Source of the DNA: a bacterium
GTDB lineage: Bacteria > Hinthialibacterota > Hinthialibacteria > Hinthialibacterales > Hinthialibacteraceae
Reading direction: 5' to 3'
Assembly (NCBI GenBank): GCA_963662285.2
Contig: CAXXMV010000002.1
Coordinates: 896,001 to 960,000, forward strand
DNA: 64,000 nt
Below, piece by piece: positions 1 to 64,000 of this stretch. The notes under the pieces were generated by a model that did not search any database, was not told the DNA's origin, and was given only the letters and a program-made list of their open reading frames with translations. Position 1 is the stretch's first letter; every line of letters starts with the position of its first letter. The position numbers and the translations under genes were made by a program.

Positions 1-1
1 G

Positions 2-481
2 ATGACAAATGGCCATAAACTCGATCTAACATCAGGCAAAAAAGGTGAGTTTTATATCAGGCAACTTGCGGAACTGCGATTCCCCGAATCGGGTTGGGAA
101 GAGATGAAAAAAGGTATGGATAAAATCCTGCAAGTCTATTTATCCGGCCAACAAATACGGGGTTATAGACAAGATGCAACTATGGTCATGAATCTTTTTG
201 GGCCAATTACTTTTTCATCTAAATTAGATCAGTATCGCCTGCTAAGCAGCGTTTATCTGATCAATCCAACAGATAATATGCAAGATGAACGAAACCATGA
301 AAGCCAGTTTAATGAATTGCGGCTTGCAATCGCCGGGCGGTTGTATTTACTGGAGAACAATGAGTATCCGCAATCTACTATTCAACTTATTCCTAAGTAT
401 ATACCCGGTGAGATCAAAGATATCACCACTGGCCGCTCATACACTTGGGATAAAAATGGCAATCTGAAAACTACAAGATAA
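2..481 (+). CDS. Hypothetical protein, 5'-truncated by the window edge; paralogue of 519..1862
   Basis: Aligns with the C-terminal third of the next ORF (GHKLDxxxGxKG, ELRLAIAGRLY.LENNEYPQST, TGRSYTWD..GNLKT). Confidence 0.8.
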   Translation: MTNGHKLDLTSGKKGEFYIRQLAELRFPESGWEEMKKGMDKILQVYLSGQQIRGYRQDATMVMNLFGPITFSSKLDQYRLLSSVYLINPTDNMQDERNHESQFNELRLAIAGRLYLLENNEYPQSTIQLIPKYIPGEIKDITTGRSYTWDKNGNLKTTR

Positions 482-489
482 GCATGGAT
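311..489 (+). repeat. 179-bp degenerate direct repeat, copy 1 (copy 2 at 1692..1870)
   Basis: Shared blocks cggcttgcaatcgccgggcggttgtattt and ggcaatctgaaaactaYaagataagcatggat, running past both stop codons. Confidence 0.9.
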
Positions 490-518
490 TTTGTAATAAA
501 TATGAGAGGGAATTTTTA

Positions 519-1862
519 ATGCCGGATAAAATCGATGAAATACAGAAAATCCTCGAACAACGATCATTAAAAAGATTCATCCCATCAAAACGCATTGTAA
601 AATGGTCAGCATTAGTTTTTCTGATTTTGTTAACTATAGGTTATATCGGTCTGCATATTTGGCTTGATATTTGGTTTGAAGGGAAAATTCAACGCTATCA
701 TGGCAAGGATTATGTTAAGTATGCAAGAACTTTCATGGAAAGCACTATTGATTTCCCTGAAAAATGGTTGCATGAGCCAGACCAATATTATCTGACTGAT
801 CAATATCGAGATTTAAATGAATCGTGGGAAGCATTCAATAAAGAACATAAATCATTTGCAATTAAGTTTCCTAAATGGGAAGAACTGCTTAATTCTCCTG
901 GAGGTCTTACTCAGGATGAATGGAAGGAACTGGGCGGTGATTTACAAAAAGCCGGGAAATTCTTGCATAGGGGCTTAAAAGTAAGCCGGGAAATCGATCA
1001 TCAAATTGCCGTATTGAAACCTGAAGACCGGTTTGAAATAGATTCATCCAATCACTGGATTTGCCAATATTATTGTCAGATTGCAAAAGTCAATGCGGCT
1101 TATCTGATAAATTCGAATAAGATCGAAGAAGGAGTGGATTATTTGGTTAGTACGCTGCCTTTTGCCGTTTTTAATCCAGTTCTAAATTACAATAATTCCA
1201 ATACAAGAAAATGGTTGCTGCAACAAATAGTACCTCAATCGTATTCTCATATTAAGAGTATAAAAAGTAAAAAATATTTGCGGGACTGGCTGGATACGCT
1301 CAATCATTTGCATCCATTCATTTTCACGGATGATTATAAAAATGCTCCTACATACGCCCTTATATCAGAAATGAATGTGGAGAAAGGAAAAGGCCATAAA
1401 CTCGATATGGCGCCAGGTAGAAAAGGCTCGTTTTACATGCGGCAGATTTTTGATCGAAGATTCCCGGTATCAGGTTGGGGAGGTATGAAAAAAGGGGTGG
1501 ATCAGATTCTTCAGATTTATTTATCTGACCAAAAACAATTTTCCAATGATGACAAGTTGGGTATAGTTCTAGGACTTTTTAGGTCCATTACTTTTTCTTC
1601 AAGATTAGAACTTTTTTGTCAACTATTTACCGTGCGTCTTGAGAATCCAGCAGATATTATACCGGATGAACTAAACCTCGAAAACAAATATAATGAACTA
1701 CGGCTTGCAATCGCCGGGCGGTTGTATTTCCTGGAGAACAATGAATATCCGCAATCTACTGCTATGCTTATTCCCAGGTACTTGCCCAATGACATCAAAG
1801 ATCTAGTCACGGGCCGCTCTTACACCTGGGATGAAAAAGGCAATCTGAAAACTATAAGATAA
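519..1862 (+). CDS. Membrane-anchored hypothetical protein with a pseudopilin (GspG)-like C-terminal motif
   Basis: 447 aa, N-terminal TM helix; C-terminus LAIAGRLYFLENNEYPQS..LIPRYLP..KDLVTGRSY resembles the Y-x-x-x-x-x-x-YP..L.P.YL...DP pattern. Confidence 0.7.
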   Translation: MPDKIDEIQKILEQRSLKRFIPSKRIVKWSALVFLILLTIGYIGLHIWLDIWFEGKIQRYHGKDYVKYARTFMESTIDFPEKWLHEPDQYYLTDQYRDLNESWEAFNKEHKSFAIKFPKWEELLNSPGGLTQDEWKELGGDLQKAGKFLHRGLKVSREIDHQIAVLKPEDRFEIDSSNHWICQYYCQIAKVNAAYLINSNKIEEGVDYLVSTLPFAVFNPVLNYNNSNTRKWLLQQIVPQSYSHIKSIKSKKYLRDWLDTLNHLHPFIFTDDYKNAPTYALISEMNVEKGKGHKLDMAPGRKGSFYMRQIFDRRFPVSGWGGMKKGVDQILQIYLSDQKQFSNDDKLGIVLGLFRSITFSSRLELFCQLFTVRLENPADIIPDELNLENKYNELRLAIAGRLYFLENNEYPQSTAMLIPRYLPNDIKDLVTGRSYTWDEKGNLKTIR

Positions 1863-1878
1863 GCATGGATCTATACTT

Positions 1879-3765
1879 ATGAGCCACATGAATTGGCGCC
1901 GTTTGACGGATCACCACCGTAAAAGATTGGACGCCCATATAGCCTTATTGCAACAACACCGGCCAGCCTTGCTAAAAGCGCTGGGGAATGTGCATGACTG
2001 CGCCCACAACCTGGAAATTATTGAAGAGGAAAACAACCTCATCGCGCTCAGGTCGAATACTAACGACGGCATGAATACCCTGCTTACCCAGAATCAAGGT
2101 TCAACCCTGTTGCAGCAGCAACGTAGCGCTATTACCGCAAATTTTGAACGCGGCGCCCGTTTAATTGTTTTAAGCGGTATAGGCGTAGGGCATTCCCTGT
2201 TATTCGGCAACCAACTGCTGGAGCAATATCCTTCCGCAGGACTGCTTGTGTGGGAGCCGAACCGTTACGCCTGGGTGGCGTATTTATCCATGTTCGACGC
2301 GCGGCCAGTGATCGAAAAAACCGAGAGCATTTTTCTATACTCCTGTGATGCCATTGATGGGGGAATCTCCAGTTTTATTGAAGAACGCAGGCTTTTCCTA
2401 TTTCCACCGGAGAAGACCTCATACCTGCTCGGCGCTTTGCCCATTGCTCCTGCAATAACCGAGCAATATATTCAACGCGCCAAACAACTGGCGAAATTTA
2501 TTACCGATAAAAATAGCGGTTTCGCTCCGACATTCGTCAATTTTCTGGATAATATCAAAAAACCTTTGGCCGATGCTCCCCGGTCAGTCTGGAGTTGCGT
2601 TCAGCGGGACGCCTATATTCACTTCCCCATTGCGCAGGCGTTTCTCGATGGTTTCAAGCAACTGGGCATGGAAACTCACCTTGAACCATTTGATTCTACT
2701 TTCGGGCGACCGTTTGAAGCCTTGGGCAGGATGTTTGAAATGCAGCCTGATATGTTCTTTTCGATTAACCTATGGCCTGGCGCCCTGCTGGCTGACTTAG
2801 GTATGGCCAAACAGCATGTCGAATCTATGCAATTGCCGCGTGTCTGCTGGATGGTGGACGATACTCTGCTCTTAGCGGATGAAGGGCCTGTAACTCAACT
2901 GGATCAAAATGACTTAGTTTTGTACTGCGACCGCAGTTACGCTCCGCGTTTGCAGGCGCTGAACTGTAAATCCACCTTTTTACTCCATGCTACTATTTTT
3001 CAAGAATCCGGGCGAAAACGTGAAGCATTGGCGGCGGATATATCCTATGTAGGCTCATTGCCCAATGTTTATTATCTACTGGATGCCATGCCGGACGCAT
3101 GTCGGGAGATGCTGGGAAGAATCGAGTCCATCCGTAATACTGATTATTCGATAACATTCCATAGTATTCTTAAGTCGTTTGATCCTAATGCCAGCCAATT
3201 GAATATCATTTCAACGGCGGCGACCAATTATTGTAAAATATCTGGAAAAGACCTACCCGGCGCCAGTTATGAATTGGAATATTTTCTATATGCAGTTGTT
3301 ACTTATTTTAAGCGCCTGGGAACAATCGAAGCATTATTACCGCTAGGTTTGAAAGTTTTTGGGCCTCCGGCATGGAAAGATGTGCTTTCGCTGGAATATC
3401 GCAATCGCTATGGTGGTTTTATTAGTAATTCGGATTTAGCGGATTGTTATGCGTCATCCAAAATTTGTTTAAATATTCACAGTCACCAATGTCCTACTTG
3501 TCTTAATCCACGGGATTTCGATGTGCCTATGGCGGGCGGCGTGGTTCTGGGTGATTGGGTGGAAGATGCAGATTGGGGATTTATGCAGCCTGGCAAGGAT
3601 ATTCTGGTTTATCATTCAATTGCTGAGGCGGCTGATATGGTTCAACAATATCTACATGATCCGGATGCGCTGGCCGCTATTCAGCAGCAGGGACAACAGC
3701 GCGTCATGCAAGAACACACGTACAAACACCGGGCTGAAACAGTTCTTGCTCAATTGAATTGTTAA
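1879..3765 (+). CDS. CgeB/YkvP-family glycosyltransferase
   Basis: C-terminal YASSKICLNIH, NPRDFDVPMAGG and EHTYKHRA motifs of Glyco_trans_1_2. Confidence 0.8.
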   Translation: MSHMNWRRLTDHHRKRLDAHIALLQQHRPALLKALGNVHDCAHNLEIIEEENNLIALRSNTNDGMNTLLTQNQGSTLLQQQRSAITANFERGARLIVLSGIGVGHSLLFGNQLLEQYPSAGLLVWEPNRYAWVAYLSMFDARPVIEKTESIFLYSCDAIDGGISSFIEERRLFLFPPEKTSYLLGALPIAPAITEQYIQRAKQLAKFITDKNSGFAPTFVNFLDNIKKPLADAPRSVWSCVQRDAYIHFPIAQAFLDGFKQLGMETHLEPFDSTFGRPFEALGRMFEMQPDMFFSINLWPGALLADLGMAKQHVESMQLPRVCWMVDDTLLLADEGPVTQLDQNDLVLYCDRSYAPRLQALNCKSTFLLHATIFQESGRKREALAADISYVGSLPNVYYLLDAMPDACREMLGRIESIRNTDYSITFHSILKSFDPNASQLNIISTAATNYCKISGKDLPGASYELEYFLYAVVTYFKRLGTIEALLPLGLKVFGPPAWKDVLSLEYRNRYGGFISNSDLADCYASSKICLNIHSHQCPTCLNPRDFDVPMAGGVVLGDWVEDADWGFMQPGKDILVYHSIAEAADMVQQYLHDPDALAAIQQQGQQRVMQEHTYKHRAETVLAQLNC

Positions 3766-3849
3766 ATAATAACCATGTGCGTATTATTAATTATCTAAAA
3801 GTAATATTAATTTATCTTTGAATGAATTGACATTTTCCAGAATATCCCA

Positions 3850-3877
3850 TTGACCAATAACAAAAACTTTATAGAAT
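3850..3877 (+). promoter_or_regulatory. Possible sigma70 promoter between convergent genes
   Basis: TTGACC-16bp-TAGAAT; AT-rich context, so could be chance. Confidence 0.3.
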
Positions 3878-3935
3878 TGTACATATTAAATAAGAATTGA
3901 ATATTTTTTTCCTCGTAACATTAATTCGCACCCCC

Positions 3936-3981
3936 GAGGAGGAGTCGCTTCCCCCCAACGCCGAACCGGCGGCTCCTCCTC
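3936..3981. other. GC-rich stem-loop (terminator or sRNA hairpin)
   Basis: gaggaggagtcgc / gcggctcctcctc 13-bp stem with one G-U pair and a C-rich loop. Confidence 0.55.
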
Positions 3982-3998
3982 TCCCAATACACTTTCTG

Positions 3999-5570
3999 TT
4001 AATAATCAACTGAAATAACCTCTACGTTCAGTTTGCCTATCAGGTTAACTATATCCGTCTGTGCGTCGAGCGAGCCTTCCGCCAGTTTAATATGGGCGGC
4101 ATCCATCTCGATGCGGTTTAAGGTGGCATCGATTGGAATCCAGCGTCCGGCGATAAAGACTTCGTTCCAGGCGTGGTAGTAGAATCCGTCACCTTGATAT
4201 ACTAAGCCGGCGCAGACTTTGGCGGGCAGCCCGATGGCTCTGCTCAGCGCGGCGAACAGGGTGGAGTGTTCGTTGCAGTCGCCTTTCATGGATGCCAGCA
4301 CTTCGACAGCCGATGGTATGGTAACCCGCATCTCTTTGTTGATGTTGAGGTATAACCAGTCGCCGATGGCTCTGGCGGCTTGCCAACGGTTGGCGGCATC
4401 CCTGGTGATCTCTCGAGCTTTCTCGATAATCAGGGGATTATTGCTTTGAACCAGGGATTCTTCCTTAAGGTATTTCTGATTTTCGTCATCATTGACAGCA
4501 TATGGCGCAGTTTCAGCAGGAAGCGAATCAGTTAAAGACTTATAATCCTGTTTTTTAATTCGCAGCACCAGATGATCGTCGCCTTGGCTCAGTAAAGATT
4601 GAAACGTGTTATCTATTACAACATCGCCGGTGGCTGCGCCGATTAACTTGATGTCCATCGACTTTACTTTGTTTGGATTATTAATCGGTTTATCAACCGC
4701 AATTTTTGATGCTTTGATGAGATCCATTTCCGGTGCAGGTTGATTAAGCACTTCTTTAGATACGAAGTCCATGTTCTCCGCTTCTTCTCTGGTTTCGCGC
4801 ACTGCGGTCGATGTAATGCCGATTACCGAGCTGATTTCCTTGAAAACATCTCCCGCTTCATTGATCCACGATGTGGTTTGGATGCCTTTAAGGTTTATGT
4901 CTAGTTTATAGGTATCAGCGACTGTTCCGTTGGGTAGTTTCAATTTTTCTTTATCCAATACCTTTATTTCTACATTACTGAAAGACATGGTCATGGCTTC
5001 GAATACCGGATAAGAGTAACTCTTGCCGATCTCAAGACCATCCCGCGCCACCAGTAAGTGGATCATGTCGGCATGATAAATATCTCCGGAATTGGGGATG
5101 ATAGTATTTGACGTGTCTTGTTCTGATTTAGTAGTTATATGGAGTCCATCGTCTTGCACATCAACGAAAACGGTTAATTTCTGTCCGCTGGCTTCATAGG
5201 AAAAACTAAAATTACGTAGTGATAAATCTTCGTTAACTTCACCGGCTTGATGCATCTTGAGTGTTATAGGCATACCCAGCGCTTCAATTTGCAAAAATGA
5301 ATTAGATTCAAAAAGATAATATTTGCCCGGCAGCCGGGTTTTTGATTCCACATGATCTTCTTTGAGGATATAGCGGGAGAAGCCGATTTTTTTATTGCCC
5401 AGATAAAAGCCCATATAATCCTGGCGCATGATCAGCGCTCCGTCGTTGATATCTATATAAGCGTCTTTGGTTAAGAATGACTGGCTGACGACATCTGTGT
5501 GAAGCAGCCATAAGAAAACCAGCCATATAACAAAGGCAATTGGAGTTGAGCGGTATTTGAATATTCTCAT
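3999..5570 (-). CDS. Transglutaminase-like domain protein
   Basis: GDCNEHS, YHAWNEV and WIPIDAT give the Cys-His-Asp triad; N-terminal signal/TM segment. Confidence 0.9.
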   Translation of the reverse strand: MRIFKYRSTPIAFVIWLVFLWLLHTDVVSQSFLTKDAYIDINDGALIMRQDYMGFYLGNKKIGFSRYILKEDHVESKTRLPGKYYLFESNSFLQIEALGMPITLKMHQAGEVNEDLSLRNFSFSYEASGQKLTVFVDVQDDGLHITTKSEQDTSNTIIPNSGDIYHADMIHLLVARDGLEIGKSYSYPVFEAMTMSFSNVEIKVLDKEKLKLPNGTVADTYKLDINLKGIQTTSWINEAGDVFKEISSVIGITSTAVRETREEAENMDFVSKEVLNQPAPEMDLIKASKIAVDKPINNPNKVKSMDIKLIGAATGDVVIDNTFQSLLSQGDDHLVLRIKKQDYKSLTDSLPAETAPYAVNDDENQKYLKEESLVQSNNPLIIEKAREITRDAANRWQAARAIGDWLYLNINKEMRVTIPSAVEVLASMKGDCNEHSTLFAALSRAIGLPAKVCAGLVYQGDGFYYHAWNEVFIAGRWIPIDATLNRIEMDAAHIKLAEGSLDAQTDIVNLIGKLNVEVISVDY

Positions 5571-5651
5571 GAGACAGTTCCTTTTTCGTCGATACTTTCG
5601 GTTTATACTCTAATTATAAGGTAGTCTATTTAAGAAGCGAGAACAATTGAA

Positions 5652-7508
5652 ATGCAATACTTAAGTTATTTTTTTAATAATTATTTATCAGGGCGCCTGT
5701 TTGTTTTGATAGGTTTGGCGTCCTGTTTTGTCTCCTGTTCTAATGATCGCGTTAATCATAACCTATTCACTGGCAAGAATGTGCTCTTAATTAGCATCGA
5801 CACCTGCCGGGCTGATCATATACAGCCCTACAGCGATGATTACGCCCAAACGCCCAATATCCTCTCTCTAGCGCAGGATGGCGTATGGTTTGAAGATGCG
5901 GTGACTGCGGTTCCGCTAACGCTCCCTTCTCATTGTACCATTTTAACTGGACTTCACCCAATGCGGCATGGGGTGAGAGATAACTTTAACAACGCTTTGA
6001 GCGACGATGCCGTCACGCTGGCTGAATTATTCCAGGAATCGGGATATGCCACTGCCGGTATGATAGGCGCGATTATAATTTCCCGCCGTGAGGGATTAAG
6101 CCAGGGCTTTGATTATTATGATGACCAGTTCAAGGAAGAAGATTTTACTGCGTTGCAGCCAATTGTCGAGCGTAAAGCGGACCGCGTGATCGGTTCTGCT
6201 GTGTCCTGGCTCCAAAAACATGCTGAAGATGAGGCCGGTAAACCGTTTTTTATGTTTGTGCATTTGTATGATCCACACATGATGTATCAACCTCCCGCGC
6301 CTTATGATGAGCAATACGCCGATCATCTCTATGACGGCGAACTGGCTTATACCGATCATTGCCTGGGTCAGTTGATTGCTTTTTTGAAGCAGCAGGACTT
6401 GTATGACGATTTATTGATTGTTCTTGTTGGCGATCATGGCGAGGCGCTTGGTGAACATAAAGAAACCACCCATGGTCTGTTCCTATATGAAGAGGCGGTT
6501 CGCGTTCCATTTATAGTCAAACTACCCGAAGATGAAAAGCGCCCGATCAATAAGGCGATTAAACAAAGCGCAAGTTTAGAGGACGTAACGCCTACTCTGA
6601 TTGAATTGTGTGGTTTGGGTCCGGTGGATACGACTGGAGTCAGTCTGGCGCCCTGGCTGGTGGGTAACGCCCGGATCAAAGAGCGTAATATGGTTTTGGA
6701 AACCCAATATCCCCTGGTTTATAACTGGAGCCCGGCCTACAGCTTAAGAAATGCCTCATGGAAATATATTCACTCGCCGATTCCAGAATTATATAATCTG
6801 GTTTCTGATCCGGATGAGATGATAAACTTGATCGCAACGCCGAATACGCCGCTGGAATCTATGAACGCAGAATTGGAAGATCATCTGTTAGATATGGCTA
6901 ATGCTGTAAGTCTGGCTTCTGATATGCCGATTTCGCCTGACCGGGTGGAAATGTTGGCCTCTTTGGGATACGCAGCCGGGGGTAAATCACCGGGTGTTAT
7001 CGGTCCGGAAGAGCAATTGCCTGATGTGAAAGAAAAACTGGACGTCTATCTACTGGTCGATAAAGGGCTGGGGATGATGGCGCGGGGATTCGACCATAAA
7101 TCTATAGATTTATTTCTCCAAGCGATAGATAAAGACCCGGATAATCCTACTCCATACGCTAACCTTGGTCTGGCTTACTCCAAAACCCGGCAATGGAAGA
7201 AAGCCATCCAGTATACCAAAAAAGCGTTGGAGTTGTCTCCGCAGAATATTCTGGCTAATTTGCAATTAACCCGGATATATATACGAAGCAACTACCATGA
7301 CAAGGCGAAACGGCTGCTGGAGATAATAATCAGCGATTTTCCTAAACTGGCTGAAGCCCATTGCCAGTTAGGCCAGGTTTATCTAGAAAAAAACGACTAC
7401 TCAACCGCATTACAAGAATTTGAACTGGCCCGAAAATGGATGCCAGATATGCCGGGGATCGATGGACTTATCAAAACCACCCAAGAGAGCATGGCCGCTA
7501 ATAACTGA
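5652..7508 (+). CDS. Sulfatase-like hydrolase (alkaline phosphatase superfamily) with C-terminal TPRs
   Basis: NVLLISIDTCRAD, TLPSH, HLYDPH, GDHGE and VPFIVK motifs; TPR tail; lipoprotein-like N-terminus. Confidence 0.85.
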   Translation: MQYLSYFFNNYLSGRLFVLIGLASCFVSCSNDRVNHNLFTGKNVLLISIDTCRADHIQPYSDDYAQTPNILSLAQDGVWFEDAVTAVPLTLPSHCTILTGLHPMRHGVRDNFNNALSDDAVTLAELFQESGYATAGMIGAIIISRREGLSQGFDYYDDQFKEEDFTALQPIVERKADRVIGSAVSWLQKHAEDEAGKPFFMFVHLYDPHMMYQPPAPYDEQYADHLYDGELAYTDHCLGQLIAFLKQQDLYDDLLIVLVGDHGEALGEHKETTHGLFLYEEAVRVPFIVKLPEDEKRPINKAIKQSASLEDVTPTLIELCGLGPVDTTGVSLAPWLVGNARIKERNMVLETQYPLVYNWSPAYSLRNASWKYIHSPIPELYNLVSDPDEMINLIATPNTPLESMNAELEDHLLDMANAVSLASDMPISPDRVEMLASLGYAAGGKSPGVIGPEEQLPDVKEKLDVYLLVDKGLGMMARGFDHKSIDLFLQAIDKDPDNPTPYANLGLAYSKTRQWKKAIQYTKKALELSPQNILANLQLTRIYIRSNYHDKAKRLLEIIISDFPKLAEAHCQLGQVYLEKNDYSTALQEFELARKWMPDMPGIDGLIKTTQESMAANN

Positions 7509-7574
7509 TAGTTGCTGATGCGGGAAACGCTTATTAGTAAGAATTGATAAACCTGAATTTCTTGCTTTACATGC

Positions 7575-7619
7575 AAAAAATCCCCGGAGGCGGGATCGGG
7601 CGTTCCACGCTCCGGGGAT
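7575..7619 (-). terminator. Rho-independent terminator-like hairpin
   Basis: atccccggag/ctccggggat stem followed by T6 on the minus strand. Confidence 0.55.
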
Positions 7620-7917
7620 ATCGAAACGCGCGGTCAGGTAATCCTCTACATCCAGGTTGCCTTTTTGCAATTCATCCCGAATCTGATTCATCAGCGCCGC
7701 CCTAACCGAGAGAACCTTGTTGATGATTCCAAAGCCCGGTCTTGTTACAGCGTAGTGATTAGTGCTTGGTATGGGGCGGGTGGATTGATTGATGAATTAA
7801 ATTTTTGGCGGGGCGATGAGACTGGCCCACCATACGCGTGAGTGGAATCATGCCTTATTGTTTTCGTGGATTTCGTAGACCGCTATACCAAAATATAACG
7901 TAAAACATTGAATAATT

Positions 7918-8823
7918 CTATGTTTTTTGAACTCTAGGCAAGCCAAGATAATGCAGCAGCAGGTGGCCGGTTATGACTTCTAGCCGGGGATCTTCGGTCA
8001 GTGATATTCTGATGGTGTCGCCGATTCCCATCTGCAATAGGGCGCTCAATCCAGCCCATGAATTTACCACGGCGGCGCGGCCGCAACCCGCTTCGGTGAC
8101 TCCCAGGTGTAGGGGGTAATCATTCTTTTCTGCGAAAATCTTGTATGCGTCAATCACCCAGCGGGCGTCGTTGGCTTTTAGTGAAACCAGGATGTCTTCG
8201 ACGCCTTCTTCGGCGATTAAGCGCGTGGAATTTTCGGCGCTGATGGCTAAGGCTTCGGCGGAGTGATGGCCGTATTTTTCCAGCAGGTCGCGATCCAGCG
8301 ACCCGGCGTTAACCCCGACCCGCACGGGAACTTTATGCGCGACGGCTTCACGGGCTATCTGTTTCAATAATTTAGGATCGCGGATATTGCCCGGATTGAT
8401 CCTCAGTTTATCGGTTCCCGCTTCAATTGCGGCCAGCGCCATAGAAGAACGGAAATGAATATCGGCGACTACCGGGATAGGCGAGTTTTGGATGATGCGC
8501 GCCAGCGTGTCCGCTGATTCCTGGTTGGGGATGCTGACGCGGGTGATGTCGCAATAGAAGGGCGCTAATTCGCGTACCAAGTCCCAGCATTGCATCTCCT
8601 TAAGGATATTCTGTTCCCGGTCGCCAAGGTCTTCGGGCATAACCTTGGCGGTAGATTCAATCTGCTGCATTACGGCGTCGTAATCAGTAGTCGGAACTTT
8701 GACCATGGTCTGCACCGGGATGGGGGCGCCGCAGCCGATAGGGATGTCGCGCACAGTGACCATGCGGGTTTTGCGCCGTTCGGCGGTAATTTTTTTTATA
8801 GTGAATTTGCTTGATGTAGTCAT
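7918..8823 (-). CDS. ispG: IspG (GcpE) HMBPP synthase-like protein, TIM-barrel domain only (C-terminal Fe-S domain absent)
   Basis: PIPVQTM, PVVADIHF, KLRINPGN, RVGVNAGSL, YPLHLGVTEAG and GIGDTIRISLT present; ends at 301 aa before the CPxCxR motif. Confidence 0.85.
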   Translation of the reverse strand: MTTSSKFTIKKITAERRKTRMVTVRDIPIGCGAPIPVQTMVKVPTTDYDAVMQQIESTAKVMPEDLGDREQNILKEMQCWDLVRELAPFYCDITRVSIPNQESADTLARIIQNSPIPVVADIHFRSSMALAAIEAGTDKLRINPGNIRDPKLLKQIAREAVAHKVPVRVGVNAGSLDRDLLEKYGHHSAEALAISAENSTRLIAEEGVEDILVSLKANDARWVIDAYKIFAEKNDYPLHLGVTEAGCGRAAVVNSWAGLSALLQMGIGDTIRISLTEDPRLEVITGHLLLHYLGLPRVQKT

Positions 8824-10643
8824 ATTTGTCTAGCCCTGATCTGTTTCTGCAATTCTTCTGCTTTTTGGTTTTGTTGCTCTGCTTCACTACCGCGCTGCAA
8901 CCTGCGGTAAAATTCCGCTGCTCTCAGGTAGTAATCCGGCCTGGCGGGAAACAAGCGCTGTGCGGTTAATATCTCATCTAACGCCCGGTCAGTATATCCT
9001 AGCGCGAAGTAAGCGTCTGCGTAATCAGCCCGGATTGAAGCCCGAAGCGGCGCCCAGCGGACTGCTTGCTTCATATATTCCAAACGGCGCGCCTGAGCCG
9101 TAGGGGTGGGGATTGCGCTCCATAACAGACCCAGGCGCCGCCAAGATTCCGCATCCGTCCGGTCAAACAGCACGGCGTTTTCATAGGCTTGGCGCGCGTT
9201 AAGTTTTTGATCGCCCACCAGTAGATAGTGCCCGTTTAAGCGCGAGGTTTCGTTCCAGAAGCGGCATACTCCAAGCAATATCCAGATGATTGCCAAAGTA
9301 ATAGCGAAACTAGTGATAAACCAGGTTGAATGTTGTATCTGTTTTTGAGTAATTTTAGGGCGGTGGGAGATTCCCAATAAGAAAGCCGGGATGATCCACA
9401 TGCCCATTAAGTTATTATGAAAATCCACCAGGGATAAAAGCAGCAGTGAAATAAATGCGCCCAGCGCGGCCAGTGATTCAACTTTAATCTTGGTTCCTGG
9501 TTTCTGTTTGCTTTGTTTGCAGTAAAACCATAGCGGCGTTAAGACTAACCATAGAGATAGCAGCAGGCCGACTACTCCGCCTTCAGCCGCCGCTTCCAGC
9601 ACAAAGTTATGCGCATAATGCGCTTCCAGGTCGCCGGGGCGTAATACGCTGCAATAGGCTGCTTCATAGCCCTCAACGCCGACGCCCAGCCAGGGGTGAC
9701 CGGAGAAAGCCAGTAACGCCCCACGGAAAAAATGCGTCCGGGCTACGATGGTTGAGATAGTCAGCAGCCGCCCGCCAAAGAAGCCGCTTGGAATAAAAGC
9801 GATTACCAGCGTCATTACGATTGATGCGCCTATGATTATTCCAACCAGGTATTTCCATTTGAAAGTAAATCCCCGGTTATGCAGTTCATATCCAGCCATT
9901 AGCATTATTGACGCTGCAAGTACCATAAGCCCGCTGCGCGAAAAACTGCCATAGATTCCCCATAGCATCGCGGCGCCCATAATCGCTAATAAACCATGAA
10001 TAGCCCTGTTTTGCGCATGCTTCCATAAAGCCCACAGCGGCCATAAAGATAAAACCAGGTACCCGGCGAAATGATTGGGGTTGCCGAAGCGCCCCATAGC
10101 CCGGTTGGCTTCCAATGAGCGTATCATTTCACTGCGCATGTTATCGGGGAAAAATTGAGATGTTTTCAGCGATTCTATAGATGTTCCATGACCCATCCAC
10201 TGGACATATAAACCATGCAGAGCCGCTATAGCGCCGCCAATGGCCAATGCCCAGATCAATAGGCTCTGGGAACGCTCTGATAGGGGCATCACCAGCGCAA
10301 TGCCGTATACCAGCCAAATGCAGCATACCAGCATCGCTTTATCTTTGGCCCGGTAAACATCGGGACTGTAGAAATAACTCATGCAAATAAAGGCGAAGAG
10401 AATTACCAATGGCGCAAATAATGGCGCGGTACGTAGAGCGGTTATCAATCGGCTGCCTCCTATGCTATAGCCGATGATTCCGATGATAAGAAATAACGAC
10501 GAACGGAAAAAGAACTCAAATCCAGAATGAACGTGCTGCGGGAACAGAGGCGACAACAAGAAAAGAGCGGCTAACAAAAGAACCGCGATCAGTGAGATCG
10601 AATTATGTGATTCATCAAAGTTATCTTTTTGCATCATTCTCAA
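8820..10643 (-). CDS. O-antigen ligase (Wzy_C) family membrane protein with C-terminal TPR
   Basis: Multi-TM; FGNPNHFAGY, SFSRSG, HPWLGVG and YAHN motifs. Confidence 0.85.
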   Translation of the reverse strand: MRMMQKDNFDESHNSISLIAVLLLAALFLLSPLFPQHVHSGFEFFFRSSLFLIIGIIGYSIGGSRLITALRTAPLFAPLVILFAFICMSYFYSPDVYRAKDKAMLVCCIWLVYGIALVMPLSERSQSLLIWALAIGGAIAALHGLYVQWMGHGTSIESLKTSQFFPDNMRSEMIRSLEANRAMGRFGNPNHFAGYLVLSLWPLWALWKHAQNRAIHGLLAIMGAAMLWGIYGSFSRSGLMVLAASIMLMAGYELHNRGFTFKWKYLVGIIIGASIVMTLVIAFIPSGFFGGRLLTISTIVARTHFFRGALLAFSGHPWLGVGVEGYEAAYCSVLRPGDLEAHYAHNFVLEAAAEGGVVGLLLSLWLVLTPLWFYCKQSKQKPGTKIKVESLAALGAFISLLLLSLVDFHNNLMGMWIIPAFLLGISHRPKITQKQIQHSTWFITSFAITLAIIWILLGVCRFWNETSRLNGHYLLVGDQKLNARQAYENAVLFDRTDAESWRRLGLLWSAIPTPTAQARRLEYMKQAVRWAPLRASIRADYADAYFALGYTDRALDEILTAQRLFPARPDYYLRAAEFYRRLQRGSEAEQQNQKAEELQKQIRARQI

Positions 10644-12595
10644 AGTGAAGCCAAGTGATTAGAAAGCCATGATTCCAGCATCGCCATAGCAATGCACAGG
10701 AAAATAAGCAGCAAACGAAGGTCGATCCCGCCGTAAAATGAATCAATCTCCTTATCAATGGTTGATATATCAGCAAAGCGGATGCCGTATTGATCGGTAA
10801 GTTGCTGTTTCTCCCCGTTGGTCAGCAAGGTTAAATCAGATTCGACTCTGGCGCTGTAGTGTTTGAGTTGGCTGTTGATTTTTGACCGCGCAACTTCTTT
10901 GCCGATTTCCCACAATATTGGAGGCAGAATGGGTGAAAGCAGGGCGTTCGATTCGAGTAGTAATGATGTGTTGATTATCCAAATCCGCCCTTTTCCAATA
11001 GTTGACTGAGAGACTAGGTATGCTGTTTCTTCGCCGGATTTATAAGTGATCAACGGCTGCGCCCCATCGACTGTCATACGGCCATGACGATTGGGCGTCC
11101 AGTCCAGCCACATTGTTGTATCCCATGAAGATAATGTTTTAGCGAGTCGCCCGCTTTCGCTGATTGAGATCGAATCGGATTTAATATCAGAATCGGTCTG
11201 GTTTAACCATTGCCACCCGACTGAATCCAGCAAAAGATTCCAGGGTGTATTGGTCTGATTGTCGCTGCCAGTGAAGAGAACCACTGCACCGCCATTTTTT
11301 GTATATTCCATTGCTTGATCAGCGTTATCAGGGGCGAACTGCCCTTGTGCAAGGTTGTCGGCCAGAATAACCATATCCAAAGCCGCATCATAGGATATAT
11401 CCGGCAAGATCAGATTTTGAATGGTTACAGGCGGAGATTCTTTTGTCCCTTGCAAAGGATTAATGGCGGATGTCAGAATCGCCAAAACTGAATCATCCTC
11501 TTCTTGTTTTGAAACGATGCCTACCGTGAACCTGGATATTGCAGGAATTTGAATCTGGAGTTCATTGTCAAATGGCAACAGATCAAGCGGTTCCGCTCTT
11601 AGAACCAAGTCAATATCCTGTTTCTGATTGCTTGCTTGTTGCGATTCGCGCAAAAGTGAAAATTGGGTTGTGAATTGAAAAGGGATTTTAACCTGATTTT
11701 GCTGTATATCGGGATACGCAATTGAACGGGAATAAAGCGTCTCATCTGAGCTGGTGCGCAAGATGGAGATGGTTCCATTATCCAATGGTTCCTGCATCAT
11801 AGCGCCTGCGTTGCCAGTTATTGTTTCCCATCCGGCAATACCCCAGGGTGGCGACGATATCTCGCTTATTTCACACCAAGTGTTTGTAATTGGCGCCTCG
11901 CCGACAGTGACTACAAGCATCGGAGGCGTTGAGCCGTCCTCGATAACGCCATCCAGTATTGCCGACCATGGATAACGCTGCCCGTCGGTTATTAAAATAA
12001 TATTATTCATATCGATTGCTGACTGGTTTATGGCATCGAATAATGGGAGGACGGACGTTCCCTCTTCCTCAGGAGAGACGGAAAACAAGGCGTCTCGTTC
12101 TACCGCCGATAAAAATGATAACTGCGTCGTCCGGTTTGATTTGATTAGCGATTGATCCCATCGAATTGTTTGACTGGAGAAGCCGTATAGTTTGTTATTT
12201 ACTTGTTCCCAGGTTTGCTCCGCCTTACGCCACCAGGAATCGCCGCCTTGTCCATACCCCATACTGTAGGATGAATCCATCACAATGAGATAGTGTTGAA
12301 GAGTACGGCCAAAGGGAAGATAGGATAGAAATCCAGACTGGCTTTTTCCATCCCGCATCCATTTCGGGCCTGCTAAAGCAAAAATCAGCATAGCGATTAA
12401 TATGGTGCGCAGAATCAATAATAATAATTCCTGCAATTGGGGATTTATCAGTTCTTTATCTTCTGATTCACGCAAAAAATGAACCATAGGGAAATCTATA
12501 TGCCGGATGCGCTCTTCCTGTCTGCGCCGGAAAATCCAGGGAAGAGCCAAGAAGGGAAGCATCCACAACAACAAGGGGTTAGCAAATGTAAACAT
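10640..12595 (-). CDS. BatA-domain / vWA-like protein
   Basis: N-terminal FANPLLLW...LLLILR..ALAGP; DSSYSM and ITDG MIDAS-like motifs; C-terminal TM. Confidence 0.8.
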   Translation of the reverse strand: MFTFANPLLLWMLPFLALPWIFRRRQEERIRHIDFPMVHFLRESEDKELINPQLQELLLLILRTILIAMLIFALAGPKWMRDGKSQSGFLSYLPFGRTLQHYLIVMDSSYSMGYGQGGDSWWRKAEQTWEQVNNKLYGFSSQTIRWDQSLIKSNRTTQLSFLSAVERDALFSVSPEEEGTSVLPLFDAINQSAIDMNNIILITDGQRYPWSAILDGVIEDGSTPPMLVVTVGEAPITNTWCEISEISSPPWGIAGWETITGNAGAMMQEPLDNGTISILRTSSDETLYSRSIAYPDIQQNQVKIPFQFTTQFSLLRESQQASNQKQDIDLVLRAEPLDLLPFDNELQIQIPAISRFTVGIVSKQEEDDSVLAILTSAINPLQGTKESPPVTIQNLILPDISYDAALDMVILADNLAQGQFAPDNADQAMEYTKNGGAVVLFTGSDNQTNTPWNLLLDSVGWQWLNQTDSDIKSDSISISESGRLAKTLSSWDTTMWLDWTPNRHGRMTVDGAQPLITYKSGEETAYLVSQSTIGKGRIWIINTSLLLESNALLSPILPPILWEIGKEVARSKINSQLKHYSARVESDLTLLTNGEKQQLTDQYGIRFADISTIDKEIDSFYGGIDLRLLLIFLCIAMAMLESWLSNHLASL

Positions 12596-12649
12596 TAGTT
12601 ATATGTCCGGGCCTTAAGGCAATGATAAGATTAGAGTAATAGGGTAGCA

Positions 12650-13174
12650 CTAGTTGGCGATAGACTGGAGGCGGGAGCTAAGTTGAAGCGCTTCTTCGTT
12701 GGAAGGTTCAATTTCTAAAGCCTTGCGCATTGATTCTAGCGCTTTGCTGGTTTTGCCTTCAAGGTAATAAATCTTGCCCATGGCAATATGGGTTTCCGGA
12801 TCGACAGGATCGAGGGTTAACGATTTATTTATAAGTTGTTTAGCGGTATCAAATTTCTCCCGTTTAGCGAAAACCAGGGCCAGGTTGCGTGGATAAGCTG
12901 CATTTAAGCGATTTAGTTCGTATGCTTTTTGGAAACGGCGCTCAGCTAAATCCAGATCATTTCTCTCGAATGCGATAATCCCCAGTTGATTCCAGGATTC
13001 ATCGTTCTTGGAATCAACCTGCACGGCTTCCATAAAGGCCATTTCCGCTTCCTGGTTAAGTTTCTCCTTATGAAACTCGATACCGCGATTATATGCTGAA
13101 TATGGAGAATTAGCGCACGCATATAATACCAATAGTATTATCATCAACAAATAGCATCGGATTAAAAAATACAT
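12650..13174 (-). CDS. TPR repeat lipoprotein
   Basis: Tandem TPR motifs; LYAC lipobox-like signal. Confidence 0.8.
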   Translation of the reverse strand: MYFLIRCYLLMIILLVLYACANSPYSAYNRGIEFHKEKLNQEAEMAFMEAVQVDSKNDESWNQLGIIAFERNDLDLAERRFQKAYELNRLNAAYPRNLALVFAKREKFDTAKQLINKSLTLDPVDPETHIAMGKIYYLEGKTSKALESMRKALEIEPSNEEALQLSSRLQSIAN

Positions 13175-13224
13175 ACTATGTTATCTTTCAACATCGCCGA
13201 ACATACTGATTCAACGCAAGTTTA

Positions 13225-14091
13225 CTATTTCCCACCGGGAACGCGGAACTGGCAGACGCGTTCTTTGCCAGAGGCGTCATTGTGGATAACGAAATCCTCG
13301 AATCGGCGACGACGAACTTCGGTTCGTATTGACATCATCTGCTCGGGATCGGCTTCCAGAAGGATATATGCGCCAGGATTCAATATAGGCGCTGCGCCAT
13401 CCAGCACACTACGTATGAAAGTTAAGCCTTCCCGACCGCCATCAAGTGCGATTACCGGTTCGAAATCCTTGATTTGACTCGGTAACTTTGCGATATCATT
13501 CGATTTGACATAAGGCGGATTAGAAACCAGAATATCAAATCCGGTGCTCAGCGCATTACGCAAGGGAGCAAAGATCGGGCCTTCGCGCAACTCAACATAG
13601 TTTTGTAATTCATAGCGACGCACATTTATCGAGGCTACTTGAAGGGCGATATTGGATACATCAGTGCCCCAGAATTCACCATAATCCATATTCATCGCCA
13701 GTGATATAAGGACATTGCCGCTGCCAGTGCAGAGATCATAGATTTTCGGCGTATCACCCAATGTTTTTGCAATATCCAATGTCGCATCGACCAGCGTCTC
13801 TGTTTCCGGGCGTGGAATGAAAACCCCGTTGCTGATCGAAAACTGGATTGAATAGAATTCCACTTCTCCTGTGATATAGGGCATTGGTTCATGATGCGAA
13901 CGCCGTTGTAAAATCGCTTGCAGTTTCGAATCTTCCGAATTCGTCAAAGGGCGATTCGCTGAAGAAAGAACTTGAGAGCGCGTCAGCGACGTTGCATGAG
14001 CCACTAATAACTCCGCCGATAATCTTGGCGATTCCACTTTCTTTGTTTCCAGTACAGACGTGCAGTGTTCGACAGCCTCCAGAACATTCAT
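13225..14091 (-). CDS. prmC: Release factor glutamine methyltransferase
   Basis: IPRPETE, DLCTGSG and SNPPY motifs; directly downstream of prfA. Confidence 0.95.
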   Translation of the reverse strand: MNVLEAVEHCTSVLETKKVESPRLSAELLVAHATSLTRSQVLSSANRPLTNSEDSKLQAILQRRSHHEPMPYITGEVEFYSIQFSISNGVFIPRPETETLVDATLDIAKTLGDTPKIYDLCTGSGNVLISLAMNMDYGEFWGTDVSNIALQVASINVRRYELQNYVELREGPIFAPLRNALSTGFDILVSNPPYVKSNDIAKLPSQIKDFEPVIALDGGREGLTFIRSVLDGAAPILNPGAYILLEADPEQMMSIRTEVRRRRFEDFVIHNDASGKERVCQFRVPGGK

Positions 14092-14148
14092 TCTTAATAC
14101 TCCAATTCAATAAATTATTAATTGAATGTTTGGTTATTCTTTCGCCCC

Positions 14149-15225
14149 TTAAATTACAGCTTCGCCCATACGAGTAAGCTGATCTTCCCGGACAAGGGCG
14201 TCAACCAATTCATCCAAATTCCCCTCCATCATAGATTCAAGTCGATGTAAAGTAAAATTAATTCGATGATCTGTAACCCTGTTTTGAGGATAATTATATG
14301 TACGTATTCGTTCGCTGCGATCTCCAGAACCGACCATCAGTTTTCGTTTGGAGTGTTGCTCCTCGTCTAGTTTATCTTGTTCCAAATCAAATAAACGACT
14401 GCGCAGAACCTTTAAGGCGCGGGCGCGGTTCTTGTGCTGGGATTTCTCATCCTGGCAAGTAACCACCATTCCCGTTGGAATATGAGTTATTCGCACTGCG
14501 GAGTCGGTCGTATTTACGCTTTGCCCGCCAGGACCGGATGAACGATATACATCAACGCGAATATCTTCTGCAGCGATTTGAATATCTACTTCTTCAGCTT
14601 CCGGCAGTACGGCGACCGTGGCTGCGGATGTGTGAATGCGACCGGATGTTTCCGTCTCCGGCACCCGTTGGACGCGGTGCGTGCCGCCTTCATACTGCAT
14701 TCGGGCGAAGACATTGGTTCCGCTTATCATAAAGATAATCTCTTTAAATCCTCCGAGACCGGTTGGATTGGAAGACAGGACTTCTATATTCCAATCTTTG
14801 GATTCCGCGTAACGGCTATACATCCGAAACAGGTCGCCTGCGAATAATCCTGCTTCCTCGCCTCCGGTTCCCGCCCGTATTTCTATGATGGAGTTCCGGT
14901 TGGCGTTAGGGTCTTTGGGTTTTAGATGCTCTTCAAGTCTGTTTTGCAGATCGGCGTCTCGCTCTTCCAGTTCGGCTAGTTCTAACTGGGCCATTTCAAT
15001 CATGTCAGGATCGTCTGATTTTAAAAGACCGTTGACATCCTCAATCTCTTTTTGCAGTTGCATCCATTCCCGGTAATCATGAATGATGGGAATGATCTCT
15101 GAGTGTTTGCGGCTTAATTCAGCCATTCGTTCGCGATTAGACATAACCGAAGTATCACTTAGTTGAGTTTCGATATCTTCGCATCTGCTAACGATTTCTT
15201 GAAGTTTTTTTTCAAATTTTATCAT
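14149..15225 (-). CDS. prfA: Peptide chain release factor 1
   Basis: GGQ motif, PET anticodon-mimic (RVPETE), [11 protein letters not shown]. Confidence 0.97.
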
Positions 15226-15691
15226 CTTTAATCCATATCTGTACGGTTCCTGCTTTTACATCATTTAATTCATATACACTCTATTCTGTTCATCACGAAA
15301 ATCATAGTCATATTCTAAATTATTGATCTATTAAATGGAAATGATTTCTTGTTAAAAATTCCATGATATTTACGTTTAAGCGCTTCATATATAGTCCGTG
15401 AGGATTTATCGCTGATTTTTTTTGATAGTGACCAGCAACAAATTCAGGGAATTTCCGAAACACATTTTCACGATTAATATTGCATATTTTTTATTGAATA
15501 TATCATCTCTAATTTAAAATTATTATTGCTTGACAAATTAATTCTTCGATAAACCATTGCCATACATCTTCAAAATCGATAAAAACGATGTATAAATATT
15601 CTTGATGCGCCCATACCATTAAGGGTTTTATGGGCAATCTATAATCTAGATTCAAAATACTATACTAAAACGGCTAGGCAGGAAAAGAACT

Positions 15692-18415
15692 ATGGTTAAA
15701 CAGAATGTGTATTTCTTTGGCAACGGCAAAGCAGATGGCGCTGCAGCAATGAAGAATTTGCTCGGCGGCAAGGGCGCGAACTTGGCGGAAATGTCAAAAC
15801 TCAAAGTACCCGTCCCCGCTGGTTTCACGATCACTACGGAAATGTGCACTGAGTACAACAAAAATAAGGGTAAATACTCACCGGCTTTCAAAAAAGAAGT
15901 TGCAGCTAATCTTGCCAAAGTCGAAAAAGTTATGGGCAAGAAATTTGGCGATTCCAAGAATCCTCTTCTTCTTTCAGTTCGTTCCGGTGCGCGTAGCTCC
16001 ATGCCCGGTATGATGGAAACCATCCTGAATGTTGGCTTGAATGAAACCACTATCGAAGCAATCACCAAAAAAACCGGCAATCCTCGTTTCGTATGGGATT
16101 CTTATCGTCGTCTGATTCAGATGTACGCCGATGTCGTTATGGAAAAAGCCGCAGGCTTCGAACCAGAAGATGGCATGGGAATCCGGCCTCAGTTGGATGA
16201 GGAACTGGAAAAAATGAAAGAATCCCGCGGTATTAAGCAGGATTGCGATCTGACTGCTGAAGATCTTCAGGAATTAGTGAAAATCTATAAAGCGAAAATC
16301 ATAAAAGTCCTTAAAACACCCTTCCCGGATGATCCCGAACAGCAGTTGTGGGGTTCCATCAACGCAGTTTTCCAGTCCTGGAACGGAAAACGCGCTATAT
16401 CCTACCGACAGATCGAAGGCATCCCTGAAGAATGGGGCACAGCGGTTAACGTTCAATCAATGGTATTCGGCAATATGAGCAATGACTCAGCTACCGGCGT
16501 TGCTTTTACCCGTAACCCGGCCACTGGTGAAGACTGGTTCTACGGCGAATGGTTGGCCAATGCCCAGGGCGAAGATGTTGTCGCCGGTCTACGTACTCCC
16601 AACCCGATAAACAAAAAAGGCAAAACCGAACAGAGTAGACACCTTAAATCCCTTGATGAAATAATGCCTAAACTTTACAAAGAGCTTGATGGCATTCAGC
16701 AAAAACTGGAAAAGCACTACAAAGACATGCTCGACATCGAGTTTACCATTGAAGAAGGCAAACTATGGATGTTGCAATGCCGCGTTGGTAAACGTAATGG
16801 TCCAGCCGCTGTTCGCATGGCAGTTGAAATGCACAAATCAAAGATGATCAACGCCAAAACTGCTGTTCTTCGCGTGACGCCTTCTCAGTTGGACGAGCTG
16901 CTTCACCCCATCGTCGATCCATCTATAGAAAAGACTACCGCCGTCTTCGCTAAAGGTTTGCCAGCCGGTCCTGGCGGCGCCTGCGGCCAGATCGTCTTTT
17001 CGGCTGATGCTGCTGTTGAATGGGAGAAAAAAGGTAAAACGGTTGTCCTGGTTCGCACCGAAACCAATCCGGAAGATGTTTCAGGCATGCGTGCTGCTAT
17101 TGCTATTCTTACCGCCCGCGGTGGTATGACAAGCCACGCTGCTCTGGTCGCCCGTGGATGGGGCAAATGCTGCATCGTTGGCGCTGGCGCACTGGACATC
17201 AATTACAAAACCAAGACCATTACTGCTGGTGATGTTACATTGAAAGAAGGCGATTTCATTACTCTTAACGGATCAAAAGGTTATGTCTATAACGGTCAAC
17301 TGCCTTTGATCGATTCAGGAAAGAGCAATAAATACTTTGAAGCCTTCATGAAGATTTGTGATTCAATCCGTAAACTCAAAGTTAGAACAAATGCTGAAAC
17401 TCCTGAAGATGCTAAAATCGCTATACAGTATGGCGCTGAAGGCATCGGCCTATTCCGCACCGAACATATGTTCTATGGCGAAGGCTCCGAACAACCGCTT
17501 TCAAAATTGCGCAAAATGATCATGTCCAAGGATGTTACTGAGCGCAAGAAAGCTTTGAAGGAACTCTATCCTTTCCTTAAGAAAGATATCAAAGCAACTC
17601 TTTCCACTATGAACGGAATGCCTGTTACTTTCCGTCTGCTCGATCCTCCTCTGCATGAATTTGTTCCACAGGAAAAAGCAGAAATTGCGAAACTTTGCAA
17701 AGAGTTGGGCATTACTACGGCGGAATTTCAGAAACGCTCAGATATTCTTCATGAACTCAACCCCATGATGGGACATCGCGGCGTTCGTCTTGCCATCACT
17801 TATCCGGAAGTTGCTGAAATGCAGATTCGCGCGATTCTTGAATCATCCGCCGAATTGATTAAAGCCAAAAAGAAACCTCTGCCAGAAATCATGATTCCGG
17901 TTGTTTGCGGAGTAGGCGAATTAGTAGAAATGAAAGCGCTCTGCGAGAGCGTCTATAAAGATGTTCTGGAAAAATCCAAACTGAAAAAGATTCCTTACAT
18001 GTTTGGAACCATGATCGAGATTCCCCGCGCTTGCCTGGTCGCTGATAAGATCGCTGAAGTTGCTGAGTTCTTCTCCTTCGGAACCAACGACCTTACTCAG
18101 ATGGGCTTTGGATTCAGCCGCGACGATATCGGCGGTTTCCTGACCGATTATATCGAACAAGGCATCCTGCCTGACGATCCTTTCCAGACGATTGATCAGG
18201 AAGGCATCGGCGAACTTATCGAAGTTGCTGTTGAGCGTGGCCGCAAGGGACGCAAAGGCATCAAACTGGGCATCTGCGGCGAACATGGCGGCGAGCCGGC
18301 TTCGGTTGAATTCTGCCACCGCACTGGCCTGGAATACGTATCCTGCTCACCTTACCGAGTACCCATCGCCCGTCACTCCGCTGCTTGCGCCGTGGCCCGC
18401 GAAACAAAGAAATAA
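15692..18415 (+). CDS. ppdK: Pyruvate, phosphate dikinase
   Basis: LGGKGANL, SVRSGA, GGMTSHAA (phospho-His), EGIGLFRTEHMF and ICGEHGG motifs. Confidence 0.97.
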   Translation: MVKQNVYFFGNGKADGAAAMKNLLGGKGANLAEMSKLKVPVPAGFTITTEMCTEYNKNKGKYSPAFKKEVAANLAKVEKVMGKKFGDSKNPLLLSVRSGARSSMPGMMETILNVGLNETTIEAITKKTGNPRFVWDSYRRLIQMYADVVMEKAAGFEPEDGMGIRPQLDEELEKMKESRGIKQDCDLTAEDLQELVKIYKAKIIKVLKTPFPDDPEQQLWGSINAVFQSWNGKRAISYRQIEGIPEEWGTAVNVQSMVFGNMSNDSATGVAFTRNPATGEDWFYGEWLANAQGEDVVAGLRTPNPINKKGKTEQSRHLKSLDEIMPKLYKELDGIQQKLEKHYKDMLDIEFTIEEGKLWMLQCRVGKRNGPAAVRMAVEMHKSKMINAKTAVLRVTPSQLDELLHPIVDPSIEKTTAVFAKGLPAGPGGACGQIVFSADAAVEWEKKGKTVVLVRTETNPEDVSGMRAAIAILTARGGMTSHAALVARGWGKCCIVGAGALDINYKTKTITAGDVTLKEGDFITLNGSKGYVYNGQLPLIDSGKSNKYFEAFMKICDSIRKLKVRTNAETPEDAKIAIQYGAEGIGLFRTEHMFYGEGSEQPLSKLRKMIMSKDVTERKKALKELYPFLKKDIKATLSTMNGMPVTFRLLDPPLHEFVPQEKAEIAKLCKELGITTAEFQKRSDILHELNPMMGHRGVRLAITYPEVAEMQIRAILESSAELIKAKKKPLPEIMIPVVCGVGELVEMKALCESVYKDVLEKSKLKKIPYMFGTMIEIPRACLVADKIAEVAEFFSFGTNDLTQMGFGFSRDDIGGFLTDYIEQGILPDDPFQTIDQEGIGELIEVAVERGRKGRKGIKLGICGEHGGEPASVEFCHRTGLEYVSCSPYRVPIARHSAACAVARETKK

Positions 18416-18455
18416 ACAATAATCGGAAGAATCCGGTTATGATATGAAAAGTTAA

Positions 18456-18491
18456 CGGGGAAAATCCTGCAAGGATTTTCCCCGGTTTTTT
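18456..18491 (+). terminator. ppdK terminator
   Basis: cggggaaaatcct/aggattttccccg 13-bp stem followed by T6. Confidence 0.85.
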
Positions 18492-18525
18492 GTTAATAGA
18501 AATTATCTTTATTATTCAAAGCACA

Positions 18526-18609
18526 GTAGGGGCGCACCATCGTGGTCGCCCGATTATTAATATGCCTATGATTGCATAATCCGGGCGCCCCACAAGAGGC
18601 GCACCCTAC
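18526..18609. repeat. GTAG-type REP doublet (REPIN-like)
   Basis: gtaggggcgcaccatcgtggtcgcccg ... cgggcgccccacaagaggcgcaccctac: two inverted imperfect palindromes with GTAG/CTAC feet. Confidence 0.7.
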
Positions 18610-18631
18610 GCAAATCACATGATCATCTGGA

Positions 18632-20053
18632 TCACATCTTCTTCCAGCGCAACAGGCGAACGCCCGCTTTGGCCTTGCGGTAGAATTCTTCAAAACTTCC
18701 CACGGCCAGCATACGCTTGATCAAGTATCCCGGACGCATATAAAACCGCTTGTAACCCGAGCGCATGATCTCTATCAATTCCTCGCGTGAGAGTATTTGA
18801 TCCCAAACCCGTGGGGCGAATCCCGGTTGGGGATCACGGGCGAATTTCTGCCAGAAATCGTGATCGTAAAATCCATTCTGCAAACCCCAGCGGTACAGTT
18901 CCGTACTTGGGAAAGGCGTGGTGATGGCGATATGCACGAAATCAGCGGCTATTGAACAGGCGAATTTGAGCGTATCTTCGATCTGCTCCGGCGTCTCATC
19001 GGGGAAACCAATCATGAAATAGCCCAGGGTTGATATGCCGTGGTCACGCGTCATCTGGAAAACTTCTTTGGTGCGATCCAGTTTAATGCCTTTTTTTATC
19101 AGTTTCAGTATATCCTGGTTGCCCGATTCAACGCCATAATGAATCCGGCTGCAACCCGCTCCGGCAAGAGCTTCCAGCACCTCTTCGTCAATGGTGTTGA
19201 TATGCGCCCGGATATCCCAACTGATGTTGATCTTGTTCTCAATTATGGCCCGGCAAATATCCAGCACCCGGTCTTTGCGTATCGAGAAAGTATCGTCATA
19301 TACAAAAATCTCACCGATGCCCATATCGCTGCATAACTGCATCTCCTTAATCACGCTCTCCGCGCTGCGATAGCGGAACTTTTTACCCAAATGAGGCCGG
19401 TCGCAATAAATGCATTTCATCGGGCATCCCCGGCTGGTCATCATTGTGGTGATGGGATTTCTTTTGGCCAGTACCGAATAATAACGATCCTGGGGTACAA
19501 GATGACGAGCGGGCATAGGCAATCTGTCTAAATCTTCAATCAACGGCGGACAATCGTTCAAATGTACTATGCCATTTTTTTTGTAACCCAATCCATTTAT
19601 GTTGTTTAGGTCGCCGTTGCCGCCTATTGCTTCGATCAGGCCGCTGAAACTCTCTTCCGCCTCTCCACGAATTATGAAATCCACTTCAGGAATTTGCAGC
19701 GTCTCTTCAGGATAAATGAAGACATGGGGGCCGCCAATTACCACTTGGATGGCAGTATCAATACGCTTGACGGTTTTCGCCGTGATTATAGTATCTATCA
19801 GAGTGAACGTCGTAGCCTGGATGCCGACCAGATCAGGTTTTCTTTTTCGTATCTCATCTTCCAGTTGTTCATAACTGAATCGCTCTGCGGGACAGTCCAG
19901 CACCTCAATTTGGCTGGAGGTTCCCTGTTCAGCGAAACTGGCGACATAAAGCAGACCGAGGGGTGGATAAATGCCACTCTCTTCATCTACTACTGACGGA
20001 ACGTTAGTAGTAATCATATTGTGTTCTGGAGGCTGTATAAGTAATACTCGCAT
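18632..20053 (-). CDS. B12-binding domain radical SAM protein
   Basis: PPLGLLY, GGPH, SRGCPMKCIYC (CxxxCxxC) and GVESG motifs; start moved to MRVLLIQPP to avoid overlap with purB. Confidence 0.9.
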   Translation of the reverse strand: MRVLLIQPPEHNMITTNVPSVVDEESGIYPPLGLLYVASFAEQGTSSQIEVLDCPAERFSYEQLEDEIRKRKPDLVGIQATTFTLIDTIITAKTVKRIDTAIQVVIGGPHVFIYPEETLQIPEVDFIIRGEAEESFSGLIEAIGGNGDLNNINGLGYKKNGIVHLNDCPPLIEDLDRLPMPARHLVPQDRYYSVLAKRNPITTMMTSRGCPMKCIYCDRPHLGKKFRYRSAESVIKEMQLCSDMGIGEIFVYDDTFSIRKDRVLDICRAIIENKINISWDIRAHINTIDEEVLEALAGAGCSRIHYGVESGNQDILKLIKKGIKLDRTKEVFQMTRDHGISTLGYFMIGFPDETPEQIEDTLKFACSIAADFVHIAITTPFPSTELYRWGLQNGFYDHDFWQKFARDPQPGFAPRVWDQILSREELIEIMRSGYKRFYMRPGYLIKRMLAVGSFEEFYRKAKAGVRLLRWKKM

Positions 20054-20223
20054 AAAAAAATACCTGATTTTATTTGTGAAAAAATTAAGTTCAGTATGAT
20101 TATAGATGGATTTTGTTTTGTTGATACTGGCTGATTTGTTCTCATTTAAGCGCTTGACGCTTCGCCAGACCAATAAGTTGAGGTAAACTTCTCTTTTATT
20201 ATTTCGTTGGAGGCTATAAAAAA

Positions 20224-21522
20224 ATGATCGAACGGTATACGCGGGAAGCAATGGGAAATATCTGGAGCGATCAGTTTCGTTTTGAAACATGGCTCAAGGT
20301 CGAAATCGCGGCTTGCATCGCTCATAATCGTTTAGGAGTCGTGCCTGACGATGCTTTGGAAGAAATTAAGACCAAGGCCAAATTCGAGATCGAACGCATT
20401 CACGAAATCGAAAAGACCGTTGATCATGAAACCATCGCATTTCTGACAAATGTCGCCGAACATGTCGGTCCCGCCTCCCGCTATATCCATTATGGCATGA
20501 CCTCATCGGATAAATTGGATACTGCTACCGCCCTGCAACTGGTAGCGGCCGCCGATCTGCTGCTTGATGGGCTAAAACAACTACATCAGAGCGTCGGCGT
20601 CGTTGCTAAAAAACACAAAAACTCCGTCATGGTAGGGCGTACGCATGGCGTCCATGCTGAGCCAATAACCTTCGGTTTGAAAATGGCTATTTTCTATGAA
20701 GAACTGGGGCGCCAGTTAGTCCGCATGGCGAGCGCTAAAGAGACCATCCGCGTCGGGAAAATGTCCGGCGCTGTGGGAACTTTCTTCCATATCGATACCC
20801 GCGTCGAAGAGATTGTCTGTGAAGAATTAGGCCTCAAGCCGGCGCCGGTCAGCAATCAGATCATTCAACGCGACCGCCATGCTGAATTTTTAGCGGCTAT
20901 AGCAAATGTTGGAGCAACTTTAGAAAAAATGGCGCTGGAAATCCGCGGATTGCAAAAAACTGAAATACGCGAAGTCCAGGAACCTTTTCCTCCAGGGCAA
21001 AAAGGCTCGTCCTGCATGCCGCATAAAAAGAATCCCAACCTATGTGAACGCATCACCGGATTGGCCCGCCTGCTGCGCAGTTACGCCATGACTGGTTTTG
21101 AAAATGTGGCTCTGTGGCACGAACGCGACATCTCCCACTCATCAGTCGAGCGCGTCTCTTTGACTGACGCCTGCGTCCTGCTCGATTATATGATGGCCAA
21201 AATGAATTGGATCATCGAAAACCTGGTTGTCGATACAGAGCGCATGAAAAAGAATATTGAATCTTCCAATGGCGTGGTCTTCTCACAAAAAGTCCTTCTG
21301 CTTCTGGCTATGAAGGGCATGTCGCGTGAAGATGCATATAAAATAGTCCAGGATTGCGCCATGAAAGTATGGGATACCGACATACAACTAGTAGATTCTC
21401 TCAAAGAAAACCAGGAACTGAAATCACTTGTTACCAATCAGGAGATTGAAGAATGCTTCAGTCTGGATGGTCTATTAAAGAATGTAGATTTCGTCTTCGA
21501 CCGCATCGGGCTTAATTCATAA
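20224..21522 (+). CDS. purB: Adenylosuccinate lyase
   Basis: MIERY start, GRTHGVHAEP, GSSCMPHKKNP, HERDISHSS. Confidence 0.97.
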   Translation: MIERYTREAMGNIWSDQFRFETWLKVEIAACIAHNRLGVVPDDALEEIKTKAKFEIERIHEIEKTVDHETIAFLTNVAEHVGPASRYIHYGMTSSDKLDTATALQLVAAADLLLDGLKQLHQSVGVVAKKHKNSVMVGRTHGVHAEPITFGLKMAIFYEELGRQLVRMASAKETIRVGKMSGAVGTFFHIDTRVEEIVCEELGLKPAPVSNQIIQRDRHAEFLAAIANVGATLEKMALEIRGLQKTEIREVQEPFPPGQKGSSCMPHKKNPNLCERITGLARLLRSYAMTGFENVALWHERDISHSSVERVSLTDACVLLDYMMAKMNWIIENLVVDTERMKKNIESSNGVVFSQKVLLLLAMKGMSREDAYKIVQDCAMKVWDTDIQLVDSLKENQELKSLVTNQEIEECFSLDGLLKNVDFVFDRIGLNS

Positions 21523-21553
21523 ACCTCGATGCAATTAACTCACTAATGAAAAG

Positions 21554-21585
21554 AAGCCCCCGCTTAATAATAAGTGGGGGCTTTG
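21554..21585 (+). terminator. Hairpin downstream of purB
   Basis: aagcccccgctta/taagtgggggctt stem. Confidence 0.6.
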
Positions 21586-21639
21586 ATATATATTCTGATA
21601 CTTTCTATAACCCAAAACCTGTCCCCTCTCCCGCCGGGA

Positions 21640-23146
21640 TGTACAGACCGGGTAGATGGGTAACACATGTTCGGGGACATGGGTTACAGTTTTTTATCAA
21701 AACCGGGATTTATCCCAGGTTATTGTTTGAGTTTTTTTTTAGGCATCTAGAGATGCTCAGGATAATTGGTTGGCTTAGAGGGAGGAGGTGAATATTTCAC
21801 CTCCTGCATTATCCCTCGCACCTCGGATCGGCTATCCCTGGCGGGTTGCACTCCTGCAGCGCCCGCTTCCGTTTCGCCCAACCAATTTCTATTGTGACGC
21901 CTTTTTCTGGATTGCCAAGTTATCTTCTTTGATTTCATTCAAACGCAGATCGAGCGTCTTGATTTTTTGTCGGCAAAAATATACGTCCATCATCCCATCG
22001 GTCATAGCGGGTTTCAAGGCAACCGGGCATCCTACCAGGGCGCGGCTCACCCGGTAATCTTCACCACGGTACGCCACCCGACCTCCTTGTTGCACCTTCC
22101 TGATAATGCTGCCCGGCGCGTACTCGATATCCGGCAAACTTCCCGGATAAACAAAAGGACTGGACGTATAATGGTTAGCCGGGACATCCATATCCAGGGC
22201 TTCGTGAGGACGCTCAAAATTGTATTCATAACGCCACTCATCAAACCGCCTTTGGCAATATTCCAAATCCACAAACGATTCCCTTATCAGCAATTCTTGC
22301 TTAAAGGTCCGGTGAAATCGCTCGACCTTGCCTTGGGTTTGCGGATGGTAGGGGCGACCGTGATACACGCGAATACCCAATCGTATCAGCCATATTGTCA
22401 ATCTGGTGTATTCGCAGGTTTTGCATCCTCCCCACGGACTTCCGTTATCCATCAACATCGCCCGAGGCATACCATACATCCTGAACACGCTTTCCAGGGA
22501 GTCTTGCACGGTTTCCCTTTGCTGATTGGCGCACGAAAATAATCCGGGAACAAAGCGCGTGCAATCATCCAGAATGCTGAGCGGATAACAGCGTGCTTTG
22601 AGCGTGGGAAAATCTCCTTTGAAATCCATTTGCCACAATTCGTTGGGCGTATCTTTTTCAAAACGCTTATAGGCTTTGTGCTTGTGACTTTCCTTTTCAT
22701 CCAGCAATCCCAGTCGGCGTAACACGGCAGTAATAGTGCTGGCGCTAGGAACATTTTCGTATCCCAATTGAATCAGACGAGAGCGAATTTTGCGTCCTCC
22801 CCATCCTTTTTCGCGATTTTCTGTAATGGCTTGCTCGATAGACTTATCTGTTTGATGAGGGCAAGTATTGGGTTTTTTGGAACGGTCTTGGAGATTTTCG
22901 ACTCCTCCTTCTTTGTACCGTTTGATCCATTTGTAACCCGTCTTACGGCTGATATCAAACCGTTTACATAATTGGCTGATGTTGCTTTCTTCTTGCTGGC
23001 TCAACAATACGAATTCTTTTCTCAGAGACATAAGGTCCACCTCGTTCCAGGGCATATTCTTCGCCTCCTTTCAAGGCTAGAATACACTCAGAAAATGTGT
23101 TACCTATGTCCCCGAACACCTGTTACCCATGTCCCAGGCCTTTACA
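21640..23146 (-). mobile_element. IS481-family insertion sequence (1507 bp)
   Basis: TGTA...TACA ends; ~49-bp imperfect terminal inverted repeats with tandem TGTTACCCATGT-like subrepeats; flanked by ccgccggga/ccaccggga (8/9 direct repeat). Confidence 0.92.
21889..23055 (-). CDS. IS481-family transposase
   Basis: MPW start, HTH (ISRKTGYKW), WQMDFKG, DNG, PQTQGKVERFHRT and YNFERPHEAL rve core. Confidence 0.95.
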   Translation of the reverse strand: MPWNEVDLMSLRKEFVLLSQQEESNISQLCKRFDISRKTGYKWIKRYKEGGVENLQDRSKKPNTCPHQTDKSIEQAITENREKGWGGRKIRSRLIQLGYENVPSASTITAVLRRLGLLDEKESHKHKAYKRFEKDTPNELWQMDFKGDFPTLKARCYPLSILDDCTRFVPGLFSCANQQRETVQDSLESVFRMYGMPRAMLMDNGSPWGGCKTCEYTRLTIWLIRLGIRVYHGRPYHPQTQGKVERFHRTFKQELLIRESFVDLEYCQRRFDEWRYEYNFERPHEALDMDVPANHYTSSPFVYPGSLPDIEYAPGSIIRKVQQGGRVAYRGEDYRVSRALVGCPVALKPAMTDGMMDVYFCRQKIKTLDLRLNEIKEDNLAIQKKASQ

Positions 23147-23171
23147 CCACCGGGAGAGGGCAGGGTGAGGG
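23147..23171. repeat. Right half of a CCCTCTCCC-type REP-like palindrome split by the IS481 (left half 21623..21639)
   Basis: Reconstructed empty site CCCCTCTCCC-GCC-GGGAGAGGG-CA-GGGTGAGG. Confidence 0.7.
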
Positions 23172-23206
23172 CGAAATAGCGAATACTTAAGTTATCATTT
23201 AACCAC

Positions 23207-25132
23207 CTAAAACGAATACCGCGCCCGCTTGACGTAAACAAACCATTCCACCATCAGGATTATTAATGCGATGATAGCGATAATGCGCCAGATTTCTTTA
23301 TTGGATTCAACTACCGATTCATCGCCTTCAAATTCCTCTCCCTGAATGCTCAGAACCGATTTCGGCGCAATATCTGATTCTTCGGGAGACAAGAGATTAA
23401 AGGCGTAACGTTTATGCAATTGATCATTGATAAGGTATTCATATATACCATAACGGCTGGTTTTATCGAAATAAATCGGATTCGAGTTTTCGAAAGTGAT
23501 ATAGTGGCTCTTTTGATTGGCGGGCAGTTTGATCTCTGCTTTAAGAGTCAGGTCTTCAGGTGGATCAATGATCAACATGTCGCCGGTTTTTTTCATATAA
23601 GAGGCCAATCCTTCGCCTGATTGGAACCAGTTTACTAGATTGGTGAAGAAAATTGGATAAGAAACCTGCATCGGCCAGCTGGATTTGTGGACGTCAAAAT
23701 TGGTTACAACTCCCCGAATATCATCCTGTTGAAAAGTAAGGATAAGCGGCGTCTCCCGGCTTTCAGCGATAACCTCGACCCAGGGGGGCGTTCCGATGTT
23801 ATTGCAGGCGTTAATCACCAGGTTATCCAGGTTGAGATATCTGGTCAGGGGATGAAGATGATCCCAGTCTACAATGGCGGGCAATTGCAGTTCCTCTCCG
23901 AAAGTCCATTCCGGTAATGGAGGTACGGCATTGATAAAGACATAATTTCCGTTGATCAAAGCTGGCGGAGTGAATGCATCAAACACCACCAAGTCATAAT
24001 CTTCAGGACGGTCGTATTGCACCGGCGTCGCCATAAAAAGATTAACATGCGGATTGAGATTAAGAACGCGCTGCAAATAAAAGTTCCCGTTAGTCACCAA
24101 TAAAACATCTATATTTTTTTCGCGTGGGATAACCGCCCAGGCGCGGTTATCTATCTGCAACGGGTCGTCGCTATCCAAAACCACTTCAATCTTCTCCGGA
24201 AAAGTCCCATTATCCTTAAATAACAGTGGTTCATGAGAGTTGCCGTTGATAGTCAATTTTTGAGCGTCTATCAATTGCCGTTCAGTTCTCAAAATCGGCG
24301 ATGTTTCCGTTGCGCTGGTTGGCGCAGTGTTTTCCTGATTAGCGACCAATCCTTCGCCCCATAGTTCCACATAAACTTCTTTGGCGTCCACTCCGGCGTT
24401 TTTTATGCCTAATAAAATCTCGTATTGCTCATCTAATGAGAAATCCTTGCGTACTACTAAATCGACAATACCAATATTCTCGGTCGATTCTCCAATAGGT
24501 ACATATCGCAATTTAGCTTGACCAATGTTAAGGTCGGATGGGATGTGAAACTGACCATCTGAAAACAGAATTATTTCCGGATTAGAGGCTACCGCCGCTG
24601 CAGAACGGGCGATTCTAAATGCATCCGTAATATTGGTTCTGGCATCGGTCTGTTGGATGTCATTAATCTGGCGTCTCAGGGTTGCCTTGTTTTGCTCAAA
24701 GGGAGATAGAACCCGTGCGTTTCCAGCGAAGTGCACTACCATCATTCTGTCGCCCACGCTCATGTCATTAACCAGTTCATTCGCTTTTCGCTTGGCGAAG
24801 TCCAGCCGGGTTGGTTTAACGTCGGTGGCCGACATGCTGGCTGATGTATCGATTAATAAGATAAAACTTTGACCTTCCAGTCCTCCCAGACGCAAAACAG
24901 GTCGAACAATGGAAAATGTCAATAAGGCAATAATCAATAACTGTAAAAAGAGGAGCAGATTCTTTTTTAACTTTTGAAATGGCGTATTGGCTTTCAGGTC
25001 TTCAAGACTCTTTCGCCAAAGCAGAGTGCTTGAGATATTCATATCTATTCGCTTCAACTTCAGCAAATATAGAATAATCACTGCTGGTAAAAACAAGGCG
25101 AAGAAAAATCCTATAGGCGCGAGAAAATTCAT
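23207..25132 (-). CDS. BatA + vWA domain protein
   Basis: ILYLLK..SSTLLW BatA motif; IDTSASM and FSDG MIDAS; PEES motif and C-terminal TM (EW). Confidence 0.88.
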   Translation of the reverse strand: MNFLAPIGFFFALFLPAVIILYLLKLKRIDMNISSTLLWRKSLEDLKANTPFQKLKKNLLLFLQLLIIALLTFSIVRPVLRLGGLEGQSFILLIDTSASMSATDVKPTRLDFAKRKANELVNDMSVGDRMMVVHFAGNARVLSPFEQNKATLRRQINDIQQTDARTNITDAFRIARSAAAVASNPEIILFSDGQFHIPSDLNIGQAKLRYVPIGESTENIGIVDLVVRKDFSLDEQYEILLGIKNAGVDAKEVYVELWGEGLVANQENTAPTSATETSPILRTERQLIDAQKLTINGNSHEPLLFKDNGTFPEKIEVVLDSDDPLQIDNRAWAVIPREKNIDVLLVTNGNFYLQRVLNLNPHVNLFMATPVQYDRPEDYDLVVFDAFTPPALINGNYVFINAVPPLPEWTFGEELQLPAIVDWDHLHPLTRYLNLDNLVINACNNIGTPPWVEVIAESRETPLILTFQQDDIRGVVTNFDVHKSSWPMQVSYPIFFTNLVNWFQSGEGLASYMKKTGDMLIIDPPEDLTLKAEIKLPANQKSHYITFENSNPIYFDKTSRYGIYEYLINDQLHKRYAFNLLSPEESDIAPKSVLSIQGEEFEGDESVVESNKEIWRIIAIIALIILMVEWFVYVKRARYSF

Positions 25133-25172
25133 AATTCCTCATTCCTCTTAAGTGATTAGTTAGCGTTGCGCG

Positions 25173-26093
25173 TTATTCAATCATTCCCATGCGGCGGAAT
25201 GAATCCGTTAATAGGCGTTCGACAGAGTCTTCCGTGGATACCGGAAGGTAATGTATCCCATATCGGTTGCTCACATTAGTTATATCCGCCTGGAAAGCGC
25301 GTAAACGCCGTTCGTAGGTGTTTAACAACTCTTCTGTGACCGTAACCTCGACTGGTTCGTTGGTTTCCACGTCCAGAAGCCGCAATGCGCCATATAAATC
25401 AGGATGTATTTCCTCAGCAGATAAAATTTGAAATACATAAAGTTCATTTCGGTGTTGCAGCAGGTGTTTGAAAGCCCCTTCGTAGCCCTGAGGATCGAAC
25501 AGATCAGACAATAACACCACAACCCCGCCACGCGATTGCTGCATGGTAAAACGACGGCAACTTTCGGTTAATGAAGTTTCTCCATCAAAAGGTAATTGTT
25601 CCAGGAAATCGATTATGCTCCATATTCTGGATTTCCCTCTGGTGGGCTGTAACCAGCGGTATCTTTCTCCATTGAAGCCAACCAGACATACCCGGTCTAA
25701 ACCGGCCAAGGTAATATATGATAAAGCCGCAGCAATTTTTTTGGCGAACAATGCTTTAGATGGATCGCCTAGCCTCATAGAGGAACTTGTATCTATCAGG
25801 ATGTATAAATATAAATCTTCTTCTTCGTGGAACAACTTAGTGAACAGCCGGTCCAGGCGGCCGAATATATTCCAATCAAGGAAACGCAAATCATCGCCTT
25901 TGGAATAATCTCTATAATCGGCGAATTCTATGGATATGCCCCGTTTTTTTGATCGTCGTTCACCTTTTAGGCGACCCAGAAATATTTTTTTCGAAACAAG
26001 ATGTAATTGTTCCAAATACCGCAGAAAAGATGGATCCAGCAGTGTTTGCGTTTTTGGGGTGTTTGGGGAAGAGACGCTTTCAGTTTCCACCAT
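25173..26093 (-). CDS. DUF58 domain protein
   Basis: EFADYRDYSKGDDLRFLDWN, DTSSSM and LSD motifs; ATG at 26093 is preceded by GGAAGGAG. Confidence 0.9.
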   Translation of the reverse strand: MVETESVSSPNTPKTQTLLDPSFLRYLEQLHLVSKKIFLGRLKGERRSKKRGISIEFADYRDYSKGDDLRFLDWNIFGRLDRLFTKLFHEEEDLYLYILIDTSSSMRLGDPSKALFAKKIAAALSYITLAGLDRVCLVGFNGERYRWLQPTRGKSRIWSIIDFLEQLPFDGETSLTESCRRFTMQQSRGGVVVLLSDLFDPQGYEGAFKHLLQHRNELYVFQILSAEEIHPDLYGALRLLDVETNEPVEVTVTEELLNTYERRLRAFQADITNVSNRYGIHYLPVSTEDSVERLLTDSFRRMGMIE

Positions 26094-26132
26094 GGGGGAT
26101 GAATCTCCTTCCAAAGTCTATGTCTAGCATTA

Positions 26133-26969
26133 TTAATTGATTAGTAAAGATATCTGGTTTTCCTGTTCCAGTAGATATTCTCTATATAACCATGATAACG
26201 CATGAGGATCGTCAGATGGAACAAATTGGTAGCGAAAATAATAAGGTTTTGCAATTGTTTTTCCGGTTTTATCTAATCTGGACGAAGAAGGATGCACAAA
26301 TCGCTCGTTTTTTTCATTAAAAATATCAAAAATAGACAAGGGATGTTGAACGAATCCGATACAGCCGCAGGATTTATAGTTGGCTTTTCGTTTGGTAAGA
26401 ATAAAAAAAGGAGCGCCAACAACGCGGTGATTATCGTTCTTTGGCGGCTGATGGAGTTCTTCGTCAATGTTTATATTATCTTTTTTTATATCTGCAATAC
26501 TCTTTGGCAGCCAGATATGGTTGTTTTCATTATCGGCTAATCTTAAACCGAGGGGAAACTTGATGGAATAAAGTTGATCTTCTTGTTTGCCTGAGACGTA
26601 GCAATAGCAGTTCAAAATTGGAAAAGTCGTTGAAAGCAAATATCTTATAGTTATTTTAGTTTCTTTATCGTCTCCTAAATCACCTTCCAGCGATACATCG
26701 TGAAAATCTTCAGTGTCAGTTGAACGCAACATATAGTAATTTGAGTGAAATAGAATACCGCGTTTCCCCTTTATGCCAAAACGATATTCAGCGTCGGTGT
26801 CATTTGAACGGAAAACCACCTGGCCTGAAGAATGGCCGGTTTTCATATTCCAAACCACTCCGGATACTTTATCTGTAACTTGAAAGCGCCCGCTTGGCAT
26901 TAGAATGCGTACTTGAATGCATTGATTGTCGAGTTGGATAGAGCCTTCTTCTGGTTGTTTATTGGTCAT
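26133..26969 (-). CDS. Hypothetical protein
   Basis: 278-aa ORF co-oriented with its neighbours; no motif recognised. Confidence 0.65.
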   Translation of the reverse strand: MTNKQPEEGSIQLDNQCIQVRILMPSGRFQVTDKVSGVVWNMKTGHSSGQVVFRSNDTDAEYRFGIKGKRGILFHSNYYMLRSTDTEDFHDVSLEGDLGDDKETKITIRYLLSTTFPILNCYCYVSGKQEDQLYSIKFPLGLRLADNENNHIWLPKSIADIKKDNINIDEELHQPPKNDNHRVVGAPFFILTKRKANYKSCGCIGFVQHPLSIFDIFNEKNERFVHPSSSRLDKTGKTIAKPYYFRYQFVPSDDPHALSWLYREYLLEQENQISLLIN

Positions 26970-27033
26970 TTTTTGATCTCAGTAAATATATCGGTTAGCG
27001 TGGTTTCATATATTATGCCTAATAATCGTGAAT

Positions 27034-27067
27034 AAAAAAAGAAGAGCGGTCTTTCGACTGCTCTTCT
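27034..27067 (-). terminator. Terminator of tRNA-Thr-tuf-rpmG
   Basis: agaagagcagtc-gaaa-gaccgctcttct followed by a T-run on the minus strand. Confidence 0.85.
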
Positions 27068-27095
27068 AATCAAAAACTTGATTTAATGGTATTTC

Positions 27096-27245
27096 TTAAC
27101 GTGTTTCCCGGTGCGCTATATGTTTATTGCACCAGCGACAATATTTTTTGGTTTCCATCCGGTCTGGATGAAGCCGTTTGTTTTTGGTAGTGTTATAATT
27201 ACGTCGTTTGCATTCTGTGCATGCTAAAATTACTAAGTCCCGCAT
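27096..27245 (-). CDS. rpmG: 50S ribosomal protein L33, zinc-binding type (not in the ORF track)
   Basis: Manual translation [49 protein letters not shown]; follows tuf. Confidence 0.95.
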
Positions 27246-27269
27246 GGGTTCTTCTCCTATTTAACTGAT

Positions 27270-28463
27270 TTATTCAATAATCTCGGCGATGACGCCAGCG
27301 CCAACCGTCCGACCGCCTTCGCGAATAGCGAAGCGTAATTCCTGTTCCATGGCTATTGGTTGATGCAATTCACCTTCCATAACCACGTTATCGCCCGGCA
27401 TTACCATCTCGGTTCCTTCCGGCAACTTCACCGAACCGGTAACATCCGTTGTCCGGAAATAAAACTGCGGACGGTATCCATTAAAGAATGGCGTATGACG
27501 ACCACCTTCTTCTTTGGTCAGAACGTATACATTCGCTTTGAATTTGGTGTGTGGATTAATTGACTTGGGCGCTGCTACAACCTGTCCGCGCTCTATGCCA
27601 TCACGACCGATGCCGCGCAGCAGCAAGCCTACATTGTCGCCCGCCAGACCTTGATCCAATGATTTTCGGAACATTTCAACGCCTGTGCAAACTGTATCAA
27701 TCGGCGCTTCTTTCAGACCCACGATCTGAACTTTGTCGCCAACGGTAACTTTACCGCGCTCAATACGACCGGTCGCAACCGTACCACGACCCGTGATGCT
27801 GAAGACGTCTTCAACCGCCATCAGGAAGGGCTTGTCTACATCACGTTCCGGTACAGGAATATATGTATCCAATGCTTCCACTAATTCTGTGATGCATTTG
27901 GTCGATTCTTCATCGTCTATATTCTCTCCCGCCCGCAAGGCTGAACCCATTATAACGGGAATGTCATCGCCGGGGTAATCGTACTGCGACAGTAATTCGC
28001 GAACTTCCAACTCGACCAGTTCCAGCAGTTCTGCATCATCAACCATGTCTACTTTGTTCATAAACACGACAATGTATGGAACGCCTACCTGACGGGCCAG
28101 TAGAATGTGCTCTCTGGTTTGCGGCATGGGACCGTCTGCGGCTGATACAACCAGCACTGCTCCGTCCATTTGCGCCGCGCCTGTAATCATGTTTTTTACG
28201 TAGTCCGCGTGACCCGGGCAGTCAACATGCGCATAGTGACGTGCAACTGACTCATATTCAACATGCGCCGTTGCGATCGTGATACCGCGTTCACGCTCTT
28301 CCGGGGCGTTATCGATGCTGTCGAATGACCGGATTTCGCCTAGGCCTTTCGCCGCCTGCACCATGGTGATCGCCGCCGTCAACGTTGTCTTCCCGTGATC
28401 CACGTGTCCGATCGTTCCCACGTTCACGTGGGGTTTTGTCCGTTCAAATTTACCTTTGGCCAT
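27270..28463 (-). CDS. tuf: Elongation factor Tu
   Basis: [21 protein letters not shown] and [12 protein letters not shown] motifs. Confidence 0.99.
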
Positions 28464-28530
28464 TGTGGATCCCTTCTTCCTTTGTTTTAGACATTTTCTA
28501 AGAAATTCTTAGATGAAAAAAAAAATTTTA

Positions 28531-28603
<73 letters not shown>

Positions 28604-28644
28604 GTTGGATTCGAAGTCTTTTTATGGATTAATACTAGTTGGCG

Positions 28645-28673
28645 ATAATAGAAATTATGTTTATTCCTGTCAA
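28645..28673 (-). promoter_or_regulatory. sigma70 promoter of tRNA-Thr-tuf
   Basis: TTGACA-17bp-TATTAT. Confidence 0.75.
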
Positions 28674-28858
28674 GTAACTGAGAAAATGTTTCTTACGTTT
28701 TTTTTGTATTCAAAAAAACCAAAAATCCGTTATCCTGAATCACCGTTTGGATTTTAGCGGTTTTTCCAGGTTCATGAACGTCTATACACGGAATAATTAA
28801 CATTTTATCTTATCACAATGTAGAGAAATCGGAATCCTTTCAGCGGGTAACCAAAATT

Positions 28859-30001
28859 ATGGCGCAAAATCAACAAATTAGAGTCTGTTTTGTTTCTCCA
28901 TCAATTTATCCATTATTTAATCCTATGGTGAGAAGTCCATTTAGTGATGCAGAAATTCAGTTATTTGAGTTGGCTCGATGTTTTAAGGATGATGAACATA
29001 TAGAAATCAGCGTACTGACGGGCGATTATGATCAGGATGAGGTGGAATATTACACAGGAATATTGGTTTTTCGAGGTCAGTTTGAATCCAACCGGAGTTT
29101 GATTCAGCGGTTTTTACGGCGCAACTCACCGCTGCAATCAATTCTGGATAAAATTGACGCTGATATTTATATGTTTGGCGAGGCTGGCAGTTTGGCTAAA
29201 TCAGTGGCTGAATACTGTATAGCCAGAAAAAAATCATTTATTTATCGTATATCTCACCAGCGTGATTGCGATGGAACCTTCATTCATGGTGATGCCGCTG
29301 GACCTGATTTTCGATGGGCATTGCATCATGCCGACGCAATTATTTGTCAAAGTGAAGATCAGAAAAGATTGCTTAAACGAACCGAAAAACTCACCGCCGA
29401 TGTAATATCCAATACAATAATCGCGGAACCTTTATCAGATGCGCCCCGGATGGATGTGTTGTGGATCGGCGAGGCGGTTGAATGGAAGCAGCCGGAACTT
29501 TTCTATCGTTTGGCGCTTACTATACCTCATCAGAGTTTTACGCTTCTCATTCGTCCCAACTATCCGGAATATTTCGAAAAATTAGTCTCTAAAACCCGTG
29601 ATATACCAAATCTGGGGTTCGAGAACTCTGTTCCATACCAGGAATGGACTGATTACCTCAAGCGGGCCAGGTTGATCGTCAATACATCCCGATTTGATGG
29701 TTTCCCTTTTTCCTTTACCCAGGCTTTCGCTTATGGGGCCCCTGTAGTCAGTCTCAATGTGAATCCGGATGAGATACTGGAAAAATATAAAATTGGTCTT
29801 TGCGCGCAAGGCTCCGAAGTCCGGTTGGCTCAGGGAGTACTGGATTTAATCAGTTACCCGCGCCAATGGACCAATATGAGTCAAAACGCGATGAAATTTG
29901 CTCAACAATGCCAAAATCCTGATAATATTATAGAAATATACCGAAAACTTTTTATCAAATGCGTTGACATAAAGATAAAAAAACGCGGCTGGAAACGATG
30001 A
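28859..30001 (+). CDS. Glycosyltransferase family 4
   Basis: KQPE and NTSRFDGFP..QAFAYGAPVVS GT-B motifs. Confidence 0.85.
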   Translation: MAQNQQIRVCFVSPSIYPLFNPMVRSPFSDAEIQLFELARCFKDDEHIEISVLTGDYDQDEVEYYTGILVFRGQFESNRSLIQRFLRRNSPLQSILDKIDADIYMFGEAGSLAKSVAEYCIARKKSFIYRISHQRDCDGTFIHGDAAGPDFRWALHHADAIICQSEDQKRLLKRTEKLTADVISNTIIAEPLSDAPRMDVLWIGEAVEWKQPELFYRLALTIPHQSFTLLIRPNYPEYFEKLVSKTRDIPNLGFENSVPYQEWTDYLKRARLIVNTSRFDGFPFSFTQAFAYGAPVVSLNVNPDEILEKYKIGLCAQGSEVRLAQGVLDLISYPRQWTNMSQNAMKFAQQCQNPDNIIEIYRKLFIKCVDIKIKKRGWKR

Positions 30002-30017
30002 TCTAAGCCTTCTGGTC

Positions 30018-30659
30018 TCAATAACTTGGATTGGGCGGCATAGTATTGTGATAAATATTTCCATCAACAATAATATTGCCTTTCAAGACGCTTGCGTCTC
30101 CACCCCAGCGGTAAATATCGCCATCGCTATTCAATCCGTTTGAAGGAGAAAAGGTTCTTACAGTAGTTCCATTTTGCAGATCGGAACGTGAACCCATATC
30201 TTCATCCTGGTCGGGTCCACGGGAGTTGATATTATAAAACTTTTTAATCGGTTCGGGATTGGCAGGCGCCACCGAAACTTCATACATATCAAGACCTGTA
30301 GTACCGCTGGCGGTGGCGAATTTATTTTCGAACGGATCGCGTGGTATTGATGCAATATAACTTGTTGGCGTCACCAGGAAATATAAACCGGCTTCTGCAT
30401 GGGGTTGAACTTCATGCATGGAGATATAACTCTCTGATTCGCAGATATAAGAATTTTTATCAAGTCGATACATCTCCATTGCTTGAGTTATCGCCTTTAA
30501 ATCGCTGATAACTCTGGCAATCTTGGCTCGTGTTTGAGCGTTCAAAAAATTGGGCACAGCAATAGCCGCCAGGATGCCAATGATTGCGACGACGATCAAC
30601 AACTCGATTAACGTAAAAGCCTTTTGTTTTCTTCTATATTTCATCATTATCTCTCCCAT
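30018..30659 (-). CDS. Prepilin-type N-terminal cleavage/methylation domain protein (GspG-like)
   Basis: AFTLIELLIVVAIIGILAAIAVPNF, DPF and SRGPD motifs; exact start uncertain. Confidence 0.9.
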   Translation of the reverse strand: MGEIMMKYRRKQKAFTLIELLIVVAIIGILAAIAVPNFLNAQTRAKIARVISDLKAITQAMEMYRLDKNSYICESESYISMHEVQPHAEAGLYFLVTPTSYIASIPRDPFENKFATASGTTGLDMYEVSVAPANPEPIKKFYNINSRGPDQDEDMGSRSDLQNGTTVRTFSPSNGLNSDGDIYRWGGDASVLKGNIIVDGNIYHNTMPPNPSY

Positions 30660-30800
30660 TAATCATTTATTTAATGAAAAACTAATAATATCGGAAAAGC
30701 GATGCAATATATTGAAAAAAAGTATTTTTATGTAAAAAATTATACTGATTACTTAAGAGAAGATTCCTTCAAAATCTTCCTTTAAGCATCTATGGAAATA

Positions 30801-31379
30801 TCATGGACCAAAACGAATCAGGTCGCCTGCGCTTTTGGTTCCGTTTGAAGCGTTATACAGGAAAAACACATCCTGTGGATATCCTTTGGCGCCTGAATCA
30901 ACATTCAGATCGACATCAGGTCCGGCAGATACTAAAGCCCACATGTAAGAAGCGCCTTTGCCATGAAGGAATTCATGTGGGGAGTTATTGCACTTGATAT
31001 TCATGTAGGCTACTGGCGCCTCAACCCAACCATGCGACTCATAAACAAAATTTATCGGATCGCCATCGGGAGTTGTATATCCTTTTGGCGCGAATGGATC
31101 AGGCCAACGACCTTTGTTTACATACGAGACGGGCGTCGTCAACGGGTAAAAGCGGTTAGGCCAGGAAATATTATTATAACGGCTGATATACCTCCCATTA
31201 TCCATTTTATACATTTCCAGCGCGGTTGACAGAGCCTTGAAATCAGCCTCTACGCGGGCGACTTTGGCGCGGGTTTGGGCGTTCAAAAAATTCGGTACAG
31301 CAATTGCAGCCAGGATTCCTATAATCGCCACAACAATTAGTAATTCAATCAGGGTAAAAGCTCGATGTGAACATCTCAT
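30801..31379 (-). CDS. Prepilin-type N-terminal cleavage/methylation domain protein (GspG-like)
   Basis: Same N-terminal motif; LTTPVSY, DPF, SAGPD and YNASNG. Confidence 0.9.
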   Translation of the reverse strand: MRCSHRAFTLIELLIVVAIIGILAAIAVPNFLNAQTRAKVARVEADFKALSTALEMYKMDNGRYISRYNNISWPNRFYPLTTPVSYVNKGRWPDPFAPKGYTTPDGDPINFVYESHGWVEAPVAYMNIKCNNSPHEFLHGKGASYMWALVSAGPDVDLNVDSGAKGYPQDVFFLYNASNGTKSAGDLIRFGP

Positions 31380-31491
31380 GATAATAATTTCTCCTTTTGA
31401 GCAAAGATAAAATCATTATACCGTTTCATATCTACGAGTATTATTATATACCGAGTATTATATGAGATATGAAAATTAACGTTATTCTAAC

Positions 31492-32820
31492 TTATTTATC
31501 GAATGATTTTCTAGAGAGCCGGTTGAGGCGGTGCATTAATTGTTTTTTTATTGATTGAGACGAAGAAGCATCTAAATTCATATTATCCATAAACTGATCG
31601 GCTTGCGATAAAGCCTCTTCTGTGAACCTTTTAGCCTGAGAGATGTTTTTCTCCTTATGCTCATAGAATTTCGCTAGTTCTATATAGGCGAAGAAATCCT
31701 CATGTTCCTGCGCCATTATACGCCATATCGTACATGCCTCTGAGAAACGTTCCATTTTCTTATAAATCAGAGACAGGCGTTTTTGAATTGAAAAGCGATG
31801 CTCGCTAGAAAAATCATTCTGCTCTAGCGCCTGGTTCAAGTAAAAAAAGGCTTGATCCCAATCACTGCGTGCAGCAAAAAAAGTACCAACCGCAGCCAGT
31901 TCTAATCCTTGCATGTTTCGGGGTGGAGGTAGTCTCAGCATTCTGCACATGCGTGATGCCATCAATGCCAATGTCAAAATGTCATCAGCATTATGATTCA
32001 ATACCGGGCGCATACGCTGCATACGCATTCCGCGTAGAAAATCGAAATAAACGTAGGGAATCTGTTCGCCGGGAATATCATCTTCCCGGATGCGTCCTGT
32101 GATATGCGACTCAACGCTCATTAAAGTGCAATTAGGAAGCATCGAACGCCAAAAACGACGCGCCGGAAAGAGGAAGTCCGCATGAGGCATTTCCATAATC
32201 CGGGAGCGCAGCCGGTTCAGCAAAAAACGAGATTTAAGCAAAGGCGCATCAAAACATTTCCCGTTATATGAAGAAATTGCGGGAAACTTGTCTAAAAGAG
32301 CATTAACTTCATGAAGCACAGCGGGTTCTTCGTTGTAGTCTCTCATTAGATATTGGCGGACGCAGAAACCGTTTTGCTCGAAAAAACCTACTCCAACCAG
32401 AAAGGGAACCGTCCCGGTTCCGCCCGCCAATCCAGTTGTTTCTGTATCAATGAAGAGAATATCTTTGGGATCTAATGATTTAGTTTCTTCATCGCGAGTT
32501 AATATGGATAGTTCAAAGCCGTTGATATCTTCTGATGGATATAAAAGATCATCCGCAGGATAAAAAACATGGCGCAAACCATATGCGCCATGTTCATTTT
32601 CAGTCTCTTCAACGCCAATCGTTTCTAAGAATTGCTTTTTTTCCTGCTCTCTTTTCACGGCAATGCCGACCAGATCGCGAGCGCGGGAAAGACCGGGTAT
32701 ATCCCTTAAAGATTCAGGGAGTTGGGGCGAGTCGGTGGGAGAAATACCGGCGGACCCGGAGTTTGAACTTTGAGTGGTGTTATTTTTGAATCTTTTTAGC
32801 CGTTCATATAAGTCCGCCAT
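31492..32820 (-). CDS. YprB/MrfB-like RNase H-fold exonuclease with TPR tail
   Basis: FIDTETTGLAGGTGT, YNGKCFDAP, HNADD and ELAKFYEH motifs. Confidence 0.88.
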   Translation of the reverse strand: MADLYERLKRFKNNTTQSSNSGSAGISPTDSPQLPESLRDIPGLSRARDLVGIAVKREQEKKQFLETIGVEETENEHGAYGLRHVFYPADDLLYPSEDINGFELSILTRDEETKSLDPKDILFIDTETTGLAGGTGTVPFLVGVGFFEQNGFCVRQYLMRDYNEEPAVLHEVNALLDKFPAISSYNGKCFDAPLLKSRFLLNRLRSRIMEMPHADFLFPARRFWRSMLPNCTLMSVESHITGRIREDDIPGEQIPYVYFDFLRGMRMQRMRPVLNHNADDILTLALMASRMCRMLRLPPPRNMQGLELAAVGTFFAARSDWDQAFFYLNQALEQNDFSSEHRFSIQKRLSLIYKKMERFSEACTIWRIMAQEHEDFFAYIELAKFYEHKEKNISQAKRFTEEALSQADQFMDNMNLDASSSQSIKKQLMHRLNRLSRKSFDK

Positions 32821-32873
32821 AATATTTCAACAATATAAAAATTACTTGGATGCTATCGCCATCCAAGGCTGTT

Positions 32874-33287
32874 TTATGATTCAAACCTTGGTATATGAAT
32901 GATTAACAATGCGATGCTAACCACGCAATATGGTATAACATAATAAAAAACTCCGCTTAGCACCATCATTATTAGTCCAAAGACTGCAATGGATTCTGAT
33001 AAAACCCAGTTGATGACTGATAACGTCAGGTATTTCTTTAAGCCCTCTTCTGATTTGATATCTAAAGTTCCATCTTCAATAGAACTGTTGATTAATTTGG
33101 CTCTGAGGATGATGGAACTTATTGCGCTGATAATGGAGCAGATTATTGTTATGATTGCTGTCATATACATATAACTATCAGCAATATCCGGGGATGTAAC
33201 TCTTGATATCATAGTATAAGCAATCACTATATATATTATTATTGAACTAACGAATGCACCCCATATTATCCAAAAGTTTTTTTGCAT
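32874..33287 (-). CDS. Small membrane protein
   Basis: Four hydrophobic segments; GGAGAGG RBS. Confidence 0.7.
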   Translation of the reverse strand: MQKNFWIIWGAFVSSIIIYIVIAYTMISRVTSPDIADSYMYMTAIITIICSIISAISSIILRAKLINSSIEDGTLDIKSEEGLKKYLTLSVINWVLSESIAVFGLIMMVLSGVFYYVIPYCVVSIALLIIHIPRFES

Positions 33288-33337
33288 AATTCCTCTCCGT
33301 TGTTATAAGAATATAAACAATAATCATTATGATCAAC

Positions 33338-34363
33338 TCAGGATTCCTCTACTGCTGTAACAATCTCGCCAAATCCCATTTTATCTTTGACTTGCTTCTT
33401 GATCTCTTCGAACATTTCAGGATTATCTTTTAAGGTTTTTTTGGCGTTTTCGCGTCCTTGTCCTAATTTCTGATCTTTATACATATACCATGCGCCGCTT
33501 TTATCTACAATGTTATATTCAACGCCCAGGTCAACCAACTCGCCTGTTAAAGAAATTCCCTCGCCAAAAGTCAGGTCGAATTCAGCCTCTCGAAATGGAG
33601 GCGCCACCTTATTTTTTACAACTTTAACTTTGATGCGGTTACCCACCGAATCGCCTTTATCTTTAATTCCACCAATACGCCGGATGTCGAGTCGAACTGA
33701 TGAGTAGAATTTTAGAGCGCGGCCGCCAGTAGTTGTTTCCGGATTGCCGAAAATCACGCCAATTTTTTCACGTATCTGATTGATAAATATGGCGCAAGTG
33801 CTGGATTTGCTTAGGATGCCGGTCATTTTACGCATGGCTTTTGACATCATCCGCGCTTGCAAACCCATTTGGTTATCGCCCATTTCACCGTCGATTTCAG
33901 CTTGGGGAACCAAGGCTGCGACGGAATCTATTACGATAACGTCCAGAGCGTTGCTGCGAATCAGCATTTCCATAATATCCAAAGCCTGTTCGCCGGTATC
34001 TGGTTGAGAAACAAGAAGGTTGTCAATATCAATGCCTAAATCCTGGGCGTATTTAACATCAATGGCATGTTCCGCATCGATAAATGCCGCCGTGCCTCCC
34101 GCCTTTTGGGCTTCCGCCACAATATGTTGAGCTAAGGTCGTTTTACCGGAAGACTCCGGCCCGTAAATTTCAACAACTCGTCCTCTTGGAACTCCACCAA
34201 CTCCCAGGGCGAAATCCAAGGCCAGTGAACCGGTAGAAATCACGCCAATTTTTTGAATAGGCGTATCTCCCATCTTCATGATGGAACCGCGTCCATGCTG
34301 CTTCTCGATTTGTGAAATGGTTAGGTTAATTACTTTTTCGCGGTCTTTCATGTCAGTTGCCAC
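33338..34363 (-). CDS. recA: Recombinase A
   Basis: [20 protein letters not shown] and [10 protein letters not shown] motifs; GTG start with GAGGAG RBS. Confidence 0.99.
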
Positions 34364-34493
34364 GGTTTTTCTCCTCTTTATGATTCTTTAATATAAGATA
34401 TTAACTGAACATTTGTGTATTGAAACATGTTTTGATTTATATTTCAAGACTCTATGTCAATAAAAAGCAAATAATTTTTGATATTCGTTCCAC

Positions 34494-34522
34494 TTGACGG
34501 CTATACTTATGGCCGATACGAT
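34494..34522 (+). promoter_or_regulatory. sigma70 promoter of pheT
   Basis: TTGACG-17bp-TACGAT. Confidence 0.6.
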
Positions 34523-34577
34523 CATTGGATTGTCGTAAATAGCATCATAAATGAACCTAACCACCTGATTTTTAACA

Positions 34578-36995
34578 ATGAAACTCCCTTATTCGTGGCT
34601 AAAAGAATTAGTAGACAGTCTTCCTCTTCCCGATAAAACGGCTGAGATTTTAACGATGATCGGCTTTGAGGTGGAAGAAATCTCTTCCCCCGGAGACGCC
34701 ATAAAGGATGTTGTCGTAGGCAAAATCCTCGATATGGCGCCGCACCCTGACGCCGATAAGCTTACGCTATGTCATGTTACCGATGGAACCAGTGAACACT
34801 CTATAATATGCGGCGCCAAGAACATGAAGGCGGGCGATTGCATAGCGTTGGCGAGAATCGGCGTTGTTTTGCCCGGTGATTTTAAGATTGAAAAACGCAA
34901 ACTACGCGGCGTTAAGTCTGAAGGTATGCTTTGTTCCAGTCGTGAACTGGAATTGGGCGATGATCATTCGGGGATCATGATTCTTCCCCAAGATTCTCCT
35001 TTAGGAACTCCGTTGATAGATGTTTTGGGTTTGAATGAAGTCGTATTCGAACTTAATGTAACGCCCAACCGGCCAGACGCGCTCAGTGCGCTGGGCATTG
35101 CGCGTGAATTGGCGGCAGCCTGCAATTGCAAGTTGAATCCACCAGATGCGTCTCCATTACCGCCGGATATAGAAGAAGATTTTGAACCTTCTATTACACT
35201 GGAAGATCAAGAACTTTGTCCACGGTATACCGGATTGGTTCTTAAAGATATTAAAGTTGGTCCTTCGCCGGAATGGCTTAAAAACCGTCTGGAATCTTGC
35301 GGCGTACGCAGCATCAATAATGTGGTCGATTGCACCAATTTAGTATTGTTTGAATTAGGCCAACCGCTGCATGCATTTGACCTGGATACGCTCCATGAAG
35401 GACGCATTGTGGTTCGTAGAGCCAAGGCAGGTGAGAAATTTACTACCCTGGATGAAGAAGAGCGTACTTTAGATGAAGATATGCTGCTTATTAACGATGC
35501 TGACCGGGCTTCGGCAATTGCTGGAGTTATGGGAGGCTTGGAAAGTGAAGTAAGCAACTCGACCACTTCAATTCTTTTGGAAAGCGCTTATTTTCATCCC
35601 TCTTCTATCAGGCGCACCGCCAAAAAACTCGCTCTAAGCAGCGAAGCCTCTTATCGTTTTGAGCGTGGAGTTGATTTGGAAACTGTTATCCCTGCGGCAT
35701 ACCGTTGCGCCCGGCTGCTCAAAGAGCTCGCTGGCGCCAAGGTCGCTGGTCGTATAGGAATTGCTGATACCAAGAATACTGAACGGCTTGCAGGCCTTGG
35801 GCAGCGGACTCTCACTTTGAAATTAGATTATTGCTGTAAGTTGCTTGGACAGGAAATTCCGGCTGAGAAAATCGAAAGCATTTTCAACTCGCTACTAATC
35901 AAGGTCGAAAAACGGACTGATCAAGAGATTACGGTATCTGTTCCATCTTTCAGGCAGGATATTTCACGGCAGGCCGATCTGGTTGAAGAAGTGGCCCGTT
36001 GTTATGGATTTAATGAGTTTAATCCGACTCTACCAAACTCTCCGGTAAAGCCTCCTGAATTGCAACTACTTGATCGTAATATGCTGAGCAGATTCCGCCA
36101 GTATTTAACTGGCGCGGGCTTTTTTGAAACGGTTACCTATAGTTTTACTGATCCACAATCGCTTAAGGCATTTCCCTTGGATAACGCTGATTTAAAGTGC
36201 GCCACTGTTAATATTCAGAATCCTATCAATGTTAACGAAGCCACTATGCGTTCCAGTTTATTCCCGTCTATATTGCAGGCGGCCAGGCGTAATGTCTCTA
36301 GAGGCAATTCTGATTTCGGGCTTTTCGAGATTGCCCGTACTTTTGAATCTAAAGAGAAGGATATCACCGAAAAACGGATCATCAGCGCGTTGATGATTGG
36401 CAACCCACATAAGGGATGGCGGAATCAGAACGCCGAACTAGATTTCTTTGATATGAAAGGCATAACCGAAGCCATTCTTGGAATCGCAAAAGTTACTCGG
36501 TATCGTACTATCCCTGGTCCCGATTGCCTGCACCCCAAACGCGGTGCGGCTATTCAGGCTGGTAAGAAGAACCTGGGATTCTTCGGAGAAATTCACCCGG
36601 ATATTGCGGAAGCATACGAATTGAACGGACGCGTCCTGGTTATGGAATTGGATTTAGTCGCTCTGACCGAGAGTTTCCGTGAAAATAAGACAACTTATAA
36701 AGCCTTTTCTATCTTCCCGCCAGTTACCAGGGATTTCGCTTTGCTCTTGCCTCAAGGCGTAACCGCCCGTAAAGTTGAAGATATTATCCAACGCGAATGC
36801 GGCGATTTATTAGAAGATTTGACATTGTTTGATTATTATAAGGGGAAACAGGTAGCTGACGGCGCGGTTAGTACTGGTTTCCGAATTACCTTGCGTTCCC
36901 GTGCAGAAACTTTAAAAGAGGAAACGGTTGATGCACTGGTTGAATCAATCTTAAAAAGATTGGAAAATGAACTCGACGTTAAACTTCGTTCGTGA
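34578..36995 (+). CDS. pheT: Phenylalanine-tRNA ligase beta subunit
   Basis: HPDADKL, SEGMLCS, TPNRPD, GQPLHAFD, RFERGVD and DLVEEVAR motifs; FDX-ACB tail. Confidence 0.97.
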   Translation: MKLPYSWLKELVDSLPLPDKTAEILTMIGFEVEEISSPGDAIKDVVVGKILDMAPHPDADKLTLCHVTDGTSEHSIICGAKNMKAGDCIALARIGVVLPGDFKIEKRKLRGVKSEGMLCSSRELELGDDHSGIMILPQDSPLGTPLIDVLGLNEVVFELNVTPNRPDALSALGIARELAAACNCKLNPPDASPLPPDIEEDFEPSITLEDQELCPRYTGLVLKDIKVGPSPEWLKNRLESCGVRSINNVVDCTNLVLFELGQPLHAFDLDTLHEGRIVVRRAKAGEKFTTLDEEERTLDEDMLLINDADRASAIAGVMGGLESEVSNSTTSILLESAYFHPSSIRRTAKKLALSSEASYRFERGVDLETVIPAAYRCARLLKELAGAKVAGRIGIADTKNTERLAGLGQRTLTLKLDYCCKLLGQEIPAEKIESIFNSLLIKVEKRTDQEITVSVPSFRQDISRQADLVEEVARCYGFNEFNPTLPNSPVKPPELQLLDRNMLSRFRQYLTGAGFFETVTYSFTDPQSLKAFPLDNADLKCATVNIQNPINVNEATMRSSLFPSILQAARRNVSRGNSDFGLFEIARTFESKEKDITEKRIISALMIGNPHKGWRNQNAELDFFDMKGITEAILGIAKVTRYRTIPGPDCLHPKRGAAIQAGKKNLGFFGEIHPDIAEAYELNGRVLVMELDLVALTESFRENKTTYKAFSIFPPVTRDFALLLPQGVTARKVEDIIQRECGDLLEDLTLFDYYKGKQVADGAVSTGFRITLRSRAETLKEETVDALVESILKRLENELDVKLRS

Positions 36996-37021
36996 GATAA
37001 TAAAATAATTGAGGTAATATT

Positions 37022-37258
37022 ATGAGTAATGAGAATCTGATGGAGATTCTGGAATCATTGGATCGCAGGGTTGGTGAATTGATGGAATCCATCAAGGGAC
37101 TAAAACAGGAACGCATCAAGTTGCAGGAAGAATTGAAAGAATCAAATCAACAACGCGATGATCTTTCTACGCAGCTCGCTACCAGTTCTGAAACTCGTTC
37201 TGAATTACGTGAACGTATTGAGGCAATAATAAATAAGATCGAACAAATGGAATCCTGA
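37022..37258 (+). CDS. zapB: ZapB-like coiled-coil protein
   Basis: 78-aa coiled coil in the usual pheT-zapB-zapA order. Confidence 0.65.
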   Translation: MSNENLMEILESLDRRVGELMESIKGLKQERIKLQEELKESNQQRDDLSTQLATSSETRSELRERIEAIINKIEQMES

Positions 37259-37375
37259 TAAGAGTAGTTGTCATAATAATGATCTGATTGGCTTTTTCTA
37301 AGACCAAACGTGATAACAATCAAACAAAATGTTGACAATCGCTCTAGCATCAAATTAGAACAGGATTAAGTAATT

Positions 37376-37660
37376 ATGGCTGGCGATTCTGGAATTATTA
37401 CTGTTGAAATAATGGGCACGCGGCTTCAACTTCGGGGCGGGGAAGATCCAGAGGCCGTAATGAACGCATGCCAATTTGTTCATGATCAGATCGAAGACAT
37501 TCGCGAGCATGCTCCCACTGCGCCATCTCTTCAAATTGCTCTGATGACTGCAATAAACATCGCTGACGAATTGATTCAACTAAAAAACAAAGCTAATATC
37601 CTGGACGCCGCCGCCCAGAAAGCTTCCCGGATACTTAAAAAAACTGCTTCTGGCATATAA
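37376..37660 (+). CDS. zapA: Cell division protein ZapA
   Basis: TVEIMG and IALMTAINIADEL motifs. Confidence 0.85.
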   Translation: MAGDSGIITVEIMGTRLQLRGGEDPEAVMNACQFVHDQIEDIREHAPTAPSLQIALMTAINIADELIQLKNKANILDAAAQKASRILKKTASGI

Positions 37661-37687
37661 TCCTTTCCTAAAGAAAATGAGTTTATA

Positions 37688-38827
37688 GTGCTGCGTGTTT
37701 TATCGCTAAATTACGAATTTCCTCCCATCGGCGGCGGCGGAGGGAATGCTCATAAGCATATTCTCCAACAATTCCGCCATTTCCCTGATATTGAAATTAC
37801 ATTAGTAACTTCTACCATTCAATCTTTGCCGTCTGTTCAGATGTTAGCACCTAATATACGCCTCTATTTATTGCCAATTAAAAAAAAGGATTTGCTCTAT
37901 TGGCGCAGAGGCGAAATTATTAAGTATCTGATGGTTAATTATGGATTTATGCGTGAATTCCTGAAAACGCAGACTTTTGATCTGTGTCATGCTTTTTTTG
38001 GATTCCCCAGTGGTCTATTGGCTTATCATTTCCGGTCAAAAATGCCCTATATCATCTCGGTGCGGGGATCGGACGTCCCCGGTTATAACAAACGCTTTGC
38101 GCTTGATTATGTCTTATTGCGTCCCTTTCTTAAAAGAATCTATTCTTCTGCAGACGCTGTGGTGGCTAACAGCCAGGGATTAAGCAATCTGTTTCATGAA
38201 CAGTTCCCGCATCTGAACGCGCCGGTTATCCCTAATGGCATAGATACTGAGGCCTTCGCTCCACAACCTAAATCTGACGCTGATGGATTATCGCTGGTAA
38301 CCGTCGCGCGGTTAATTCCCCGCAAAGGCATTGATTTACTGATCCGCGCCTGCGCTGAGATCAACCGGGAGCAAATCCCCTTCAATTGTCATATAATCGG
38401 TGATGGTCCTGAAGAAGGCGCCCTTAAGAAAATGAGCCGGGAACTGGGAGTCGCCCAGCGCGTCCATTTTCATGGCCGAATGACCAAAGACGCTGTGGCG
38501 GATTTCCTGCCCCAGTGTGATATATTCATCCTCCCATCATACGCTGAGGGCATGTCTAATGCCGCGCTGGAAGCCATGGGCTGTGGTTTACCGTTGTTAT
38601 TGACTGCAACAGGTGGAAGCAGTGAATTGGTCGATGGCAACGGTCAGATTATCCCGACTGGCGATGCATCGGCGTTGGCGAATGTATTACGCAATTGGCT
38701 TTCCAAACCGGAACTTGTCGCCTCAATGGGACAGCGTTCCCGCATCTGCGCCAATGCCTTCTCGTGGACAAGTGTTGCTCAACGGTATCGGGATATGTAT
38801 ATTCAAGTGGTAGAGAACCGAAAATAA
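37688..38827 (+). CDS. Glycosyltransferase family 4
   Basis: EFPPIGGG, IPNGID, RLIPRKG and EGMSNAALEAM motifs. Confidence 0.92.
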   Translation: MLRVLSLNYEFPPIGGGGGNAHKHILQQFRHFPDIEITLVTSTIQSLPSVQMLAPNIRLYLLPIKKKDLLYWRRGEIIKYLMVNYGFMREFLKTQTFDLCHAFFGFPSGLLAYHFRSKMPYIISVRGSDVPGYNKRFALDYVLLRPFLKRIYSSADAVVANSQGLSNLFHEQFPHLNAPVIPNGIDTEAFAPQPKSDADGLSLVTVARLIPRKGIDLLIRACAEINREQIPFNCHIIGDGPEEGALKKMSRELGVAQRVHFHGRMTKDAVADFLPQCDIFILPSYAEGMSNAALEAMGCGLPLLLTATGGSSELVDGNGQIIPTGDASALANVLRNWLSKPELVASMGQRSRICANAFSWTSVAQRYRDMYIQVVENRK

Positions 38828-38890
38828 TATAATTCTAAAATGGTAGTTTGAGTATGACATCAATGGGATGTTCAAGGTTGTAGATAACAA

Positions 38891-39026
38891 CCCCTCTTGT
38901 GAATTCTCCCCCAAACTTGGGGGAGAGGGGTGGTGTTATATAACCAGTTATATCGTTTTGACTTAGTAATATAAAATACTGTGGCCAAACATTCCTCTCC
39001 CAAGATTGGGAGAGGTTAGGAGAGGG
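38891..39026. repeat. Two CCTCTCC-type REP-like palindromes
   Basis: ctcccccaaacttgggggag (38906..38925) and cctctcccaagattgggagagg-ttaggagaggg (38994..39026). Confidence 0.6.
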
Positions 39027-39092
39027 TTGATACTAACCACCAATGCAGATGAATAACTGATATAGTTTGTAATATTAGAATATCTCTGGTTT

Positions 39093-39842
39093 ATGGGAAT
39101 AGATGCAATGGGTATTTATGATTGGCTAAAAAAACGGGATAGCAATATCGCTGATTGTACTGCTGGCGGATCATCCTATTTCAGCCTTTCACCTACCCGC
39201 TGGAGCCTTTATAAGCATGTCCTGCCCCGTATGCCGCAAGCGCTTAGAGGCCGCTGTCTGGACGCAGGAGCGGGGCGCATGGCTTTCTCTGATACTACCG
39301 CTGAGACTATTGATGAATATGTTGCTATGGATATCAATCCGCGTCCCGGCATAAGCATTTGTGGTTCGGTGTTATCTATTCCTTTGCAAGACGCAACTGT
39401 CGATTCGGTTTTGTGTTTACAGGTTCTTGAGCATGTACCCGACCCGCAACAGGCCATGCGTGAGTTTTTCCGCTGCCTTAAACCTGACGGAACGGTTCTG
39501 ATCAGCGTTCCTCATTTGGCCTATCTACACAATGAACCGCATGATTATTTCCGGTTTACCCATCATGGCTTACGCTTCATGTTAGAGCGCGCTGGATTCG
39601 AGGTGATCGAAATTGTTCCGGCTGGCGGATTGTTATCATTTGTAGGGCATATACCATCAATGATTATCAAGGCCGTCTTTTTTTCAATTCCCGGCTTGAA
39701 CCGGATTGCTTTGTCGCTAAATTCAGTATATTCAAAAACAATCTCATGGATCGATCAGAGAATCGAAAAAAGAAAATTATTCGCATTGTTCTATGTTGTT
39801 ATCGCAAGAAAAAGTGAAACCCCTCCAGCGGCAAAGTCATAA
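39093..39842 (+). CDS. Class I SAM-dependent methyltransferase
   Basis: LDAGAG, QVLEHVPDP, LKPDG and PHDYFRFT motifs. Confidence 0.9.
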   Translation: MGIDAMGIYDWLKKRDSNIADCTAGGSSYFSLSPTRWSLYKHVLPRMPQALRGRCLDAGAGRMAFSDTTAETIDEYVAMDINPRPGISICGSVLSIPLQDATVDSVLCLQVLEHVPDPQQAMREFFRCLKPDGTVLISVPHLAYLHNEPHDYFRFTHHGLRFMLERAGFEVIEIVPAGGLLSFVGHIPSMIIKAVFFSIPGLNRIALSLNSVYSKTISWIDQRIEKRKLFALFYVVIARKSETPPAAKS

Positions 39843-39872
39843 ATAGCATTGGAGTAGTTTAATATAAACGTT

Positions 39873-41495
39873 ATGACCGATAATCCTGATTGCCAAATAA
39901 ACCAACCTGACTCAGCCATAAATCGAACTGATTGGCTTATCGCCATAGGATTAGCTATAGTTATTTTTATAGGCTTGTTTGTTGAGTTGCAAAAACCGGG
40001 GGTCACCTGGGATGAAGGCGATATCCAGTTCCCCACCATCAAAAAACAGGCTCAATGGATCAGTGGTTTATCAACCATCGAACATCCATTTTCTCAATCA
40101 TCGATTGCGGCGTATTGGCAAACCACCTCGGATCATCCATCAATGATCAGAACTTTGTCTGCTATTAGTTATTTGATTTTTACTCCCTGGTTGGATGAGA
40201 TTGTCGCCTTCCGTTTGTTGTCGGCATTTCTTTTCGCCATATTACTGGCCAGCATATATCTATTTCTACGCTTATATCTTCCAGTAACAGCCTCTATTGC
40301 AGGGGCATTATCATTAGCCATGATGCCCAGAGTCTTCGGTCATGCTCACCTCTGCAGCCTTGATGCGCCCATAATGTGCGCCTGGTTCTGGGCGGCTATA
40401 GTCGGATTTCTGGTCTTTCATGGCAGCATCAGAACCTATTGGTTTGGAATCGCCTATGCATTGGCATTCAGCGTGAAACTACATGCGGTGTTTCTTCCTC
40501 CCGCGCTGTTGTTTTGGGGTGGATTAATGATTGTATGTTTTTACAGAAAAGAACTTATCTACTTAAAAAGAACCGCCTGGGCTACGTTATGGGCGGTGAT
40601 TCTAACTCCAGTCATATACCTTGCCACGCAACCCTGGTTGTGGCATGAGACCTGGAACCGTCTTTATGAACGGTTTTTTGATTATACGGTAAAATCTCCG
40701 ATCCCTCTGCTTTATCTGGGAGAATTGTGTTATCAGTCCAATCCCTGGCATTACCCTTTGGTGATGATCCTGTTTACGGTTCCTGCTTTCATTATTTTCC
40801 TGGCTGCAATGGGAATGATAAAACCGGTTTATGAAAAATTCAGCAAAACTCATACTATTAATGAAACCGACTCTTCAACGTTGGCCGGGATTCACCTGTT
40901 TCTTATTATTCTTTCTGTAACCATACCGGCTATCTTCGTTTTCTCTCTGGCCAAAGCCTATGACGGATGCCGTCTGTTTCTGCCCTGTTTTCCATTCTTG
41001 GCCTGCATGGTTGGATTTGGTTACTACTTCGTGTGGCAGGTTTTAAGAAAACGCTTGTCCGGCAACTGGTTGCACGCAATATTGCTGGCGCTTCTGATAT
41101 GTCCTTCTCTGGTTCAGTTTTATAAAATCAGCCCATTTTATCTGGCCTATTACAACGAAATAGCCGGTGGGATTCATGGCGCTTGGGACAAAGGCATGGA
41201 GACCACTTTCTGGTGCGATGCGCTGACGCGGGATTTTGTTGATGAGGTAAACCAGTTCGTTCCTGAAGGAAAGACAATCAAACCAGCCAGTATGTCGTTC
41301 GGGGTATACAATTATTACAAACAACGCGGCTGGATAAAACATGATATAGATGATCCGGCGGATTACTACTTGTTGCAAAGCCGTCAGGGCATGTTCAGTC
41401 GGGATGAAGCAATGTTGTATATCAAAAGTAAACCACTGCTCACCATCGAAATTGATGGCGTTCAATTATATGGATTGTATAAGAGGTCGCCTTGA
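39873..41495 (+). CDS. GT-C fold (ArnT/PMT-like) membrane glycosyltransferase
   Basis: TWDE, DHP and YDGCRLFLP motifs; multi-TM. Confidence 0.8.
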   Translation: MTDNPDCQINQPDSAINRTDWLIAIGLAIVIFIGLFVELQKPGVTWDEGDIQFPTIKKQAQWISGLSTIEHPFSQSSIAAYWQTTSDHPSMIRTLSAISYLIFTPWLDEIVAFRLLSAFLFAILLASIYLFLRLYLPVTASIAGALSLAMMPRVFGHAHLCSLDAPIMCAWFWAAIVGFLVFHGSIRTYWFGIAYALAFSVKLHAVFLPPALLFWGGLMIVCFYRKELIYLKRTAWATLWAVILTPVIYLATQPWLWHETWNRLYERFFDYTVKSPIPLLYLGELCYQSNPWHYPLVMILFTVPAFIIFLAAMGMIKPVYEKFSKTHTINETDSSTLAGIHLFLIILSVTIPAIFVFSLAKAYDGCRLFLPCFPFLACMVGFGYYFVWQVLRKRLSGNWLHAILLALLICPSLVQFYKISPFYLAYYNEIAGGIHGAWDKGMETTFWCDALTRDFVDEVNQFVPEGKTIKPASMSFGVYNYYKQRGWIKHDIDDPADYYLLQSRQGMFSRDEAMLYIKSKPLLTIEIDGVQLYGLYKRSP

Positions 41496-41496
41496 A

Positions 41497-43456
41497 CCTG
41501 AGTTTTCCAAAATGCCTATTCTCCTCATTATAACATGTTAATAAACAAGAGGATATAGAGTTAATTAGTGTATGGTAAATGCCTTTCTATGGAACCAAGA
41601 TCGAACAGATTCCAAAGCCGTTGTTGAATTGAACTGCGGCGCGACACTTTCATGTCGGCGTTTTTGTCATCATAAATCATCAGAATCTCTTTAAGATCGG
41701 TTAGTTCTTCTTTCAACACCGCCGCACTCATTCGCAGTCCGGCGCGGTCGACTTTCTGAAGCATGACTTGAATCAGAACCAAAGCCATCACGCAGCAGAA
41801 TCCAAACGCCCGGATTTTGGTGTCGGTCCAATGACGTCCTGGACGCCATCGAATCAATTCCGGGTCTTTTAGAATTTTGAAATCGTTTTCAACTTTTTCC
41901 TTGCTCAGGTACTGGGTTATGATCCAACCGCTTTCCGCTTTATCGTCCGAACAGAATAGCAAATTTTTTCCATGCCGTTTTCGCTTTGCGTCGATTGCTT
42001 CGGTTTCGGCAAAGATCAACTGATCTTTTTCGTAGGTCACAGTAATATACTTACCAAACCGACGCTCCTCGATCATGCGGAGAATTTTCTTGGGAACAGT
42101 TTTCGGGCGGCGTTTATATGAATTCCATGCATCGAGAATATCCCGCTTGAGTTTGTTGATTCCATTTTGCAGAGTGTGTTCTTGTTTTCTGGCCAACTTG
42201 GAACTGTATGTAAGTACCAGTGCGCAATCGACGCCGAACACATTTCGCTTACATCGGTGAAAGCGGTGAGCCTGAGTTGTTCCTTCGTATTGTTCCAACG
42301 GTAGATCAATCAAATCCGCATAGTGCGAGGGAACCAGGCTGCCCACCCATTGCAGTTTGCCTTGCAGGGAAGCAAAATTTTCCTGACTATTGTTGCCTTT
42401 ATCCAACACCAGCACCAGATTATCTACGTCACGGAAACTAGCCTGTAGACGGGCGATGAGGTCATCAATCAAACCGCCGAAGGTTTTGCTGTCATGGGCA
42501 TTGCCGCGGTAAAGAGTATGAAAAAGAGGGATGCCCCATTCTTTATCAACGCACATCGCCAGCCCCACTTGTTTGAGATGGTGGTGCGAATCTTTGTTGT
42601 GACCACTTTGCGCCAACAGCGCACGAAGCGGCTCTTCGATGTAAGTAAAAAAGTTTGTGGCGTCATAGAAGAAAACGTTTTCCGAGAGGTCGCATTGCTG
42701 TTGCAGATTGTTGATCAAATTCTCTTCGATAGCGCAAAAAATTGAATCGTCCAAACCGACGAAAAGTTCATCCGCCAGTTCGGGTTGATTCTTGCGGCGA
42801 TCTTGCAATTCCTTTTCGCTGATGACATCGTCGGTGACATACCAGAAGGTTTTGCTGTTGAATTTTTTGGGATCGAAATCAAGCAAGTCGGGCAAGATAG
42901 TCGCCGCCGCCCAATCCCCCATTTTTTGTTTGCTGGTGGCGTATTGCAAACGGTTGATGATGGGGAGCAGAAAATAAAGCCAGCGCGGAACGCCATAACG
43001 CTGTCCGGGAATATGTTTTTTCAAAAGAGAAACCAACCCGATCTCAACCGCGGTTTGGTAAATCGCCGCTACGAATCCGAATTCCCGATGGCGCACTTCC
43101 AGAGGAGAGTTTCGTTCTTTCAATTGTTGGTAGATGGAATCAGCAGTGCCGAGATATTCCGAGCGGGTGCGAACCCGGCTTTTGCCGGAACCTGAAGTTT
43201 TACCCTGATTATTAGGATCAATTTTCTCACGCCAAGTGGTTTGATAGTAATAGTAGGTGTTCCCATGAATTTGTTTAGCATAGATTTTACCGGCCATAAT
43301 GTCCCCTCACTCGTGGAATGTAACATTACGTACAGTATAATATACCTACTATACCAGGCTGAAAATTAGTTTTAATTCAACACTACACAAATGAGCACAA
43401 TAAATCTTATGAATTAAAACGTTTAGAGAAATTAATTATAAATTGGAAAACTCAGG
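41497..43456 (-). mobile_element. IS1634-family insertion sequence (1960 bp)
   Basis: Perfect terminal inverted repeats cctgagttttccaa/ttggaaaactcagg; flanks TTGAA and TTTAA. Confidence 0.88.
41561..43297 (-). CDS. IS1634-family transposase
   Basis: YDATN, GHNKD, GNAHD, LDKG, VENDFKILK and RPGRHWTD motifs. Confidence 0.9.
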   Translation of the reverse strand: MAGKIYAKQIHGNTYYYYQTTWREKIDPNNQGKTSGSGKSRVRTRSEYLGTADSIYQQLKERNSPLEVRHREFGFVAAIYQTAVEIGLVSLLKKHIPGQRYGVPRWLYFLLPIINRLQYATSKQKMGDWAAATILPDLLDFDPKKFNSKTFWYVTDDVISEKELQDRRKNQPELADELFVGLDDSIFCAIEENLINNLQQQCDLSENVFFYDATNFFTYIEEPLRALLAQSGHNKDSHHHLKQVGLAMCVDKEWGIPLFHTLYRGNAHDSKTFGGLIDDLIARLQASFRDVDNLVLVLDKGNNSQENFASLQGKLQWVGSLVPSHYADLIDLPLEQYEGTTQAHRFHRCKRNVFGVDCALVLTYSSKLARKQEHTLQNGINKLKRDILDAWNSYKRRPKTVPKKILRMIEERRFGKYITVTYEKDQLIFAETEAIDAKRKRHGKNLLFCSDDKAESGWIITQYLSKEKVENDFKILKDPELIRWRPGRHWTDTKIRAFGFCCVMALVLIQVMLQKVDRAGLRMSAAVLKEELTDLKEILMIYDDKNADMKVSRRSSIQQRLWNLFDLGSIERHLPYTN

Positions 43457-43497
43457 TTTAAATGCTAGATTTATGAAGACTTAGAAAATCCCTTACT

Positions 43498-43607
43498 CTG
43501 CTTTGGGAGCAGTGGGTCGGGAGTTCGAATCTCTCCGCCCCGATAATTTAAGTCATTCATATTTGGTCATTTAGAGTTTTTCTAAATGACCTTTATTTTT
43601 GTCAATT
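43498..43607 (+). repeat. tRNA-Pro(TGG) 3' fragment plus terminator; att-like copy inverted relative to 63242..63351
   Basis: 109/110 identical to the reverse complement of 63242..63351; starts in the anticodon stem; includes a ggtcatttaga/tctaaatgacc hairpin and T-tract. Confidence 0.95.
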
Positions 43608-43692
43608 TAAATAAGAATCCCAATTCTCGAAATATAGCAATTCCCCAACAATTTACCCTACGTGAATATAATTGTGGTGCAGCACTCTTCTA

Positions 43693-44571
43693 TTACTTGT
43701 CGATAAGTGCGTCAAGAAACTTGTAGAATTCCAGAGTCGCCGGATCATCGGGTTTGCCAAGATCATTATTCAACTGGCTGTGGTTACTCTCCCGTTTGCC
43801 GAAGGCCTTGGCCGAGATGCCAGCGTCCTTCAGCACGGCTTCCAGGCGCCCTGCCTGAGCGCGGGTGTCGGGATTGCCGGAAAAGAACAGTAGCAGGAAC
43901 GGCGGTATGCCTTTGTTCTTCGCAACGTGCGTCACAGCTGAGAAGTCGACGTGTTTAACCGGATCGTTCCCAAATTTCTGCCGATGACCAAACGTGAACA
44001 TCTTGCCGCCATAGATAGTCTGCCGATGCTCAGCCGTCATGATGATTTTGGGAATATCATAAGTGTCGCCATCCACCGGTACGCACCCCTTGAGGACTTC
44101 AAACGAGACGCCTTCTTCCTTCAGGTAACGATCATCGATGCAAATTAAAGCAGCTAGTTGAGCGCCAGCGGAATGTCCACCGACAAAGATTCGCTTTGGA
44201 TCGCCGCCATATTGCGCGATATTTCTGTGCACCCAGCCCAGCGATTTGGCGACGTCGCGGATCAGCGCATCCATCTCCACGTCGGGTAAGAGACGGTAGT
44301 TGGTAGATACGAAGACAAATCCTCGCTCAGTCAACACTTTGGGTTTTAGCGCAACATCGCTCTTATCTCCAGTCTGCCATCCACCGCCGTGTATCCAGAA
44401 CATGACAGGCAATCGTCCATCAACCTCTTTTTCGGGTGTGTAAATATCGAGAACCTGTCGTTCATGACCATTCTCGACATAGGGGATATCAGTCGTTAAC
44501 TTCTGCGTACTACCGATGTTGCAGAAGGATAGAAATGAGAGCGCAAAAACAGCGATAAGTTTTAAGTTCAT
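43693..44571 (-). CDS. Secreted alpha/beta hydrolase (HSL-like esterase)
   Basis: HGGGW, NYRL and GHSAG motifs; signal peptide. Confidence 0.9.
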
Positions 44572-44686
44572 GATAAGGAATTCCTTAGTAAAAGAATTTA
44601 TCTACGCGTTCTGATCCGGTATCAATTGTGACATCGTCACACAAGTTTAGCAAGAAACCTCACATTAAGTGTACTGAATCCAAATG

Positions 44687-47600
44687 TTATTGATGTGCGC
44701 GTGCGATATCGAGCTGGGCCTCATGAATGGCGCTACGCTGAATTCTTGGATTCTGTTCTAACGCTTTTTGGAGTTGGGCTGCTGCTTCCTGTGTATTATT
44801 TCTTTCTTCAAGAATCAGAGAATACAAATAATGGCCGATTGCTTTACGGTTGCCCCGGTATTCAAATTCGCCGGAAGTCAGTTTTTGCGCCTGTTTTTCT
44901 AATTGATTGATAATCGAATTGTATTTTTCGCTATTATCTAGCGCCTTATATGCCAATGCTTGATAAAAAGAACCCAGGTGAAGCCGGGTATACTTTTCGG
45001 AAATGATTTGCTTGAGAAATTGCTCAGCCTTCGTTTTTTCATTCATAGCTAAATAAGTCTTGGCTAGATTCCAATTGACATGAGCGCGGAAATCTGGAGT
45101 ACGCGCTGCGACTTCAAGATTTTCGGGATAAAGACAGGCTTCTTCATAATGTTTCAAAGCGGTCTGAAAATCCTTTGCGTCAAAAGCCAGATCCCCGAGT
45201 TTTTGATTGACTTCAACCCACGCATGATGAACGCCGTATTTTCCTTCCCAACTATGGAAATGATGGTTGCGAAGCGTTTGATAGGCTTTGCTCAACCGGT
45301 CCTTGTCTCCTGTTAAGAGCCGCAGATCGATTAAGCGGGAAATGAGGTCATCACGGGTATTAACCACATCGATTTGATTTTCCAGGTTTTGCAAACGTTC
45401 GGAAACTGGTTTTTGCAGAGTTTCACAAATTGTCTCATATTCCAGCAAGGCGCGGGCATCTTGTGGATTTATTTCAAGCGTTTTTTCATAGGCTTGCAGC
45501 GCAGCGTTCAAGTCATGATTCAAAAATCGTTCACCATACCCGATATTGCGCCAGGCGTGTGCATGTCGATCATTATATTGCGCGGCCTTCAGCCAATGCG
45601 CAAAGCCGTCTTGCAACTGTCCACTGGCATAAAGCAGGTTGCCAAGGAACAGATGGGCGTTGGCATCCTGCTCATGATAACGGATGGCCGCTTCCAGAGC
45701 GGCTTTGCCTTCCAGGCGGTGTGGATTGGTGTAGTCAACCAGACCTTTTTGCGCCCGGACATAGAAATCGGCCGCCTGGTCAGAATTCCCCAAAAGTTCT
45801 TGAAAATATCCCCTGAAATAATTCACCATTGGATTTAATTCGGAATCCGCTTTTGTGTTAGAGAACATTGCAAGGATTGAATCTGCCGTTTGGTAAAGAC
45901 CAGCGTTGGCGTAAGCAGTCGCCAATGTCAGATAATTTTGAACTTCATCCCGCATAAGACGTTCCCAGTCTCTTTGCCCTGAACGCTCCGGCTCATTGAT
46001 TGACAATGAAACAAGCATTTTTTCACAAGCAGCCATGAAATTGAGTGGATCAAGTTCCATGGCGTGATCCGCTGCATGGAGCGCTTCGGATCGTTTCCCT
46101 TGATGACGGAATGCCGCCGCTTTTAGAGCGTACAGATCGGCGAATTTTCCGTTTTGGCTGATCGCTTCATCAAGTTTTTCGATGGCCGCCTTGAATTCAC
46201 CTCTGCGCAAGTCGATTTTCGCCAGGTTATAATAGGCGGCTGAGAAGAATCTATAAGTATATGTCGCCCTATAGAACATATCGTATGCTTTGGCGAAATC
46301 TTGGAGACCGACATACGCCAGGCCATTTCCAAAGTAAATGCGTGAATTGTCGTTATCACGTTCCCGGGCGCGATTTAGATATTGCAAGGCTTCATTCCAC
46401 TTGCCCTGCTTGAGAGCAAGATACCCCATTTCTATATTAACCCGCGTATCCCCTGGATCCTTTTTGAGCGCTTCTTGATAATAGGTTAAGCCTTGTTTAG
46501 TCCGTCGAAATTTATCCAGCCATTCGCCTGAGCGGTAGAGTTGATCCTGGTTCATTTTCTTAGGATCGCCCGGATCACGGTCTCCCGGAGGCAAATCAAC
46601 TTGTTTTGGTTTTTGTTGCTGCAACTCGATGCAAAGATTGTCTTGAGCGTCATACACCGCGAGATGAAGATCGTAAACCGTGTCGCCTTCATCGGTTTCC
46701 ACCTCGACTGTATAGGGTTTATCCGGCGCAATCGCTTTTGTTTCGTTCGATAGAATGACGTCAGTCCGGGTGTTTTTCAGCACGATTTTGGCATTAGGTA
46801 CAATACCCGTGGGATAGACGGCGCCAAAAGCTTTCCCGTCTTTCAAATCGGTATTGACTGCGAAATCTTTATTAGCGTTTTGAATGCCGCGAGTATCCCG
46901 AACCGGATACCAGTAATCATGTGCGGTTTTGACTTCGTTCGGCCACATCCAGTGATAATCGGGCTGGTTATCGCTCCAGGCGCCAGCCTGCGGCTCAAAA
47001 TAAGGGCCTCCGCCTTCAGTCAAGATATCTTCCCAAATGCGTCCCGAAGGACCGGAACCCCATGTCCAGAGTTTTTTACCAGGCATGATATGATGATCCG
47101 CCACATGAATCATTCCGCCATTTTCACGATGGTCATAAGTTCCAAACCAGTCGGAAGGGTTGTTAAAAGCGAAATAACTGCTGGCGTTGGGAGAATTTTT
47201 CCACCAGGTTAAATCGATCCCATCGTGGATGGGCCAATTCCAAAACTGGTGTTTTCCATGTCCGGTAACCATATCTCCGGGATACTGAGCTTGCGTCCAC
47301 TCATTCGCATGAGTCGCTGATGTTGCCCAAAATTGGAATGAGTGTTGTTGGTTGGTTGGATTGATAAAAATGTAATCACAGCGGATATTACTACGGCCAG
47401 GGAAAGCGGTCATGCCGACCAGCCACCTCATGCCGTATATCCGATCAGTTTCTCCCACCCAAACCGTCGCGCTGCCATCATCATGGTGAACGATTCGCCA
47501 ATCCACTGGCATAAAGCAGGACGGACGGTGCCCGTGAGGGAAATTCCATTCAATACCTCCGGATATCCATGCACCCGTCATGCCGATCAGGCCGGGTTTT

Positions 47601-47983
47601 ATAGTTTCCTGCCAGTACATCCAGACATAACCATTGGTTTTATCGCGTGCGCCGTGGAGCCTCCCACCGATTTCTGGAAGAATGAGAACTTGTATAAATT
47701 CGTTTTCCAGAAATACGCCTTTGTATGTTTTATCCACTTTATGATTGGTCAATATCTCATTGAGAGTGTAAGGATAAATAGCGCTGCCAGAATCGAAAAA
47801 GTTGGAATGAACTTGAAGCGGACCGGTTTCCCATGTGGGAATGCTAATCTCTTTTTCATAGGCTTTCACTTCAGCATGAACATTGATTTGAAAGAAAATC
47901 GAGAAGGCGAACACAATGAAAATAAACAGATTATTCATAGTATTTTTCCCTTTGCATAGAACAAGGTAGAAGGATATTCTCAT
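44687..47983 (-). CDS. DUF5107 domain + TPR protein
   Basis: LENE...LPEIGGR, IKPGLIG..GAWISGGIEWNFP.GHRP and PGKKLWTWG motifs, many TPRs; true start may be MNNLF. Confidence 0.85.
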   Translation of the reverse strand: MRISFYLVLCKGKNTMNNLFIFIVFAFSIFFQINVHAEVKAYEKEISIPTWETGPLQVHSNFFDSGSAIYPYTLNEILTNHKVDKTYKGVFLENEFIQVLILPEIGGRLHGARDKTNGYVWMYWQETIKPGLIGMTGAWISGGIEWNFPHGHRPSCFMPVDWRIVHHDDGSATVWVGETDRIYGMRWLVGMTAFPGRSNIRCDYIFINPTNQQHSFQFWATSATHANEWTQAQYPGDMVTGHGKHQFWNWPIHDGIDLTWWKNSPNASSYFAFNNPSDWFGTYDHRENGGMIHVADHHIMPGKKLWTWGSGPSGRIWEDILTEGGGPYFEPQAGAWSDNQPDYHWMWPNEVKTAHDYWYPVRDTRGIQNANKDFAVNTDLKDGKAFGAVYPTGIVPNAKIVLKNTRTDVILSNETKAIAPDKPYTVEVETDEGDTVYDLHLAVYDAQDNLCIELQQQKPKQVDLPPGDRDPGDPKKMNQDQLYRSGEWLDKFRRTKQGLTYYQEALKKDPGDTRVNIEMGYLALKQGKWNEALQYLNRARERDNDNSRIYFGNGLAYVGLQDFAKAYDMFYRATYTYRFFSAAYYNLAKIDLRRGEFKAAIEKLDEAISQNGKFADLYALKAAAFRHQGKRSEALHAADHAMELDPLNFMAACEKMLVSLSINEPERSGQRDWERLMRDEVQNYLTLATAYANAGLYQTADSILAMFSNTKADSELNPMVNYFRGYFQELLGNSDQAADFYVRAQKGLVDYTNPHRLEGKAALEAAIRYHEQDANAHLFLGNLLYASGQLQDGFAHWLKAAQYNDRHAHAWRNIGYGERFLNHDLNAALQAYEKTLEINPQDARALLEYETICETLQKPVSERLQNLENQIDVVNTRDDLISRLIDLRLLTGDKDRLSKAYQTLRNHHFHSWEGKYGVHHAWVEVNQKLGDLAFDAKDFQTALKHYEEACLYPENLEVAARTPDFRAHVNWNLAKTYLAMNEKTKAEQFLKQIISEKYTRLHLGSFYQALAYKALDNSEKYNSIINQLEKQAQKLTSGEFEYRGNRKAIGHYLYSLILEERNNTQEAAAQLQKALEQNPRIQRSAIHEAQLDIARAHQ

Positions 47984-48037
47984 TAATACCGATTTTCACA
48001 CGACGCTAAAGAAGAATCAAGATTAAGGTAGCAGATG

Positions 48038-48352
48038 TTTTGCATCCGTATACGAGAACGCAGAATATATTGAAAAGTAGTAACAGGTCAGCCATATGAA
48101 GTAGTAACACTATAACTATGTTTTATACAAGGCTTTTTTATTAAAATTCTCCCCCCAGGTTTGGGGTAGGGATAACGCACTTCAATTGGCTGACCAGTTA
48201 TGAAAAGTATTGATTTACAATTTAATCCAAATTGAAATTAAACATTTTTGCACCAAATGGCTTCTTCACACCTCTTTAATGTCCCTTTGCCAGCCGTTTT
48301 TCGTTTATTGAGCGCTCACCTTGCCGCCTGTGCATTACCCTTAAATCCAACC
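48038..48352 (+). repeat. Degenerate ~200-bp direct repeat, copy 1 (interrupted by a MITE)
   Basis: Shares ttttgcatccg, cagaatatattgaa, aaacattttt, gcttcttcacacc, tttattgag and aaatccaacc in the same order with 53959..54158. Confidence 0.8.
48081..48200. mobile_element. 120-bp MITE-like element
   Basis: Terminal inverted repeats taacaggtcagccatatgaagt / acttcaattggctgaccagtta (19/22); flanking tgaaaagtag/tgaaaagtat; absent from the paralogous copy at ~53992. Confidence 0.75.
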
Positions 48353-48448
48353 AGTATGTTGTTCTTACTAATAAATCCAAAGATTCACTTTTCTATCGTT
48401 TTACAATTTGGATATCTATCACAATTGATAGAAAGAATATTTTAGAGA

Positions 48449-49492
48449 CTATTCGTTTACATTCACAACTAATTTTGAAAATGCAGATTGCCGAATTGCT
48501 TCCATTATCGCCATTACGCGCCGGATATGCGCAGGGGGAACCATTAAAGGTTCTTGTTTCTGAAGTGCGGCGTATAGATTCCTATAAAATAAAATGCCTT
48601 CAGGTACAATTCGATCTGGAACCGGATACTCAATCTCAATTTGTTCCCGGATTCCTTGGGTCTTGGCAACTATACGACGAACTACCGCTGGGCCAATATC
48701 GCTTTCTAGTAAAATAGAACCTTCTTGACCGATCACGTACCACCGGGGAAAATGATGGGGCGTAATGCGGGAATTTTCCGCCTTTACATTCAATCCATCT
48801 TCATACATCAAACTCGCAAAATATGCAGTCTCAACTTCATCTGACCATACAGCAATCTTCGTCTCCGCATAAACAGTAGCAATCGGTCCGGGCGCCAGCA
48901 ATAGAAGTTGATCAATATCGTGGGGGACGCAATCGTAAATCACACCACCGCCATAAGCTTTTTCCTGGCGCCAGGTTGGCCGATATTCCTGCGCCGGATA
49001 AGCCAAGGTGGAATCATATTTCATGCGCCGGGATTCGATTCCCAAGACCTTACCCACAACGTTTTCGGATAGAATTTTTTGAATGCAAGCAAATCCCGGT
49101 TCCCATCTTCGATTCTGAAACAGGCTCAGTAAACGCCCGGATTTTTCGGCTGTTTGCAGAATCCGGGCGGTTCCCGGTAGATCTAACGCCAGGGGTTTGT
49201 CGACCAGTAAATCTTTTTCAGCGGCAAGCGCCTGCAAAGCAATGGTTTCATGACTGGCGGTGGGCGTTGAAATGACGACTAGCCTGATTTGCTCATCAGA
49301 TAGAAACGTATCAAGGTCCGAAAAAATTCGCGCATTAGGAAGTCGGGATGAAGCAATTTCACGCCGTGCAGGAGTCGTATCACAACCAGCGACAATCTCT
49401 AATCCCTCTGTTGCTTCAATACACGGTACGTGAATTTCTAATCCACTTTTACCTAGTCCTACAATTCCCACTCCAATCATATCATTCACCAT
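48449..49492 (-). CDS. Gfo/Idh/MocA-family oxidoreductase
   Basis: GIVGLG, DKPLA, FQNRRW and GGGVIYD..PH.ID motifs. Confidence 0.92.
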   Translation of the reverse strand: MVNDMIGVGIVGLGKSGLEIHVPCIEATEGLEIVAGCDTTPARREIASSRLPNARIFSDLDTFLSDEQIRLVVISTPTASHETIALQALAAEKDLLVDKPLALDLPGTARILQTAEKSGRLLSLFQNRRWEPGFACIQKILSENVVGKVLGIESRRMKYDSTLAYPAQEYRPTWRQEKAYGGGVIYDCVPHDIDQLLLLAPGPIATVYAETKIAVWSDEVETAYFASLMYEDGLNVKAENSRITPHHFPRWYVIGQEGSILLESDIGPAVVRRIVAKTQGIREQIEIEYPVPDRIVPEGILFYRNLYAALQKQEPLMVPPAHIRRVMAIMEAIRQSAFSKLVVNVNE

Positions 49493-50840
49493 TAATATTA
49501 GTTTTCAGGTTCAAGCGGGATTTCATCCACTTGGCTTGTACAAGAAGAAAAAGAAGCATGATGGTTGCCATGACGCTCATGCAGACGCAAAGGATTTTGA
49601 ACGGTTCGAAGCTACCATAATAACGGTATAGCGCTCCGATAACCGGCTCCTGGATGATTGGTCCAATGCTGCCGATACCGTTTATCACGCCGACGGCGGA
49701 AAGCGCGTCTCGCCGTCCCGCTATAGCAATGGCGCCGGCGCCATTAATAATACTGTCTGGACCATAGAGCATGAATCCGACTAATCCATACAAACACGCC
49801 AAAATGAAAGGGCTTCTTGAACCATAAACAATAACCAGAATATAGGCTAACGTCATCCCGATAGTCATCGTCAGACAAAGCAAGCGCCAGTTTCCTTTGA
49901 AGATGCGATCCAGCGCCCATCCTGAAAGAATCACTCCGGCAAAACCAGCCCAATCAAAGATTGACGAATAATACGCAGCGAGCTCGCCGGATAAATGGCT
50001 TTCTACGGTCAAGAAATAAGGCAGCCAGGAATCCAATGAATAGCGCAAAAACTTTAAGGTGAAATAGGTCAGGCCCATACAAACAATCACGGGATTACTC
50101 AACACGCGGAAAAAACCACCGAAAGTCATATTTAAGGCAGGATTAATTTTTTTCTCTTTTTCATTGATTTGCGCTTCATCATCATGGGTTATGATAGGTT
50201 CTAAACCGACATCTTCCGGGCAGTTGCGGTGCCAGAAATAAACAACGAGCCAGATCAAACCCATGCCAACGGAACAAGCCCAAAATGCTGTACGCCATCC
50301 CGTATATCCAAGCATGAATCCAGCCAGAAATTTAACACCCAGGTTTCCTGCGAGGTAATTGGTATTCCAGATTCCCATGATTCGACCGCGTTCCTCTTTC
50401 CGCAGCCAATGCGCCACTCCGCCCACATTGCCAGGCCAACCGCTGGCTTGCGCCAGACCGTTTAAAATCATGAAACCCACAAACGTTTCGAACGAATTGG
50501 CAAAGCCGAAAATGATGTTACATCCCAAGGAAATAGCCATCCCCGTCAGTAAAAGAATACGGGAGCCAAGTTTCCGCCCTAACATACCATTAATAAACTG
50601 GCCTACCATGTAGGCAACTAAAAATGCTGTCCAAATATGCGCTACACCCAATGCATCAAGTGAAAATTCGTCGCCGATACTTTTTTTACATACTGAAAAT
50701 GCTTTCCGGCAAAGATAGTATCCTGCATAGCTGGAATAGGTGGCTATAAGAATCCGCCATCGCCACTTACTTTGCTCTTTTTGCAAAGGCGGCAGTGTTT
50801 TCGATATGTTACCTGTCTTATGATTGGTTGCAGAATTCAT
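49482..50840 (-). CDS. MFS transporter, organophosphate:Pi antiporter (GlpT/UhpT-like)
   Basis: YYLCRKAF, Q..GWP, ERG..MGIW, PEDVGL and YGPDS motifs. Confidence 0.88.
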   Translation of the reverse strand: MNSATNHKTGNISKTLPPLQKEQSKWRWRILIATYSSYAGYYLCRKAFSVCKKSIGDEFSLDALGVAHIWTAFLVAYMVGQFINGMLGRKLGSRILLLTGMAISLGCNIIFGFANSFETFVGFMILNGLAQASGWPGNVGGVAHWLRKEERGRIMGIWNTNYLAGNLGVKFLAGFMLGYTGWRTAFWACSVGMGLIWLVVYFWHRNCPEDVGLEPIITHDDEAQINEKEKKINPALNMTFGGFFRVLSNPVIVCMGLTYFTLKFLRYSLDSWLPYFLTVESHLSGELAAYYSSIFDWAGFAGVILSGWALDRIFKGNWRLLCLTMTIGMTLAYILVIVYGSRSPFILACLYGLVGFMLYGPDSIINGAGAIAIAGRRDALSAVGVINGIGSIGPIIQEPVIGALYRYYGSFEPFKILCVCMSVMATIMLLFLLVQAKWMKSRLNLKTNINGE

Positions 50841-50855
50841 AGTTTTGAGTCAGAT

Positions 50856-52001
50856 TTATAATGATTTCAATATTTCCTGAACAGCCCAAATAAGGTAGCC
50901 TACTTCATCCTCTGTGTAACCTGGAAAAATCGGCAATCCAAAAAGGGTTTGAGCCACTTGCTCCATGATTGGACAGGGTTGAAAATCCCCAACCGCCTTC
51001 GCAATAACTGGAAAATCGTACCAAGGTTCATATTGAAAAGATGTTTCGATGCCGTAATCAGTCAATATTTTTTGTCGCAACGCTTCACGCGTTGCACCAA
51101 ACACAGAAGAGTCAAGCCGACAGGGGTACATATGATACGAATGCGTTATGCCTTTCGGCTCAAAAGGCGTGATAAATCCTTCAATACCTTGAAAGGCTTT
51201 GGACATTCTTCGCCCGATTGCTCTGCGCTTTGCATTAACGCTATCCAAGCGTTTCAGTTGTTCGATCCCAATCGCGCATTGCACCGCTGATAGCCGATAG
51301 TTGCTTCCCGCTTGTTCATCATGATCGTAGTTGCGCAATTTCCTGGCGCGTTCAGCATATTCCTGGTGAATGGTAGTCAGCATTCCTCCTTCACCTAGTG
51401 TGCTTATGTTCTTTTGCGATTGAAAACTAAAACATGAAATATCGGCCCATGCCCCGCATTTCACATCCTTATACACCGAGCCTAGTGCATGAGCCGCATC
51501 TTCGAGAACCGGGATTCCATAGTTATGGCCGATTCGCATTACGGCATTCGCATCAAGCGGCAGGCCCGCGTAGTCAATCACATAAATCGCCTTGGTGTTT
51601 GAGGTAATACTCGCTTCGAGTAAATTCAAATCAACGTTTAAACTATCTGGATCGATATCCACTGGAACCGGCCGCGCTCCAGCCAAGACGATTGGCAACA
51701 CCGTAGCCTTAAACGTCAGTGCAGTAACAAGGACTTCATCACCCGGTCCGATGTCCAATAGCCGAGTTGCCAATTCCAAAGCAGTGCCGCCCGAACTCAC
51801 CGTAATCGCGTGCTTCACGCCTATATACGCGGCGAATTGGTTTTCAAACTCAACGATCTCTGGAGAACGACGGTCCAGTGGACGGCGTTTTTCAATCGCG
51901 TCTCGAATAATCTCTACCAATACCCTTTCTTCTTCTTGGCCAAAAATTGCACCGGTATAGGGCCAGGGAATCTCAAATTGCTTCGGGGTGTAAGTTTGCA
52001 T
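50856..52001 (-). CDS. DegT/DnrJ/EryC1/StrS PLP aminotransferase
   Basis: SSGGTAL, EDAAHA, SFQSQKNISTLGEGG and NYR motifs. Confidence 0.93.
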   Translation of the reverse strand: MQTYTPKQFEIPWPYTGAIFGQEEERVLVEIIRDAIEKRRPLDRRSPEIVEFENQFAAYIGVKHAITVSSGGTALELATRLLDIGPGDEVLVTALTFKATVLPIVLAGARPVPVDIDPDSLNVDLNLLEASITSNTKAIYVIDYAGLPLDANAVMRIGHNYGIPVLEDAAHALGSVYKDVKCGAWADISCFSFQSQKNISTLGEGGMLTTIHQEYAERARKLRNYDHDEQAGSNYRLSAVQCAIGIEQLKRLDSVNAKRRAIGRRMSKAFQGIEGFITPFEPKGITHSYHMYPCRLDSSVFGATREALRQKILTDYGIETSFQYEPWYDFPVIAKAVGDFQPCPIMEQVAQTLFGLPIFPGYTEDEVGYLIWAVQEILKSL

Positions 52002-52077
52002 TATTTATCGGATCGTTCGATTTGGTGATATTGAGGTTAAAAATATTATCTTATCATAGAAGATGAACGCTAAATCA

Positions 52078-53652
52078 CTAATATAAAAATTCCAATTCTA
52101 TTGCGCGGTAGACTCTGGGAATGCGATCCGTCTGAATGGTATCGAGTCCCTGATGAATTGCCTGGCGGTAATGCTCAACGGTTTCATGTTCTCCCATAGC
52201 GTCGGAAAATAGTTGGATTTGTTTTTGATGCGCCTGGGTTATCAGTGATTTTGTGAGGATAGACCAACTTGTATCAAAAGCGAAAGGCTTGATTCGCTCA
52301 GCGCGAGGATTCAAATCGGCTGGTTGTCCCAGGGAAGGCATTAGCTTTGCGTTCGGCGCCAAGCGGCGTATTTCCAAGAGAACTTCAGGCGATCCATAAA
52401 AAACTGCGCCATCGAGTTTTTGGTAGGTTCGTAAAACGGCAATAAGTTTTTCGGCGTCTATATCTTTGCAGTCCACATAAAGATTCACGTCACGATGATT
52501 TGGTTCAGCAATGGTTTGAGAACTACTTTGATTGAGCAATATACAAATTTCTTCGATGGTGGGTACTTTCTCATTTTTATAACCAACGCCGAACCATGCC
52601 CCGGCGGAAAGCGCTCGAAGATCATCAAAAGAGATTTGGTTCACCGGGCCGGTTCCATTAGTAGTCCGATCAAGGGTTCGGTCGTGGAGAGAAATTAAAT
52701 GGCCGTCTTTGGTCCTACGCACGTCGATTTCAAAATAATCCACTCGCAGTTCAATGGCTTTTTTATAAGCGGCTAAAGTATTTTCCGGGGCGAACTGGTT
52801 GGCGCCTCGATGAGATGCAACTTTGACGGGACGCTTTCCACCGGTTCGGTAATCAAGGTATTCAGATAATACGTTTTCTCCATAATCGGTGTGAATCCAG
52901 TCTACGCCCATATTGAAGCAATTACGCCAAACGCGAGGATTGTCGCGTTTTCCAAGGGTTTGCGCCTGGACGATCACCCCGGATTTATGAAAGGCCTGAA
53001 CCAAGTCAGCTGTGAGCAAATCGGCATGAATTTCTACCGATGCTGGATGAAGCCGTTCTATCCAGTATGCCGCATCTAACCGCTCATTGATACTTGGCAT
53101 CACAGCAATCTTCCCATTTGACAACCGATTGATCTCTTCTAATTTTTCCGGGGAATCGAAAACTACAACCTGTCGTTCCATCCCTGCTTCGATTATCTCA
53201 TTAACTAATTGCTGCGGATCAGTAGTTTTACAATCGAGGTATAGGTTTATCTTCCCCTGGCAGAATTTCAGCGCTTCATTCAGGGTTGGAATCCGGGCGC
53301 CTGCATAACGAGGCGCAAACCAGGCGCCTGCATCTAATTGTCTTAACGCTTCTAAATCAATATCAGCGATGCGTCCAGTGCCATTCGTCGTTCGGTCGAG
53401 TGTGGCATCATGTAAAAGCATATGACGCCCGTCGCCGCTTAAACGAACATCGATCTCAACCCATTCTATTTCTGCGTCAATCGCGGCCTGCAAAGCAGGG
53501 ATTGTATTTTCTGGAGCGGATTCGGTAATCCCCCGATGCACAATAACCTGTAATCCTCTTGGCGGGATTAACGGTTGAAAAAAATCAGCTGAATAAGACG
53601 ATAATGAAAGGAATAAAAAACTAGTAATAAGGCAATACTTGAATCGGAACAT
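52078..53652 (-). CDS. Secreted glycerophosphodiester phosphodiesterase with two GDPD domains
   Basis: Two HRG...PENT...EIDV...HD.TLDRTT units; signal peptide. Confidence 0.9.
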   Translation of the reverse strand: MFRFKYCLITSFLFLSLSSYSADFFQPLIPPRGLQVIVHRGITESAPENTIPALQAAIDAEIEWVEIDVRLSGDGRHMLLHDATLDRTTNGTGRIADIDLEALRQLDAGAWFAPRYAGARIPTLNEALKFCQGKINLYLDCKTTDPQQLVNEIIEAGMERQVVVFDSPEKLEEINRLSNGKIAVMPSINERLDAAYWIERLHPASVEIHADLLTADLVQAFHKSGVIVQAQTLGKRDNPRVWRNCFNMGVDWIHTDYGENVLSEYLDYRTGGKRPVKVASHRGANQFAPENTLAAYKKAIELRVDYFEIDVRRTKDGHLISLHDRTLDRTTNGTGPVNQISFDDLRALSAGAWFGVGYKNEKVPTIEEICILLNQSSSQTIAEPNHRDVNLYVDCKDIDAEKLIAVLRTYQKLDGAVFYGSPEVLLEIRRLAPNAKLMPSLGQPADLNPRAERIKPFAFDTSWSILTKSLITQAHQKQIQLFSDAMGEHETVEHYRQAIHQGLDTIQTDRIPRVYRAIELEFLY

Positions 53653-53958
53653 AAGAAATAGACCTTTATAAAAATAAAATAGTAAATTAACAGGTTCTTA
53701 TGAATGAAAATATGTCATGTTTCTTAGTATAAATAAGGATTGCAAACTCAATCGCTCTCGTTTTTCGATAAGATAATCATACTCTGGTTAAAAGTCAAAT
53801 TCTAAAATTATTCTAAAATCATAATATATCGCCATATATATCATATCTGTTTGATTTTGTATAGCAGATAATTCACAACGGTGGATTTGACTGTATCAAG
53901 GGGGATTGGCTCAGGTGATTTTGATTGTATAAATTTAGTTAATGATCAAGTACAAGGC

Positions 53959-54158
53959 TTTTGCATCCGCATAAGAGGATTCAGAATATATTGAACAGTG
54001 ATGATTTATGATTTATGATTTACGATTTACACCCAATTGTGAGCAAACATTTTTACACGAAATCGCTTCTTCACACCGCTTGAAAATAGCCATTTCCAGC
54101 TGTTTTTCTTTTATTGAGAGATCACCATGCCGCTTGAGCGTCATCCTGAAATCCAACC
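53959..54158 (+). repeat. Degenerate ~200-bp direct repeat, copy 2; contains a 7-bp tandem repeat (ATGATTT)x3-ACGATTT at 54001..54028
   Basis: Collinear similarity with 48038..48352. Confidence 0.8.
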
Positions 54159-54328
54159 GCCATTTGCGCTCATCGACATTTGGTTTGACAATCCTGTTTA
54201 TCTCATAATGCAATTGAATGAATAGTACACTCAATAGAATCTCTCTAATTCTTGTTTCTAGTCAATATATTATATATACTGAAAAATCGATTTTGATATA
54301 ACTATAGTTCTACTGGAAGGATTCCTAT

Positions 54329-55510
54329 ATGAGAATCCCTGTAAAAAAATTGGGCGCTTCTAAGTTTCCTTTATTCTTTCTTGTAACTTATGCCATCTTA
54401 CTGCTATCCACTAATTTGAATACATTTGCACAGGTTGAAAAACTTGAAGTTGGTCCATTCAAACTTGGTGGAGCAGTACGTGCGAACTTGTTTTATAAAG
54501 ATTGGAATCACTTAGAACGATTGGATTTGGATACTGTACGTTTGAACCTTGAGTTCGAAATGCAGGATTTCATTGGCTCCGCCGAATATCGATATTATTA
54601 CTATCAGGACATCGAGCGAAGTACTCACATGTTACATCATAGTTGGCTGGGATATCGTTTTACAGAATCAGACCAAATACATCTCGGCGTTCATCAGGTT
54701 CCTTTCGGCATACTACCCTACGCATCGCATAACTGGTTTTTTCAACTCCCTTATTATGTTGGATTGGAAGACGATTACGATCTTGGAGCAAAATACATAC
54801 ACCAGGATGACAATTGGAACTTCCACCTTGCGTATTATGCTGAAGATGAAGGGCATTATAACGGAAGAAGCAACGACAGCGCTCGATATTCATACGATCT
54901 GGTTACTGAAGGCCTCGCACAAAATGAAGAAAAAAATCAGTTCAACCTGCGATACGCTTATACCTGGACTCATTCTGAAAATCACGCCAGCGAATTGGGC
55001 GTATCGTTACAATTAGGTCAAATCCACAACCGCTTGACGCATGACGACGGCAATCAATACGCAGTCGCTCTACATCTCAACGAAACATGGAATCGATGGA
55101 ATGCCATGTTCGAAATAATCCGCTATGAAAATTCCTTGCGTAATCCTATAGGTCAACGTGATGATTTCGTGTTAATGGGGGCTTATGATTTTCCATATCA
55201 AGTCGCCAGCAGCGCCAGCATATACACAGTCGGTATAGGTTACACAATTCCAATTAAAGATTCGTTTGTAGATTCAGTGACATTTTATGATGATTTCAGT
55301 TTTATGCATAAAGACAAAGCAGATTTTCTCAGCAGTTGGCAAAATGTTGTAGGAGCATCCGTGTCCGCCGGGAACTTTTTCATATATTTCGACGTGGCGT
55401 CCGGTCGAAATCATTCCTGGTTAGGTCCTGATTGGACTGAATCTTTTTCTTCTGGTGGAGACGATAACTGGCATACCCGTTTTAATATTAACATCGGTTT
55501 CTATATTTAA
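54329..55510 (+). CDS. Outer-membrane beta-barrel / putative porin
   Basis: Signal peptide, amphipathic beta strands, QVPFGILPYASHNWF, C-terminal RFNINIGFYI. Confidence 0.75.
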   Translation: MRIPVKKLGASKFPLFFLVTYAILLLSTNLNTFAQVEKLEVGPFKLGGAVRANLFYKDWNHLERLDLDTVRLNLEFEMQDFIGSAEYRYYYYQDIERSTHMLHHSWLGYRFTESDQIHLGVHQVPFGILPYASHNWFFQLPYYVGLEDDYDLGAKYIHQDDNWNFHLAYYAEDEGHYNGRSNDSARYSYDLVTEGLAQNEEKNQFNLRYAYTWTHSENHASELGVSLQLGQIHNRLTHDDGNQYAVALHLNETWNRWNAMFEIIRYENSLRNPIGQRDDFVLMGAYDFPYQVASSASIYTVGIGYTIPIKDSFVDSVTFYDDFSFMHKDKADFLSSWQNVVGASVSAGNFFIYFDVASGRNHSWLGPDWTESFSSGGDDNWHTRFNINIGFYI

Positions 55511-55547
55511 GGTGCGTTTATGAATTTTTTCCCTTTATCTATTATCA

Positions 55548-56297
55548 TCAGGTTGGCTTGGAAACAGTAATAATCGGATCAATCATTCCCATATCGCCCA
55601 AATCCCGAAGTGTTTCTAAATGTTTAATATTCAATGTAATTCCTTCAACAACAAAAATTTGATTACCATCTTTGCTACACACCGGACGCGCTAGAACCTG
55701 TCCAGATTTGGCGTCATTGATATTAATGGTCATGACATCGTGAGAAATAATCACACATTGCCCGGATTCTTTTACTATAGAGGAATCTTCAACCTGCGAT
55801 GACGCGTTATGTTCCAGGATATCCCGAATACGCGTATCAACATCCAAGGCTTCGTATTCGGATATCTCTTTCAAACTGGAATCATCCATTGGATCATGCG
55901 TTTTGAAGATGCGCAGAAGCCGGTCGGTCAAAGTTTGTTTGGTAACCGGTTTCAAGACAAAAGAGTTTACGTCCAGTTGAATGGCCAGCTCCACCAAGGC
56001 GCTGTCACTGTGACCGGTTAACATCAATACGGGCAGATTACGACGGATGTTTTTATGGCCGGTACGGATATGCTTCAACAACAGCAGTCCATGCATAATA
56101 GGCATGTTGAAATCGGCAATTACGCAATGGATGCTGTGCGATCTTTCTTCTAACAGGCTAAGAGCTTCTATACCATTGGTTGCGCTATAAGTTTGCGGAT
56201 CGCCCATGTTTTTTAACAAACGCAAAACTGTAATCCTGGAGAAATTATGGTCATCTACAATTAGAAATGTACGGGTGGGAAATGTAATACCGCCCAT
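55548..56297 (-). CDS. Response regulator (REC plus short C-terminal module)
   Basis: IVDD, DFNMP, LTG and KP motifs. Confidence 0.9.
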   Translation of the reverse strand: MGGITFPTRTFLIVDDHNFSRITVLRLLKNMGDPQTYSATNGIEALSLLEERSHSIHCVIADFNMPIMHGLLLLKHIRTGHKNIRRNLPVLMLTGHSDSALVELAIQLDVNSFVLKPVTKQTLTDRLLRIFKTHDPMDDSSLKEISEYEALDVDTRIRDILEHNASSQVEDSSIVKESGQCVIISHDVMTININDAKSGQVLARPVCSKDGNQIFVVEGITLNIKHLETLRDLGDMGMIDPIITVSKPT

Positions 56298-56302
56298 CGG
56301 TT

Positions 56303-59300
56303 TTACCTCTTATTTTTTAGAGTTACGATAAAATTTTCAACTTCGCTGTATTGTTCTCGGGCGGTTTGAAATTCCGAACGAAGATCATCCCACGACTGCT
56401 CCATAGCGCCCAGTTGTAATTGTTTCATTGTTTCAGATAAAGTCATAGCGGCTGCGTTCCCGGCTCCACCTTTGGCGCTATGCGCGTTATCGCGAAGCAT
56501 TGAACGGTCTTCTGATTCAAAGGCTATTTCGATATTTTGCATGAGTCCATCAAAGTCCTCAACAAAATATTCGAGCATTTCTACCAATCCTTCATCATCC
56601 TCTTCCCCCAGGATTTCCTTGAGTTGTTCTAAATCGACCGGTGGAGAGACCTCTACATTGGAATTGGATTCGGCGGGTGGAGAAGATTCGTCCATTCGGA
56701 AAGGCTCAGTCAGGATCGGCGTTTCTTCCCGTTCGTCAGGCGCCTCCACAGGAATTTGATCCTGGGGAAGCCAGTGAGAGAGTTTTTGGGCAAGGCTTTC
56801 GAGAGTAATCGGCTTGGTTGCGACATCGTCCATTCCTGCTTTAAAGCAGGCTTCGACATCTTCTTTCATTACATTCGCGGTCATAGCGATTATAGGCATG
56901 CGTGTGCCGCGTTCGGCTTCCCACTCACGATAGGCCTGGGCGAACTCGTACCCGTTCATTTCCGGCATATTAATATCAGTGAAGATGAGAAGATAAGTTC
57001 CGTTTTGGGCGCGTTGAAGGCCTTCCCGCCCATTGTTCGCCGTCTCACATTGTAAACCGAATGCATCAAGTTGTTTTTTAGCAACCTGCCGGTTCATGGG
57101 CAGGTCGTCAATTACTAATATGGGCGTTTCGAATTTCGCCGCCCGAATCCTCTGAAGAATTTCATTGGAATCACCCGCAGATTCCCCACCCTCATAAATG
57201 AATTCTATATTCAAATACTTGTGAAGCTGGTCGAATATCTCAGATTCCTTGAATGGTTTGCGCAAGAAATCATCGCAACCCGCTTCAATCACCTTCTTAC
57301 GGTCATCTTCAAATGCGCTGGCCGTAAGAGCAACAATGATAGGCCCGATTCCCTCTGATTCTCTCTTAATAATACGGGTGGCTTCGATTCCATCCATGAC
57401 CGGCATTAGTAAGTCCATCCATATCAAAGATGGTTTCTGTTCCCGCCACAAACGAATGGCTTCTTCACCATTCACCGCTTCAATTACAATAAAGCCCACC
57501 CTCTCCAACAATTCTGTAAGTAATTTCCGATTTTCTTCTTTGTCATCAACTACCAGAAGCGTATGGGCGGGCTGTCCTGGCTGGATGCCGGTTACGCGAG
57601 TTGGAGTAAAAATTGACTGATCCTTCACATCTCCGGCGCCAACCACAGGCACGGAAATATCAAATCCGAAACAAGTGCCAACATCCACCTTGCTTCGAAC
57701 CGTAAGTTCCCCTCCCATAATCCTGACGAATTCCCGGCTGATGGCTAGGCCTAAGCCCGTTCCCTGTTGGGAATTCACACCACTGGAAGTTTGTGAAAAC
57801 GCTGAAAAGAGTTTCCCTATTTCATCTTCAGCAATACCGACTCCCGTATCTTCCACTTCGATAATTAAAGAACCTTTGCTTTCATTCTTACTTTCAAAAC
57901 CAGCTCGTAAACTTATGCCGCCCTCATGAGTGAATTTTACGGCGTTGCCCAGCAGGTTTACGATGATTTGACGAATTTTCTTCTCATCACCTCGTATATA
58001 GCGCGGGACTTCACCAACATGCTCGATCAATAATGAAAGCCCCCGCTCCTCCACGCGCATGCAAAACATATCTTCCATATCTTTGATTACGCGATGCAAA
58101 TCGAAATTGGATTCATCTAGTTGGATGCGTCCCGCTTCGATTTTAGACATATCCAGAATGTCGTTGATCAGGTTTAAAAGGTGGTCGCCGCTGCGGCAGA
58201 TAATATCAAGGTTCTCCCGTTGCTCGCTGCCCAATACCGGATCCCGTTGTAATAACTGGGAAAAACCGATTATGGCATTCATGGGAGTACGGATTTCGTG
58301 AGACATGTTAGCGAGAAAGGAACTCTTGGCATGGTTGGCGTCTTCAGCGGCTAATCGTGCATGAACCAGTTCTTCTTCCGCTTTTTTACGCGCATGAATT
58401 TCATGCGAAAGCCGCCGGTTCCACCATAATCCTATAACCAATAAAACCACAAAACCGCCAACAATGCGGAAAATAAGGCCGTAATCAATCCTTTGAATAA
58501 AAACATCATTGCGATCCCAATGGCTGAGGATATCACGGTGCTCTTCCGGTTCCATAGACTGAAGGACTTTGTTGATAATATCGCGAAGCAGGGGCCAGTC
58601 TTGCCGTACGGCCAGGGTGATTTCCATATCAATTCCCAGCGTTCCCGCAATTTCTATATTGTGCATGCCCAACTCTTTAATCATGTAACTGCCTAATCCA
58701 AGCGCACAAACCAGCGTATCAATCTGTCCGCTTGAGACGGCTTTCAAACCTTCTTCTATATTCTCGACCTCCTGAAACTTGATATCAGGCCAAGTCTTAT
58801 ATAGACGGTTCAGGTAGCCGTAGCCCTTTATGACAGCGATGCTCCCACTAGAAACTTGATTGAGATCAGTGACAAAGATATCACTTTTTTTACGGATTGC
58901 AGCGATGGGATTCGATATATAAGGCTTTACGAAATCAAACTTGGATTGGAGAGTTGTGGAACCGACAGTTTGAGAAATAATATCTACATCACTATTCAGC
59001 GCCATCTCAATCGCTCCACTCCAACTGGGCGGGGATATACGCTGAATGGTTATTCCCAAACGCTCTTCGATAAGAGTGAGATAATCATTAACAATTCCGA
59101 TACATTGACCTTCACCGGTAAAAGATTCGTATGGAAGCCACATCGGAGCGCCAGTAAAACGGATATCCGGATGCTCTTCCAGCCAGTCTTTTTCCTCATC
59201 CGTTAGTTCAATGGTCTTCGCGTCGGCTTGAATTTTTGCCGCCAGGCTGAACGGGATCCAATTACTTTTGATGCGGTTGTGATCGGCGGCTGAAAGATCA

Positions 59301-60040
59301 TCCAATACCACGCTGATGATTTCATGCAATTCCGGCCAGTCTTTACGTATGCCCATGTGAACATCAAGTGAGTCGAACGGAGCGGGGACAGTGGCTTCAA
59401 TCCCGCTAAGTGAGTATTCGTTAATCGCATAACCAGTCGAGTTAATATCACCAATATAAGCAGAAGCCGTTCCCGTAATGAGTGTAAGCAATGCTTCCCG
59501 GATCGAGAGTCGGGTGATTATGGGAATAGCAGGATGCCCGCTTTTCATTTCCTCCACGGTGCTGTATCCTTCTACCAGAGCAACCGTTCTGCCTTTCAGG
59601 TCGTCAAAACTCTGTATCTCCTGTTGCCCGGCAAGTGTGAAAACAAAATTTGTTACCCTGTTATAGGAGGGTGTATAGAGCAAAAATGTTTCCCGCTCTG
59701 AATTACGGTACAGCGCTGGTAAAATATCAACTTTTCGATCTCTCGCCAATTGTAGTAGCGTATTCCAACTTTTTTCAATATGGAATTTAAATTGAAGGCC
59801 TGTGCGTTTTGAAATGATTTTCAGGTATTCTTCCGCAATCCCCTGGTACCGTCCCTGGTTATCGATAAAGTCATAGGGCGCCCAGTCGGTTTCACAACCA
59901 ACGGTGATTGTATGGTTTTCTTCGAGCCACGCTTGGGCTTCGGGTGAGAGAGATTCAAGAAATGCTGAATCAGGTTCAGAAAAGGAAACAGAGATTGATA
60001 ATGTGGCTATAGTAACAGATAGAAGCAGAATTCGAGTCAC
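56303..60040 (-). CDS. BvgS/EvgS-like hybrid sensor kinase (2 periplasmic SBP domains, HisKA, HATPase, 2 REC, HPt)
   Basis: WAPY and WLPY SBP units, [24 protein letters not shown], two receiver domains, AHSAKG. Confidence 0.93.
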
Positions 60041-60960
60041 GATGCCTCCTGAAGAAGGATATCAATAGCATAATAATAATTTAGTCTCAATACGGTATAA
60101 TATCTTGTAATACTAGGTGATAGAATATCAGGGATTTTCGATTTTGAATAGGAATATCACTCCTTGGATCTAATGATTATCTCAAAATTTGAAATTCCCT
60201 ATTTAGTAAAGGAGTAAGGCTAAAATTTTCAAGTATAATGATTATGTAAACGCATGCCTTGATATCTAAGATTTTTAATTCTAATAAATTTTGATTTAGA
60301 TCTTATCTAGGTATCGCGAAGTTACAACCAATTTCTACTGATGTATCCGTAGATAAGGCGTTTTAATATGTAAGCAAGTCTAAGTGATCATAACTAATTG
60401 ATTAGGGTATATTTGTCATTACTACAATTCGTTACTATGGATCAGAATGCTCCAGGATCAGACTTCCTGAACTCACCCGTGGTTCTCGCGGGATTTTGTT
60501 AGGATAATCTGGTTGGGAAGCAAATCATCCTGAGATTGAGAGACTCTCCAGTGCGTGAGGGAGTTAACAAATTCCGCAGACCTTATTACCTCTATTCGCA
60601 TCAGGCGAAGGATTAATATCCGAGTTGATTTCCTATCAAAAATGATTCTCCCTTCCTACCAAAATTCGCATTTGTTGGATGCGAGTTGTTCCCGCTCATC
60701 AAGCCCACAATATAAAATCTTTCAAGATCAATGGAATTTCCGCTTGAATTATATCCATATTGGTTCCATTCTTAGATATGTGTGATACAAAGATGAAATA
60801 ATGTAAGAATATAACCTCAATAATAGCAGGAAAGTATTAATTGTTGGATGTAAGTTTGACATCTATAGATAGTATGTATTTGGTCTGTTGCATACTCATA
60901 ATGAATTCTGATCAACTCGCCTTCATTGGCAACAATCAATAATCCAGGACGGAGAGAGCC

Positions 60961-62946
60961 ATGTTGCTCATGCTTACATTTATTTTTTTGTTAATAGTGG
61001 GATCGATTGCAGAAGCCGAACCGACGATATTCAAGTCATGGGAGTTTGATAGGTGGAACGATCAACAGGGCTGGAATGTACCGTCAGCGTTAGGTGGATC
61101 CGTTATGGGAAGTGGGATTTGGTTGCATATCCAAATGTTGCCGGAACATACGCAGGAGTTAACGTGGCGTCAACTCATTTGGCTTCCGCATCCTCCGTTA
61201 TCTTTGGTATCACCCTCAGGTCTCGGTATAGATACGGCATACGCCACGAAGGTTAGGTTGCGTGTCTTGAACCAATCTCCTGAAACGGATGGCTTGTTCA
61301 TCTGGCGCACGACATCAGCACCGGATGAGAATGCGGGAACCGTGCGTTTCACAATGCAACCTATGTGCGACAAGTGGCAGGATGTAGTGGTCGACATGGA
61401 TAACCGATGGTCGGGTGTTGTAGACCAAATACGCATATTACCGGCGCTGATTGGAACTTCGGGCGACATGTGGATCTCGCGGATTGCCCTGACTGATGGG
61501 GCTCCGGCCCCGACAAAGGCGCGTCCGGATGTGATTAGCGCTACTGTCATTCCCCGGATTACGCTGCCAGATATTGACCAGTCGGCATTTGCCGATGCGT
61601 TCAAGGTGCTTGACGAATGTCTGATCAACAATGCGCCTGTACATGGTTTTACCGAGCCGGTCATGGGGCCAGGTGGCGCCTATGGGGAAAACTGGTGGCA
61701 ACTGGATTCGTCTTTGACGTGCGATGGGGCAAAGTGGGTCAACCAATCTTTCGCAGAAGGAGTGCTTAGGGGATTCGCTTCAGTGCAATCGCAAAATCCG
61801 GATGGCAGAATCGATCTGTGGGGTGGCGCCCCAAGCCGGGGAATGCCAGCCTTGGCGAGTAGCATCCCACGTCTTTTTGAGGTGGGCTATCGGATAGCAC
61901 GGCGCAGCAGCGATGACGGAGTAAGGCGATTGGCGTTTGAGGTTCTCAGCAAGTATCTGGATTGGTGGCTTTCTCCAGTCAAGCATGATACTCAAACGGG
62001 TTTGATTACCTATGCTTTTGAGGAAACCTTTTGTGAGCCTATCGATACTCCGCAGACAATGGCTCCAGTAGATCTGCAGGTGGCCGTTGCGATTGGATGC
62101 TCCTATGTGAGTAAACTTGCGGAGTGGGTGGGCGAGATCGATGCGGCGAATCGATACCAGAAGGCTTTTGAATACCTGAAGAATGCCATCAATAAGTATT
62201 GTTGGGATGAGGAAGACGGAGCATACTACAACTTTAATGTAAAGACGCTGACTCGCAGTAAACGTCTGATCGTATCGACGTTTGATCCATTACGACTTGG
62301 CATCGCACCTGATGAACGCGTCGCGCGTCTCTTGCAGAAACTGACTGATCCAGCACTTTTCAATTGGGGAATCCGACCGCTAACGAGCCTTGCGAAGACG
62401 GAGCAGGACTATGTGGAGGCTGAAGGTACCTACGACGGTCGGGCATGGTTTGGCGACATCTGGACGATGCGCAATATACCGGTAATTTTTGGTCTGCGAG
62501 ATTGCGGACATGACGAACTCGCAGCCCAACTGGCGTGGGACACCGTAAGAATTTTTAACGCAAATTACGCCGAATATGTGACGCCATCCAAAGGTAAGGG
62601 AGAGGGTGTCATGAGATACGGTTGGTCGGCTTCTCAGTACATTCAGGCGGTGATTGAGCATGTTTTTGGCATTGACTATGATGCAGTGAATAAGCGCCTG
62701 AGCATTGCACCGCTTCTGGTCCCTGAACTTCGTAGGTGTCGTATTGCGATCAAGGGATTACGTTTGCCGACGCCAGAAAACTCGCGGCTATCGGTCGTGA
62801 TTGCTCCACACGAAAATGGTGGAATCCAAGTTGATGTGGCGGTGGAGTCAGTACCAATTGGATTATCGCTAGTCATTCGACTCGACGGTGAAGTACAAGA
62901 GATGCCGCTTGGTTCCGAACAACGCATTGTTATTAAACAGCAGTAA
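60961..62946 (+). CDS. Secreted (alpha/alpha)6 glycoside hydrolase (MGH1/GH63-trehalase-like)
   Basis: WQLDS, APVDL, CWDEEDGAYY, W.G.IW, AEY and GWSA motifs; signal peptide. Confidence 0.75.
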   Translation: MLLMLTFIFLLIVGSIAEAEPTIFKSWEFDRWNDQQGWNVPSALGGSVMGSGIWLHIQMLPEHTQELTWRQLIWLPHPPLSLVSPSGLGIDTAYATKVRLRVLNQSPETDGLFIWRTTSAPDENAGTVRFTMQPMCDKWQDVVVDMDNRWSGVVDQIRILPALIGTSGDMWISRIALTDGAPAPTKARPDVISATVIPRITLPDIDQSAFADAFKVLDECLINNAPVHGFTEPVMGPGGAYGENWWQLDSSLTCDGAKWVNQSFAEGVLRGFASVQSQNPDGRIDLWGGAPSRGMPALASSIPRLFEVGYRIARRSSDDGVRRLAFEVLSKYLDWWLSPVKHDTQTGLITYAFEETFCEPIDTPQTMAPVDLQVAVAIGCSYVSKLAEWVGEIDAANRYQKAFEYLKNAINKYCWDEEDGAYYNFNVKTLTRSKRLIVSTFDPLRLGIAPDERVARLLQKLTDPALFNWGIRPLTSLAKTEQDYVEAEGTYDGRAWFGDIWTMRNIPVIFGLRDCGHDELAAQLAWDTVRIFNANYAEYVTPSKGKGEGVMRYGWSASQYIQAVIEHVFGIDYDAVNKRLSIAPLLVPELRRCRIAIKGLRLPTPENSRLSVVIAPHENGGIQVDVAVESVPIGLSLVIRLDGEVQEMPLGSEQRIVIKQQ

Positions 62947-63305
62947 TCCCTATTGTCACAACAGTCCAAAGGAATGCTGGCTAAAGTCTCCCCTTGTCTA
63001 GGACCATGGATTAACCATTTTCATGAAGAATCCTGGTATGTTGGATACGCTCCGAATACAATTCGTAAGAAGCATAATTTCGGAAATGAAGATAAAAGGC
63101 TCATTCCTTTAATGCGATAATGTTATTAAGTATATTGAGGCAGAGATCACAAAATGGAAAGTTCACTCTGATATATCAATCTTGTCTGGATCAAGACTGG
63201 TTATTAATCAGTAAATTGCACGATCATTGCACAATATGGATAATTGACAAAAATAAAGGTCATTTAGAAAAACTCTAAATGACCAAATATGAATTACTTA
63301 AATTA

Positions 63306-63379
63306 TCGGGGCGGAGAGATTCGAACTCCCGACCCACTGCTCCCAAAGCAGTTGCGCTACCAGGCTGCGCTACGCCCCG
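63306..63379 (-). tRNA. tRNA-Pro(TGG), CCA not encoded
   Basis: CGGGGCGTAGCGCAGCCTGGTAGCGCAACTGCTTTGGGAGCAGTGGGTCGGGAGTTCGAATCTCTCCGCCCCGA cloverleaf. Confidence 0.97.
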
Positions 63380-63429
63380 AATTATATTGTCTTTACCATC
63401 GCAACGTATTATTACCGCCGCGAATGCGG

Positions 63430-63458
63430 ATTGTAGCCTAAACCATCTTTTGACTCAA
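63430..63458 (-). promoter_or_regulatory. sigma70 promoter of tRNA-Pro
   Basis: TTGAGT-17bp-TACAAT. Confidence 0.6.
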
Positions 63459-63719
63459 TCCTCGGAGTGCGCTGAGACTTCAATTATTGTACATCTTTTT
63501 TTGTACGGCGTCCCTATCATTTCCAATCGCGTCTCAAATCTCTGTTTTGTTGGCTTCATATTATCGATTGAGTAGAATTTATTTATACTGGATAAAATGC
63601 ACAAACACCGGTTATAGATCAAAAAAATAAAAATATTAAAGAATTCGCTGATATTAGCCTTTCTGCTTTTTACAATATCCTTTATGTCGGGATCAAGCGG
63701 TTTTGAAAAGGAAAATCCG

Positions 63720-64000
63720 ATGAATACTACTGAAGAATTCATGCACACTAATCGATTGATCGATTCAATCAGCCCATACCTTCTGCAGCATGCCCATAAT
63801 CCGGTTGATTGGCATCCCTGGGGAGACGTTGCATTGCAAAAAGCCCGTGAGTTAGAAAAGCCTATCTTTCTCAGCATAGGTTATTCCGCCTGTCACTGGT
63901 GTCATGTCATGGAGCGCGAAAGCTTTGAAAATCTCGAAACCGCCGCTCTGATGAATCAATACTTCATCTGCATCAAAGTAGACCGCGAAGAACGCCCCGA
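63720..64000 (+). CDS. YyaL/SPATA20-like thioredoxin-domain protein (DUF255), 3'-truncated; not in the ORF track
   Basis: Manual translation [20 protein letters not shown]...[23 protein letters not shown]...KVDREERP. Confidence 0.92.

Follow-up and report, generated by a model that had tools for sequence, protein, structure and literature searches.

A probable decayed integration site at a bacterial tRNA-Pro gene with a displaced tRNA fragment in inverted orientation

Background

Among the known systems closest to the locus described here are the genomic islands and prophages integrated into tRNA genes by tyrosine integrases that are listed by Islander (PMC4383910). The window, by which the whole analysed stretch of 64,000 nucleotides is meant, shares with them a tRNA target, a block of identity with its start in the anticodon stem by which the 3' half of the gene is restored, a displaced 3' fragment, an integrase gene beside the tRNA (here a remnant), and a site that is a hot spot in relatives. 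It differs from the islands of that description in three respects: its fragment lies in the opposite orientation and would be rejected by the Islander orientation filter, its integrase is a 69-codon remnant, and the DNA between the two sites is unlike an element.

Another comparable case is the archaeon Thermococcus kodakarensis, in which a full and a partial copy of tRNA-Arg(TCT) lie on opposite strands, an arrangement ascribed in PMC9897764 to integration of an element followed by a chromosomal inversion. In the window, too, a full and a partial copy of one tRNA are found on opposite strands, but the archaeal copies are ~179 kb apart, whereas those described here are in a bacterium, 19.6 kb apart, with an insertion sequence and a synteny break at one end. 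A scar of this kind has already been described, and the present case is an ordinary one.

The third system is the integrase of pTN3 from the Thermococcales. According to PMC5495485, this enzyme generates inversions between inverted tRNA genes, both in vitro and in culture, and 104 bp suffices for its homology-like reaction. Here, likewise, inverted tRNA-derived attachment sequences bound a stretch of DNA, and at 110 nt the repeat is of similar size; the pTN3 integrase is active, whereas no cognate active integrase was found for the repeat described here.

The inverted repeat and the tRNA-Pro gene

A repeat search returned one inverted pair with arms of 110 nt (109/110 identical, 99% complementary), separated by 19634 nt, and a search of the whole genome found these two copies only (Table 1). 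The single intact tRNA-Pro(tgg) identified by ARAGORN overlaps copy a, and the left-hand copy b is therefore a fragment. The repeat starts at position 30 of the tRNA, in the anticodon stem, and extends through the tRNA 3' end and a further 64 nt, a tail that contains an 11-bp hairpin followed by a U-run (-16.2 kcal/mol, z -4.4, 0/200 shuffles as good). Both copies read into the block that they enclose. All of this agrees with the earlier note, which had described inward-pointing tRNA-Pro repeats running from the anticodon stem through the terminator and had predicted an intact tRNA whichever way the block is turned; the tRNA would indeed stay whole in either orientation.

As in islands integrated into tRNA genes, the identity begins inside the tRNA at a sublocation typical of integrases, and the 3' end is restored. 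The fragment is inverted, whereas tyrosine-integrase islands are flanked by direct repeats. Exact scans of metagenome contigs and genome contigs with the 27-nt terminator hairpin gave no matches, so that neither a near-identical strain nor a free attachment site came to light.

Table 1. Features of the tRNA-Pro locus and of the intact elements with which it was compared. Positions without a prefix refer to the window.
Feature	Position	Strand	Basis or remarks
PMT_2-type glycosyltransferase gene, full-length, conserved	39873-41495	+	Pfam; relatives align to residues 536-540 of 540
IS1634-family insertion sequence; 14-bp perfect terminal inverted repeats	41497-43456	-	NCBIfam NF033559; transposase 41561-43297 (-)
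41-nt spacer between insertion sequence and tRNA fragment	43457-43497	+	unique in genome; not tRNA sequence
Repeat copy b: displaced tRNA-Pro 3' fragment and the same 64 nt	43498-43607	+	109/110 to copy a; hairpin 43565-43591
Esterase	43693-44571	-	Pfam
DUF5107-TPR	44687-47983	-	Pfam
GFO/IDH/MocA	48449-49492	-	Pfam
MFS	49482-50840	-	Pfam
DegT aminotransferase	50856-52001	-	Pfam
GDPD	52078-53652	-	Pfam
Unknown protein	54329-55510	+	Pfam
Response regulator	55548-56297	-	Pfam
Hybrid histidine kinase	56303-60040	-	Pfam
Second decayed integrase fragment (about residues 321-368, with stops)	60451-60563	-	nucleotide match to C4
GH63/trehalase-like glycosidase module, GC 50%	60859-62987	+	Pfam; ORF 60961-62946; abuts integrase remnant
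Integrase pseudogene remnant, last ~69 codons	63001-63214	+	tblastn; one frameshift at 63116/63117; converges on tRNA
Conserved motif, two GTGCAAT units, between tRNA and integrase stop	63215-63233	-	1 mismatch to pattern; sole good match in window
Repeat copy a: tRNA 3' part from position 30 and 64 nt	63242-63351	-	terminator-like hairpin 63258-63284, U-run
Intact tRNA-Pro (anticodon tgg)	63305-63380	-	ARAGORN; divergent from DUF255 gene
DUF255 thioredoxin-like gene	start 63684	+	Pfam PF03190
tRNA-Thr(tgt)	C1:642297-642369		target of 41-kb element
C1 integrase, 422 aa	C1:642455-643720		adjoins tRNA-Thr(tgt)
C1 direct repeat, 65 nt	C1:683518-683582		starts at tRNA position 29
tRNA-Arg(tct)	C6:283827-283901		413-aa integrase alongside; 62-kb element
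C6 direct repeat	C6:346038-346080		begins at tRNA position 33, extends ~18 nt further

Integrase remnants and intact sister elements

When the C1 integrase was compared with the whole window by tblastn, a remnant of an integrase gene was detected beside the intact tRNA (E 1.4e-8). It is 41% identical to residues 354-422 of the C1 integrase, shares 21/32 residues with the C-terminus of the C6 integrase, and has HN where intact relatives read HY. The intact tRNA-Pro side thus consists of the tRNA, a 73-nt spacer, the conserved motif and the last 69 integrase codons; the motif may be an arm-type site of the integrase. The same module of tRNA, spacer, motif and integrase is present in intact form twice elsewhere in the genome, in the 41-kb element at tRNA-Thr and in the 62-kb element at tRNA-Arg, and the 18-nt motif separates the tRNA from the integrase stop at these two sites as well as in four other genomes.

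The direct repeats of the two intact elements start in the anticodon stem or loop, at about the same place as the window fragment, and a relative, G009, has at the same tRNA-Pro an integrase-bearing islet of 8.4 kb whose direct repeat starts in the same stem as the window repeat. The identity past the tRNA amounts to 64 nt in the window vs about 18-20 nt in the intact elements. In relatives, none of which is of the same genus or species, a single tRNA-Pro(tgg) is present at the DUF255 locus, and a DUF255 homologue adjoins it at 13 of 14 loci. This tRNA gene is an integration site in relatives: the search for neighbouring integrases that had been proposed found PF00589 integrases just downstream of it at 3/14 loci (G005, G009 and G010; 21 selected ORFs scanned).

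The second decayed fragment, inside the block, is continuous with an 88-nt dispersed repeat (60556-60642), and its region is 86% identical at the nucleotide level to C4:85565-85760, where a decayed integrase remnant adjoins tRNA-Pro(ggg). The two fragments were also considered as parts of a single gene interrupted by a 2.55-kb inversion (60451-63000), and this was rejected; over ~15 codons they overlap and yet differ in sequence, and it is the fragment at 60451-60563 alone that resembles the C4 remnant at the nucleotide level. Nine PF00589 matches were obtained in the genome, none of them inside the window, and no intact recombinase was found in 38000-64000. Where tRNA-integrated islands have an intact integrase, the locus has the 69-codon remnant and the second decayed fragment only. 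The block had been said to lack an integrase; this is correct for intact genes and incorrect overall, as decayed remnants of two integrases are present.

Proposed history of the locus

The locus is probably a decayed integration hot spot at tRNA-Pro(tgg) rather than a working island or switch, and one or more later rearrangements would have reversed its displaced tRNA fragment. At least one element with a tRNA-targeting, tyrosine-recombinase-like integrase would have entered the tRNA gene, restoring its 3' half and displacing a copy in the usual way, and the tRNA, spacer, motif and integrase end described above would be the attL-type junction that it left. The bulk of the element DNA would have been deleted, while copy b would have survived 19.6 kb away, in an orientation reversed by one or more subsequent inversions or rearrangements. 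On its outer side it now adjoins the IS1634 element and the synteny break. Excision is not possible, since the sites are inverted and no integrase is left; general homologous recombination at the 110-nt repeat could flip the segment now and then without effect on the tRNA.

This history is a model that requires at least two events starting from the canonical integrated state, and the number and order of the rearrangements are what we infer from the present arrangement. The 64 nt of extra identity require an added assumption, e.g., a pair of related elements that shared one attachment arm, or the capture of the host trailer by an attachment site. The remnants of two integrases suggest successive insertions. 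What looked like an island flanked by inverted att sites and lacking an integrase would in this way resolve into ordinary decay, with a hot spot, pseudogenised integrases, an insertion sequence and inversions as its components, and it is a caution for island finders, by which opposite-strand fragments are rejected outright.

The DNA between the repeats

An unlikely alternative is that a single degraded island had the block as its true cargo and was locked in place by the inversion of its distal attachment site alone. In its favour, the block fills precisely the interval from the attL-type junction to the fragment, and the intact 62-kb element contains several large histidine kinases, so that elements of this family can have sensing genes as cargo. 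Next to the integrase remnant, the GH63 module is deviant in composition and occurs twice in the relative G016, with about 85% nucleotide identity (the homology ends at 62969/62987). Against this, the inversion would have to span a mere ~150 nt and to have one of its ends exactly where the repeat ends, the GC content is 44.7% for the whole 19.6-kb block and 44.2% outside the GH63 module, the same as that of the genome (44.0%), Pfam searches of the block revealed neither mobility genes nor replication, transfer or regulatory element genes, only genes of metabolism, transport and sensing, and the second, differently oriented integrase fragment points to a mosaic. Thus neither the foreign composition nor the element genes of tRNA-integrated islands are found here.

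The gene order of the block is not common to relatives, and orthologues of four of its genes lie on different contigs in G016. When the block proteins were compared with the regions downstream of tRNA-Pro at the 14 relatives' loci, no good match was obtained, a single kinase-domain match (L026) showing 27% identity, and therefore neither orientation of the block can be called ancestral. The enclosed genes have the look of ordinary chromosomal genes or of a mosaic; that they are host DNA and not cargo is something that we infer. The claim of the earlier note that the 19.6-kb block is cargo was accordingly not borne out by its composition, its gene content or its gene order. The related proposal of an island locked by a later inversion fared better in part: the repeat starts like the bona fide att repeats of the C1 and C6 elements and of G009, and an integrase remnant and the motif stand beside the tRNA, but the integrase is decayed rather than absent, the block has not proved to be cargo, and the IS1634 element and the synteny break abut the fragment.

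The possibility of active inversion

It is improbable that the block is a live invertible segment, with the inverted 110-nt half-sites flipped by RecA, or in trans by the integrase of the resident tRNA-Thr or tRNA-Arg element, and both orientations coexisting. The 109/110 identity of the copies amid heavy decay is what gene conversion during flipping would give, the genome contains two intact integrases of the family, and DNA between inverted tRNA-derived sites is inverted by the pTN3 integrase of Thermococcus, on the account of PMC5495485 cited above. However, the two intact integrases are located at tRNA-Thr and tRNA-Arg, whose anticodon arms are unlike that of tRNA-Pro, and the local integrase is reduced to 69 codons. 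Moreover, a flip would switch no promoter or gene end, the inner repeat ends facing the 3' ends of convergent genes (the esterase on one side, the GH63 module and integrase remnant on the other), and no intact recombinase gene of the kind that an invertible segment has next to or inside it was found in 38000-64000. A segment inverted in trans, one of the readings offered earlier, is left without support, as no cognate integrase was found. Live flipping, if true, would be a parallel in bacteria to the chromosome flipping that integrases drive in Thermococcales, and would itself be what keeps the copies nearly identical.

The insertion sequence and the synteny break

The insertion sequence to the left of copy b can be assigned to the IS1634 family: its transposase scores 239 bits against NF033559 (cut-off 100), it has terminal inverted repeats, and a 98% copy at C1:913323-915296 is flanked by a perfect 5-bp target duplication, TTTTA. 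The window copy differs from the family in having no perfect duplication, the flanking 5-mers being TTGAA and TTTAA, which are equal at 4/5 positions. The imperfect duplication may mean that the window copy marks a rearrangement junction; the 4/5 match may also mean that it is a later simple insertion and not the agent of the rearrangement. Recombination with the C1 copy as the maker of the junction was ruled out, since the intact duplication of that copy shows that it has not recombined since its insertion.

Synteny with relatives breaks directly after the PMT_2 stop codon, and the downstream neighbours of PMT_2 in 5/12 relatives' loci map to G000 C1:824434-831138 and not to the window. At the ancestral partner of PMT_2 (C1:831139 onward) no remnants of an insertion sequence or a tRNA were found, and no element-arm motifs were found to the left of the insertion sequence. 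By eye, the 41-nt spacer bears a weak likeness to the arm on the element side at C1 and C6, with a stretch of 15 nt in common that lies equally far from the core.

In a very improbable reading, copy b is what a deletion left of another tRNA-Pro(tgg) gene in inverted orientation, with no integrase involved. The terminator is included in copy b, as in a gene duplication, and an insertion sequence adjoins it; but the truncation falls in the anticodon stem, within a few positions of the boundaries of the att repeats in the integrase-bearing elements used for comparison, the 41 nt between insertion sequence and fragment are not tRNA sequence, and relatives have one such gene at the locus.

The least probable explanation is an assembly artefact, in which the orientation of the block or one junction is wrong: the depth is low in the sole sample found (word depth about 6-10), short-word contigs end at the repeat, and the genome is 92.5% complete with 3.5% contamination, but the copies differ by one base with no alternative letter reported at either, each of the four flanks is different, the contig that contains both repeats is 1.85 Mb long, and the inverted repeat itself would remain even with a wrongly oriented block. 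In that sample (runs X1 and X2), the short-word contigs over 43425-63424 include pieces 43578-48109 and 63242-63351 (110 nt); no contig bridges the repeat and no strand-changing joint is listed, and words of 31 letters cannot report a flip because the single differing base is 17-18 nt from the outer end of the repeat.

A divergent integrase family

Apart from the decayed hot spot itself, the analysis brought to light a divergent integrase family that falls below the Pfam cut-off, has an 18-nt motif next to its stop codon, and uses several different tRNA targets here and in other genomes. Against the PF00589 cut-off of 27.1 bits, the C1 and C6 integrases scored 24.9 and 19.5 bits, respectively, and in the whole-genome scan the C1 integrase reached 26.4 bits, or 27.4 with its neighbours; their assignment as tyrosine recombinases leans partly on context, namely the tRNA and the direct repeats. 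Six of the ten exact matches to the 18-nt motif in other genomes have neither an integrase homologue nor a tRNA nearby and are probably due to chance, and the other four adjoin an integrase homologue (47-61% identity) together with a convergent tRNA.

The inverted repeat and its tRNA gene

The genome that contains the window amounts to 7.29 Mb in 8 contigs. A repeat search found one inverted pair only in the window. Its arms are 110 nt long, 99% complementary and 19634 nt apart. ARAGORN called a single intact tRNA-Pro(tgg), at the right arm, and no tRNA at the left copy, which is thus a tRNA fragment. The repeat begins in the anticodon stem, at position 30 of the tRNA, and ends 64 nt past the tRNA 3' end; within this trailer an 11-bp hairpin precedes a U-run (-16.2 kcal/mol, z -4.4, with 0 of 200 shuffles as good). 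The whole genome holds no copies beyond these two. The inverted tRNA-Pro repeat described in an earlier note on this DNA is therefore borne out to the base by the repeat search, ARAGORN and the genome-wide copy count. The acceptor stem carries a C-G pair versus T-A in 14 of 14 relatives' loci (L023-L036). The two halves of the stem carry compensated changes, and the restored 3' half thus fits this lineage's own 5' half.

Features of the locus and of related elements in the same genome (positions without contig prefix refer to the window)
Feature	Position	Strand	Details
Intergenic repeat	38871-39045
IS1634-family element	41497-43456		ends 41 nt left of displaced copy; transposase NF033559, 239 bits vs cut-off 100
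Repeat, displaced copy	43498-43607	+
Esterase	43693-44571
Upstream regions compared	48038-48279; 53959-54084
Two-part short repeat	48080-48200		87 + 49 nt
Second integrase fragment	60445-60642	-	counterpart C4:85565-85760
Dispersed repeat	60556-60642		88 nt
GH63 module	60859-62987		50% GC
Integrase remnant	63001-63117; 63116-63211	+
38-nt match	63198-63235		C1:642431-642468
GTGCAAT units	63215-63233		two
Repeat, copy at intact tRNA	63242-63351	-
tRNA-Pro(tgg)	63305-63380	-
C1 element	C1:642297-683582 (L067, L068)		~41 kb; tRNA-Thr(tgt)
C1 direct repeat	C1:683518-683582		65 nt
C6 element	C6:283827-346098 (L069, its start)		~62 kb; tRNA-Arg(tct)
C6 direct repeat	C6:346038-346080		+ ~18 nt
C6 histidine-kinase paralogues	C6:330315-345685		five, large
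C4 tRNA-Pro(ggg) with integrase remnant	C4:85204-85760 (L070)		remnant follows the tRNA; heavily decayed, 5 stops in 90 codons
Sister IS copy	C1:913323-915296		98% identical
Relatives' PMT_2 neighbours, counterparts	C1:824434-831138

Integrase remnants and sister elements

Just inside the block, beside the intact tRNA, a 38-nt stretch matches the 3' end of the integrase gene of the C1 element. With this 422-aa integrase as tblastn query against the whole window, two adjoining pieces were matched (E 1.4e-8), covering residues 354-422 with one frameshift; the integrase of the C6 element (413 aa) is a closer match to the remnant, with 21 of 32 C-terminal residues identical. The HY of the intact integrases, in which Y is the putative catalytic tyrosine, reads HN in the remnant; this is also the point where Pfam's match to the C1 integrase stops (residue 377). 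Both intact proteins score below the PF00589 cut-off of 27.1 bits (24.9 for C1, 19.5 for C6), so their family assignment leans on context. Two GTGCAAT units lie between the tRNA and the integrase stop, with equivalent placement at C1 and C6. An exact scan for this motif in species-representative genomes gave 10 matches, at four of which an integrase homologue of 47-61% identity ends at the motif with a convergent tRNA (Trp in L075 and L080, Gln in L078, Arg in L079); neither an integrase homologue nor a tRNA was found at the other six. The literature on inverted att sites and tRNA fragments yielded no paper that deals with this integrase family or its motif.

A second fragment, inside the block and reversed in strand relative to the first remnant, shares a 199-nt junction at 86% identity with contig C4, where part of a decayed integrase remnant is fused to an 88-nt dispersed repeat. 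Judged by their sequences, the two remnants in the window are from different integrases, which fits successive insertions at a hot spot; a split of one gene into halves by a small inversion was rejected, as the fragments overlap by ~15 codons with differing sequence. The absence of an integrase claimed in the earlier note thus needs correcting. The C4 remnant terminates in the same 88-nt repeat, which is MITE-like and recurs 12 times elsewhere in the genome, mostly at ~95% identity.

The C1 element is apparently intact. Its direct repeat runs from tRNA position 29 to 20 nt past the tRNA end, and it carries a family-A DNA polymerase with 3'-5' exonuclease, an NrS-1-like primase-polymerase, a type I restriction-modification system, a sigma-54-type AAA protein and a divergent integrase. 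The integrase of the C6 element is 61% identical to that of C1, and the element-side arms of the two are nearly identical despite different target tRNAs.

The tRNA locus in relatives

A DUF255 homologue adjoins tRNA-Pro(tgg) in 13 of 14 fetched loci, a distribution by which the tRNA and this divergent thioredoxin-like gene are read as an ancestral pairing, and the DNA downstream of the tRNA is different in each of the 14. A Pfam scan of 21 selected downstream ORFs placed PF00589 integrases, for which the earlier note had proposed a search, immediately 3' of the tRNA in G005 (L025), G009 (L036) and G010 (L030), in the last accompanied by an ArdC-like gene. The G009 integrase lies inside an 8.4-kb islet with a direct repeat at its ends; this repeat, too, begins in that anticodon stem, and it reaches ~24 nt beyond the tRNA end. 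These integrases and the islet mark tRNA-Pro(tgg) as a hot spot for integration in the family. The three integrases belong to other, Pfam-positive families, and a similar ~20-nt trailer follows the tRNA in several relatives.

The left edge

The IS1634-family element has 14-bp perfect terminal inverted repeats and is flanked by TTGAA and TTTAA; at its sister copy on C1 the 5-bp target duplication is perfect. The IS directly adjoins, on its left, the stop codon of a PMT_2-type glycosyltransferase gene that is full-length and conserved. The downstream neighbours of this gene in 5 of 12 relatives' loci map to C1, outside the window, which places the synteny break within the IS and the 41-nt spacer; the remaining seven loci show other neighbours or a contig end. 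C1 and C6 have a distal element-arm motif ~135 nt from the core. It is missing beyond the IS, so the IS flanks are probably not contiguous element DNA. A 15-nt stretch of the spacer, which recurs in the arms of C1 and C6 equally far from the core, hints weakly at element origin. Further left, a ~170-nt intergenic repeat occurs in ~100 copies of 78-92% identity on 7 of 8 contigs.

Origin of the inverted arrangement

tRNA genes are common integrase targets, the gene being restored and a fragment displaced. Integration by this family leaves the restored tRNA, motif and integrase at one end and, as on C1 and C6, a directly oriented, displaced 3' fragment at the opposite end. At this locus the first junction is kept in decayed form and the fragment is inverted. 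The simplest class of history would be integration, perhaps twice, then at least one inversion taking in the fragment, with later deletions removing nearly all element DNA and the IS located at the outer junction or landing there afterwards. The exact path is an inference, as no route of fewer than two rearrangements was found from the canonical state to the present order. The 64-nt identity past the tRNA, longer than in the intact C1 and C6 elements, would be explained if both copies held the tRNA-distal arm of two related elements; alternatively, the attachment site may have captured host trailer.

Because its sites are inverted and no intact integrase is present, the region cannot excise. 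The earlier reading of an island locked in place by later inversion is roughly right as to an inverted, non-excising integration scar, except that the integrase is decayed and not simply absent.

The feature is a new example of an already known kind of scar. Islander discards candidates with an opposite-orientation fragment, such as the one here, and records tandem arrays (PMC4383910); in Thermococcus kodakarensis, integration followed by inversion is described as having put complete and partial copies of one tRNA on opposite strands (PMC9897764), as in the window; and integrase-catalysed inversion between inverted tRNA sites is shown for pTN3 (PMC5495485), which has an active integrase, whereas the window has decayed remnants.

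The repeat could let RecA flip the segment occasionally, and the tRNA would be whole in both orientations. Active inversion of the block is considered very improbable. One sample (two runs) contains the stretch, at a word depth of ~6-10 and as short-word contigs only; these end at the repeat, with none bridging it. Since the single base difference between the copies lies 17-18 nt from the repeat's outer end, 31-letter words cannot report a flip. Misassembly is rated slightly less probable still. No alternative letters were reported at either copy, which agrees with two real copies, short of proof.

Gene content of the block

By Pfam the block encodes an esterase, a DUF5107-TPR protein, a GFO/IDH/MocA oxidoreductase, an MFS transporter, a DegT aminotransferase, a GDPD phosphodiesterase, a 393-aa ORF of no assigned kind, a response regulator, a hybrid histidine kinase and a GH63-like glycosidase. 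The earlier label of cargo finds no mark here: the GC content (44.7%) resembles that of the genome (44.0%), with the GH63 module as sole outlier, no gene in the block is of mobile-element type, and in G016, the nearest genome compared and of a different genus, orthologues of the esterase, DUF5107 protein, GDPD and GH63 are scattered over different contigs. Around the esterase and GH63 copies of G016, the fetched flanks contain no further genes of the block. On sequence comparison the block is not a conserved unit.

G016 has two copies of the GH63 module (L038 on C20, L039 on C129), ~85% identical to the window in nucleotides; the alignment of the C129 copy falls into three pieces, suggesting a disrupted frame. 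The esterase protein is 86-88% identical in five other genera (G001, G005, G009, G010, G016), and the neighbouring core PMT_2 protein only 47-59% across the family, which suggests that the esterase is unusually conserved or laterally spread. The two upstream regions compared, both within the block, resemble each other at 81-85% over stretches of 41 and 69 nt, and the two-part short repeat occurs in 9 further places.
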